In this document: positions 1 through 64,000 of the stretch, in pieces
How the letters are laid out: every line of letters starts with the position of its first letter
Position numbering within the stretch: position 1 is the first letter of the stretch
Origin: Torpedo marmorata
Taxonomy: Eukaryota
Length of the DNA stretch: 64,000 nt
Assembly: GCA_977017645.1 (NCBI GenBank)
Contig: CDRNVU010001290.1
Span: 248,001 to 312,000, forward strand
Reading direction: 5' to 3'
Translations under genes and position numbers: made by a program
Notes under the pieces: model-generated
Databases searched by the model: none
Told to the model about the DNA's origin: nothing
The model's input: the letters and a program-made list of their open reading frames with translations, nothing else

Positions 1-38
1 TCATTTGGAAATAACTCTATGATTTATCTTTCTTTCAG

Positions 39-898
39 TCAATATAACGGCGATTCCAATCCTCTCCCATGAAAATTGTGGTCTCTCTAAATGCATCACT
101 CGCTACCTGGTTGCCATGGCGGTAACAGATCTGATGGTGGTTATCCTTGCTGTTATAATGCAGCAGATTAACTTTATTTATTTATTCGCTAATTTCTTGT
201 TCAAAACTCCGTTTTGTGCTGTGACGCACGTCCTGAGGCTCATAACATTGGACTGTTCCGTTTGGTTAACGGTTGCTTTCACATTTGATCGTTATGTCGC
301 CATCTGCTGTCAGAAGCTGCGGAAACGATACTGCACAGAGAGAACAGCGACCTTGGTGATGGTGACCGTGTTTGCAATGAGCGTTGCTCAGTCTGTTCCA
401 TTTTACTTCGTAGTGCATCCACGGCGCTGCGTCGTGACAGTTGAATACCTGACGTCACCTGCGTGGGCAGCGTACGAGTTATTTAAAACTATCATAACCC
501 CATTGTTACCAATCGGTTTAATTTTGCTGTTTGATGCATTAACCGTCAGACATATTGTAGCGGCAAACAGAGTCCGTCGGGCCCTCCGGTTCAGCAGTCA
601 GAATCGAAAAGATACAGAGGTAGAGAAACGGAGAAAATCGATGATTTTATTGTTTGCTCTCTCAGCTAATTTAATTATACTGTGGATGCCACAGGTGGCA
701 CACAATGTTAAATGGCAAAAGGAAAACTATTCATACACGGACAGATATTTCGGCACGCCGCCATACGTCCTGCAACAACTTGGGTTAATGTTAAGTATGC
801 TCAGTACCTCCACCAACACGTGCATCTATGTACTGACTCAAAGGAAATTCAGGGAGGAGCTGAAGAAAGTGGGAAAACATGTGTTCACATTAAATTGA
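39..898 (+). CDS. Orphan class A GPCR, GPR139/142-like paralog A, exon 2 (TM1 half to TM7 and C-tail); exon 1 lies upstream of the window
   Basis: Pyrimidine tract plus acceptor tttctttcAG ending at 38. The frame continues upstream of the listed Met: (V)NITAIPILSHENCGLSKCITRYLVAMAVTDL. Motifs AxxD (TM2), FDRYVAIC, LWMP, NTCIY and FREEL; seven hydrophobic segments; TGA at 896-898. Confidence 0.93.
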
Positions 899-1101
899 CT
901 TCTCTGCAAGTAACCAACACCTTTAACTTTGCATTAAGCTTTATAACAAATATTTTGAAGACATGTTGTTCACTGGAAATCGTTTTGTTTCCGGTCCATG
1001 CTGTTCTGTTAATTTGATTTGATAGGCAAAACGTAATTTACAAAGGTAGACCCGAAATTAATCATATACTAAATGACTATTCAAGAATACATGCCAACTT
1101 T

Positions 1102-1107
1102 AATAAA
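1102..1107 (+). terminator. Candidate polyadenylation signal of paralog A
   Basis: AATAAA about 200 nt after the stop codon; motif only. Confidence 0.35.
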
Positions 1108-1229
1108 TTCTGACAAAAATGTAACTAACATGAGATTGCGGCATAGGTGATTTACGTCTCATTAGTGTCGTTTCCTCTCGTCTGTCATTGATAAAACCCG
1201 CACCGGATCTCTATCAATTCCTGGACGCC

Positions 1230-1700
1230 TGCTCTTACCTCAGATCCGCACTTTCCTTCGCACTCTACACTTCCATCCCCTGAGGCCATTCTTGATGTAA
1301 CTGCAGAAAGTTGAAAACTTGGCCCTACAACTTCTCCTTCGCCTTCCTCCAACGAAACGAACATAACGTCTTGGTAATCCTTATGGTTACATTGACATCA
1401 TCCAAACCAATCCTGTGCATTCGGTGTTCTCCGTGTGCCATCCATGACGTTGGAGAGACAAAAGGTCGATAGGGGTCGATTGGGTGACCACTATGCCGAA
1501 CATTTATACCTGAGCTTCCTATCGCCAACCATTGCAACTGCCGGCCTTGCGAAATAAAGCCAATTCTGTCACTGACCTTATCTTTTGTCATGGTGAAGAC
1601 AAACGTATACTTGCGGAAAACACCTCATATACCTCCCGGAGAGCATTAAACCCAATGGCATGAATATTTCTTTACTTTACAATTGATAATAACCCCACAC
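1230..1700 (+). mobile_element. Degenerate Penelope-like element fragment (GIY-YIG region)
   Basis: Broken frames give LCIRCSPCAIHDVGETK..LGDHYAEH, similar to the GIY-YIG segment of the element at 28.2-29.7 kb. Confidence 0.65.
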
Positions 1701-2229
1701 CGATTTGTTTCCACTCTTCACTCCCCTTTGCCTAATCCTGTACGTAATATTTTCCATCGCACTTAATTTTCTCTCCTCCTCTTAATTCTTTATCTGTCCA
1801 CCTGTCGCCAACAGCTTCTACCTGTCAACGATCCCATATTCTTTCCCCATATATGTTTAACTTCACATTTTATATTATCATCATAAAGGAAGTCAACTTA
1901 AACTTTGATGAATCCGTTCTATCCATGGATACTTTCAGGCCCATTGAGTTTATCTCAGCAATTCCTTGTCTGCAACATATATCTGATAATCGAGACTATC
2001 GTTACGATTTTCCTACCTTCAACAAATGTAGAATTACAAACAAATTTCTCCTCATTATTCCGCGCCATTCGATTTTGGGTTGTGGGACGGACACGTTCCA
2101 AGCACAGTATAGAGTAGGGAAAACGAACCGGCGACAACGCTGTGCGTCTGAGTGGCAAGTCGCTGAACGGCTCTCCTGTATTCGACGTGATCCTTACGAA
2201 GACAGGTTAGCTGTTTAGAATGCGATTTA

Positions 2230-3320
2230 AACCAGCTCCTCCCCTTACAAGCCGACATGCCTTCCTGATGGCTGTAGTCACTCCAGTTGTGATACCACAT
2301 TAAAACAAGAAAATTAGTCTCCATGGTTATCGCCCATTGGTTCTGACATCGATCACCATGAATTCATTGGCAAAGCTGACTATGTCCCACGGTAACTCCA
2401 TCCTCGCACAAGGCCGCGATACAGAGGCATTCTCCACCCGTCGCAACGGATCGCAGGCAGACACCATTTACCTGACTCTGCACTCTGCTTTGGAACACCT
2501 GCATCATTTTCTTGACCGCAGATGTTTTATTCAAATGATAGTTCCAAACATGTTCGCCGCCGACCCCGATCGCTACATTTCAGTACCCACATTGGAACTG
2601 TATCCGGGGCTTCCTGACGTCCATAATTTAAGGTGAGAGCATTGGTGAAATCACCTGCTCCTCGGTAATGATTAATATCTGTAGCCTCCAAAGGCGCAGA
2701 CGTGGCCGCCAACAACACAGATTATATTGTCAATTATTGCTTTAACACCATCCCTCGGTTCGTTAAGGATATTACCATAATGGGCTAGATCTCAATATAC
2801 GGCGCCACGGAGTTCAGGAAGGAGATAACGACTGCTTGCATTATGTAAAATACCATGTTCTCCTTAAATCTCAGCAAAACTAAGTAGCTGGGCATTTATT
2901 CAAGGGGATCGGGGAGATGAACACATCGCAGCATTTATCAACGGCACTAAGGTGGAGTTGCTGCAGAGCTTAAGTCCATTAAGAAAATATTAGCACTTTA
3001 GCAACTTTACTTCTTTGGATGTCTAATGTAAGTGGAAACACCCCCCCCCCCCAATGTATTTTTAATCGAGTTTTACAGATGCACAAAACGAACTATCCTG
3101 CTCGGATGCATCAAATCTTGGTTCTGGAACTGTGGTCAAGATCACAATAAACAGCAATGAATGGCCATAAAGAAACTACTATCACTCCATCGCATCAATT
3201 CATACATCTCACTGACTCGGGAGAGCGGCTAACACAGAAAATGTCCCCTTCCGGACAGTCCCGCACTCTAGTACGCCCTTTTTCGGGTATAGGATACGTG
3301 CGGTTGAACAGACGAACCTA
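2230..3320 (+). mobile_element. Highly degenerate Rex1/Babar-type LINE RT fragment
   Basis: RRNGSQADTIYLTLHSALEHL matches RHNRSTADAISLALHSALDHL of the copy at 36.6 kb; downstream RT-like remnants. Confidence 0.65.
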
Positions 3321-4299
3321 CACCTACAGTTTGCTTACGTCACTCAAATAGTATCAAATAAATAAAGTATGATGCACTTTCACACTTTCAAGTGCGACGT
3401 TCCTGAAAACTTGCATGTTGTTTGTCACACAATCTCCGGCACTTTCCGAGTCTCTGTGACACTTCACCCTGAATCTTAATTTTATTTACCTTCTGTATTT
3501 ATGTAAGGGTTGCCGAGCACGTGAAATAAAGCTTTTCATTCTAGTGGTGCACGTGATAAAAAATAAATTCATCAGAAATTGAAACGAAGTACATGTCAGG
3601 GGCATGTCAACAAATGACCTGGAGTAATTAATTAAATCGTCAGAAGAGCGCCATCAAGGAACTCAGTGCCAGAGGAAAACACTGAATTTGCAAAGTCAGA
3701 GAAGATTACAATTGTGATTGCAATAGGCCTGGCCAGTTCATCTCGCACGGCAGTAGTTGCATCGGAGACAAACCTGTTTTGAAAAGTTGTAAAATGTAAT
3801 TAAATGTGGGTTCTTCGAAAATAATTGTACGTCGACATATCGATAAATAAAGATGCGATTGGACTTAACCTCAGTTTTGGAGTCTCTGCTCAGCATGTCA
3901 GTTGATACCAGACAGTGGTTACACTTGATATCTTCCGTTGTCGCAAACACACTGATGGAACGTACAAAGATCCACACAATGAATTCGGGGTATGGCCAGG
4001 ACCACATAGCCCAGGGAGCGCAAAACGCAATTAAATCACATTATCCACGTTTTCACTGGAATCTCAATTATCCAAAAATGCGGGTGAACATCCGCAGAAG
4101 TACAATTATCAGAGAGGGTCCTGGGTGATAGTAAACACGTCGTCAGTCCAGAGGCAGACAGCATAAATGTGCGGTTGAGGGTGTCATAGCCGTGGACGAT
4201 TTCTATGTGGGATTAAATCATGCATTTATAAAGCCCCCGTGGTCAGCTGCTCCAGAGGATAACGATGCATCGAATGGATATTGAAATGGCGGTGATTAT

Positions 4300-4900
4300 T
4301 CGCAATTGGTTTCTCTACATGAGTTGGATGGGACTGGTGGAGTTGCTAGTTGTTGGATTGACTGGATATCAGTGACCAGATGTCTTACGCAAGGATCGCT
4401 GTAAGGCGTGTAAGAAACATTTAATGCGCAGAGGGATCAGGGAATTCTGGTCATATCATTTAGAATAGCCACGCAGAATACACACCTGGTCTTGTTGCCT
4501 TCTTCCACGGGTCATGACGTGTGAAAGTAAGGAGGTCGTGATGCGGCTATATAAAACATTGGGTTAGGCCGCACTTCCAAACCTTTGTACACTTCGGGCC
4601 ATTCCTATACAGGGTGGGTGTGGAGTTTTTCGAGAAGGCGACAAAATATAGTTACCAGAATATTTCCTGGATTACAGATTCCGAGTTACAATTGGATTTT
4701 GTGCACACTCGTATACTCTGCGCTGCCGAAAACTGAAGGGCGACCTGATTGAAAGAATTACATCTTTGTAATTGGTAGGGCAGGCAGGCAGATTTTTCCT
4801 ACGTTACAAATATCACATCCCTGTTGGCACGCATGCAGCAGCCTATGGGGAAAGATTAAACAAGATGTATAGATCAGTCTTTATTTTAACTGGAGCCGTT
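4300..4900 (+). mobile_element. Degenerate CR1 LINE 3' ORF2 fragment
   Basis: gcagagggatcaggga, ctatataaaacattgggttaggccgcac and gggcgacctgattgaa resemble the CR1 QRDLG, LYKTLVRPHL and GDLIE segments. Confidence 0.55.
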
Positions 4901-4974
4901 TACGTATCAGGAAGAGGCTGCCAGGAGTATAGCGGGATACATGCAAATCTACAATGGTTCGGGTACAGTGAGGT

Positions 4975-5155
4975 AACAAAGAGTGCTGGAGAAACACAGC
5001 AGATCATTCAGCATTCACAGGAATCAAAGGACAATCGACATCTTGGTCTAAAGCCCTTCTTCAAGAGGGAGAAATGGCTCACGCCCAAGCCGTCGACTGC
5101 CTTTTACTCGCTATGGGTGCAGTGTGATCTGATGAGTTTCCCCAACTATTTATTT
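4975..5155. mobile_element. Inverted pair of Penelope-like 3' ends (fold-back element)
   Basis: tgctggagaaacacagcagatca ... gcccttcttcaag on the minus strand is mirrored by ggctcacgccc...gtcgac...tgatctgatgagtttcccca on plus; both arms resemble the PLE terminus at 28157-28300. Confidence 0.6.
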
Positions 5156-5674
5156 CTGCACTGCAGAAGTAGCGTTTGGGACCTTTCGGATGGACACGCG
5201 CATACTAAAGGAATAGAGGATCTGAAACATGTTACCGAAAGTTCATACCGTGTCGCCAGCTCTTTCTCATTTTTGCACAATTGTCGGACGGGCGACTGAT
5301 TTTTCGGCGGATTTGTGCGTCCGCAGAGCTCCCTGTGGCCGCAGCAACAGGGAGAATAAAAAGGATTCGGAGATTGAAACTCGACGAAATCCACGGTGTA
5401 TGTCTTCAGTGATACTAGAAGTTACATATTGACGAGGAAACACAAGTCTGTCAAGTATTTTCAAATATTTATTTTTCAGTCCGTCATCTATCCTCTTCTT
5501 ATTGCAGAACAGCCGACGGCGATGCTGAAACGCTTCGGTTCCTGAAACAATACCTGTATTTATGCATTAACTCTCAGTAAGCTCGGAGAAGAGCTGACAA
5601 TCGCGCTGAAATACTCGATGAAACTAATTATGAAATTAGTTAAATCGTAGAAAATAGAGCAACACACTGTCTTT

Positions 5675-6599
5675 TTTTATTTTAAATATTTTATTTAAAA
5701 TTTTAACTCACACGATAATACATGTTTATAAAATACAAAATTATCAAAATTCGTGTGATATATTTTCACCCTCCCCTCCCTCCTTTCCCCCTCCCTAACC
5801 CACCCACCCCCTCTACTCGACTAAAAAAGAAAGAAAAAAAAGAATAGAGTGTGGAGAATGTCATTCTAAAAGAAACAACTATAAATTAATTTTATTGTGG
5901 AACATAGGTTCGCCAGTCAGACCCTATATCAAGAGATCTTCAAATCCTTAAACCCACAGTTTTTATATATGGGCTCCATACCTTCAAAAAGGAATGATAT
6001 TTAAATTAAAGGTAATTATTTCAAGTGGTATACATGAACCAAGTTCTGCATGTCATCTTTCTAACCCTAAATCTACATGAGATTTCCAAGTAATAGCAAT
6101 ACATTTCTTTGAAACAGCTAAAGCAATCCGCAAAAATTCTATTTGGTACATATTTAATCTCATTTTACTACTAAGTCTTTTAATATCTCCAAACAAAAAT
6201 ATAATAAGATCCATTGGGAGTGTAATTCTCAACAATTTATCTGATACCTTTTTAACTTTCAACCAAAAATCATATATCTTTGCACAAAACCACGTAGAAT
6301 GTATAAAAGAACCTTCCTCTTTATTACATCTAAAACATAAACCGGGTAACGTCGGATTATTATTTTTTTGTTTCTTTGGAGTGAAATATAATTGATGCAA
6401 AAACTTATATTGCACTAACCTATATCTAACATTAATAATCTTCGTCATACATTGTTTACATATTTCTTTCCAATATTCCTCAACTATTGTTACATTCAGA
6501 TCTAATTCCCATTTTAATCTTGATATATGAATTCCTGGTTTTGGCATTTTTTTCTGTAACAATCTATACATTTGAGAAATAAATTTATTTATACCCCTC
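5675..6599 (-). mobile_element. 5'-truncated L1-clade LINE (ORF2 C-terminal Cys-rich domain, 3'UTR, A-rich tail)
   Basis: ORF 6053-6601 with YRLVQYKFLHQLY, CFRC...HSTWFC and KKCIAITWK; T-rich tail at left; target-site duplication ACACTGTCTTT at 5664-5674 and 6603-6613. Confidence 0.9.
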
Positions 6600-6789
6600 A
6601 AGACACTGTCTTTGAATGAACGTCAATGTTGTTAGCCTGCACTCTTCACATGACAAAATGTGAAAAAAATATTTTTTATGGTAGAGAAGTCCAAGACCAT
6701 TTCGTTTACTTCATCACTCACCGCCCCGGAGATATTTATGTCGTAAAACGAATTATTACCCTTCACTTTTAATTATTTATATTTTTATG

Positions 6790-7024
6790 ATGGACGTAAT
6801 GGGGCATTTCGGCCCACGTGCCAGTGCCGTCCAATTACACCCATTGACCGACACTTCCGGGACGCTTTTTAACGGTGGGGTGAAACCTGTGCTCCCGGAG
6901 GAAACCCACACAGACACGAGGAGAACATAGAAACTCCTTACAGAGAGCGCCGGATACGAAACTCGGTCCCGATCGCTGGCGCTGTAACAGCGTTGCTCCA
7001 ACCGCTACCCTAACTGTGCCGCCA
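6790..7024 (-). mobile_element. tRNA-derived V-SINE (HE1-like)
   Basis: Minus strand: tRNA-like head (ggcggcacagttagggtagcgg...gtttcgtatcc), V-domain GTTCTCCTCGTGTCTGTGTGGGTTTCCTCCGGG and a CR1-like tail gggccgaaatgccc. Confidence 0.85.
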
Positions 7025-8089
7025 AAGTTTGCCGCTTAATTTGACACTGATATTTCTGTCTAGTGTTACCAGTCCTCATTTTATGTGCGGAAACACATCA
7101 ATGAGTGACCGTGAGCGTTGGTGGAAATATTTTTGTTGTGCGAGAAATTAGCAGTGTTTGTGATGAGTACGATACAGGACTCAAACGAGACATTCAGAAA
7201 TATCGTACCTGGACAGCAGATGAGCTGTAAACCTGTGGAGGGCGGATTTTTGAGGATCCTTTATCCATGTCCATAGAAGAACGAGGTACTGACTGTGTGA
7301 TAAGTAATTGTGAAACTTGCGAAGGTCAGTGTGAATGTTTTAGAACATGTTTGTGAAAGTTTAGCATCATATGTCAGAAATATGCGTCTTAAAGTCACTT
7401 AATATAGTAGGAAGACAGCAACTTATAACTGAATGGAGCAAACGTGGAAAACACAGCATTTAACTTCGTCAGTGAATCTTCGTGCCAATGTTCGCAAGAA
7501 ATGGTTGACAATTGAAGATTTACGAGAAAACACTGAAGCCATGTATATGACGCGATAGAATTTAAAACGAGTAAAATATTTCTCTCAATTATTCCTCTAT
7601 TATTGAAAACCAATTGTTTTAATTTCCAAGGTGTTGTTCTTATTCAGTGAGCCCAGTAGAGATATGGACATCATTCTAAGCACCGTCCGTTACCAACATT
7701 TCTCAGAAAACATGTGGTTATAATTGGCGGAAGGTATTATTTATGTGGTAAATGTTTCTCTGCAGCTCCATCACATCAATAATTGAACAATCGAAATGCA
7801 ATTTAACAGAGAAGTCTGGATATAGACACAAGGAAAAAAGTAAATTCTACGATTGCATGATGTTCTTTTTGCAGTAAACAAGTTTTGCTTTGGGAGGAAC
7901 GTTTCCAAAATGAAGAGGTGTGGATCAACATTTCTTATGCTTTTGGAATACGCGTATTTCCAGGTCCCAATCGCATTTTAAAGTATGTTGTTTTATTTTC
8001 ATTTCCGAGAGTAGAATTCACGCGGGCGGTATGCTGATATTAGCGTGTATTACCATATGAATCACTTTCCTGTATTAAATTCAATGGAG

Positions 8090-9595
8090 ATAACTTGTGG
8101 AATGCCGACGAGATGGCTTATTAGCAGCTTGTGGGTGAGGCTATCAGGGAAATTGCAATTCCGGATTGGGTGATCGGTAATTAACCAGAGTTTATAAGTG
8201 AGGTGAAGGTTAGGGAACCCTTAGGATGCACTGGTAATATTACAGACTTCGTCCTGCAGTTTGCAAGGGATAAACAAAATCAGAAGCGTCACTATATTTG
8301 TGGAATAAAGGGGACTACGGAGGTATGAGAGATGATTTGGCAAATGTCAAGTGGAAAGGTACACGAGCAGGGAGGAGGCAGAGCAGCAACCGCTTCAGTG
8401 TCTGCGAGAAATAAGTAAAGTGCAGAAGACATTTTTTCTTCAGAAAACAAGTATATAAATGGAAAAATGACACAATTGTGGCTGACAATAGAAGTCAAAT
8501 GCAAAGTTAAGGAAAAAGAATGGGCATAAACAGAATCAAAAATCAGTGGAGGTATGGGACTGGGAAACACTTTCAACAAAGTGAATACAACTAAGAAGGT
8601 GATTGGGAAGCAAAAATATGAACGTTGACATGTGGCCGGCAAATAATATTAAAAATTATACCAAAGGTTTTTCAGAACATGACGAGAAAAATAGGCAAGA
8701 GTAAATATAGGACAAATATACAATTACGCTGATGAAATCATAATGGACAAGATGGAAACGGCAGATTAACTGAATGAGTATTTTGAATCAGTCCTCACTG
8801 TGGAAGACATTACCAGTATACCAGATTTTCAAGGGATTCAGTCATGATCACCAGAGATGTCCTTGGGAAGCTGGAGGGTCACAGGGCAGATATGGCTGCC
8901 GGACCCGATGGAATGCACGCTTGGGTTCTGAAAGAAGTAGCTGTAGAGATTGTGGAGGCACTAGTAATGAGTTTCTAAGAATCAACATTTCTGGCATGGT
9001 TCCGGAGGACTGGCAACTTGCTAAGGTAACTCCGCTATTCATAAAGGGAGGGATGCACCAGAAAGGACATGATAGACATTTTACCCTAACATTGGTGGTT
9101 TGTAAGTTGTTTAAGTCGATTGTCAAGGACGAGGTTGGGGAGTACCTGCAGGTGCATGACAAGATAGGGAAAGTCAGCATCCTTTACTTAAAAGAAATCC
9201 TGCCTGAAAACCGACTGCAATTTTTTGAGGAACCCAGAAGCAGGCCAGACAAAAGACCTGCAGTAGATATTATATGTTTGTCATTTCAAATGGCATTTGA
9301 CAAGATTCTGCAGATGAGGATGCTTCACGAAATGAGAGCCCATGGAATTTCAGGAAAGATACCACAATAGGTGGAACATTCGCTGATCAGCAGGAAAAAG
9401 AGAGTGGAAATAAAGGGAACCTATTGCGGTTGGCTTCCCGTTACTAGTGGTATTTCGCGAGTGTCGTTGTTGGGCCAACTTGTTTTTTTTTACGTTGAAT
9501 TGGGAAATAAATTGATTTTTGGCTAGTTATAATATGATAAAAATATAGGTGGAAGAGCAGGTAGTTAAGAGGGAACGGAGAGGCTGAAGTGAGAA
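8090..9595 (+). mobile_element. Degenerate CR1 LINE ORF2 (endonuclease end to RT)
   Basis: ORF 8774-9370 contains GMVPEDWQLAKVTPLFIKGG and VDIICLSFQMAFDK; stops and frameshifts elsewhere. Confidence 0.85.
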
Positions 9596-9599
9596 AAGA

Positions 9600-12560
9600 T
9601 AGAACCATAGATCCAGCGGACATTACAGCAGAGAAACAGGATATTCAGCCCGTGTAGACTGTACAGAATTACCTTTCGTCGTCGTCCCACTTAGCTTCAG
9701 CCAGTCCATCGCCATCCACACCTCTACCATCCATGTACCTGTCCAAATTCTACATAACTATTAAAATTAAACCCGCAAGCTGGCAGCTCGTTCCACACTC
9801 CCACCACTCTCTTTGTGAAGAGCCTCCCCCTAATGTTCCCCCCAAATATAACCTTTCAATCTTAACCCGTGTCCTCTGGTTTGTATCTTACCTACCCTCA
9901 ATGGAAAAAACCTACCTACATTTACTGGGTATATACCATTCATAATTTTAAACACCTCTATCAAATCTCCCATGCTTCTTATACACTCCAGGGAATAAAT
10001 TCCTAACCTGTTTAATCTTCCCCTGAATCTCAGTTACTGAAATTCGGCCAACGTCCTCGTAAGCTTCGCTGTAAGGTTTCAAACATATAGATATCTCTCC
10101 TGTAGTTAGGTGACAATCATTTCACACAATCCAAAGTTTGCCTGAACAATGTCTTGTACAACCTTACCATATCATCCCAACATCCTTACCCAATAATTTG
10201 ATTTATGAAGGTCAATATTCCAAAAGCCTATCTCCCTCTGATGCCACTTTCAGGGAATTTTGTATCTGTATTCCAAGATCCCTCTGTTCTACCACAGTCC
10301 TGAGTGCCCTACCATTCACCGTGCATGTCATTTCTTCGTTTGTCCTTCCAAAATCCAACAGCTCACACTTGTCTGCATTAAATTCCATCAGCCAGTTCCA
10401 GCCCATTTTACAGCTTATCCAGATCCCTCTGCAAGTTTTGAAACCCTTCCTCAATCTCCCCTACGCCACGAACCTTTGCGTCATCAGCAAACCTGCTGAT
10501 CCAATTTACCACTTTAAAAACAACAATGGTCCCAGCAATGATCCTTGACTCTCACCATTAGTCACGGGAATCCTGTCTGAGAAGAAGTCATCCACCACAA
10601 ATCTCTGGCTTCTCCCGCACATCCTTTGTCGAATCCAGTGTACTGCCTCACCACGGATACCGAGTTCCTGAATCTTTTTGACTAACCTCCCATGTGGTAC
10701 CTTGTCAAAGTCGTATGAAATTCCATGTAGACAACATCCACAGCCTTTTCTTCATCAATCTTCCTCGTAACTTCCTGAAAAACTCTATCAAATTGTTAAA
10801 CACGACCTACCATGCATAAAGCCATGATGACTATCCTTAATCAGTCCCTGACTATCCAAATAATGGCATTTCAAAACTTCTTCAACATCCTCCAATACTT
10901 TACCGATAATTGACGTCAGGCTGAACGGCCGAGCATTTCCAGGGTTCCTTGTGAAGATTTTTTTTAAACAACGAACAACATGAGCTACCCTGCAATCATC
11001 CGGCACCAAACCGTGGATAAGGACATTTCAAATATTTATGTCAGAGCCCCTACAATTTCCACAATAGCCTCCCTCAAGCGAATATATTTTCCGACAGTAG
11101 GGATTTATCCACCCTTATCTGTTTAACACAGCAAGAATTTCTTCCACTTTAATCTTTATTGATTCCATGGCCTCACTCCTTGATTTCCAAACTTCACTTG
11201 TCTCTGTGCCAGTGTCCTCATTAAATATTGATGCAAAAACCCATTTGAGATCCCCCCATATCCTTTGGCCCCTTACACCGCCGACCACTCTGATCTTCAA
11301 ATGGATCAATTCTGCCCCTTACTTTCCATTTGCTCTGAATATACATTAAGAAACCCTTAGGATATACCTTCGCATTGTCTGCCAAATCAACCTCATGTCT
11401 TCATTTCGCCTTCCTGATTTATTTTTTGAGTTCTTTCTTGCATGTTGTATACTCCTCGAGCACATAGGTTGCTCCGCGTTGCGTATACCTGCGATACATC
11501 TCCCTTTTCTTCCGAGTCAGAGCCGAAATATCCCTCAAATAGTAAGTTACCCTATGCCTGTGAACGTTTCGTTTAATCCTGACAGGAACATACAACCTCT
11601 GTACTCTCAAAGTTTCACCTTTGAAGGTCTCCCACTTACCTCGCACATCTTTGCCAGAAAACTACGTATCGCAATCCACGCATTCTAGATCCTTTCTCAT
11701 TCCATCAAATTTTTTATTTCTCCGATATATAATCTCAACTCGAGCACCAGACCTATCCTTCTCCATAATTAATTTGGAACTAATGGCATTATTCTCACTG
11801 GACTCGAACCTGCACATATTTGTGTCAGATGTGTTCTCTCGTTGCCTAATTGGAAATAAAGAATTGCACTACCTCCAGTTGCTTCCTCTGTATATGGATT
11901 TAGAAAACTTTCCTGAACACATTTGACAAACTCCAAGCCATCCTGCCCCTTTACAGTATGGAAGTCTTGCTCAATATGTGGAAAGTTAAAATATCCTACT
12001 GGCACAAACTTATGTTTCCTGAAGCTGTCTGCTCTCTCTCTATAGATTTGCTCCTCCAATTCTCCTTCACTATAGCGGAGTCTATAATACTGCCCCATAA
12101 GTGTCGTCATACCTTCAAGTTTCTGATCTCCACCCACATAGCTTCCACAGACGAGCCCTCTGGTCTGCCTTGTCTGAGCACAGCAGTGATATTTTCCCTG
12201 CTGTACAATGCCACTCCTCCCCGTTTCACCCAACCCTCCCTGTTCTATCGCGTCTGAAAAATCGGAAGCCAAAAACGTTGTACTTCCAGTCAAGACCCTC
12301 CTGCAACCAAGTTTCACTCATGGCCACAATGTCATAATTCCACGTGCGAATCCAGGCTCTCAGCTCGTCGGCCATTCCTACAATAGGTCCTGAATTGTAA
12401 TAGATGCAACTGAGAATATTTCTGCCACGTACAACTCTTTGACGTCTGACGTAACGTGAAGTTTGCACATCATATTTTCCTATCTGCTCTGGCACACTCG
12501 GTCCCATCCACTGCCAATCTAGTCTAACCCCCAACCCTCCCGGAGCAGCACTAGAAAAAC
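9600..12560 (-). mobile_element. Degenerate CR1 LINE (endonuclease, RT and 3' tail, with internal deletions)
   Basis: Minus-strand ORF fragments YDIVAMSETWL, GYFNFPHI, VPDDCRVAHVV, HHGFMHGRSCLT, WLMEFNADKCE and EQRDLG; 3' tail near 9600. Confidence 0.9.
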
Positions 12561-12716
12561 CTTTTACGATCGTTATCCTGTTATATTATTTGATAGCCCT
12601 CGGATCTGTCCACAGCTGCACCAACCATTGTACCATCCATGAAGCTACTAACACAGCCACCCATTTTGTCATCCATGTAATTCATATTTAACACGCATAA
12701 TAAGAGTCCTAATTTT

Positions 12717-12990
12717 CTTTTACTTTTAAAAATATTTTGTATTGAGTTTCAACAATAAACATGTATTCAGAGTAACAGAATTAAGAAAAACATTCAGAAC
12801 CTCATCTGGTATTCATACATATATATATAAAAAACACTAAATAAATTGTCATAACTAAATTCGAATATAGGTTAAAACTCGAGTTCCGTATAATTATCTT
12901 TAAAAAATTGAAAATAAAATTTAGAAAAAGAAAAAAAAATTCAATCCAACTGTAATAAGCTCCTAGACTGAACATCACACTTCGCAACGT
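12717..12990 (-). mobile_element. Possible L1 3'UTR/tail remnant
   Basis: T-rich start and AT-rich UTR-like body resembling the other L1 tails; no coding signature. Confidence 0.35.
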
Positions 12991-12999
12991 CAGGGGACT

Positions 13000-13930
13000 G
13001 ATTCTGGCACAGGGAAAGTGCAGTGGGTCCATGTCTTTTCTTATGTGCAAGTTAATTCTGGGCATGCCGCCCCTCTCCAAACATCTCGTTGGAGAATATA
13101 TGAGCGCCCCTGGTTCATACAGCACTTCATGGGCACGGGTATGATTCATGACCGTATGCAGCACGTGGGAACCTTCGGTTGTGGTATTGAGATGTGCAAA
13201 ATGTCCGTGAACACTTTAGCCCGTGGGTTGGTATAGATGTTGAGGATCTTTACAGGTTCCCCATCAGCGCCAGTCACCTTGTGAGACTTCACCCTCTTGA
13301 TGGATGTTCTGATGTTCGCCTCTGAACCCGCTATGTCAGAGTCTCCAGCTACTGCGGGGATTTTCATTTGTACGTGTGAATTCTCCTGTTCAAATCGATC
13401 AGTAAAATATATTCAGTTTGTCTGGGAGTGAAGCATCACAGATATTTATAACGCTCGACTCCGCTTTGTAGGAAGTACTGGCCTGCAAGCTCTGTCTTAG
13501 CTGGCGAGTATTTGATGCTTTTTGCTGTTAAGCTAACTTTCCTTCGGTCATCTCTGAACTTCATGTACAAATCTGCATCACTGGTCATAAAGCCATTGGC
13601 CTAGCCTTTACGCTGATAGTTGCTTGGTTCATACAGACCTTTTGGTTAGGGTACTTCCGATATGTAAACGTGGGCACGCACAGATCAATAGATGTCCTGA
13701 TGAAGTCCGTGACATCTGTCGCATATTCAATCAAATTTAAATATGAATCCTTGAATATGGTGCAGTCCACTGAATCAAGGCAGTCATGAACGCTTTCCTC
13801 CCACAACCTGACCTTTATTTCACCGTCTTAGGCGCAGTTGTATCCTCGGTTAGTTCAGTATCGTATGAGAAAATAGGGACAAAATCGGCAGAATGTTTAA
13901 GAAAAGATATATTAATGGAATGAAATTGTG
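13000..13930 (-). mobile_element. Rex1/Babar-type LINE fragment (endonuclease-RT linker)
   Basis: Minus frames: DCLDSVDCTIFKDS...YATDVTDFIRT...YPNQK and KRVKSHKVTGADG...VFTDILHISI. Confidence 0.75.
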
Positions 13931-14129
13931 AACGATTGCAAACTCGTGTCTTACGTTCCTTGATAGTAAAGAAAATGTAACAACCTTATAAATATTGGAT
14001 TGATTCTTGAGCCCAGAGGAGCTGAACAAATTTGTTAATTTACATTGGTACAGTATCCGCCTCAAAAATGTCCTCCGACACCCTAATCTACACTCACCAC
14101 TGTCTCCGTAAAAACGTTACCCTCACTCC

Positions 14130-14460
14130 CCACTTGAACCATTTTCCCGATACTAATTGATTCCCGGGCTCTGGTTTCAAGACTTTCTGAATTCATCCGA
14201 TCTTTTTCTGCCATGATTTTTTACACCTCGCTGAGATCACCCTTCATCCTCCTGCAACCTAAGCAATAAAGCTTTTGCCCGGTCAGACTCTCCCAGTAGC
14301 TCAGGTGTCCGAGCCCTGGCAGCATCTTCCCATGTCCACTCCAACTTGACAACGTGTTTCCTGCAGCACCGTGAGATAAACTGATTACATTCCTCCGAAC
14401 GGGTCCGAACCAATGTCTTGTAAAACTGTAAGATGGCCTCTCTTCCTCTATACTCAATAT
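14130..14460 (-). mobile_element. Degenerate CR1 3' ORF2 fragment
   Basis: MLPGLGHLSYWESL...RRMKGDLSEV on the minus strand. Confidence 0.7.
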
Positions 14461-14609
14461 AGTTATTGGTGAAAAACTAGGTGTCGACAGACTTTTCTGC
14501 CCGAGACGCAATTTTAGAATTACTGTGAATCTGGACGTCGAGGTCGCTCTGCTCTGCCGCAGTCCCCAGAACCCAACCATTCACTGTGTAGGTCCTGCCG
14601 ACATAAGAC

Positions 14610-14742
14610 CCCTTTCCTATTCACTCCAGCCGAAACGTCCACTGTATTTTACTTTCTGTGGGTGCTGCGTGACATGGTGAATTTCTTCGACTCTTATGTT
14701 CCTGCACTGGGTTCCACTATCTGCAGATTTTCTTGCTTAACT
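14610..14742 (+). mobile_element. Penelope-like 3' terminal remnant
   Basis: ccgaaacgtccactg...gctgcgtgac...tctgcagattttcttgct matches the PLE end at 28157-28300. Confidence 0.55.
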
Positions 14743-15237
14743 TCATGTGAGTTGATGTGGTCCCGTCTTTCAAAGATCACAGATCGATGACACGGGTGTA
14801 AATAACTATTTCTATCGCAATAAGAACTCTTCTCAGCCAATGTATAAAACCGACGCATCCTGATAACAGTTTGCCTGGATTTTACAGGAGGATCTAGCAT
14901 TTATTTTGGTCTCTTGAAAACATGACACATGCGCAGTATCCAAACACCCTGCCATTCATTACAAGGCACAGCGGATTTTATATTTGAAAGATATAGAATA
15001 AAATTATCAAAATAAAGTTTTACTAAAGCTGCTCAAACATAATGAAACAGAATGGTGCTTGCCACGCCATCCTCCAAACACCATTAAAGTAAGATGCTTG
15101 CATTATCCATGGAAACGTTAACTGTATTATAAAGCGACATAATTCTAAAAATAGTTCATTCTAATTGTTTATTTCGTGGCTCGAATCTAATGTGATTGAA
15201 CATTATCCTCATGGGCTGAATAAATTTCTCACTGGAG

Positions 15238-15244
15238 TATAAAA
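15238..15244 (+). promoter_or_regulatory. TATA box of paralog B
   Basis: TATAAAA ends 51 nt upstream of the exon-1 ATG, which has a good Kozak context (gaacATGg). Confidence 0.6.
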
Positions 15245-15294
15245 GTCCCCTGAACCAATGCATGCGGCCACTTGATCGACACGGCGGGCAGAAC

Positions 15295-15364
15295 ATGGGA
15301 TATCCAGCAATTTACCAGATAGTCAGAATTTATTATCCCGGACTGGCAGCGGTCGGCATTCCGG
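15295..15364 (+). CDS. GPCR paralog B, coding exon 1 (MGYPAIYQIVRIYYPGLAAVGIP + G)
   Basis: ATG at 15295, 23 codons plus 1 nt, donor G|GTAAGG at 15365. Phase 1 joins exon 2 in frame (G+TT = Val). YYPxLAxxGIP is the family TM1 start. Confidence 0.88.
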
Positions 15365-15769
15365 GTAAGGTGCGAGATGACGGCGATAAGTGTGGCTCAG
15401 TATTTACTTTGTGCTTGCTGCAACCATGAATTTTGTCTGTTGCATTTAGTTGAGTACAAATTAAATTACCACAAAATGCCAAGTGGAAACCTAGATATTA
15501 TATGTAAAAACGGTCGAGAAGTGAATATTCACATTTGTAGTTTATGCAATGTAAATTAATATTTTAATCGCGCATTCAGATATTTTGGCTAAACCATATT
15601 CATCGTCTTTATTCCGGCACGTGATCAGTGCTCAATGAAGATGCAAATATATCTGCCAACGCTCTTGCAATATTTAACGGCACAGAAGTTAACTCTCTCC
15701 GTTACAGCTGGCCACTACGCAGAGATTTATCTACTGCCATCCGTTTTAAGCGTTCCAGAACCACTGCTT

Positions 15770-16053
15770 AAATTTTAAATTTAAATTTAAATAATTTTTT
15801 TAATTTGAATGTAGTCATACGGCAAGGTAACAAGTCATTTCGGTCCACAAGCCCGTGCCGCCCAATTACACCCAATCAAACTACAACCCAGATACGTTTC
15901 GAACGGTGGGAGGAAACCGAAGCACCCAGGGAAAACCCACGCAGACACGGGGAGAATGCACAAACGTATTACAGACTGCGCTGGATTTGAACCCAGCCCC
16001 CGATCGCTGGCTCTGTAACAGTGTTTCGCTAACCGCTACGCTAACCGTGCCGC
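15770..16053 (-). mobile_element. V-SINE (HE1-like) in the intron of paralog B
   Basis: tRNA-like head gcggcacggttagcgtagcgg...ggttcaaatcc, V-domain TTCTCCCCGTGTCTGCGTGGGTTT and a (TTTAAA)n-like tail. Confidence 0.87.
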
Positions 16054-17244
16054 TTCTGTAGCATAGATGTTTCAGGACATTTCGATACGTTCCCAAAAAT
16101 CGAGGTCTTCCTCGGTGGCAAGTATAGATAATAAATATAGGTGGAATAGCTCACTCATTCCCTGTTGCTCCACAGTAAGAGTATATCTTAATCCTTTAGG
16201 GGATCTATTATTTCCACAGTTAATAATTTTCATTAAATATATTTGAAGAATATCGGGATTCTCTTTAAATATACCGGCAAGATTTCCTTGACATTATAAC
16301 TTCCTTCTAAACTTAGCTGAGCGACAAATGTTCTTCTTTGAAAAACGGGAAATGATGAGTTAAGATTCAGAATATATGATTGAATTTTAGAATCGGTTTT
16401 CGTCTGCCAGATCAACAATTTTACTTTCAACGACAGCAATGGAAATGCCTTGGATATTTGAAGAGCAGGAAGGGGAGGACGACAGACCACGCAACTGCCG
16501 TATTTATGAGGGAGGGGAAGAAATGGTTAGTAAATTAAAATCACGAGTTTCCACATACAATAGGACCTCAAATGGAGCCAGGACATCCCTAAAACCGTGC
16601 AATTGATACTCCAATGCGTCTACATTCAGATCAGTCTCAGGAAAATACTACAGCGTGCATCCCAAGGTGGAATGTGAAAAATCTGCTGAGATTCTTCAAA
16701 TTTTATAGTCAAATAAATTGATTTCAATTATAAGCACACTTGTTGAAATTGATTTCAAATATATACACACTCTCTGCGCGCTTAAGCTAAATTAAAGCAC
16801 GATAATTCCATGAAGAGTAGCAAAGTTCTAACAGACCACTGAACTGCAAGTATCACAGTCCAGAATTTACCAAAGCATTAGGCGGACGGAGCTAAAGATA
16901 TAAATCGTTCCAGATATAAATTTATCCGGAGCCCTTTTCAATGTTGAACAGAATTACCCAAGAACACCCTACCCTCATTTAAATAAACGACAATGTTTAC
17001 TTTCCTCCTTCTCTGATGATGTCACGGGGTGTAACTGACGAGGTGTCACCTGTGATTCGCTGCAAGTGTGTCAGTCTGATCAGTGATCCGCATTCCATCT
17101 CTGTCATAGCCGCTGGGCTGATAACCTGACTGCGACCTGAGGCAACGGCCCGATCAGGCAACTGTTCTGACCCTGCACATAAAGTCACACAAATCAAACC
17201 TGAACACATGTTGAAATAACATTTTATTTTGTCATTTCTTTCAG

Positions 17245-18113
17245 TTACCTTGACGACCATTGTGATCCTGTCACGTGGAAATTGTGGTCTCTCCAAATGC
17301 ATCACTCGCTACCTAGTGGCCATGGCGGCAGCTGATCTCACGGTGGTTATAGTTGCGATTATCATGCAGCAGATTAATTATATTTATTTATTCGCGAAGT
17401 TCATGTTAGAAACTCCATTCTGTGCTGTGACACTTGTCCTGCAAAATGTAACTTCGCACTGTTCCGTTTGGTTCATGGTTGCTTTCACTTTCGATCGCTA
17501 CGTCGCCATCTGCTGTGAGAAGCTGCGGCAACAATACTGCACCGAGAGAACGGCGACTGTGGTGCTCATAACAGTGACTGCAGTGAGCGGTGCTCTGTCT
17601 GTTCCATTTTATATGGCAGTGGATCCACGGCGCTGCGTCGTCACGGATCAGTACATGACCTCACCCGTGTGGGCATCATACCAGCTATTTGTCCATATCA
17701 TGACCCCGTTATTACCAATCGGTTTAATTGTACTGTTTAATGCAATAACCATCAGGTATATTATAGCGGCAAATAGAGTTAGACGGGACCTCCGGTGCAG
17801 CGATGAGAAGGATCCAGAGGTGAAGAAACGGAGAAAGTCAATGATTTTGTTGTGCGCACTTTCTGCCAATTTCATTTTACTCTGGATGCCCCAGGTGGTA
17901 CATTCTACTCAATGGCAAAAGCAAAATTATTTCTATGCTGACAGATATTTCAGCACCCCGATATATATCCTGCAACAGTGTGGATTTATGTTAAGGATGC
18001 TCAGTACCTGCACGAACTCGTGTATCTATGCACTGACACAACGGAAATTCAGGGAGGAGCTGACTAATGGGGTGAAATATGTGTTGACATTTAATAGTCA
18101 GCTCCGTAAATGA
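17245..18113 (+). CDS. GPCR paralog B, exon 2 (spliced product 312 aa)
   Basis: Acceptor tttctttcAG ending at 17244; uninterrupted 7TM ORF with AAAD, FDRYVAIC, LWMP, NSCIY and FREEL; close paralog of A. Confidence 0.94.
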
Positions 18114-18282
18114 AATACAAGACCGATTATCTCGTTACTGAGGATGCAGGAACGTATTTCGAAGACATCGATTCAAAACATTTTTGAAGGAAGAGATGTC
18201 CGCAATTAAACAGGCTCCGCTTTTATCTCATCCTTACTATCTTTTGTCCGTTGCTGGTCATTTACTGGAAGTAAATATCACA

Positions 18283-18288
18283 AATAAA
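18283..18288 (+). terminator. Candidate polyadenylation signal of paralog B
   Basis: AATAAA 170 nt after the stop codon; motif only. Confidence 0.35.
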
Positions 18289-18297
18289 ATCACCTGC

Positions 18298-19014
18298 NNN
18301 NNNNNNNNNNNNNNNNNNNNNNNNNNNNNNNNNNNNNNNNNNNNNNNNNNNNNNNNNNNNNNNNNNNNNNNNNNNNNNNNNNNNNNNNNNNNNNNNNNNN
18401 NNNNNNNNNNNNNNNNNNNNNNNNNNNNNNNNNNNNNNNNNNNNNNNGATATTATTGGCGATATTCTCTTACTATAAATTTGAATGTATTGCCAATACAA
18501 TCTGCTGCATTTCATTTTAAATATATATAATANNNNNNNNNNNNNNNNNNNNNNNNNNNNNNNNNNNNNNNNNNNNNNNNNNNNNNNNNNNNNNNNNNNN
18601 NNNNNNNNNNNNNNNNNNNNNNNNNNNNNNNNNNNNNNNNNNNNNNNNNNNNNNNNNNNNNNNNNNNNNNNNNNNNNNNNNNNNNNNNNNNNNNNNNNNN
18701 NNNNNNNNNNNNNNNNNNNAAATACTCGGCACCAATTGAACAAAACACCACTGTCTACCATTAACACCTAATTTGACTCACATACCAGACCCCTTACTAT
18801 ATAACCGAGGTATCCCTTACAGCAACTACCCCTGAAGAGTGGAAAGATCCACGAAACAAGCTTGTCGGGCACATGTGAGTAGTGNNNNNNNNNNNNNNNN
18901 NNNNNNNNNNNNNNNNNNNNNNNNNNNNNNNNNNNNNNNNNNNNNNNNNNNNNNNNNNNNNNNNNNNNNNNNNNNNNNNNNNNNNNNNNNNNNNNNNNNN
19001 NNNNNNNNNNNNNN
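18298..19014. other. Three N gaps (18298-18447, 18533-18718, 18885-19014)
   Basis: Runs of n in the sequence. Confidence 0.98.
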
Positions 19015-19063
19015 ATGTATTTCCATTGATCTGCAGCAGATTTTATTGGCAATACATTCAAAT
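18478..19063. repeat. 32-bp inverted repeat pair (18478-18509 / 19032-19063)
   Basis: ATTTGAATGTATTGCCAATACAATCTGCTGCA versus the reverse complement of TGCAGCAGATTTTATTGGCAATACATTCAAAT: 31/32 identical. Confidence 0.9.
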
Positions 19064-19159
19064 GTTGGATAAGAAATGTGTTGCATGAAACTTGCATGAC
19101 ATGTACATATTTAAGCTGTTAAGTATCCGCGCTGAAAATGTAAACCTCATGTTGATACC

Positions 19160-19302
19160 ATTCCTTGAAGAAGGACACATGCCTGAAACGTCGGCAATAT
19201 ATATTTGTCTCCAATAGGCGCTGAAAAGACTGGCTGAGTTCCTCCAGAATTTCGGTGTGTTTTACTACAATTAGAGCGACTGAAGACTTTCGTGTTTCAC
19301 TC
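19160..19302 (+). mobile_element. Solo Penelope-like 3' end with a hammerhead-like motif
   Basis: ccTTGAAGA-agg...cct-GAAACGTCgg followed by gctgagttcctccag...gactttcgtgtttcactc. Confidence 0.7.
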
Positions 19303-20242
19303 CTTTGATATTATACGTCCAACAGCATAAATAATTAAGTACAGGACAAAGTAGACAATCGGTGTTACGCCACGATTCCCTTTGAAAACAACTGGCAGTC
19401 AATTACCAATGGAGCCCATAGTTCAGGGAAAGTTCACGGAACATGTGGGGAGAAGTCAGTGGAGGCTGTTTCTGTCAACGCTCGATTACACCCCAAAGTA
19501 TACCCGGCTTTTTCGGTCTCTCCATGTATATGAGGTCGCCTTATGTGCTGTTCTCGCGACAAAAATCTCCATAAACAGATGGAACATCATTTCACTTTTC
19601 AAACGCACATCCACGTCATGTAATGGCAAAGACCTTTTTTTTCTGGGAAAAGAATCCAAATCGACTCGTCCGAGCACAATAATGACTGTGACGATATTGA
19701 TCATCCAGTGTCTAACGTATCCATGAAATTCAATGAACATCAAATGAATTATTCTACTATAGAGAAAGAATAATTGTCCCTTGTACTGGCTTTTCAGCAT
19801 TTTGATGTTTACATCTGCACAGCTCGGGTACTATTTGTTGTGTATACTGACCATAATCCCTCAGTGCTCTTGAGTAAAATGAAAAAAAAATAGACGATTG
19901 TTAAACTGGAGTTTAATACTGCGGGAAGATGATTTAATGATAACTCATATTAAATAGAAGGATAATGTAATTGCTGATTGCCTTTTAAAATGTTAAGTTT
20001 GCAACGTTGATGGAAATGTTATATTTGTCTGTATTATATCATGTAACAATAGTGAATGTGATATATTTAACATTGTAGGTTGCAGTTAATCTTTTGCTCT
20101 TAAAGGTTAAAGCGGGAGGTATTACAAGCTCACATTTCATTTAGTAACCACACTTTAAGGGCTAACATAGGCTGCAAACCTTTCACAGTAAAACCTTTCA
20201 CAGCTCAAGGACAGAAAGGCACCGTCAAGTAGAAAAATTACT

Positions 20243-20929
20243 AAATTTAATCCGACATTATCAGGTTTATGTTTTAGATGTAATAAAGAGGAAGGGTCTT
20301 TTGTACATTGTACATGGTTTTGTCCAAAAGTTTATGATTTTTGGTTGAAAGTTAAAAAAAAATTAGATAAAGTATTTAAGATTACATTTCCAATGGATCC
20401 TATGATATTTTTGTTTGGAGATATTAGAAAATTTAGTATTAAGATGAAATTAAATATGTATCAGATAGAATTTTTGCGAATTGCTTTAGCTGTTTCAAAG
20501 AAATGTATTACTTGGAAATCTGATTTAGATTTAGGATTAGAAAGATGGCATGCAGAACTTCGTTCATGCATACCACTTGAAAAAAGTACTTATAATTTAC
20601 GTAATAAATATCATTTCTTTTTAAAAATTTGGAGCTGTTGGTTTAAGGATTTGAAGATCTCTAGATATCGGATCTGCTGGCACACTTAACCTCCATAATA
20701 GAATTAGTTTATAGATTGGCATTCCCCTTACTCTATCTTTTTCTTTTTTTTTCTTCTTCTTTTTCTATTTTTATTTTTTATTATTTTTTTTTATTAGATT
20801 AGTGGGGTTGGGAGGGTTGGGGAAGGGAGGGAGGGAGGGGGGTGAAATTGTATCACAAATAATTTGATAATTTTATATTCCATTTTATGTATTTTGTGAT
20901 TTAAAATTTTAAATAAAATATTTAAAAAA
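20243..20929 (+). mobile_element. 5'-truncated L1 inserted in the Gypsy LTR
   Basis: CFRC...HCTWFC, KKCITWK, CIPLEK..Y; AATAAA plus A-tail; 16-bp TSD AAGTAGAAA(A/C)ATTACT at 20227-20242 and 20930-20945; same subfamily as 5675-6599. Confidence 0.92.
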
Positions 20930-21518
20930 AAGTAGAAACATTACTCAAAGTTGATACTTTGGGAGAAGAAAAAAACAATGTTGTTTATATCGGAGAAACA
21001 AATGGTGAGTGAGACATATGATTGAAAGTCATGCGATTGGGATACTTGAAGGAGCAGGATTGATTAAGGAGCAAGCAGAGATATGCAATAAACAAATGTG
21101 GGGTGACGTTTTGTGAAATGGACACTTTTGCTGGTTCTACTTGTCAAGAGAATTATTGACCCACCGTAACCATTGCAATGTTCATTGTTATTGACCCATA
21201 TCTGGGTAAAGGAAGCAGGAGGATTCCTGAATTTGGATCGTGAACATTCTGATGGTCATTTCGTTTGACCCGTGCCTGGCTTTTTGTATATCGTGGAAGT
21301 CCCACGTTTCATTTCCCCTACGCAAGGAAGAGAGGAGTTGTGGCAACAATTCGTATGAAAAGACATTTCTCTGGAGGCAACTGTAAGGATTCGTGAGTTT
21401 CGACAGTCTGATCAAACAGTACATCAGTTTAAAAGTATACGTTTCAACACAAGATTCCTAAAACTGAATTTTGAATTGACTTTCCAGAATTGTGCCTAAG
21501 CTGTAATGGTTTGGGGTA

Positions 21519-21562
<44 letters not shown>

Positions 21563-21588
21563 ACGCACACACACATACACACACACAT
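21519..21588. repeat. (CA)n microsatellite within the LTR
   Basis: Direct CA run with a few interruptions. Confidence 0.95.
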
Positions 21589-21829
21589 ATGTATATTCGT
21601 GCATAGTTGTGGTTAAGTTAACTAATGTGTTATTATTAATAGTTATTAATACATATATTGTTTTAAAATAACACTGTCTGTGTGAATTTATATTGCTGCT
21701 TGTCTGCGACGTAACAGCAGAAATACTGCAGATCCTGGAATATTGATCAAATTAAAAGCTTCGAGTGTCTGGTGATGGAACGCACGAAAGCGGACCTCCC
21801 AGAGATACTGCACCAGTTTCAATTCATCT

Positions 21830-22625
21830 ACAGATGTGACCGTTCAACTGATGATGCAAGAGCCTTGTCCGTCCTCTCTTCCCTGTTCCACCTGGAGAAG
21901 GACGTCCATACGCCTATTTGATGCTTATTGACTGTAGCTCAGCGTTAAACACGATTATGCCCCAGAGACTCGTGGAGAAGTTGTCATCCCTGGAACGCAA
22001 CACTCCTCTCTGTAATAGACAGACCACAGTCTGTCTGGGTCGGTATCAGAACGTCGAACACCGTCACCCTGAGCACTGGCGCACCACAAGGTTGCGTGCT
22101 CAGCCCGCTCTTCTTAACACTACTGACCCACGACTGCATCGCCAGATCCTGCTCAAACAGAGCCATTAGATGTTCAGATGACATGAGAGCAGTTAGCCTC
22201 ATCAGCAGCAAAAATGATACGTCCGACCGGGAAGAGGTGGAACCTCTACTGAAATGGTGCGTGAATAACAACCCGAGTTACAACGTATATAAGTCGAAGG
22301 AGATGATTGTGGACTTCAGACTGCGGCACGGTTGCTGTAGAGCATCAGATAGGAGGTCAATATACAGTACCTTGAGAGCAGCAGAGGGGTCACAAAGGTT
22401 ACCCTCTCCCCTTTACCGGGATCGTTGGCTGAAGAGAGCTCGCAAAATCATTGAGGACTCTTACAACCCTGCTCACTTCATCTTTCTCGTAGGGAAACAT
22501 ATATAGGATTATGAGAGCCATCACCACCAGGCTGATAAATACCCGATTCCCACGGGCAGTGTGACTGCACAACGACTGAGGAACTTCTCACACAAACACT
22601 CCGTGATTCAACTATTTATTTATCA
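21830..22625 (+). mobile_element. Degenerate Rex1/Babar-type LINE RT fragment
   Basis: LIDCSSALNTIMP, GAPQGCVLSP, LLTHDC, SDD, KSKEMIVDFR. Confidence 0.85.
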
Positions 22626-22639
22626 AATACTATGTGTCT

Positions 22640-24090
22640 CATGTGTCCACATCTATGTTATGTCTGAAACAGCCCAAGCACATAACATTGAGCTGCCAAT
22701 CCTTCCCCTCCTGCAACCAGTCACATTAATTACCATAACCATTCTTCCAGGTTTTAATCCACGCTCTAAGCTCGTTTGACGTTCCTCCATACTTCCTGCT
22801 TTGAAATAGATTCAACTCAGAACATTGTTCCCACTAAGCACTTCATCTTGATTCGCAACTCTGTATGCAGGCATTGTATCCATTACCAGTCCAACACCGG
22901 CCATGGCAGTCTGGCTGCGAACCCATTGAAAATCTAGTTTAAGAGCCCCAAAAAGCACCAGCAAGACTCCAGTGCTGACGCAAACAGTCCCGCTGGCAGA
23001 GCCCCAACCTTCCCTTGATTAGAGTCCAATGATCAAGACGTCTAAAGACGCCCCCACACCGCGTATATCTTTAGCTACAGATTAAGTTGCATTATCCTCC
23101 TATTTATAATGTCACTCACACGTAACACGGGTAGGAATACTGAGAAAAGAAGGCTGGCCGTTCTGTCCTTTGACTTGGAGCCGAACGAGCTGAACTGATT
23201 AAGCAGAACTTCATCTTCCTTTCTCTATACGTCACACAACATTGTTTTTGCTGACGTTCCGTCTTGAGGGTTCAGCGGACATGTTCCGAGACATCACGGA
23301 TACCAGAATCTGGGAAGGAGCTTTCTTTCGGGCAATCTCGATCTCGTCCACAGGTCCTCTATGTATTCCCATTCCCAACACCACTGAATTACCTGTCACA
23401 GCAGGTATCCCCTTCTCCTCCTTTTCCTTCTGAGACACAGGATCAGACTCGAGCCAGACCTCTGACCGCTGTGCCCTGTCCTTGGTAAGTCGTTCCCCTC
23501 AACATTATGCAGAACCAGTTGAATCCTGCGATATCGGCGTAACCACGTGCTCAAAAGTAATTTAAGACGTTTGAAGCTTCCCGGATGATCCCTAGTTCAT
23601 CCAACACCAGCTCCATTTCCTGAATACGGGCATTCAATAGATAGTGTTGCTGCATTTCCCGCAGGTGTAGTCACCATGGAATATATCAGATTCCATGAAT
23701 TCCTACATCCTACAGGAGGAGCATTCCACCCCCATACCTATCACTACTCCTGTACTGCACTGCGGTTACCAACACCAAATCAGAAACAACTTAGTGAAGG
23801 CACTTATCCTTATCAACTGCTTAGTCCTCACGATCTACTCCCCGATGTTCTTTTACCCACAGCAGCAGCTCCCCACTCCTACGTTCGGCCACTTGAGCCA
23901 AGGCCTCATCTCTCTATACTTACACTGGGAATCGCACAAGATGGCCACTCCACAATGGCCGCTTTGCTTGGTTTCTCTTCCCTTATTGGCTTCAGTCAAT
24001 TAGCCAGTCGAGAAATCTAAACAAGCACCTACCTTCCCCAGTGTTTTAAATAATCCTCTTGTTCCAAGTCCCACTCTTGCAGTTTCCGAT
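22640..24090 (-). mobile_element. Degenerate CR1 5' part (5'UTR, ORF1, endonuclease start)
   Basis: Minus strand resembles the CR1 ORF1 zinc-finger region (dYTCGKC...ELVLDEL), the esterase region and the endonuclease start. Confidence 0.6.
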
Positions 24091-24469
24091 TAGAAACGTA
24101 CAAGCACCAACCTTTCCCGGTGCGTATTAAACCGTCCTCTTCTCATTCCAAGTGCTGCTGTCGGAGTTACCGGCGAGAAACCACCAAGACCTCACCTTTC
24201 CCGTTGCCTTTTCAAGGCAAAGCATCTGAAATTTTCAAATCCATGTACCCGCCCAATTTCATTTTTAACACTGACATTTTACGGAATTCCATGCTTCGTC
24301 CAGCAGATTGCTCCAGAAAATAGTAGGCCACTGCGTTGAAAAGATGACCGTCAAGGAAATATAAAATCTGTGCTCTTTTACGTAAAACCATTACACATAG
24401 GAGAAGACGTAGACTATTCGTCCAATCGTGACCGCTCCACGATTCCATAACGAGCTGATTCATTCACCC

Positions 24470-25310
24470 ACTGAACCACACTCTCCTACATTCGACCAAT
24501 AACCGTTGATTGGCGGACTATTGAGATACCTGTCAATATCTCTTTTAAATAAGACCAAACACTTGGTATCCACTTCTAGTCATCTTAGCAAATTCCAGAG
24601 TATCACCACTTCTTGGCTGAAGAAATTATTTCTCATTTCTTTTTACAAAGGGCACGCTTCAACCCTGAATGTGTGCCCTCTTGTACTAGACTCCCTACCA
24701 CAGACATTGACACATCTACTCTGTCCAGGTGAGGACTCATCTGTCCTGTATAAACCTCTGCTCTTATACTGTGTTCCGCTGGATTTGAATGCCACATTGC
24801 ATTCGCGTTCTTCACCACCGATTCAACCAGAAGGTTAAACGTTTGGCTATCCAGCTGGAAGACACCCAAGACCATTTGCTCCACCGATTGTGTTTTATTT
24901 TATCCCCATCCAAATAATAGTTTGCCCATTTAATCCTTCCACCAAAGTGCATGAGAATAAACCTGCGGCCTCAATTTGTAGAATCGGCAACTGCAGGGAA
25001 CAGAGTGTGAACTTCACTTTATCTACTCCCTATTCATTTCATAAACCTGTCAGCCTCCGACGCCCTCGAAAACAGGCACCCGCCAATCCAATATTTCCCT
25101 GCAACTTAAGCTGCCCAATAAAAGCAACATCCTGGTGAATACCCATTGAACCCCTTGCAACTGATTGACATCCTTCCTATCGCTGGGTGACTGAAACTGC
25201 CCAGTGTATCCGCGTGTGCCTTTCCAAAAACCTTGTGAAACAATGTCATGAGGTAGCCAAATTTGTGTTCAGTACCTAGGCGAATGAAGGCGAACCTACT
25301 ATACAACACA
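24470..25310 (-). mobile_element. Degenerate CR1 3' ORF2 fragments
   Basis: VESVVKNANAM, TLFHKVFGKAH and CR1 3'-like sequence. Confidence 0.6.
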
Positions 25311-25344
25311 TCCAGATAAACGAAGGGGACAGCAGATGCAGGAA

Positions 25345-26255
25345 TATTAATCGTCCGAACCGAAACAACGTTTCCTTTTCACCGACCATCGACACAGTCT
25401 CCCCACAAGGATGCGTGCGTAGCCCACTTCTCTACTCGCTCTTCGCCCATGATAGTGTGGCTCGGAACAGTGCAAACGCCATATACAAATTTGTCGATGA
25501 CACCAGGTCGTCGGCAGAATTACAGAAGGCAATGCGGAAGCGTACAACATTAAGATGGAGCATCGGGTTGAGTGGTGTCACTGAAATAATCTTCATCTCA
25601 ACGTTGTAAAAACTATGGAACTGAAGTGGACTTCAGGATGAGTAATTCAGCAGAACACAACCAGTCCTCATCGAGGGGTTAGGAGTGGAAAACGTTAAGA
25701 ATATCAAATTCCTGGGTGTCAACATCTCAAAAGAAATATCTCGGGAACTCCATGGTGAAGCAATCATGAGGAAGGAACGCCAGATGCCATAGTTCATGAG
25801 GAGTTTGACGAAATTTAGAATGTCTCCAAATGCATGCTAATTTCTACAGGTGAATTTTGGGAAGAATTCTGATTGGTTGCATTACTGTTGGTATGGAGGT
25901 GCCAATGGACAGGAAAAGGAGAGAAACTGCAGAGATTTGTGAACTAGGTCAAGACATCAAGGTCACCAGTCTCCTCCGAGTCAAGGTAATCGACAAGAGG
26001 CGGTTTCTCCAGAGAGTTGGCTCTATCTTCAAGGACCGTCAGCACGTACACGACGCCCTGTTCTTACTGATAGCATCAGGAAGGAGGCACAGGAGCCAAA
26101 AGGCGAACAGTCAACAATACAAAAACAGCTTCTTCCCATGCGCCATCAGATTTCTGAATGGGCAATAACCACAGACACTACCCCACATTCTCTTCTTTGG
26201 GATTAATTGATCATTTTTAATATAATTGACAGCGATTTTGCAGCGGTAATGCTGG
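25345..26255 (+). mobile_element. Rex1/Babar-type LINE 3' RT fragment
   Basis: SPLLYSLFAHDSVARNSANAIYKFVDDT, FLGVNIS, SGRRHRS...YKNSFFPCAIRFLN. Confidence 0.88.
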
Positions 26256-28156
26256 AACTTGATGGGAAGTTATCTCACCTGCCAATCAAGGTCACGCCTT
26301 GCCCATAGGTTAGCGCACACCTGGTCATTGGCCCCTGTAATTGCCTCATCGATACCGTCGCCGGACTCTCCGGCTGATGGCACGAAGAAGCCCACCACAT
26401 GAGAGTCATCTCACTCTTTCCCATCTGGGACGAACCCGAGCTCCACACCAGGCTGGGAGGCGTGGACAACGCTGTTGAAGCGTTGCTAAGGTGTGCCTTA
26501 AAAAGGGTTGGAATCTGAAGTATCCATATATCCATGGATAATGTGGATCTTGAGATGGAGACTGAGAATTCCAGAAATTAAAGGAGCAGTCGGGAATACA
26601 AAGTAAATTTAAGGGATGCATGAAACTGTGACAAATTGAATGAAGTGTTACAGGGAAGGTAGCCAAAATAATGCCGTGAGGATTGATATATATTTCGCTT
26701 CCAGGTGTAGAACATTTGTGAATATAGCGAGCCCTGCAGCACCATGAGAATAATTCACACTCATGGATTCTTACCCTACTCATGAGTGAATATGATGACG
26801 CAATAAACCCTTTTAACACCTCTGGGAAAATAACAAAGACAGATTGTAGTCTCACCGATTGACTTAAAACCTGGTCGTCTTCGAAATTAACATTTGGAAT
26901 AAATCGCTTAAAACTGTGGAATTATTAAAATTGAAAAGGCTTCAGAATTGATCCGCATCTGCCGTATAGATGCCTCTGCCATCATTCATGAAGCCGCCGA
27001 ATTAGTAAAGATATACAACAAGTAAATCTCGGTGTCAATGAGGTCTGAAACATTTGACAATAATCTGACGTCTTCCTCAAACTGATATCTTACAGAACGT
27101 CCTATTACTGCCACTCGCCAATGAAGTCAGGAATAGGAATGTATGGCAGATGAATGACTGGCTTAAGAATCGGTGCTGGCGTAGGGGTTCAGATTCGTGG
27201 ATCAGTCGCATCCCATCTGGGGTGGTATGACCTGCACAAAAAAAATATGTTTTGCACCTGAAATGGAGGGCGACCCGTGTCGTGACTGCCAGATGTTTTC
27301 GAGCTGTTGTGGTTGGCTGAAACTAGTTTGGTGGGTGGGCACCATAATGAGAGTGCGGAGAATAGAGCAGATGGTGAACTGGTTGATCAAAGTTTTGTGC
27401 ACCTGTGTGGAAGGACAGGCAGTGGAGGAATCATATATGTAGTTAGTGGGAGGATATGAAATGGGTTTATTTCAATGAAAGTATTAATAGCACCGAGTGA
27501 GCTGAATATTAGGCATTGGTCAGTGCATGTAATTACGATGTTCCGGCCGTTACCGAGACCTGGTTGTTGTAAAGATCAGCTGATGTAGGTTCCGGGATTT
27601 AGATGTGTTAAAAGTGATACGATGGAATGTAAAAGAGGGGAGAGCAGCATTGCAGGGGTAGCATCAGAGCAGCAGAAAAGATGACATTGTGGGGGGATTG
27701 GCTCCTGAGTCACTCTGGATAAAAGGCAGAAATAGGAAACGAGACATTTCTGAATTGGGAGTCGTTTGTAGTCTCCTAAATACCGATCGGGACACTGAGG
27801 ATGATGCAGGTGGACAGATGTTGGACTGATGTAGAAATAAGAGGCTTGTTATTAAAGGATATTTCAACTTCCCAGATATTGAATGCTGCCTCCTTACCGC
27901 TAGAGGTATGGACAGGGCTGAAATTGTCAGGTTTGTCCAAGAATATTCCTGACACAAAGTTTGGACCAGGTGAAGACGAAGGGAGAGGCCATACTGCAAG
28001 TAGTTCTGGATAATGAAGCTTGTCAAGTGACGGAACTCTCGGTGAGGTAGAATTTGGGGGAAAGTGCCCACAACTCCCAAACTTTCATCATCGCGATGGA
28101 TAAGGATGAAAACCGACAAATGCTAAAATGTTTAACTGGGTAAAGGAAAATTGCAA

Positions 28157-29660
28157 AAGTAAATCACGAAAATCTGCAGACACCGTGGTTGAAGTAAAAA
28201 ACACAAATGCTGGAGAACTCAGCAGGTCAAACAGCATATTTTATGTAGCAAAGGTAGAAATACATAACCGACGTTTCGGGCGTGAGCCCTTCATCAACGT
28301 ATGAGAAAATGCCGGCAGGCGTCCGAACATAAGAGTGAGGGGGGAAGGGGGTGGCAAAGGCAGAAGATGTCAGGTGGAGAAAGGAGGGAGGGGACAGCAG
28401 CAAAGAGGGGGAGGAGGGATGGCTGGGTGGGTGGAAAAAAATGGAAGGACAGGTACGGGGGAGGGGACGGGAAAGGCAATCAGGTTTAATGGAAAGCAAA
28501 AAAGTTAATGTTATGCCATCTGGCTGGATTTTGCCCAGACGGAAAATAAGATGTTGTTCCTCCAATTTGCGGGTAGTCGGGGTGGGATAGTACATAAGGC
28601 CATGGACAGACATGTGAGTGTGGGAGTGTGAGTCGAAATTAAAATGGTTGGCTTCTGGGAGGCCGTTGTTGTTGCGGACGGAGAGGAGGTGCTCAGTGAA
28701 GCGATCTCCCAATCTACGACCGGTCTCTCCGATGTATAGAAAGCCACAAAGGGAGCACCGCATGAGTACATAAGTTATCTGGATGTACAAGTGAAGTCCA
28801 GTTTCACTTGAAAGGCCTGTTTGGGGCCCAGGACCGTGGTGAGGGGGAGGTGTGGGCGTAGGTGTTGCACCTCCTGCGGGCACAGGGGAAGGTACCGGGG
28901 GTGGAATGGGTGGGTGGGATGAGTGCACGAGGGAATCTCGGAGGGAGCGGTCCCTGCGGAAGGCCGAGAAGGGAGAATAAGGATAAACGTGTCTGGTCGT
29001 GGGATCCTGCAGAAAGTGCCGGACATTCCGCCGCATAATTTGTTGGATGCGGAGGCTTGTGGGGTGGTAGGTGAGGATGAGGGGGTATCTATGTTTGTTG
29101 CGTCTGGGGGCAGAGGGGTCCAGGGCAGATGAGCGGGAAATGGAGGAGATGCGGGTGAGGGCTGAGTTGATGGTGGTGGAGGGGAAGCCACGTTTGTGTA
29201 TAAAGGCAGACATTTCAGAAGATCTGGACTGGAATACCTCATCTTGGGAACAGATGCGGCGTAGACGGAGAGATTGAGAGAAGGGGATGGAATCCTTGCC
29301 GGGGACAGGGTGTGAGGAAGTGTAGTCCAGATAGTTGTGGGGGTTTGAGGTTTTGTCATAAATGTTGGTGGAAAGCTTGTCTCCCGAGATGGAGACAGAG
29401 AGATACAGGAAATGGAGGGTGTCATCGGAGATGGACCAGGTGAGTTCGAGATCGGGGTGGAAGTTGGACTCGAAGTGGATGAAGTTGACAAGCTCATCGC
29501 GGGTACATGAGGCAGCACCGATGTAGTCGTCCATGTACCGGAGGAAGATATGAGGGGTGTTACCTGTGTAGGCTTGCAGCATGGATTGCTCCACAAAGCC
29601 TACAAACAGGCAGGCGCAGCTGGGACCCATGTGGGTATTCATGGCAACTACTTTGATTTG
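28157..29660 (-). mobile_element. 5'-truncated Penelope-like retroelement (RT C-half, GIY-YIG endonuclease, 3' end)
   Basis: MGPSCACLFVG, LRYMDDYIG, YLDYTSSHP, SIPFSQSLRLRRICS and CSLCGFLYIGETGRRLGDRFTEH; terminal hammerhead-like motif. Confidence 0.93.
28263..28303 (-). ncRNA. Minimal type-I hammerhead-ribozyme-like motif
   Basis: Minus strand: catacg-TTGATGA-a-GGGC-tcac-GCCC-GAAAC-GTC-ggttatg. Core C3 is U and stem I is imperfect. Confidence 0.55.
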
Positions 29661-30092
29661 GCTAATTGAAAGACTAATTAAAGCAGTGTTACGAAGCAAC
29701 GACGAATGATAAATTTGGAAAAATATTTTCTCTTGGAAAACCACAGATGAAATGTGGAGGATGACTCGAGACTATTCATGCTATGTTATGGACAGGTTTG
29801 TGCACTAAGAGAAGGAAACGAAAGCACGATAAGAGAACGGTGGTTGACAAACCAGGTGAGGGAGCGAGTGAAGAGGCGGAAGGAAGCATACATAAGATTT
29901 AGGAAGCAAATAAGAGGAAGGGCTCATAAGAAATATACGGCAGCCATCAAGGAACCTAAGAGTGGAATTTGATAAGGTCCCCCATTGTAGACTCGTTCAG
30001 AATCATGGCTGAATTCAGAATTGGTTTGATTGCGAAAACTGATGGTGGTATTCGATGGAATGTATTGTGTCTGGCGGTCAGTGACGAGTGGT

Positions 30093-33000
30093 GGGCCATA
30101 TAACCATATAACACAGCACAGAAACAGGCCATTTCGGCCATTCTAGTCCATGCCGAGCACCTTCTCCCACCTAGTCCCACTGACCCGCACCCGGCCCATA
30201 ACCCTCCACACCTCTCTCGTCCATATACCTATCGAACTTTTCCTTACATTTTGAAATAAACCCTGCATATAACACTTCGGCCGGAAGCACGTTCCACTCT
30301 CCCATCACCCTCTGAGTGAAGAACGTCCCCCTCATATTTCCTCTAAACTTTTCCCCCTTCAATCTCAATCCATGCCCTCTTGTTTGAATCTTCCCCACTC
30401 TCAATGGAAAAAGCCTGTCCACGTTGACTCTACCTGTCCCCTTCATAATTTTAAATACCTCTATCAAATCACCGCTCAACCTTCTACGCTCCAGGGTATA
30501 AAGTCCAAGCCTGTTCAACTTTTCCCTGTAACTCTAATCCCGAAACCAAGGCAACATCTTTGTAAATCTCCTCTGCACTCTCTCTATTCTGTTTATATCC
30601 TTCCAATAATTCGGCGACCAAAACTGCACACAATATTCCAAATTTGGCCTCACCTATGCCTTATACAACTTCAACATGACATCCCAACTCCAATATTCAA
30701 TACACTGATTTATGAAGGCCAACATACCAAATACTTTCTTCACCACCCTATCTACGTGTGGCTCAACAATCAGGCAATTATGTACCAGAATTCCTAAATC
30801 CCTCTGTTCTACTGCACTCCTCAAATGTCTTCCATTTAACATGGATGACCTTTGCTAATTAATCGTACCAAAATGTAGCACCTCACATTTATCAGTATTA
30901 AACTCCATCAGCCCTGTTTCCGCCCATTCTACTAACTGTCCTCTATCCCCTGCAAGATGCGATATCCCTCTTTACTGTCCACAACACCACCAATCTTCGT
31001 ATCATCTGCATACTTACTAACCCAATTTACCACCCTATAATCTATATCATTTATATATATGACAAACAAAAATGGACCCAGTACCGATCCCTGAGGCACT
31101 CCACTAGTCACCGGCCTCCAATTTGACAAACAGTTTTCCACCACCACACTCTGGCATCTCCTACACAACCATTTTTGAATCCATTTCACTACTTCGTCGT
31201 TAATAACTAATGCTTAAACCTTCCAAACTAGCCTCTTATGCGGAACATTGTCAAATGCCTCTCTAAAGTTCATATATACAACATCCACAGCCTTCCTCTC
31301 TTCAACATTCTTAGTAACCTCATCGAAAAACTCTATGAGATTTGTTAATCATGATCTACTACGAACAAAACCGTGTTGACTACTCCTAATCAATGCTTGT
31401 CTTTCCAAATAACTGTATACCCCATCTCTAAGAAAAATCACCATTAATTTACCCAACACCGACGTCAGACTCACAGGCATATAATTTCCAAGTTTACTTT
31501 TGGAGCCCTTCTTAAACGGCGGGACAACATGAGCTACCTACCAATCCCGCGGCACCTACCTCGTGGACAGACATTTTAAATATTTCTGTCAAAGCCCCCA
31601 CTATTTGTACACTAACATCCCTCAGGGTCCTCGGGAATATCCTGTCAGGACCTGGAGATTTATCCACCTTTATACTCTTTAAAAGTGCCAATACTACCTC
31701 CTCATTCATCTTTATATTATCCATGACCTCACTACCAGATTTCCTTACTTAACCTGGCTCAATATTCTTTTCCTTTGTAAATAGTGAAGAAACAAAATAT
31801 TTAAAAATTCCCCCATCTTCTGTTACTTCTCACATAGCCTACCCGTCTGATCCTCAATGGGCACAATTTTATCCCTCACTATTCTTTTGCTATTAATGTA
31901 CCTGTAGAAACCCTTTAGATTTATTTTTAACTTGCCTGCCAAAACAGCCTCATCTCTCCTTTTAACCTCTCTAATTTATTTCTTAAGATTTTTTTACACT
32001 CCATATATTCCTCAAGGACCTCATCTATTCCCTGCTGTCTGTGCCTGTTGTACACATCCCTCTTCCTCCGAACAAAATTCCCAATATCATCCATTTATCT
32101 GTGACATCCTTCCATAAAAATAAATTATTCCAATCCACACCCTCTCAATCCTTCCTCATCTCCTCGAAAGTTGCCTTATTCCAATCAAGAATCTCAACCT
32201 TAGGCCCTGCCCTATCCTTCTCTATTATCAACCTAATACTAATAGTATTATGATCACTAGACCCAAAGTGTTCCGCAACACAAACCTCTGTCACATGAAC
32301 TATCTCGTTCCCAAATAGGAGATCCAATACTGCCCCCTCTCTCGTCGATTCTTCTATGCATTGATTTAGAAAACTTTCCTGAACACATTTGACAAACACC
32401 CACCCATCCAGCCCTATTACCGTATGGGCGTCCCAGCCAATGTGTGGAAAGTTAAAATTACCTATAATCACCACCTTATGTTTATTACACATATATTCTA
32501 TCTCCTTACAAATTTACTCCTCTAATTTCCTCTGCCCATTCGGTCGTCTATATTACACTCCCATCAGTGTTTTCATGCATTTCCCATTCCTCAATCCCAC
32601 CCAAATTGCTTAACTGGACGAGCCGTCCAATCTATCCTGCAATAGCACCGCTGTAATGGCTTTTCTAACAAGCAATGCGACTTCTCCAACTTTTATCCCC
32701 CCCCCCTATTCTATCAAGCCTAAAACAACGGAATCCAGGAATATTAAACTGTCAATCATGCCCCTCCTGCAACCAAGTTTCACTGATAGCTACAATATCA
32801 TATTTCCATGTATCAATCCATACTCTAAGCTCATCCACCTTTCTTACAATGCTCCTTGCATTGAAATATATACACTTTAGAGAATGTCCCCCGAATACAC
32901 TCCTTTCATTACCCTCTCCTTCATTAAATTTAACATTCTGGTTCCTCTCTTCCTTCAAATCTAGGTGTTATTCTACCCTACTCTCCGCATTCTCATTCTG

Positions 33001-33665
33001 GTTCCCACCCCCACCCCCGTCAAACTAGTTTAAACCCTCCCCAACAGCTCTATCAAACCTGCCTGCCAGGACATAGGTCCCCCTCCAGTTCAAGTACAGA
33101 CTGTCCCTTTTGTACAGGTCAGACCTTCCCCAGAAGAGATCCCAATGATCCACAAATGTGAACCCCTGCCGCCAGCACCAACTCTTTAGCCACGCATTCA
33201 TCCTCAACATCTTCTCATTCCTTCCCTCTCTTGCGCGTGGCGCAGGCAGCAATCCTGAGATTACCAACCTCGAGGTCCTACTTTGTAACTTCCTTCCTAA
33301 CTCCTTATATTCTTTCTTCAGGACCTCATCCCCACTTCTTTCTATGTTATTGGTCCCCACGTGGACCACGACACCTGGCTGCTCGCCCTCCCCCTCCAGA
33401 GTCTTTTGTACTCGATCAGAGACATCCCTGACCCTGGCACCTTGAAGGAAACATACCAACCGGGAGCTTCGATCTCGTCCAGCCAACCTCCTATCTGTTC
33501 ATCTAACCAGCGAGTCCGCAATTACAAAACCTCTCCTCTTTCTCCCCCTTCCCTTCTGAGCCGAGGGGCCATCCCCCGTTCCAGAGACCTGACCCCCGCG
33601 ACTTTTCCCTGGTAGGTCGTCCCCCCAACTGTATATAAAGCAGTATACTTATTGTTGAGGGGAGC
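30093..33665 (-). mobile_element. Near-full-length degenerate CR1 LINE (ORF1 esterase, endonuclease, RT, 3' tail)
   Basis: ORF1 SGNH-like VVVHVGTNN...VISGLLP...DHWDLFW; endonuclease CIYFNARSI, ISETWL, GNFNFP, GSSDHN; RT KSPGPD, SGVPQGSVLGP, KYADDTK; C-terminus FFTQRV; tail (TATGGTTA)n. Confidence 0.93.
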
Positions 33666-34875
33666 GACCAACTTTTAAATATATGGTCTCGTAAAGGAAT
33701 TAAATACATAGCAGATTGTTATGTTGGGGATTAATGAATGTCATTTGTAAAATTAAGAAATAAATATAGAATACCCAATAATACAATTTTTTTGGTACTA
33801 TCTGTTAAAAAAATATTTAAGAGACAAATTAGGCCCAACAGCGTCATTGCAGAAACCTAGTGATATTGAATTTTTGATTCGGAATAGATGCATAAAGAAA
33901 TTTACTTCAGCTATGTATAACTTACTACAAAAATTAACTTTAAAAAAGGGATTCATGGGTCCAGACAAAGATGGGAGATGGATTTGAATATTAATATTGA
34001 TGAGCGAAATTGGTCGGAGTTATATCGAGATAATATGACAAATACAATAAATGTTAGGTACAGATTGGTTCAATATAATTTCTTATATCAATTATATATT
34101 ACACCACAGAAAATGAAATTGTTCAAATCAGGGTTATCGGATCAATGTTTTAGATGTAATCAGGAAATAGGATCTATTTTTACACTCAACTTAGTCTTGG
34201 CCTCAAGTAATATCTTTTTGAATAGACTTAAAAACCTTTTTAGCGCAGATTATGGGAATTAAATTTCCAAAAGATCCAATGTTGTTTTTATTACGTAATA
34301 TTGAGGGGATAAGACCTAAATTGAAAGTAAGTATGTGTCAAAAAGAATTAAAAAAAAATTACATTAGCAGTAGCAAAAAAATGTACAGCAGTAATTTGGA
34401 AATCAGACTCCCTCATGGGTATGGAACGGTGAAATACAGAAATGCGTAGTTGTGTCCCGCTTTTGAAGATTACATAATTTAAGAAACAAATATGATGTAT
34501 TTTTGAAAATTTGGCGCCCATATTTACAAATTGTAGGAACAAATTTATAGATTTCTCCAGCCCGAATGCCTCGTTAATCTCCTTGAGAGAATTAGGGGGG
34601 AAAAAGTAACTGATTAAAACCGTGTTGGAGGTGACGACTTCTTACCATCCAGGTTACTTTATCTTTCTTCATACTTTTATTTTATTTATTTTCCTTTCTT
34701 TTCTCTCTTCCTTTGTGGGGCTTTGGTTTGGGGGGAGGTGGAGGGAGGTTCGGGATTTAGCCATAATTTATGAGTGATGTAATATTAATGAATTTATATT
34801 TTATTATGTGTTATGTGAATTATGCATGAATGGATAAAATAATTTAAATACAATATTCCAAAAAATATATTTAAA
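33665..34875 (+). mobile_element. 5'-truncated L1-clade LINE
   Basis: WEMDLNINI, INVRYRLVQYNFLYQLY, CFRC; frameshifted; 3'UTR with a G-rich patch and A-rich end. Confidence 0.88.
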
Positions 34876-35019
34876 AGGGTGGTTACCGTTATCGTGGATG
34901 ACTGTAGAAAAGACTGGTATTTTTTGTCCTGATCTTCATTGGGGAGGGGTGCCAACAGAAATCCCAACAGCAACAGGCAGGTTGCCTTCAAACATTGCGG
35001 AAATATCTTATTTACTTCT

Positions 35020-35271
35020 AAATTTCGGCATCCAGTCAGGTAACAGACCACGTCGGCCCACGGACCGGTGCTTCCTAATTACACCTAATTTACCTGCGAC
35101 CCACGGTACGTTCTGAAGGGCGGGAGGAAGACGGAGCCCCGGGGAAAAAAACCCACGCAGGCACAGGGAGAACGTACAAACTCCACACAGACAGGACGGA
35201 ATTCGAACCCCGGTCCCGATCGCCGGCGCTGTAACAGCGTTTCGCTAATCGCTACGCTAAACATGCCGCCC
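35020..35271 (-). mobile_element. V-SINE (HE1-like)
   Basis: tRNA-like head with B box ggttcgaattcc and V-domain GAGTTTGTACGTTCTCCCTGTGCCTGCGTGGG. Confidence 0.87.
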
Positions 35272-35476
35272 GATTTGTGGACATCCCAATCACGAGGGGT
35301 GACAAATTGGTCCGAATTGCTACCCGCTCCCATCGAAACTTTTCCAATCGAAAGTGGTTGAACGCCCCAATCACAGGTGATGGCAGCAGGTTGGGGATTT
35401 CCATAAATTTCGAAAAATATTCTCAAATTGAAAGTAGCGGCAGTTGAACTTGAGAAGGAGAGTGAAAGATCGAAAT

Positions 35477-36760
35477 GAATCAGAATCAGAATCAGAATTT
35501 ATTTTCAGAAACAAGGTCATGAAATTCTGTGTTTTGCGGCAGCATCATATTGCAATTAACATTCATATTAACCATCTTTCGAAGTTACTATAAAAATTAT
35601 AAATAATAGTGCACGAAAAGTAAGGCAGTGTCTTTGGTTCATTGATAATTCAGGAATCTGATGGCAGCGGGGAAGAAGCTGTCCTTGTGCCGTTGAGCGC
35701 TCGTCTTCAGGCTCCTGTATCTTATTCCCGATGGAAGCAGAGTGAAAAGGGCATGTCCTGGGTGGTGGGGGTCTTTGAGGATAGAGGCTGCTTTTTTAAG
35801 ACACCGCCGCATGTAGATGTCCTCGATGTAGTGGAGTTTGGTGCCTGTGATATCACAGGCCGGGTTAACAACCCTCTGGAGTTTACTCTTGTCCTGAGAG
35901 TTGGCGCCTCCATACCAGGCAGTGATGCAACCAGCCAGAATGCTCTCCACGGTACGCCTGTAGACGTTTACGAGAGTCTTCGGTGACATACCGAATCACG
36001 GCAGACACCTCACAAAGTATAATCGCTGACGAGCCTTCTTTGTGATTGCATCAACGTGGATGCTCCAGGACAGATCATCGGAGATGTTGACACCCAGGAA
36101 TTTCAACTTCTTCACCCTCTCCACTACTGAGCCCTCGATGAGAACTGGGTCATGTTCCCTTGACTTCCTCCTGTAGTCCACAATCATCTCCTTGGTTCTG
36201 ATGACGTTGAGCTCAAGGTTGTTGTCGTTACACCATTCAACAAGCTGATCTATCTCCCTCCTGTACGCTTCCATATTGCCTTTTGTGATTCTGCCTACAA
36301 CTGTGGTGTCATCGGCAAACTTGGAGATGGCATTGGAATTGTGCCTGGCCACACAGTCATGGGTGTATAACGAGTAGAGCAGTGGTCTAAGCACGCATCC
36401 TTGGGGTGCGTCTGTGTTGATAATCAGTGAGGAGGAGACGTTGTTTCCAATACGTACTGACTGTGGTCTTCCGATGAGAAAGTAAAGGATCCAGTTGCAG
36501 AGTGGGGTACAGAGGCCTAGAATTTGTAGCTTCTTGAACAGCACTGAGGGAATAATGGTATTGAAGGCCGAGCTGTAGTCGATTAAGAGCAGCCGTATAT
36601 ATGAATTGCTGTTTTAGAGGTGATCCAGAGCTGAGTGGAGAGCCAGCGATATTGCATCTGCTGTGGAGCGATTGTGACGATAGGCGAATTGCAGTGGGAC
36701 CAGACCTTTGCTTAGGTACGTGTTAATTCTGGCCATGACCAGCCTCTGAAAGCCTCTCAA
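35477..36760 (-). mobile_element. Relatively well-preserved Rex1/Babar-type LINE 3' half
   Basis: [40 protein letters not shown]...[19 protein letters not shown] and DSFFPAAIRFLN; 3' microsatellite (ATTCTG)n at 35477-35500. Confidence 0.92.
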
Positions 36761-37875
36761 ATGAGACTGACAAAATCCAGCAGTCACTGAAGGATAGGGT
36801 TTGAATTGTTTGCAACCACTGAAATTCTCAAACAAGTCTGACAACAAACACAGCGATGAGAATAACTTTTTATCAATCAGATGATCGTGAATGCATGTTC
36901 AAAAGAATGAAAGGTTACAATGGAAGCGGTAACGTGGCCGTTCAGTCTGCATTCAGATGAGCTGTAACTTGATTGCATGGCAAGACAAATTGATCGCCCG
37001 TGTTTCCTGCTCCCGTTGCTCGTAATCCGCTTTATTATATGTTTGAAGTTGATTCATCGTGCTTTTATATCTTGACGCCAGATATTCATCAAGCGCACAA
37101 TAATCAATAATGTAACATTAGCCTTGGCTAACGCTACAACGACCTGAGACTCCCCAAAGGCCGCACGCTGGACTATCCCCATCTCCGTATCTTGACATCT
37201 CCCTCTTTATACATACACAAACGCACAGTTATTTACGCCACGTTGACAAATATCCTGTCCTCAGCTAGAACAATGTATGTTTCTAAGAAAAAGCATATGG
37301 AAGAATGTAGATTAAGGGACGCAGTTATAATGTAAACTATTACTCAGAATTTGTGCACAGGCCGATAAGGTGCGAAGCACCTACGGGCTAAATGACCCAA
37401 ATTATTGTATTTCTCATACTCATTTTATGCTCATCTGAAGAGCAAGTCCACTTTGACAAAGGATACCTTTGTCTGTTTCTCTGTGCATCATTCTAATATG
37501 TGATGCTTCTCTGGAGCTTTATTATGAAGACAGTGGCATGTCTACCAATTATCATTGAGCTTCGGATAGGAGATATCCAATCTCCGACTGATATTATGAA
37601 TGTTTCTCGGCGGAGGGGGCTTTGTTTCGGCGGGATATATTACATCATTCTCTGGAGTGAGATTTCTGCGCTAAGAATAAATTGCCGGTTTGAAAGGGGT
37701 TTAATGGTCATGTTTGTTCAGTGACTGCAATTAATATCTGTCAACTAGTGACTATAATTGTGAAACCAAGCGGCTGTGCCCTTCCAATAATAACAGCTTC
37801 CTTAAGCGCGTCCGTCCATATTGTCAGTGGAAAAGCATCAGCTGCGGTCTCTGCATCTTCACCGGCTCCTCGGAC

Positions 37876-37975
37876 ATGGAGATAATGAAGAGGGGCCACC
37901 TGTTCCCTTTATATTTTTTCATGCAGGAACTGGAAAAGATATATTTCCCCGTGCTAGCGACGGTTGCCCTCCCGC
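37876..37975 (+). CDS. GPCR paralog C, coding exon 1 (MEIMKRGHLFPLYFFMQELEKIYFPVLATVALP + C)
   Basis: gacATGg Kozak; 33 codons plus 1 nt; donor C|GTAAGT at 37976; IYFPVLATVALP aligns with IYYPGLAAVGIP of B; phase 1 joins exon 2 (C+TC = Leu, then NLMTI). Confidence 0.85.
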
Positions 37976-38531
37976 GTAAGTATCCGATCCAACTTAACTC
38001 CGTTTATCATGTTTAAATGTTATTTTGGCCTTCTGTTTGTTTCCAGTCGCACCTCTCACCGACCTCAAACTCCAGGTCATTTGCCGTGTATGTGAGTTGC
38101 TTTGCCTCTTTTCCCCGAATAATTGACATTACCCCCTTTACCCATCTGAGGATCTGACGGGGTTAAACTCGCTGAAGTCACTTAAACACAGCGGGGATCA
38201 TTCTCTTCAATATTAAGGCAACCACGCAGAATAAATGGTGGTGGTGGGGGGGGGTTACTTGGCCGTATCCAGATGCGTTCCGCACTCGGTGGGAACAGGT
38301 ACATCACAAATGCACCACTGAATGTCTGGTTTCTCTCTCCCACAATCCAGCCTCAGCTCTCCAGATCACGCGCGCACCTCCTGTTTCACTTCAATGATTT
38401 TCTGTCTGGTTCGCGAGATAGCATAATATCTGTTCTCTTTAAAAGTGGGATCATGTGAAATTATTTCGCATTGCAAATGTTCCGCTCATATCACTGTTAG
38501 AACTATCTGAATACCGTCGAATCGCAACAGG

Positions 38532-39670
38532 CGGGAGATACTGCAAGCCGGAGCAAAGCAAATTGTTGGCAAAAATCAGTGGGTCAGGGAGCTTCTGTGA
38601 GGCTACAGCGATGTCCAATGTTTCGGGTCGAGACCCTACATCGGGACTGAGGATGCAGATGGGGAAAATAGCCGCAATTTCAATGTAAGCGGGATGGGTG
38701 AGACAGCGGATGGCAAGTGATGTGTGGAATCATATAAGGGAACGATGGAAAGAAGTAGACGGATACGGTGTGGGAGTTACGAGGAGAAATGGAGACATAG
38801 TGTGGGAGATGACAAGTGTAACAAAACAAGATGAGGGATTATGGGCGTGTTACCAGGTGAGTTGGCAGTACAGGAGAAACAAGTGAGCAAAACGCCAGGG
38901 AGTTCCTTTACCGGGTGCTGTAATGAGTCAGTGAGGCAGGGGGGAGCGTGATGAGTTCTGGTTGTCAGAGGGGAGGGATGGAGAACTGGAACAAAACGAG
39001 GGAGAATGCGAGTGGACTCGTGGTAATTGGAAGTGAACACATGGGGCGTGGGTGACATAAAATTGGAAAATTCAATATTGAAACGAAACAAATGAAAAAT
39101 AACGTCATCCCATCTGTCAACCGATTTGTACTCTCTCTCTTTTCACCTTTCATTCACTTTTGTTGCCAGTTTTCTTCATCCCCCAATCAGACATCGTCAG
39201 CCAATCTTAACATCCCGACTTACCTCTGAGTTCCCCATGTCCTTCAGCACCTGGTTGTATCTCCTATCGCCCATTAACTGGCTACCGGTTTTAATTCATC
39301 TCGGTCCAGCTTACATCTACCCTTACCCAACATTCCACCGAACATCCCTCTTTTATCTATTCCTGTCCACAAATTCCTATTTCTCATCCATCCTGAACTC
39401 ACTGCTCCTTCAAGGTCACAGGACGTTCATCTACCAGTCATCCAGCAGCCTCTGCTTCAAAACCCGCCAACCTTGCTCCACCTGCGGATAACACCTCCGC
39501 CAATCTGGTGGATTCGCAGTTCTATTGGTCCATCAGCTTCACTTTTGAATGCGGACTATCTTACTCCAACACCTTCGGTCCTGATGCAGCGTCTCAACCT
39601 GGCACGTAGTATTTACTTGCTGGTCACAAATTCTACTTGACACGCTTCATTCATGCGGCAGTTTGCTTCT
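38532..39670. mobile_element. Two divergent Penelope-like 3' ends in the intron of paralog C
   Basis: Minus copy 38532-39090 (NIEFSNF end of ORF, purine-rich UTR on plus, GGGTCTCGACCC-GAAAC); plus copy about 39130-39670 ending CTGATGCAGCGTCTCAACC. Confidence 0.6.
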
Positions 39671-40384
39671 GCCGATTATGTTTTAAATGTTCAGTCACTG
39701 CCAACCGAATTTAACAGTGCTTCAAACTTACGTTTCCTGTTCAGCCATTCAGACATCTTCAATACCTGTTTGCGGCTGAGAGAATGAAGAGGGAGTTTTC
39801 ACAGGAATATGGGACAATATTTGCGATGCCTTCCTCTGAAACCAATCAAATTATGTTTGAACAACTGAAATCAAACCCCGGAAATTAATTGGGAGTTCTT
39901 GGGCCACATTATTATTTGTACGGGAGCAGCGATATTCCGTAAAGGTTCCTTTCTGTGCTAATAAATATTATTAAGATCAACTAATTATAATTTGCAACGA
40001 CATAAACATTTTAGCATGATGTGTATATTTATTTATTATTTCGGTATGTTGGTATGGATAGCTCGGTCAGATTATTTCATCATTCATTGAGCTGATAGAG
40101 GTGACATCACGTGAAGACATTCCCACCGTCCTAATTATAATTGAATTCAAGGACTTGTCACTCTCTGTGAAAGAAAACAGCGATATATTTCTCAGAAATT
40201 GTTCTCCTTGGTTTGAAGAACAATCTGAAATCCGAGGCGCCACCAGGGGCCCGGAGAGACACCACATCCGAGGGTTCGATTCGCAACATTGTTTGGCGAC
40301 TGAAATAAATGTGGTGCGGACTATAAACATGATGTCTAAAGAACGTAAGCAAGCAAGTCAATCCGCAGACCCATGGGGCAGGCG

Positions 40385-40862
40385 TGAAACCAAAGAGTGC
40401 TGAAGTAACTCAGCACAACACGCAGCATCTACGGAAATTAAAGGCAGATGCCGCTTCGGGTCCGAGCCGTTTTCCAGAGGTGCCGAATATCACACAGATG
40501 CCTGAATAAAAATGTCATTGACGGGAATGGGTGAAGTAGGGAGAGGGATGCATGGTAACAGGTGATAGTTGATGTGGATAGGGGTGCGACTATGGAAGTG
40601 TGTGCCTGAGAAGTGATTGGGTGAGACGTCGGACGGACAAGAATGATAGTTCTGAGGGGAGAGGGAAAGGAAGGGTCTGAGTTAAAGNNNNNNNNNNNNN
40701 NNNNNNNNNNNNNNNNNNNNNNNNNNNNNNNNNNNNNNNNNNNNNNNNNNNNNNNNNNNNNNNNNNNNNNNNNNNNNNNNNNNNNNNNNNNNNNNNNNNN
40801 NNNNNNNNNNNNNNNNNNNNNNNNNNNNNNNNNNNNNNAGGAACAGAGGGAGAGAGGGAGAG

Positions 40863-40913
<51 letters not shown>

Positions 40914-40920
40914 GAGAGAA
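40385..40920 (-). mobile_element. Penelope-like 3' end with (GA)n tract; contains N gap 40688-40838
   Basis: gtgctgaagtaactcagca...gcagcatcta...ttcgggtccgagcc matches the PLE terminus; (GA)n at 40839-40920. Confidence 0.55.
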
Positions 40921-41749
40921 AAGGAAGCTAACATTGATGACTGGTTGTTTGAAGCAATGGCAGGACTGATCATAGCTCCAGTGACGTGTATGGTTATTAC
41001 TGGTGTCCAGCAACAGATATATGGACAAAGGGTGATGTGGAAGAAATTTCGTCGCGACAACGAAGCCGGGGAAATTAGTGTGTCATTGTAAAATCATCAA
41101 GGGAAGCAATGGATCATTCACACTGATGCATGGTATCTGGCTAATGTAGCCAATAGAGTCAGGTGACAGTTTATTGAGATACTTGACCGACGGCGACATC
41201 TGAGCAATTCAGATCAGGAAAATGGACCGTTTATTGCCACACTGGCCGTGAAACAAGCACTCGAACACATACAAAGTACACACACCAGAAGTTGAGCACT
41301 AAACGCACACGCGCATACTCCCCTCAGGGCTCAGTGTGTGTGGGTAATGAGGACAAGAATGAACTGAGCCTGGTTACAACTCTCACTCCCGCTGACCGAA
41401 GATCCGTGGATTATGAAAAAGTAGTGTCACACCCTTCACTCTCCACCCGCATTAGCCTCCGATGAGAAATACAGACAATATTTCAACAAACTGGTGACGC
41501 ACGCTGTAGCGGTGATAAATGTCCGCAACCCAAAATAAACCGATGTTTCCCTTCTCCCTCACACCTCTCACAGGGCCAGGGCTTCACATGATCACAGCTG
41601 AAGTGACGCTCCGATTCATGTCATGGGAACTATATTTCCAGCAATTATTTTTTCTCCAGACCGAGCTATTCTGCATTAGAGGAATCGTAAAGCTTTTATG
41701 AGACACACTTTTTTTCTCCTGTTTAACATTAGTCCACTTCGTGTCCTAA

Positions 41750-42360
41750 TGAATGAGCAAGGAGGTAATGTTGCAACTGTACAAGGTACTGGTGAGACCG
41801 CACCTGGAGTATTGTGTGCAGTTCTCGTCTCCATATTTGAGGAAGGATATACTGGCCTTGGAGGCAGTCCAGAGGAGGTTTACTTGGTTGATCCCTGAGA
41901 TGAAGGGGTTGAAAGATTAAATCGTCTGGGATTATACTCGCTCGAGTTCAGAAGAATGAGAGGAGATCGTTTAGAAACAAATAGAAATATGAAGGGGCTG
42001 GATAGGATAGAGGTAGAAAGGTTTTTTTCACTGGCGGGTGAGACCAAAACTAGGGGACGCAGCCTCAAAATGCGGGGGAGTAGATTTAGGACCGAGATGA
42101 GGAAAAACAGTTTTTCCCAAAGAGTGGTGAATTTGTGGAATTATCTACCCAGGGAAAAGGTTGACGCTGCTTCATTGGACATATTTAAGGTTCAGTTGGA
42201 GAGATGCTGACATAAAAATGTAATTAGGGGATATGGGGAAAGGGCAGGTAGGTGGAGTTAGGTCATTGATCAGATCAGCCATGATCTTATTGAATGGCGG
42301 AGCAGACTCGATGGGCCGGTTGGCCTGCTCCTGTTCCTAATTTCTTATGTTCTTATGTTC
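41750..42360 (+). mobile_element. 5'-truncated CR1 ending just before the exon-2 acceptor of paralog C
   Basis: [34 protein letters not shown]; 3' hairpin region and tail TTCTTATGTTCTTATGTTC. Confidence 0.92.
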
Positions 42361-42386
42361 TTCTTCTTTATTATTCATCCTCACAG

Positions 42387-43288
42387 TCAACCTGATGACG
42401 ATTGTGATCCTGCTCCGGGGAAAGTGCGGTCTCTCCAGAAGTATCACCATCTATCTGGTCGCCATGGCTGCGGCGGATTCTCTCGTCATTATCCTTGACC
42501 TGATATTGAGGCAAATCCCGATTTTTTACATCGATCAGTTTCGTTTTCTCCTCCGTCTCCCTATTTGTAATATACACGCCGTGTTGCTTTATTCTGTCAC
42601 CGACTGTTCTGTCTGGTTCACCGTCATGTTCACCTTTGATCGATTTGCTGCCATCTGTTGCCCAAAACTAAAACCTAAATATTGCACTGACAGAACGGCA
42701 GCTGCCGTTCTGGGAACTGTGTCTGTTATGAGCAGCTTGAAGAACATCACGTGGTACTTTTCATTGAGTAAACACTACGCGTATATCAACTTTCCCTGGT
42801 TTTGTGCAGTGCTGTTCAGTGTACTGGAATCGCCGATATGGAGCACAGTCGAACTTCTTCATTATATCCTTAGCCCTGGACTGCCGTTCGTCCTGATCTT
42901 GCTGTTTAATGCTTCAACCGTCAGGCACATTGTAACAGCGAGCGGAGTCCGCAAGAGAATCCGTGGTCACAGCAGCGGAGAGAGTTCCAGAGATCCGGAG
43001 GCGGAGAGCCGAAGGAAATCCATAATTTTATTGTTTGTTATATCGGGGAATTTCATTCTGCTGTGGGCGGTGTTCCTTGTGTACACCATATGGTTCCGGG
43101 TTTGGCTGTTCGGTGTACAGACATTTTATATACCTATTTTTGTCCAAGAAGTAGGATTTATGTTGCAACTCCTGAGCTGCTGCACCAACACGGGGATTTA
43201 CGCCGTCACCCAGACTAAGTTCAGGGAGCAGGTGAAGGGTCTGTTGAAATACCCCATGACACTCATTGCGAAATGCATTAAAGTTTGA
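42387..43288 (+). CDS. GPCR paralog C, exon 2 (spliced product 333 aa)
   Basis: Acceptor cctcacAG ending at 42386; 7TM ORF with AAAD, FDRFAAIC, PWFC (ECL2), LWAV, NTGIY and FREQV; more divergent than the A/B pair. Confidence 0.94.
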
Positions 43289-43375
43289 TGAGATCTTTAG
43301 GATTCTCGTATCAGAGTACTTACTTATTTCCTCTCTCTTAGCTGGTCTTCGCAGGCCTCTACACCACTTAGCACT

Positions 43376-44100
43376 GACAACAACACATAATTTAGGCATC
43401 GATCAGCATCATTGCGAAAAATGTTTTGGGCACGATAACTCTTCTTCAGGACTGAATGCGTGGAGGAGAGAAAGATGTAACATTGAGCACAGGGTTGGGG
43501 GCAAGACAGAGGCGATCCGAGTATTGGTGGACCTGGGATTGGATGATGCCAGATGGAGGAGAGAGAAACAACAGAAGGAACTGGGTGAAGTGGAGCAGAA
43601 TTCCATGAAGAGTGATGTGGATTATCAGCAGGGACCAAGGCTGCAGTTGCTGGTTCTGTTAGAAAGAAGGGGTGGAAATAATGGTTCAATAAGGGGCCAG
43701 ATGAACCGAAAGAAGTTAGTGATTGGCATTATCAAAGTGGGAAATAGAGGTGGAAATGGAAGTAACCAAATATGATGGGGAATGGGAATATTGTAGGCTG
43801 TGTTATGGTAGGTGGTAAAGTGCAGAGAATGGGATGAAGTGGGAGGGAAATGTACAAGAATGGAATAGTTCATAAGAAGAGAGATGGCACACGTTACCTG
43901 ACCTTTGGAAAATTCACACTTCATACCATTCTAATATAAACTGCCAAATGGAACATGGGCCGTGTTTCCCTTTGCTTACCCTGGGCCTTTGCCATTACGG
44001 TAGGCACCGAGTAGACAGGTCGGTGAGGGAGTGGAAAGGGGAGTTGAAATCGATTTTGCATAAAGAGTGCAGATGCTGTGCGAGATAGACAACAAGATTG
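43376..44100 (-). mobile_element. Degenerate Penelope-like 3' portion
   Basis: Terminus-like sequence near 43380-43450, a purine-rich UTR, then remnants of the GIY-YIG C-terminus (DFNSPFHSLTDLS; gmkcefs). Confidence 0.6.
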
Positions 44101-44399
44101 TGATGTCGCCCAGCGAATCCGAAAGCCACATCGAATGCACTGTGTGCATTAGGAGAGGTTTTACGAAATGAGCATGGTTGTTGCTTGCAGTTGAATCTTA
44201 CGTACATGACGAACGATGCTGAACGCGCAGGCTGGTGCGATATGTGTTCAGGTCGCGAAACGCCAATAAACAGACAAAGTGTGTGATATCGACCAGAAAA
44301 AGGGTGCTGGTTGTCCAACGTATCGAAGCCACTAATGATCTTATAATGGTCTCATTATCTTGGCTCCAAATATAAATGTCCCTTGCTCTGCCACCCTTG

Positions 44400-45245
44400 C
44401 TTCATGAGACTTGGATGGGTTAGGTGAATGGGCAAAATTTGGCAGATGAAATAAAATGTTGGAATCTTCAAGGTCGGTGGAAGAAATAGACCGGCAGACC
44501 ATTATTTAGATGGGGAGAAAATTCAAAATTCAAAAGTGCAAAGGGACTTCCAGGTCCTCGTACAGGAAACCACAAATGTTAACCTCCATGTTGAGTTAGT
44601 GGTCAAGAAGGCGAGTGCAATGTTGGGGTTCATTTCTAGAGGAATAGCATACAAGAGCAGGGATGTACTGTTGATCCACTATAATACATTGGTGAGACCT
44701 CACCTGGAGTACTGTCTACAGTATTGGGCGCCTTATTTGAGAAAAAACGTGCTGGCGTTGGAGAGGTTCAGAGTAGGTTTAATAGAATTATACCAGGAAT
44801 GAATATGAGCAACGATTGTCGGCTCTTGGACTGTCCTCGTTGGAGTAAAAAGAGTGGGTGGCGACCGCATAGAAGCATTTCGAATGCAGAAAGCCCTGGA
44901 CAGAGTTGACGCGGCAAGTATGTTTCCTATAGTAAGGGAATCTAGGACAAGGGCGCATAACTTCAGGATAAAAGAGCGTCCATTTAAAACAGAGATGCGG
45001 AAGATTTATTTAGTCCGAGGGTCCTGATTCGGTGTAACTTGTTGCCACAGTTAGCTGTGGAAGGGAGGTCGTTGGGTGTATTTAAGACAGAGATTGATTG
45101 GTATTTCAATACTCAGGTCAACAAGGTTTGCGGGGCCAAAGTCAGGGATTGGGGCTGAGTGGGACGATGGATCCGATGAAGATTAGAATGGCGGAGCAGA
45201 TTCGATTGGCCAATGGGCAGACTTGTGCTCCTTTATCTTGTGATA
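44400..45245 (+). mobile_element. CR1 3' fragment
   Basis: [34 protein letters not shown]; 3' tail ending at about 45245. Confidence 0.88.
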
Positions 45246-45830
45246 AGACCATGAGACGGAGGAGCAGAAATATTCTATACAGAATATTGAGTCTGTCCCG
45301 CCATTCAATCATGAGCTGAACCATTTCCCACTCTTCCCCATTGCCCGGCATTCTCCCCATAAACTTTCATGCCCTGGTTCATCAAGAACCCATGAATCTC
45401 TTCCTTAAAAACAATCAATAACCTGGCCTATACAACCGGCTTCAGCAACTAATTCCATGTATTTACCATCCTCTGTCAAAGGAAATTCCTCCGTATCTCC
45501 CTTCAAACGGACGCCCTTTAATTGAAGTTTTGTTTTCCTGTCATAAATTCTACTACGATAGTAAAATAACCTTTCTACATCTAAGCTGTCCATGCCTTTC
45601 AACATTCCAACTGTTTCAAGAAGATACCATATAATTTTCATAAATTCCAACATGTACAGACCAAAGGTTCTCAAACGCTCCTCATATGACAGACCTCCTC
45701 TGGACACCCTCCAACGTCAGAAAGCCTTCCTTAAAAAAGGAGCTCAAAACGGACACTATACTCCATGTGATATCTCACCAGTGCATTATGGATCCTCAAA
45801 ATCACATCCCTGCTGTTATATTCTAATCCT
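45246..45830 (-). mobile_element. CR1 3' fragment, tail-to-tail with the previous copy
   Basis: GLSYEERLRTFGLY and CR1 3' end on the minus strand. Confidence 0.8.
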
Positions 45831-47905
45831 CTTTTTTAAATATTTTATTTAAATTGTTTAATACATGTAATATAACCCCATCCCTTCTCCCCTTCCCCCA
45901 ACTCACCCCCTTCAAAAGTAATGCATTTATATAACAAATATCTGTAAGTATTAAAAAAACTAAAATAATAATTTTTTTTTGCATTGCGAAGAGGAGACAT
46001 ATTTCAAAATATCACATCATACACTTAGAGGATAGTCTCGCAGTTCTAGAGGCGTAAGAAACTTCCTTACAAATTTAATCATATTATTGGGTGTACGAGC
46101 GCCATATTTGCAAAAAGAGTAGAGTATTTGTTCCTCACGTTATATGTAATTTTTTATAATGGAATACAACTTTGAATTTCAACATGCCACCTTTGCATAT
46201 CCATAGATATACCTGATTTCCAAGTCACAGCAATACATTTCCTCGCTACTGGCAAAGCACATTTAACAAATTCCAATTGATAATTTGAACATTTCAATTT
46301 ACGTTTTGTACCCTCAATATTCCCTAATAGAACTAAATCAGGCGTTTGCGGAAATAAAATTCCTGTAATTTGTTCCAAAAAATTCCGTATGTCTAGCCAA
46401 AAGTGTTTTTCCTTGGGGTAAGACCAGGTTGAATGTATAAAGGAGCCTGCATCTTCACTACATATAAAACATTGATCAGATAGTTATGGTTTTATTCCCT
46501 GTAATTTCTGTGGTGTCAAATCTAACTGATGCAAAAAAAATATATTGAACTAATCTATATCTTACGTTTATAGTATTAGTCATAGAATCTTTACATCAAT
46601 TGTCCCATATTTGTTGATTGATTGTAATATTTAAAACTGTTTCCCATCTCTGTCCAGATCTATTTAAACCGTTCGTTAGGAATTCCAGATTGTAATAATC
46701 CATAAACTTAGAAGTATTTTTTTAACAATTCATCTCCTTCTCAAGAGCTCCACTTCATTGCAGCTGGGTGGAGATATAGTTGATTCAAATTTGTCTCTCA
46801 AACATGCTTTTAATTGAAATTAACAACAAAATAGTATATTTGTTCTTCAACTGTACAAACTACATTAATTGACCTATTTCATAACATTCTTCAACATTTG
46901 TAATCCCATTACGGTACCAAATATTCAAAAACTGATTAGCTCTTGAAAATACTATAAGTGGATTTTGATTTAATGGCATTTTAGGCGATAGAGGTCCTTT
47001 TATTCAAATTTCATCTTTTATTTTATTCCAAATATTACGTAGATGTTTCAGTAATAGTGTATCTTTACTGTACCAGCAATTATCAATTTCGGATCTGCTG
47101 TCTGTTCATCTATCTTATTCAGTTCTATATTAACCCACGCTACATTATTATCTTCCAACAAAGAAGCAAGAAATCTCTTTTGAGCAGCTCGATAATAGTT
47201 TTTAAAATTAGGAAGTTGTAAACCTCCTAATTCATATTTCCATGTTAATCTTTCCATACAGACTCTTGACATTTTACTTTTCCAAAGAAATGTCTTGACA
47301 TATTTATTTAATTCTTGAAATTTTGTTTTGGGGTATTGAAATAAGTAGTGTTTGGAAAAGATATTGCATTCTTGGAAATATATTCATCTTTATACAATTG
47401 ACTCTTCCGACTAAAGTTCCAGGTAAATTAATCCATTTAAAAAAATCTTCATCAATCTTTTTAAGTAATAATAAATATCTCAATTTATATAAGATTTTCA
47501 AATTACTATCAGTGCGTATACCTAAATATTTAATACCTTCCTTTGGCCATTTAAACTGAGTACCTGTCTGACGATGTGCATAATCACCTAACATTATTGA
47601 AATGATTTCACTTTTATCCCAATTTATTTTATTGCGCGAAACTGTTCCATATTCCTCCAATTGAGAATATAGTATTTGTAAAGATATCTCAGGATCAGTC
47701 AAATATATTAAGATATCATCTACAAATAACTGATTTTATGTTCTTCTTGACCTATCCTGAAACCCTTAATTTGTAAATCAGAACGGATTTTCAGGGCAAG
47801 TGGTTCTATGGCTAAAACAAATAAAGCTGGGGATAAAGGACATCCTTTTCTATTAGATCTTGTCAAGTTAAATGGCAAGGACATTTGTCCATTAGTTACT
47901 ATTCT
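45831..47905 (-). mobile_element. 5'-truncated L1-clade LINE (RT to C-terminus)
   Basis: NRKGCPLSPALFVLAIEPL, EHKISY, KINWDKSE, IKYLGI, GGLQLPNFKNYYRAAQ, ARKCIAVTWK; T-tail at about 45831. Confidence 0.92.
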
Positions 47906-48059
47906 AATCCTCGAAATGAATGCCGGCATTGTCTTTGCCTTCTTCACAAGACTCAACATACAAGTTTTCCGTCAGGCTACCACGCGCTCGGTCTTCCATT
48001 CACCTTTGGATCTGGCTTTGCTTTTTCAATGTTCTCCCTATTTACAAAATATCCTGCCC

Positions 48060-49300
48060 GTTTATTTGTTCAACAAAAATGCATGACCGTATACCTTTTG
48101 AAATTGTATTTCATTTTCACATTCTCTGCCCATTCTTCTCATCTCTCTTCGTGCTTCTGTAACTTCCCTGTTTCCTTTCCACGACCTGCTCCCCAACTAC
48201 CTTCGTATCATCTGCAATCTTGGCCACACATCCGTACATTCCATAATCTAAATCATTAATATCGAACTGAAAAAGAACAGGGCGCAAAACCGACCCCTGT
48301 GGAACTCCATTAGCAAGCGGCAGCCAACCAGAATATGATTCCTGTTTTCCGGCTTTTTGCTTCCTGCCTTTGATCCACACACGGTTGTCATGTTTCACGT
48401 TATACCATGTGTTCACACTTTGTTATGTACCCTCAGCGCTGCACCTTGTAAAAAGGCCTTCTGTACATCCAAATTCACAACATCCAGTGCAACTCCTTTA
48501 TCTCGCCGGCTTGTCACTTCGTCAAATAATTCAAAGAATGAACTGCGTCTGCCTCTTCTCCGCCGAACTCTACTTTCTATTTTAACCTGAGAAAGCCTTC
48601 CTCGCTATTCCTAAAACTTCCAATCTCTGTGCCATTTAACAAATTATTTATTCACCCCTCCACTACTTCATCTGTCATCCATTTATATCACAAATAGCAG
48701 GTGTCACAGAATAGAACCCCGTGGATCGTCACTCTTCATCGAGCTCAAGGCAGAATACATCCCATCTGTTGCAAAAACTCTGGTTTCTGCAGGCAAGCTA
48801 ACTCTGAATCAAAGGAATTAATTGACCCAATGCTTTCTGACTTTTTGAATGAGCCTGCAATAAGGACCTTGTCACACCCCTTAGGCAAATACATATAAAC
48901 CACATCCACCGCCGGACTACACCGAATTCGTTGGTCACGTCCTGGAAAAAACGCAATTGGAATGGTGAGGCAAGACATTCCTCTCAAGAACCCTTGCTGA
49001 CCACAACGGAGAAGATTATGCTTCTCGTCATGCTCGTCCATCCACTCCCACAGATTTCTCTCCGATAGTTCGCCCACCACTGACGTAATACACACCGTTC
49101 TGTGATTCCCAGAAATAAAACTCATACTTTTCTTAAACGAAGGATTGTCATTTTCCATTCTTCAATACTCGGGTACAGTTCATCCGGACACGAGGAGCAA
49201 ATATTATCGCCAACGCATAAACAATCCCTTCCCTCGATCCTTGTAATGAACTGAGGGATATCCCGTCCGGCCCCCGGAATTTATCTGTCCGAACTCTTTG
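48060..49300 (-). mobile_element. Degenerate CR1 RT fragments
   Basis: GVPQGSVL, AKIADDTK, QQGFLRGMSCLT, VDVVYMYLPKGCDKV. Confidence 0.8.
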
Positions 49301-49349
49301 AAGATAGAGCGTGTCCTCTCTCAACGGTATTTCTCTGATGCCTTCTCTT

Positions 49350-50405
49350 CTACCCTCCCACCAGGGTCCACCTGTTACCTTTTACCTGTGCTCCCGCTCT
49401 TCTCCTTCCTCCTTCCTCTCTTCCCTCCTCCTCCTCTAATTCTCCCACTCGCGGCCTCACCCTAATCCCTTTCCCTCCCTCCGTCTTCCCCTTCTGCTCC
49501 CTGCCATCACCTTCCTTCCACAGCTCATCCTCCCCTCCCTGCGTTCTCTCCTTCTCGTTACCCTCCCTTCTACCTGCCATTACTCCCTCCTCCTCCTCCT
49601 CCTCCTCCTCCTACTCCTCCTCCTCCGAATTGCCCTTCCCTCCATATTCACCCTCCCCACTCCCCTTCCTCTCACGGTGCGTCCTTTCCCCTTCCACCTT
49701 GTCGTGTTCCACCCTCCTCTCCCAATCCTTCATTCATTCTCCCTTTCCTTCCTCTCTGTTCTTATCCTTCTTTATTCCCTTCCCTCCCTCCTTTCAATCC
49801 TCCCCCTCCCTCATCTCTCATCCTTGCCAAATCCCTCCAGAATCCGCCTCCTCCAATTCATTCTTCCTGGTCCCCTCCCTTTTCTCTCTCCCACCACCAC
49901 CCCTCCCTTCCCTCGCTCCTTACCTTCCCTATACTCGTACCCTTCCCTCTGTTCCACTTCATGCACTCGCTTCCCTCCCTTCACTTTCTCCCTCCCCCTT
50001 CCCCACCACATCTACCTCCAGGTATTTCGCCCTCCCTCGTCCCCTTCTCTGCTTGTNNNNNNNNNNNNNNNNNNNNNNNNNNNNNNNNNNNNNNNNNNNN
50101 NNNNNNNNNNNNNNNNNNNNNNNNNNNNNNNNNNNNNNNNNNNNNNNNNNNNNNNNNNNNNNNNNNNNNNNNNNNNNNNNNNNNNNNCAACCTCCTCCAC
50201 CACTTTATCGCTCCCTCTCCCCTTCCTCCACTCCTGCTACCACTCTGCTCCTTCCTCATTCTTCTTCCCCTATCGCGTCTCTCCGCTTCCAACCTATTCA
50301 CTTTTCCTCTCACCCTCCTCCTCCCTCGCTCCCCATTTTCGTCTTCGTCCTCTCCCCACCTCTATTCTCCCCCTCCTCCCCTTCATTCCTCCCCTCCTCC
50401 CCTCT
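49350..50405. repeat. About 1-kb C/T-rich low-complexity tract with (CCT)n core; contains N gap 50057-50187
   Basis: Almost pure pyrimidine strand; cctcctcctcct run near 49586-49625. Confidence 0.9.
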
Positions 50406-51420
50406 GACATCCACTTCCAAAATCCATCTCACTGTAGGCCATGTGCAAAGCTTTTCTGCCTTTGCATCTCTTCAAATACAACTTAATCAATTTCACCAGA
50501 CAACATTTTCCAAGCTCAAATCCATGCTGCATCTTTTGAATCAGTCTCTGCCTGTCGAAATACTGTTTGCTCCAGTCGCTTACAATCTCCTCGAGAAACA
50601 TTGCCACCACTGATTTTAAGTACGGAAAGGTGGTTTTGGCCTCCATTTTAAAAGAAGTTACAACATTCCAAGCGCTACGATTTTGCGAGGTTAACCAGTC
50701 GCGGGCGATAATGCAAGTATCTCATGGCATATCTTCACCAGGCTCCCAAAATTTCCGAGGATGAATTCGATCAATCCGTGGAAATTCTTTATGGTTTATG
50801 TATTTCAATACTGCCAGATTCACCTGATTTCAAATGGTACAGCGACACATTTAGACCATGTTAAATTACACGGGTTATATGACCTTGTGCACGGAAAATA
50901 TCGGTGAGTCATGTACAACGCACACCTACATATTCTCTGGACATGGACGACCACGTTCATTCTTCATGACATCCCTTCATTCCTCAATTAACATTTTGCT
51001 GTTAATACACTTGCAGATGATTTCAGGAATTCCCTTCATTTTTTTGCTGAAAAGGCTATTTCATGTCTTCTTCCTTCCTGATTTCTCATTTCAACATACT
51101 CCTTTATGCCTGACACACAGAAACAGTTTATCTTGATACAAACCACCTGTACCTGACATACCCTTCTTCTTTTCACTGACCTGAGCATTACTATTCCTTA
51201 TTTAACAGGGTTGCTCTTCACTCTGACATCAACGTCCTGGAACCACTGAACCACATAACACTACAGCACAGAAACAGTCCCCGTCGGCCCTTCTAGTCGG
51301 TGCCGAACCATTTTTGTGCCTAGTCCCACTGACCTACATCCAGCCCATATCCCTCCACACTTTTCCCATCCATGTACCTGTCAATATTATTATTAAATGT
51401 TAAAACTGAGCCCGTCTTTA
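50405..51420 (-). mobile_element. Fragmented CR1 pieces and a short CR1 3' end (51240-51420)
   Basis: QKMQHGFELGKCCLVKL; CR1 3' terminus actacagcacagaaacag...ggcccttctagtc. Confidence 0.65.
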
Positions 51421-51606
51421 ACACTGTGTGAGGATTTAACATGAATTTGACATGGAGCTTGGTCACATTTCTGAATGGTGAGAATTGCACCACAGCTGCT
51501 TTCTGCTCATCTGATGATTTTGCTTTTTATCCTTGACTCAAAAACCAGAATGAATCACATGCAACTGTATCTATTTCTGACAAAAAGGATCAGGTTGTTT
51601 TATTCT

Positions 51607-54600
51607 TAGAACCATAGAATATTACAGCATAGAATCAGGCCCTTCGGCCCTTCATGTCCGTGCCGGACTATTATTCTCTCTTGTCCCACTGACCCGCACA
51701 CCGATCATAGCCCTCCATACCTCTCCCATCCATGTACCTGTCCAAATTCTTCTTAGATGTTAAAATTAAGCCCGCATTAACCACCTCATCTGGCAGCTGG
51801 TTCCACACTCCCACCTCTCACTGTGTGAAGAAGTTCCCCCTCACGTTCCCCCAAATCATTAACCACCTCATCTGGCAGCTGGTTCCACACTCCCACCACT
51901 CACTGTGTGAAGAAGTTCCCCCCCACGTTCCCCCAAATCATTAACCACCTCATCTGGCAGCTGGTTCCACACTCCCACCTCTCACTGTGTGAAGAAGTTC
52001 CCCCTCACGTTCCCCCAAATCATTAACCACCTCATCTGGCAGCTGGTTCCACACTCCCACCACTCACTGTGTGAAGAAGTTCCCCCTCACGTTCCCCCAA
52101 ATCATTCACCACCTCATCTGGCAGCTGGTTCCACACTCCCACCACTCACTGTGTGAAGACGTTCCCCCTCACGTTCCCCCAAATCATTCACCACCTCATC
52201 TGGCAGCTGGTTCCACACTCCCACCACTCACTGTGTGAAGACGTTCCCCCTCACGTTCCCCCAAATCATTCACCACCACATCTGGCAGCTGGTTCCACAC
52301 TCCCACCACTCACTGTGTGAAGAAGTTCCCCCTCACGTTCCCCCAAATCATTAACCACCTCATCTGGCAGCTGGTTCCACACTCCCACCACTCACTGTGT
52401 GAAGAAGTTCCCCCTCACGTTCCCCCAAATCATTAACCACCTCATCTGGCAGCTGGTTCCACACTCCCACCTCTCACTGTGTGAAGAAGTTCCCCCTCAC
52501 GTTCCCCCAAATCATTAACCACCTCATCTGGCAGCTGGTTCCACACTCCCACCACTCACTGTGTGAAGAAGTTCCCCCTCACGTTCCACCAAATCATTAA
52601 CCACCTCATCTGGCAGCTGGTTCCACACTCCCACCAGTCACTGTGTGAAGAAGTTCCCCCTCACGTTCCCCCAAATCATTAACCACCTCATCTGGCAGCT
52701 GGTTCCACACTCCCACCACTCACTGTGTGAAGAAGTTCCCCCTCACGTTCCCCCAAATCATTAACCACCTCATCTGGCAGCTGGTTCCACACTCCCACCA
52801 CTCACTGTGTGAAGAGGTTCCCCCTCACGTTCCCCCAAATCATTAACCACCCCATCTGGCAGCTGGTTCCACACTCCCACCACTCACTGTGTGAAGAAGT
52901 TCCCCCTCACGTTCCCCCAAATCATTAACCACCTCATCTGGCAGCTGGTTCCACACTCCCACCACTCACTGTGTGAAGACGTTCCCCCTCACGTTCCCCC
53001 AAATCATTAACCACCTCATCTGGCAGCTGGTTCCACACTCCCACCACTCACTGTGTGAAGAAGTTCCCCCTCACGTTCCCCCAAATCATTAACCACCTCA
53101 TCTGGCAGCTGGTTCCACACTCCCACCACTCACTGTGTGAAGAAGTTCCCCCTCACGTTCCCCCAAATCATTAACCACCTCATCTGGCAGCTGGTTCCAC
53201 ACTCCCACCACTCACTGTGTGAAGAAGTTCCCCCTCACGTTCCCCCAAATCATTAACCACCCCATCTGGCAGCTGGTTCCACACTCCCACCACTCACTGT
53301 GTGAAGAAGTTCCCCCTCACGTTCCCCCAAATCATTAACCACCTCATCTGGCAGCTGGTTCCACACTCCCACCACTCACTGTGTGAAGAAGTTCCCCCTC
53401 ACGTTCCCCCAAATCATTAACCACCTCATCTGGCAGCTGGTTCCACACTCCCACCTCTCACTGTGTGAAGAAGTTCCCCCTCACGTTCTCCCAAATCATT
53501 CACCACCACATCTGGCAGCTGGTTCCACACTCCCACCACTCACTGTGTGAAGAAGTTCCCCCTCACGTTCCCCCAAATCATTAACCACCTCATCTGGCAG
53601 CTGGTTCCACACTCCCACCACTCACTGTGTGAAGAAGTTCCCCCTCACGTTCCCCCAAATCATTAACCACCTCATCTGGCAGCTGGTTCCACACTCCCAC
53701 CACTCATTGTGTGAAGAAGTTCCCCCTCACGTTCCCCCAAATCATTCACCACCTCATCTGGCAGCTGGTTCCACACTCCCACCTCTCACTGTGTGAAGAA
53801 GTTCCCCCTCACGTTCCCCCAAATCATTCACCACCTCATCTGGCAGCTGGTTCCACACTCCCACCTCTCACTGTGTGAAGAAGTTCCCCCTCACGTTCCC
53901 CCAAATCATTCACCACCACATCTGGCAGCTGGTTCCACACTCCCACCACTCACTGTGTGAAGAAGTTCCCCCTCACGTTCCCCCAAATCATTAACCACCT
54001 CATCTGGCAGCTGGTTCCACACTCCCACCACTCACTGTGTGAAGAAGTTCCCCCTCACGTTCCCCCAAATCATTCACCACCTCATCTGGCAGCTGGTTCC
54101 ACACTCCCACCACTCACTGTGTGAAGAAGTTCCCCCTCACGTTCCCCCAAATCATTCACCACCTCATCTGGCAGCTGGTTCCACACTCCCACCACTCACT
54201 GTGTGAAGAAGTTCCCCCTCACGTTCCCCCAAATCATTCACCACCTCATCTGGCAGCTGGTTCCACACTCCCACTACTCACTGTGTGAAGAAGTTCCCCC
54301 TCACGTTCCCCCAAATCATTCACCACCACATCTGGCAGCTGGTTCCACACTCCCACCACTCACTGTGTGAAGAAGTTCCCCCTCACGTTCCCCCAAATCA
54401 TTCACCACCACATCTGGCAGCTGGTTCCACACTCCCACCACTCACTGTGTGAAGAAGTTCCCCCTCACGTTCCCCCAAATCATTAACCACCTCATCTGGC
54501 AGCTGGTTCCACACTCCCACCACTCACTGTGTGAAGAGGTTCCCCCTCACGTTCCCCCAAATCATTTCCCCTTTCACTCTTACCCCATGTCCAGGTTTCT

Positions 54601-54615
54601 ATCTCACCTCCCCTG
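51607..54615 (-). mobile_element. CR1 3' fragment hosting an expanded minisatellite
   Basis: CR1 terminus at 51607-51778 and its continuation after 54566 are collinear with the CR1 at 30100-30400. Confidence 0.88.
51779..54566. repeat. Minisatellite, 34 x 82 bp
   Basis: Unit AACCACCTCATCTGGCAGCTGGTTCCACACTCCCACCACTCACTGTGTGAAGAAGTTCCCCCTCACGTTCCCCCAAATCATT; starts at 51779, 51861, 51943 ... 54485 with exact period. Confidence 0.97.
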
Positions 54616-55115
54616 TTGTTGAATTGTCTCTCGCTCGTGTCTGCAGTTTCCATTTACATTCGCTGGTCCGTTACCAAAAAAACTCCACAAGTTCCCGCCT
54701 CACGCCTTCCAATTACTTTCTCGCATTTAAAAAAAAAAGATTTACCGCCGAGCCCAATAAATGTACTGGTCACCGACCAGGTGAATTGGTAATACATAGC
54801 TTGGATGGTTAGACTCACGTGGATGATTCATGGTTAACGTAGGTGCATATCACTGTCAGGTTAGAGAAGTGGATGAGGATCCATTCTGCATGGAGGCCTG
54901 CATTATAAATGTGGCAGGATGACGTGCTACACTGGACAATGACGATGTTGCTCGATGGACACTTTTAGGTGTATTTTATACATTGTGGGCTGGTGGTCAG
55001 GAAAATCCCCTGAGCATTATCCTATCGCGTACCGTATTTTATATATAAACTATTTTAGTGATATTCTGTCATATTTTAAGTCGAGTAGTACATTGCCCAG
55101 GAAGAGAGTTATTTA

Positions 55116-55318
55116 AAGTGACCTCCACAATGTTTGGGACAAAGACACCTTCTACCTTTATTTGCCCCTGTGCTCCACAGTTTCACATTTGTAATCAAAC
55201 AATGCACAAGTAATTAATGTGCACATTCCAGATTTTATTCAAGGCTATTTGTATACAAGTTTGTTTGACAATGTATAAATTACATCATTCTTTATACATG
55301 GTCCCCTCATTTCAGGGA
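55116..55318 (+). mobile_element. Tc1/mariner terminal inverted-repeat fragment
   Basis: TA followed by (c/a)agtgacctccacaatgtttgggaca...tcccctcatttcaggg, recognised as resembling Tc1-type ends of fish elements; no partner end or transposase seen. Confidence 0.6.
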
Positions 55319-55329
55319 TGTCGGGGGAC

Positions 55330-55860
55330 AGGTACAGAGAACCTTCAAAATGACGTTACAGGTGGAGAGCTTGGTAAAAAAGTATATCGTCACACTGGTC
55401 TTCATCAGTCAGATTATTGCGTAGAGAAGTTCGGGGGTCATGTTTAAGAATCCTTCATTGTCATTTATTATTACAGAACATGTTATATTAAACGGAATTG
55501 GCTTCTTAGATAAGACATTAGCGAGGCTCCATTTGTACTATTGAGTTCAGTTTTGGTCACTCTGTTGTGGGAATGTTGTCGTGAAGCTTGAGAGAGCTCA
55601 GAGAACATTTACGAGAATGTTGCCATGACCCGGGGGCCTGAGCTATCGGGAGAGGTTGAGCAGATTGGGGCCTTATTCATTGGAGCGCAGGGGGATGAGG
55701 TTTTATCTCATAGAGGTGAACAGAGGAATAGATCCGCTAAACGCACAGAGTAGGGGAATCGCTATCAAGTCGACGTAGCTTTAATGTCGGAGGGGAGGGT
55801 TAGATTTCATGGGAACGTGAAACGTAACGTTTTATGCAGAGGCTTCTGGGAACAGGAAAA
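55330..55860 (+). mobile_element. Degenerate CR1 3' fragment
   Basis: VQFWS, LERAQRTFTRML, GLSYRERLSRLG and ERRGMR remnants. Confidence 0.75.
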
Positions 55861-56051
55861 CGGGGAGTGAGGGGATGACGATAATTAAGAGACTATTGCA
55901 GTTGTCTCTGCATGTGTTGTCTGGAAGTGTGTTTAATGTTATTTCAAAGAGGACCGGTGAACGATATTACGTCGGCTGTACTTGTACAATCGGATGATAA
56001 TGAACTTTAACTTCCAAAAATAATACTAGTCTTGATTTCGTAAATATAAGC

Positions 56052-56429
56052 AAGGGGTGGGCAACATTGTTTCAAAAACTCACATTCCATCTCAAGTATT
56101 CCCTACGCTTTAAGTTCTCTGTTATTGGTATGAGATTGCTTAAGGTGGTACGTGAGTGGAAAGGGAAAGTTTAGAACCACTTCTCTGGACCCAATTATTA
56201 CTGAAATATTATGCTTGAGAAATATTGTCATTGGCCCATTTCATTTGGAGTTATAAAACCGTGCATTTAACGACTCAATTAGGGTACGATTAAAATTGTG
56301 GATTTCAAACGTTTTCTTTCCATTCTCGTACCACCTGAAGCCAATCCCTTACTAATCACAAAGAACATATGGCATAGGGAATACGTAAGGTGGAATGTGA
56401 GTTTTAAAAATAAAGGTTGCCCACCACTG
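56052..56429. mobile_element. hAT-type (Charlie-like) MITE with about 130-bp inverted arms
   Basis: Ends (a)AGGGGTGGGCAAC and GTTGCCCACCACTG; arms 56052-56181 and about 56296-56429 are reverse complements; flanks ATATAAGC / ATCTAACC (6/8) fit a decayed 8-bp TSD. Confidence 0.75.
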
Positions 56430-56799
56430 ATCTAACCAGTCCCTATCATAATGTTCGGACACACAGGTGGAGAAAATTATGCTTTGAGCGAACGGTCTGG
56501 GCGGAAGTGTGTTCGGCACCAGCGATTGTGAAAATAAATGGAATTGGGTAGAGCCTATTTATAACCTTATCGATGAAGGACACCTTATCACTATTTGGGC
56601 TGGGGTTCGCAGGGAAGGAACTATCGAGCTAGTGTGGACCAGAAGGGAGGACAATTTCACTGCTTCTAGTGGTTCCTACCGTATATCCTCGTGTGATAGT
56701 GCAGTCTTTTCACCAATGTTTCGGATCAAATTTGGGGTGGACTTTTACACCGACCATACGTTTGACCTCGGTAAGTACCTGCGTCGTGCAAGAGTTCGG

Positions 56800-57270
56800 A
56801 GCTCGGATGGCCGCGATCGGGTTGGAAGTCGGCGTTTAGGGCGCCGGGAGCTCGAATGGGAGCAGAGGTGAGAGGCTGTGGCCGGGGAGTCGGGAGTTCT
56901 GGTGTTAGGGCGGCCGGGGCGATGGTCTGCGGTCGGGCTGTCGGGGGCTCTGGTCTTCGGGCAGCTCGGCGAGGGTATGCCATCGGGGCGTCTGGAGCAA
57001 GATGGGTGGAAGGCCAAGGCGGGTATCCGCGTTCGGGGTGTCGGGATCTCTGATGGGTGGGCATCCGGGGCGATGGTCCGCCTAAGGGACGACGTGACCT
57101 CAGATGGGTGGGCTTCCGCGTCAATTATCCACGGTCGGGCCGTCGGGAGATCCGATGGGCGGGCGGGCGGTGGTCTGCGTTCGGTGCGTCAGGTACTCGG
57201 ATGGGGCGGGCGGCCGAGGCGAGGATCGCGGTCGGGGAGGTGGAAGCTCGGATGAGCGGGCGGTCGGTGC
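56800..57270. repeat. Cryptic CpG-rich degenerate tandem repeat, period about 51 bp
   Basis: GATGGG/GATGAG at 57001, 57052, 57103, 57154, 57200 and 57251, most followed by ...CCGCGGTCGGG-like and GTCGGGA-like motifs. Confidence 0.75.
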
Positions 57271-57277
57271 CAAACAT

Positions 57278-58010
57278 TTCAACACGCCCCAGATCCCTGA
57301 CATTCACTGTGTCAGTACAACCCACGCCAGATCTCCTCAGTTCAACACGCCCCAGATCCCTGACATTCACTGTGTCAGTACAACCCACGCCAGATCTCCT
57401 ATGTTCAACACGCCCCAGATCCCTGCCATTCACTGTGTCAGTACAACCCACGCCAGATCTCCTAAGTTCAACACGCCCCAGATCCCTGACATTCACTGTG
57501 TCAGTACAACCCACGCCAGATCTCCTAAGTTCAACACGCCCCAGATCCCTACCATTCACTGTGTCAGTACAACCCACGCCAGATCTCCTCAGTTCAACAC
57601 GCCCCAGATCCCGACCATTCACTGTGTCAGTACAACCCACGCCAGATCTTTTCAGTTCAACACGCCCCAGATCCCGACCATTCACTGTGTCAGTACAACC
57701 CACGCCAGATCTCCTAAATTCAACACGCCCCAGATCCCTACCATTCACTGTGTCAGTACAACCCACGCCAGATCTCCTCAGTTCAACACGCCCCAGATCC
57801 CGACCATTCACTGTGTCAGTACAACCCACGCCAGATCTCGTAAGTTCAACACGCCCCAGATCCCTACCATTCACTGTGTCAGTACAACCCACGCCAGATC
57901 TCCTAAATTCAACACGCCCCAGATCCCTACCATTCACTGTGTCAGTACAACCCACGGCAGATCCCTACCATTCACTGTGTCAGTACAACCCACGCCAGAT
58001 CTCCTAAGTT
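57278..58010. repeat. Minisatellite, about 11.6 x 63 bp
   Basis: Unit TTCAACACGCCCCAGATCCCTACCATTCACTGTGTCAGTACAACCCACGCCAGATCTCCTAAG; starts at 57278, 57341 ... 57908, then one shortened unit. Confidence 0.97.
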
Positions 58011-59930
58011 CCTTAAAAGAGAATATAGAGAGTTAGGTAGGGAGTTGAGAAGCAGGACCTCAAACGTAGTAATCTCTGGATTACTACGTGTGCCAAGAGA
58101 CAGTGAGTACAGGAATAGATTGAGGTGGAAATTAAATGCGTGGCTGAGAGATTGGAGTAGGGGCCAGGGGTTCAGATTTCTGGACCATTGGGACATCTTT
58201 TGGGGAAGGTGGGACCTGTAAAAAAAGGAAGGGGTTTCACTTGAATCCAAGGGGGACCAATATCCTGGCGGGAAGGTTTGTTAAGACTACTGGGGAGAGT
58301 TCAAACTAGAAAGGTTGGGGGGTGGGGACCAGATTGTTGAGGAAGAGAGTGGACGTCAAATAGTGGAAGATAGGCAGGTGATAGAGAAAGGACGCGCTCA
58401 GAAGGGGGGTTTGAGATGTATCTATTTTAATGCCAGGAGCATTGTGAACAAAGCGGATGATCTAATATCGTGGATTAATACTTGGGACTATGATGTGGTG
58501 GCCATTACAGAGACTTGGATTGTTCAAGGACAGGAGTAACGATAGCCCAGGAAATTATAGACTGGTAAGTCTTAATTCGGTGGTTGGAAAATTGTTGGAG
58601 TGGATCTTGAGAGACAGGATTTATGAGAATTTAGAGACTTATAATAGGATTAGGAATAGTCAACGTGGCTTTGCTAAGGCCAGGTCGTGCCTTACTAACC
58701 TGATTGATTTTTTTGAAGATGTGACTAAACTGACGAAGAAGGTGCAGATGATGTCGTGTATATATATTTCAGCAAAGCATTTGATAAGGTACCACATGCA
58801 AGGCTAATTGAGAAGGTAAGGAGGCATGGGATCCATGGGGATGTTGCTTTGTGGTTCCAGAACTGGCTTGGCAACAGAAGTCAAAGAGTGGTAGTGGATG
58901 GGTCATAGTCTTCATGGAGGTCCGTGACTTGTGGTGTTCCTCAGGGATATTTCCTGGGACCTCTACTATTCGTGATTTTTATAGATGACTTGGATGAGGA
59001 AGTGGAGGGATGGGTTAGCACATTTTCTGACGACACTAAAGCTGGGGGAGTTGTTGATAATGTGGAGGGCTGTCAGAAGGTACAGAGGGATATTGATAGA
59101 ATGCAAAACTGGGCTGAGAAGTGGCAGATGGAGTTTAACCCGGACAAGTGTGAAGTGGTTCATTTTCGTAGGTCAAATATGATGGCAGAATATAGTATTA
59201 ATGATAAGACTATTGGCAGCGTGGAAGGTCAAAGGGATCTTGGTGTTAAAGTACATAGAAAACACACACCAACTGCACAGGTTGAGTCAGTGGTTAAGAA
59301 GGCATACGGCGTATTGGCCTTTATAAGTCGAGGAATTGAATTTAGGAGTTGAGAGGTAATGTTGCAAATGTATGGGACGTGGGCCAGACCTATATTGGAG
59401 AATTGTGTGCAGTTCTGGTTGCCTAACTACAGGAAGGATGTGGAGGCATTAGAAAGGGTGCAGAGATTTACTAGGATGTTGCCTGGTTTAGGGAGCATGC
59501 CCTATGAAAACAGCTTGAGTGAACTAGGCCTTTTCTCCTTGGAACGAAGGATGATGAGAGGGGACATGATCGAGGTGTTTAAGATGATAAGGGGGCTTTG
59601 ATCGTGCAGACAGTCAGAGGCTTTTTCCCAGGGCCGAAATGGTTGCTACAAGGAGACACAGGTTTAAGGTGTTGGGAGGAAGGTATAGAGGAAATGTCAG
59701 AGGTACGTTTTTTACGCAGAGAGAGGTGGGTGCGTGGAATGAGTTGCCAGCAACGGTGGTGGAGGCGGATTCTATAGGGACTTTTCAGAGACTTTTGGAT
59801 AGGTACATGGAGCTCAGAAATATAGAGGGATAGAAGTAAGTCGATCAATTCCTAGAGTAGTGACATGTTCGGCACAACTTTGTGGGCCGAAGTGCCTGTA
59901 TTGTGCTGTCGGTTTTCTATGATTCCATGA
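58011..59930 (+). mobile_element. CR1 LINE (ORF1 esterase C-half, endonuclease start, internal deletion, RT, 3' tail)
   Basis: REYRELGRELRSRTSNVVISGLL, LRCIYFNARSI, AITETW joined directly to PGNYRLVSL, GVPQG, FSDDTK, FFTQREV; tail ttctatgattccatga. Confidence 0.93.
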
Positions 59931-60621
59931 TCTCCCATTTCTCTGTATTGAATTCCATAGACGTGTGGACTGCTGGTTAATACGCCCTATGTTCCTTGTT
60001 CAGCAGTTCCTCAGGTCGACGATGGCAATTTAATTCCTCCGCCGATATTATCGAACGGATCCGGTCCTGTTTTGTTCTCCTGTTCCCACCGCCCAGCGGC
60101 TGACGTTGAAAGCGTTCAGTGGACATTTACCGGCTTCACAGATTCCACACAGAGGAGAATTTGTACAATGTATAAAAATACTCGGGGTAACTCCGCAAAA
60201 TTCCCACTGGCCGATGCTGATGGTTTCATGAAGGGGAATTACTCCCCTTACCTGGTTCCATCAGTGAAATATGCTGCACGTTACACATGTTTTCTCTGCA
60301 GCGCAAAGGGGAGCAAGAGAATAGAGACTATATATTTGATAATCACTGGTATGTGACTACAATCAATTTATATGTAAACCCAGATTGAACAACAAAACGT
60401 AAAACTGATTCGCTAAATTGTAGAATCTCGTAATCGCTTCATCGCTGCCCTGAAACAAAGTCAGTTCTATTTTTGGAGGGATTTGTTTGTGCTGGTAACA
60501 GCTTTCCGATTAATGTCACAAAGCAATCATTTACTTTCCCTATAACAAATTTACAGGATAATCTCAACATCCATAGATCGATATGGGTTTCGCAGACTTT
60601 TACAAAGGTGTCATAGTGGGT

Positions 60622-60883
60622 TTTAATTTTTTTAATTTATATTTAAATTTAGGCATACTGCACGGTCACAGGACCTTTGACCCACTAGCACGTGTCGCCC
60701 AATTACACCCAATTGACCAACAGCCCCGGTACATTTTGAACGGTGGGAGGAGACCGGAACATCCGGATGCAACCTACCCAGACACGGGGAGAATGAACAA
60801 ACTGCTTACAGGCAGCGCCAGATTTGAACCCCGGTCGCTGGCGCTGTAACAACATTGCGCAAACCGCTACGCTAACCGTGCCG
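60622..60883 (-). mobile_element. V-SINE (HE1-like)
   Basis: gcggcacggttagcgtagcgg head, ggttcaaatc B box, V-domain TTCTCCCCGTGTCTGGGT and an AT-rich tail. Confidence 0.85.
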
Positions 60884-61389
60884 CAGGGTGGGGTACATTT
60901 TGAGGGATATTGCGGAGACGTATTATTCAGCAAATGCCGCCGGGATGCATTTTTTGTTGACCTTAGGTTCGTCTTATGGAGGACGGTGTAGGCTTAGAAT
61001 TAAGAGCGCATAACCAAAGCATCGCCTGCGATATAAGGGATTTATAAAGCAGCTTGATAATAGCCCGTCAGGACACAGGCGCCTCACACATCTCTGTGCT
61101 GGCTCATAGACCTCATAATTTCCACGACGATTACAGCCGCACAAATTCTCCCTAACACCGGGTCCTGGAACGAATCTTCAATTTATAATGCATTGCCAAA
61201 AATACTAAGACGCAATGACAGAGGTTATTTTGCGAGCAGACCAGTTCAATCTTTCGTATATACTACGGCAAACAACACAAGGTACCGGATGTTACGGATT
61301 AAAGGCAGCATAATTTTTCAATCACGATGTTCATTCAGGAGTCCGATGTCGACGGGAAGAACACTTCCTCGATCGGGTAGTGCGTGATC

Positions 61390-61770
61390 TCTCGCTCTTG
61401 AACCGTTTTTCCCTGGCGAAAGGAGTGAACAGTGTGTGGCCGGGACAGGATGTGCATTTATATATGTTGGTTGTTTTTCAGAGGCAGCAGGAGTCAGTGG
61501 AGGGTCCAGGGTACGTGAGATGTTCTGAGCCTCTGCAGTGTATTTCAGGAACTGAGCGAAGCCGCCTCCATCCCGCGCATTGATGGAGTCTGAGAGGACG
61601 TTCATGCGAGTTGTAAAGGTATGCGGTGATATGCCAAATGTCCTCTGGCATCTGAGGATGTGAAGGCACTGGTGCGCTGTTATAGCCATTGCTGGTGGGA
61701 CGGGACGAGTCACTGGAGACGTTTCAATCTCAGAACCTAAAGCTCTCTACTGGTTACATCTCAGTGCGGC
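61390..61770 (-). mobile_element. Degenerate Rex1/Babar-type 3' fragment
   Basis: AHQCLHILRCQRTFGISP resembles ARQRLYF..RRFGMSP; downstream DPxHP.HxLFxLL-like segment. Confidence 0.65.
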
Positions 61771-61774
61771 CGAT

Positions 61775-62150
61775 TGAACATAGAACAGAGAACATTACAG
61801 CTCGGTAAAAGCCCTTCGGCCCAGGATGATGTGCCGAACTATTTAAATAAAAAAACTAAACCCTCCCAAACTCATATCTCTCTATTTTTATTTCATACAT
61901 GTTCCTGTCTAAGAGTCTCTTAAGTGTCTCTAATATTCCAGCCTCCACACTCACCCCCGGGAACACATTCCAGGCCCCCTCAATTCTCTGTGTAAAAACA
62001 TCCCCCTGATGTTCCCCATGAACCTTCCTCCCTTCACTTTGTACAGATGTCCTCTGGTGTTTGTTACTCCCATCCTGGAAATAAAGGTGCTGGATGTCCA
62101 CCCCTATCTATGCAACCCATAATATTTTAAACCTCTATTAAGGTACCTCT
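61775..62150 (-). mobile_element. CR1 3' fragment
   Basis: FTQRIEGAWNVFP...LKRLLDR and tail gaacatagaacagagaaca. Confidence 0.82.
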
Positions 62151-62409
62151 CCACGTACCAGGGAGGGAGTTCCGCCGCTCTTCCAGAAGTCTATGACCAT
62201 ATCCTTGCTCATGCTGACATTGGGGCAAATATCTGTGCCGATAGATCGTCTATTTATGTTCTGAACTCCGCTTCATGTTTGTTGGAGATGCACAAACTTG
62301 TGTGGCCACGTTACTGATGGTGATCGGCCTGCGGGATGTAAAATAGTGGATCCAATGCAGTGAGACCAACATTGGATTGGAGGAAGAAGATTATTGGAGC
62401 AACATAGGT

Positions 62410-63120
62410 CAGGTGACCTGAGGAGCGGCACCAGTTAGAATTTATAAATTTGCGAGGCAGCTGATTGAAGGAAAAAGCTGAGGATCACGATAAATGTGAG
62501 GGACTGCGTAGCGGAGCGGTCACCGAGGTAGCGGTCATCGTCATAGTGGACTGAGTCAGAGTGGTAAGACTGTGGCTCCACAGGCTTCGGCGAGAACAGG
62601 TAAGAATCGAGGGATAGTAGGAGTTGGAGTACGGAAAGGCAACACTTTTCAATGAAGAAAAGGGATTGAGCAGGTAGGCACAGGTAAGGTCAGGTTTTAG
62701 ATATCATTTATTTGGTTCCTCTTGTCATAAGCAATGGAAATGGCAGCCAAGGCAAGTGAATGCTCCCCTTGCAGAATATGGGCTGTCCAGGAAGCCAGCA
62801 GTATCCCTGACCACTTCATCTGCGAAAAGTGCATCCAGCTGCAGATGCTGACAAGCCGAGTTAAGGAATTAGAGCTTGTGTAGAATGATCTCCGGATCAT
62901 ACGGGAGGCAGAGGGGGTGATACACAGGAGTTACAGGGACACTGCCACACCAAGGAGGCAGGGAGAGGGTAGATGGGTGACAGTCAGGAGACGTAAAATG
63001 AACAGGCAGGGAGTGCAGTGCACCCCTGGACGTTGCCCTCAATGACAAGTATACCATGTTTGATACTGTTGAGTGGGGCGATCTACAAGGGACAAGCCAC
63101 AGCGATGAAGCCACAAGCCA
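62410..63120 (+). mobile_element. CR1 5'UTR and ORF1 N-terminal zinc-finger/coiled-coil fragment
   Basis: From 62740: MAAKASECSPCRIW...DHFICEKCIQLQMLTSRVKELEL..DLRIIREAEGVI...WVTVRR. Confidence 0.85.
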
Positions 63121-63369
63121 CACCTCCTCCGCAAACAGTGCATTAGGGTGCGCTTTTCGAAACGGTGTTAGGGGAGTATAGCTGAGCTGGATGAATACCG
63201 GAACAATCGCGAGGCTGGGGGCGTGATGGACTGTATATAAAAGAAAGAAAAACTTCTAGGCTTCCCGGCAACAGTGCTTATCGCGTGAACGAACCCAAAA
63301 CAAATTAATAACCAATCTTATTTGATTAACTTATCCTGACCCCAAATAATCTAAAAATAACCTGTTTTT

Positions 63370-64000
63370 TAAAAATGTTATACGTAATTTTCTCCAATAG
63401 ACAATCGACAATAGACAATAGGAGCTGGAGTAGGTCCTTCGGCCCGTCGAGCCAGCACCGCCATTTTACAGATAATGGAATCCAACTATTTTTTCTGTGG
63501 TCCATCTATCAATAGATAGTGGGGAATCTGACTTCCAAGTAGTCATTAAACACTTTCAAGCCATACAAAAAGCTATTCCCAAAAATATAATTTGATATCT
63601 GGTTAAGGTGTCCTTAATAATAGTAAAATTTCCCAAAAGGCATATCTCTGGATCTAAAATTAGAGTAACTCCAATATCTTTAGATAATATATCACAAATA
63701 TTATTCCAAAATTTTCTCAATTTACAGCACATCCATATTGAATGTAAAAAAGAATCAACCTCTGTTCCACATATAAAACACATCTCTGATAATTCTGGCT
63801 TAAATTTATGTAATTTCTGTGGAGTCAAATATTGATGACGAATATTTTAGGAGACCGATCTATAACGTACATTTATAGTAATTAACAAACTATACTGACA
63901 CAATTCTGTCCATATTTATTCAACAATTACTATACTTAAGTCTGATTCCCATCTTATCCTGGACTTATTATGTCCCAATGTAGGCTCTTGATCTTGTAGC
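63370..64000 (-). mobile_element. L1 ORF2 C-terminal fragment (runs off the window), interrupted by an ~80-bp CR1 3' end at about 63400-63478
   Basis: TPQKLHKFKPELSEMCFIC...HSIWMC and TTWKS; the insert has a (CAATAGA)n tail and ggagtaggtccttcggccc. Confidence 0.85.

Follow-up and report, generated by a model that had tools for sequence, protein, structure and literature searches.

A small, old tandem cluster of receptor genes in Torpedo marmorata from a large elasmobranch class A GPCR family with a possible chemosensory role

Receptor genes and surrounding DNA

The window, by which we mean the whole 64-kb stretch of Torpedo marmorata DNA analysed here, contains three receptor genes (A, B and C), a decayed fourth copy and one immunoglobulin-like exon. 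The features are as follows.

39..898, plus strand: gene A, exon 2, from the end of TM1 to the stop codon (open reading frame; acceptor TTTCAG ending at 38; Pfam 7tm_1, 79.8 bits)
5320..5645, plus strand: decayed remnant of a fourth copy, covering the last third of exon 2 (ICL3 through helix 8) and disrupted by frameshifts and a stop (tblastn; family HMM iE 2.5e-10; nhmmer E 1.4e-15)
15238..15244, plus strand: candidate promoter element of gene B, a TATA-like box read from the sequence 57 bp upstream of the ATG
15295..15364, plus strand: gene B, first exon of 70 nt, encoding a short N-terminus and the beginning of TM1 and followed by a phase-1 donor at 15365
17245..18113, plus strand: gene B, exon 2 (open reading frame; Pfam 7tm_1, 77.8 bits); spliced protein of 312 aa, short-ECL2 subfamily, same as A
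37876..37975, plus strand: gene C, first exon, 100 nt when counted from the earliest in-frame ATG, followed by a phase-1 donor at 37976
42387..43288, plus strand: gene C, exon 2 (open reading frame; Pfam 7tm_1, 66.9 bits); spliced protein of 333 aa, second subfamily
about 60004-60348: Ig V-set-like exon with phase-1 ends, 17 kb downstream of the receptor genes

The reading frames of A, B and C are stop-free, encode 7TM proteins and lie on the plus strand, and all three exceed the Pfam 7tm_1 cut-off of 30.5 bits. An earlier note on this DNA had described three intact, co-oriented 7TM genes about 17-25 kb apart. This is confirmed by spacings of 17,206 bp (A-B) and 25,142 bp (B-C), with gene A shown intact over exon 2 only, as its first exon falls outside the window on the 5' side. 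The common acceptor position in TM1 was also found as described: exon 2 starts at 39, 17245 and 42387, in each gene behind an AG at the identical codon. Exon 1 of both B and C ends at the same codon in a phase-1 GTAAG donor, which gives an in-frame splice and a single terminal stop; the two genes thus share donor codon and phase, but not the same tiny first exon, since the lengths differ (70 versus 100 nt). A and B are close paralogues with 70% identity, and C stands apart (44% to A, 45% to B), as had been proposed. The motif SxWxTVxxTxDR is present in A and C but not in B, where M replaces T. The lack of a proline in the NPxxY box applies to all three genes, with P7.50 missing from A, B and C; gene C also lacks P6.50.

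The decayed copy at 5320-5645 was overlooked in the first reading. HMM and nucleotide scans of the window detected no further copies or exon-1 remnants beyond the three genes and this relic, and tRNA and Rfam scans gave no matches. Repeats within the window cover at least 31% of it, and nine of the 30 scanned ORFs matched RT, endonuclease or esterase families. The surroundings are therefore repeat-rich, but their description as otherwise TE-saturated overlooks the Ig V-set-like exon.

The flanks and introns show no mutual homology save short repeat matches, whereas the exons are still 70% alike. A recent segmental or transposon-borne duplication was rejected on these grounds. Pairwise counts gave a dN/dS of 0.36 at dS 0.48 for A-B and of 0.24 at dS above 2 for A-C, and despite these distances the reading frames and splice sites are intact. 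For A-B, dN/dS was 0.31 on the intracellular side and 0.56 in the pocket (CI 0.29-0.95); in pairwise counts among the three genes, no region exceeded 1. Selection on A, B and C is purifying. From the A-B dS of 0.48 and the flanks without homology, we conclude that the cluster is old and not a recent burst.

A large elasmobranch family and its relatives

At E<=0.001, the search with gene C reached 1265 clusters (90% identity) and that with gene B 1038. Among the matches listed, named elasmobranch proteins accounted for 120 of 120 for C and 114 of 120 for B (the other six were unnamed), and none of these 240 carried an OR, TAAR, V1R, V2R, T1R or T2R name; the automatic annotation of family members is 'probable GPR139'. 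A hand count of the matches listed gave at least 67 clusters at 90% identity in Heterodontus, 58 or more in Heptranchias and no fewer than 24 in Narcine, the last spread over 11 scaffolds with nine on one. The expanded family forms one clade, with 99/99 support in IQ-TREE (24 of 43 rows) and 97 in FastTree (97 of 128 rows). It includes species-specific subclades, such as one of eight Narcine rows with support of 100. Among the matches listed, the nearest relatives of gene B are Narcine bancroftii paralogues (73-76%), and gene C is placed together with a protein of the skate Rhinoraja (98/97). Thinning to 70% identity left 103 of 302 full-length sequences, and 101 representatives at 50% clustering, fragments included, scored E<1e-30. 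Many matches come from small scaffolds and are of unusual length. The many copies per genome, the species-specific clades and the pseudogene in the window bear out the earlier note's proposal of a lineage-expanded family under birth-and-death evolution.

Membership of class A is supported by the D/E-R-Y motif (DRY in A and B, DRF in C), D2.50, W6.48, Y7.53 and the TM3-ECL2 cysteines. Across the 103 thinned sequences, R3.50 was kept in 100%, Y7.53 in 98%, C3.25 in 97% and W6.48 in 96%, and the TM3 and ECL2 cysteines in 100 and 98 members, respectively. The AlphaFold2 model of C has seven long helices (pLDDT 89.7) and, compared with class A structures (Z 24-25), resembles peptide receptors. On the sequence evidence, we regard the family as a large, fast-evolving elasmobranch class A GPCR clade.

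Among named receptors, the one that appears closest to it is a low-copy vertebrate orphan of fishes, coelacanth, amphibians, turtles and sharks (Latimeria P0231, Scyliorhinus P0462, teleosts, amphibians and turtles), likewise auto-named 'probable GPR139' and possibly identical to GPR210A/B of Rinne et al. 2019 (PMC6504862). The two share a profile-profile match over 310 columns (E 3e-52), an N-terminal Y/FYPxLAxxGIP, cysteines in TM3, ICL2 and ECL2, QxxFR after TM7, the absence of P7.50, and Cys-x-Leu-Ser in ICL1 (86 of 103 expanded versus 29 of 37 low-copy sequences). The low-copy receptor differs in having about one gene per species, a tree broadly following the species and only about 30% identity to the expanded family. 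Its conserved pocket (E2.61, D3.29, R6.51) was not kept by the expanded clade: R6.51 occurs in 105 of 105 low-copy but 4 of 302 expanded sequences, and the GPR139-type triad (acid 2.61, acid 3.29, R6.51) in 103 of 105 and 1 of 302, respectively. Support for the union of both with a third, unnamed clade was 88/95, short of a starred node, the order among the sisters not being fixed in this IQ-TREE analysis with unnamed outgroups.

GPR139 itself was the best match of both family profiles (77.7 versus 60.8 bits and 92.7 versus 57.3 bits) in a library of solved structures only, from which GPR142 may be missing. Single-sequence scores to GPR139 were 36.9 and 43.5 bits, the latter for gene B with a thin margin over PAFR (41.0 bits). 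Fold search was useless as a family test, as GPR139 ranked ninth in Foldseek with near-equal E-values and was absent from 50 VIA-align rows. GPR139, a brain receptor with two exons (PMC7318219), resembles the present genes in this gene structure (B and C) and in lacking P7.50, but its identity to the family in the structural alignment is about 21%; its own orthologues are 70% alike from human to zebrafish (PMC7318219). None of A, B and C keeps the GPR139 anchors D2.61, E3.29, E3.32, R6.51 and N7.39; the residues at 3.32/6.51/7.39 are R/Q/L in A, Q/Q/F in B and L/F/F in C. Strict orthology or paralogy to GPR139 was rejected on this low identity and the lost anchors, and because of the latter, Trp/Phe sensing is not transferable to the expanded family. 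The placement with GPR139, GPR142 and FMRFamide-receptor-like proteins in the earlier note thus holds in so far as GPR139 is the best profile relative among solved structures, but the genes belong to a separate clade nearest to the low-copy orphan and are no GPR139/142 paralogues, in trees that took in no named GPR139 or GPR142 records and had unnamed outgroups.

Variation in the binding pocket

Pocket positions were taken from a generic class A list. Mean entropy in the 103 thinned family members was 2.40 bits in the pocket, 2.08 at other outer TM positions and 1.13 in the inner half, as against 0.60, 1.06 and 0.86 bits, respectively, in 37 low-copy orthologues. The contrast in pocket entropy between the two groups was clear (permutation p 0.0005); within the expanded family, the pocket exceeded other outer positions at p 0.037, with sequences that are not phylogenetically independent. 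At matched divergence, each of the four bins showed 1.6-2.1 times more pocket differences for the expanded family than for its sister. More pocket change between paralogues than between orthologues is expected whatever the tissue. Depending on the threshold, the 302 sequences fall into 50-105 pocket types.

Close pairs behave differently, as the pocket exceeded other outer TM positions in just 23 of 94 and 30 of 119 pairs. Of 33 pocket residues, 32 are identical between gene C and the skate protein, although the two proteins agree at only 69% overall (Fisher p 0.004, one of eight pairs tested, uncorrected), which suggests that one specific ligand was kept over a long time. In the A/B subfamily, the pocket differs from that of a Narcine paralogue more than other TM positions do (p 0.03 and 0.05, uncorrected). 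A hypervariable pocket under positive selection is not borne out, given the pocket dN/dS of 0.56 and the low variability in close pairs. We conclude from these comparisons that the pocket varies mainly between subfamilies and that the G-protein face is conserved. The receptors are pocket-variable, as previously described, in that pocket positions vary more across the family than any other TM class, but not among close pairs or in terms of dN/dS, which stays below 1.

A possible chemosensory repertoire

Taken together, the sequence comparisons identify the window as a small tandem cluster of considerable age within a large elasmobranch class A GPCR family. This family very probably constitutes a functional repertoire of receptors for many ligands. 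Given such a repertoire, the case for external chemosensation appears evenly balanced, and we propose the two combined as a tentative reading, with a likelihood somewhat below even.

The family arose from an orphan receptor of early vertebrates akin to GPR139 and grew by gene duplication, with copies both gained and lost. Since the intracellular face is common to the copies, they would most likely feed one G-protein pathway. The sequences, judged by the generic class A pocket list, show that the ancestral pocket anchors were replaced and the pocket retuned subfamily by subfamily. According to the chemosensory reading, the ligands may be many external, water-borne compounds, for example peptides or amino-acid derivatives. 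Expression would be sparse, either in olfactory neurons of the microvillous type or in chemosensory cells scattered over skin, gill and mouth, and signalling would proceed via Go/Gq, PLC and a TRP channel.

The family is built like a chemoreceptor repertoire: clustering, birth and death, a variable pocket and a conserved G-protein face. It resembles vertebrate OR and TAAR repertoires in its clusters, compact coding regions, pseudogenes, species-specific clades and combination of conserved inner face and variable pocket. However, there is no family-level homology to OR, TAAR, V1R, V2R, T1R or T2R proteins, as at E<=0.01 A, B and C match 7tm_1 only, and the origin is separate. Srw proteins are chemoreceptors derived from peptide receptors. 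Several family members carry Srw or Srx matches in precomputed Pfam annotation, and FMRFamide-receptor-like and Srw-bearing sets occur among the look-alike clusters. Aplysia AcCRa-c are likewise clustered, lineage-specific and expressed in chemosensory organs, according to the accessible text of PMC2700072, which mentions neither FMRFamide nor srw; these nematode and Aplysia expansions are independent of the elasmobranch one. The compact gene and short N-terminus were also counted in favour of the chemosensory reading.

In catshark, the accessible text of PMC10116579 describes all olfactory neurons as Go- and TRPC2-positive and expressing none of eight OR genes. Against chemosensation counts the robust expression of V2R/OlfC genes in olfactory tissue described in the same text (PMC10116579). 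The low pocket variability of close pairs, a dN/dS that nowhere exceeds 1, the brain role of GPR139 and the Ig V-set-like exon downstream also weigh against it. The top 50 olfactory/brain genes in the accessible part of a catshark atlas include no GPCR (PMC11979771), which is weak evidence, as V2Rs are missing too. Whale shark supplementary files gave no match in 12 of 24.

Rather unlikely is an immune or barrier-surveillance repertoire, in which granulocytes, mast-like cells or somatosensory endings would detect microbial, parasite or damage peptides. The mammalian MRGPR and formyl-peptide receptor expansions serve as the model here, with identical genomic anatomy (clusters, compact genes, variable pocket). 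The Ig V-set-like exon in the window would fit, but a single neighbouring exon tells little about tissue. The pocket divergence of the A/B subfamily from the Narcine paralogue also fits, but dN/dS is nowhere above 1 and the nearly constant pocket of C and the skate protein is unlike an arms race. MAS1 relatives are missing from cartilaginous fishes in the available part of PMC8455134, leaving the niche free; one nurse shark immune single-cell supplement, of just 4,750 characters, contained no match.

We consider it unlikely that the family represents expanded neuropeptide or metabolite receptors of brain, gut or gonad that retain an ancestral GPR139 / RFamide-Wamide role. This would agree with the top profile match among solved structures, the resemblance of the gene C model to peptide receptors, the retained TM3 and ECL2 cysteines and the binding of peptides with aromatic ends by the GPR139 / RFamide-Wamide group, as given in the accessible text of PMC8557429. 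However, the ancestral role would already be filled, because sharks have the conserved sister with the ancestral pocket, and the 50-105 pocket types would demand many unknown endogenous ligands. A largely neutral expansion by unequal crossing-over in LINE-rich DNA, with most copies redundant or barely expressed and the family inflated by haplotigs and alternative gene models, could suit the repeat-rich surroundings, the pseudogene, the odd-length matches on small scaffolds and a dN/dS (0.36) on the relaxed side for a receptor. This is very unlikely and for A, B and C already weakened, as frames and splice sites survive at the observed dS and dN/dS, exons outlast introns and flanks, and 103 of the full-length sequences at 70% thinning and 101 representatives at 50% clustering remain.

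Returning to the chemosensory reading, its furthest extension is doubtful: sharks and rays would own a seventh, hitherto unrecognised vertebrate chemoreceptor family, recruited from a peptide-type orphan receptor neighbouring GPR139 and at least equal in size to the sum of their known smell and taste receptors, which would replace odorant receptors in microvillous sensory neurons and explain a keen nose with fewer than ten OR genes. Surveys of shark chemoreception used the six known families as queries (about 65 genes); in the accessible text, catshark has 5-8 ORs and TAARs and a whole known chemoreceptor set of 65 genes (PMC6368271). The shark genome paper, in its available part, describes cartilaginous fishes as relatively poor in GPCRs (PMC8455134). 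We did not find the elasmobranch expansion described in the literature on GPR139, shark and ray GPCRs, orphan expansions or shark chemosensory repertoires, with subscription papers mostly outside this scope.

At least 58-67 distinct receptors per shark species are hidden under one automatic label. Whatever the tissue, this is an extensive receptor system of the oldest jawed lineage that still awaits characterisation, and the puzzle of the sharks' good sense of smell despite so few receptors becomes directly testable. The conserved non-mammalian sister with its GPR139-like pocket may, moreover, help to find the natural ligand of GPR139.

Receptor genes and other elements of the window

Six-frame translation of the window revealed three long seven-transmembrane frames, all on the forward strand, which belong to genes A, B and C. 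Each exceeds the Pfam 7tm_1 cut-off, and none matched a further Pfam family at an E-value of 0.01. The three frames open with an AG acceptor at the identical TM1 codon, at positions 39 (A), 17245 (B) and 42387 (C). Exon 1 of A lies beyond the window edge; spliced B and C encode 312 and 333 amino acids, respectively, in uninterrupted frames.

Features of the window
15295-15364, forward strand: exon 1 of gene B, 70 nt, phase-1 GTAAG donor
37876-37975, forward strand: exon 1 of gene C, 100 nt, phase-1 GTAAG donor
5320-5645, forward strand: decayed fourth copy, the pseudogenised remnant of another member of this receptor family, overlooked in the earlier note
60004-60348, forward strand: Ig V-set-like exon, seemingly intact, bounded by a phase-1 acceptor and a phase-1 donor and retaining both cysteines and the tryptophan
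51775-54566: tandem array, 34 copies of an 82-bp unit, 98% match
57278-58006: tandem array, 11 copies of a 63-bp unit, 95% match, long frames open on both strands
28230-29771, reverse strand: open frame of 514 codons
44638-45832 (64%) and 56053-56428 (70%): inverted self-matches, oppositely oriented repeat copies

A and B are 70% identical, and C shares 44–45% identity with them. Since the introns and flanks of the genes resemble each other only in short repeat matches, and the synonymous distance between A and B is 0.48, the cluster is old. The TM3 motif SxWxTVxxTxDR, which the earlier note had attributed to these receptors, is present in A and C and missing from B. P7.50 is absent from all three, and C additionally lacks P6.50, which is kept in just 31 of 103 family members; judged from the sequences, its loss would make the activation switch atypical among class A receptors. 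The ECL2 of A and B is 8 residues shorter than the family consensus. AlphaFold2 modelled C with confidence as a bundle of seven helices; in structure comparison this model resembles class A peptide-type receptors, with no single one standing out.

The Ig V-set-like exon had no match in Pfam, and gave look-alike scores of 0.93–0.96 to V-set clusters, e.g. CD200R-like. Because the 82-bp unit resembles part of a dispersed repeat at approximately 9766-9898, its array is probably a LINE-derived satellite; the 63-bp array is likely no gene. The 514-codon frame, for which Pfam gave no match, presumably resembles a Penelope-type retroelement (RT plus GIY-YIG end).

Distribution and phylogeny of the family

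At E ≤ 0.001, C and B matched 1265 and 1038 clusters (90% identity), of which the best 120 each were examined and the remaining tails may include other GPCRs. All of these 120 rows for C and 114 of those for B (6 unnamed) carry the names of proteins from sharks or rays, in almost every case 'probable GPR139'. Hand counts across both lists gave at least 67 clusters for Heterodontus, at least 58 for Heptranchias and at least 24 for Narcine, which are lower bounds and possibly include alternative gene models or haplotigs. Among the matches listed, Narcine rows are spread over 11 scaffolds, 9 of them on a single scaffold, and Narcine paralogues are closest to B (73–76%). Clustering at 50% gave 101 representatives at E < 1e-30, including fragments. 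The family sequences are already in public annotation by the hundreds, and as records they are not new. No published account of the expansion was found in the literature searched, which under-represents subscription journals. In their available text, a GPR139 review does not mention sharks (PMC12208981), a stingray genome paper does not mention GPCRs (PMC10787021), and a whale shark paper describes GPCRs as relatively scarce (PMC8455134), with no match in the 12 of its 24 supplements that were searched.

Searching from a distant match surfaced a second receptor under the same automatic name, with about one copy per species. Its best 120 of 131 rows comprised teleosts, sturgeon, bowfin, reedfish, coelacanth, amphibians, turtles and two sharks, and no mammal, bird or squamate names. 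The expanded and low-copy families align at E 3e-52, and have loop cysteines and an N-terminal motif in common. Proteins P0231, P0251 and P0388–P0504 of our analysis set represent this conserved low-copy orphan of non-mammalian vertebrates, mislabelled GPR139. Rinne et al. named the orphans GPR210A/B, close to GPR139/142 and found in coelacanth, gar and fishes, with shark data absent from the available text (PMC6504862); possibly the low-copy gene is among them.

In trees built without GPR139 and GPR142 themselves, the expanded set was monophyletic with FastTree (support 97; 97 of 128 rows) and formed one clade with IQ-TREE (99/99; 24 of 43 rows; stem 0.89). The low-copy set formed its own clade (100/99), and a third, unnamed clade united with both at 88/95, the branching order among them being unresolved. 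Among the unnamed relatives, P0257, P0261, P0265, P0267 and P0269 form a clade (100/99) carrying the ICL1 cysteine and N-terminal motif seen in the expanded and low-copy families, and P0259, P0264 and P0270 form a further one (100/99). By profile, GPR139 is the best solved-structure relative of both families (92.7 versus 57.3 bits; 77.7 versus 60.8), although B as a single sequence favours it by a slim margin (43.5 versus 41.0 bits). Sharks and rays are both present within the A/B and the C subfamilies, so the subfamily split predates the shark–ray split. A falls outside the group of B and Narcine (100/94), and C clusters with a skate protein. The closeness of B to Narcine and of C to the skate makes a batoid near the electric rays the most likely source of the window.

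Pocket variation

Helix numbering was assigned on the family alignment, using 33 pocket positions that we take to be a generic class A list. Near full-length sequences (302 of 326 family, 105 of 119 sister) were thinned to 103 family (70% identity) and 37 sister (80%) members. Mean entropies of pocket, other outer TM and inner TM positions were 2.40, 2.08 and 1.13 bits in the family, versus 0.60, 1.06 and 0.86 bits in the sister (permutation p 0.0005 for this contrast, within outer positions). The sister pocket is GPR139-like and almost invariant. The pocket residues of GPR139 include, in the available text of two reports, D2.61, E3.29, E3.32, R6.51 and N7.39 (PMC7318219, PMC12775434); acids at 2.61 and 3.29 together with R6.51 occur in 103 of 105 sister sequences and in 1 of 302 family sequences.

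Two results count against a simple hypervariable-pocket reading: close family pairs, in which the pocket is more divergent than other outer positions in only 23 of 94 and 30 of 119 cases, and the A–B dN/dS of 0.36 overall, 0.31 inside and 0.56 in the pocket (CI 0.29–0.95). Pocket and other outer positions are equal at 30–40% divergence (43 of 89 pairs), and the pocket exceeds them at 40–50% (91 of 129). Between C and the skate protein, at 69% identity, 32 of 33 pocket residues are conserved, whereas 13 of the 33 have changed between A and B. Pockets were thus set subfamily by subfamily and then partly held, with diversification continuing in the A/B group.

Possible role of the family

We tentatively place external chemosensation first, because the family anatomy is typical of chemoreceptor repertoires, because the conserved sister would still fill the ancestral role, and because shark olfactory neurons, in the available text of one study, are microvillous, use Go/TRPC2 and are almost without OR expression (PMC10116579). 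Family members probably share a single G-protein route and respond to many ligands. In the available catshark atlas, the main text does not mention GPR139 and the top 50 olfactory genes include no GPCR (PMC11979771). Immune or barrier sensing is a rather doubtful alternative. Endogenous peptide signalling by the elasmobranch family is unlikely. The protostome side of the GPR139-type receptor group has, in the accessible part of one report, expanded as neuropeptide receptors (PMC8557429). What the sequences show is class A receptors that are intact and evolve under purifying selection, in a family whose inner face is conserved, whose pockets are of many types and whose copies undergo birth and death. 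Mostly neutral growth is very improbable.

In Aplysia, the available text describes clustered, lineage-specific candidate chemoreceptors (PMC2700072). The elasmobranch family is real, a large GPCR repertoire that arose independently from an orphan receptor; its low-copy sister is by itself a good target for deorphanisation.
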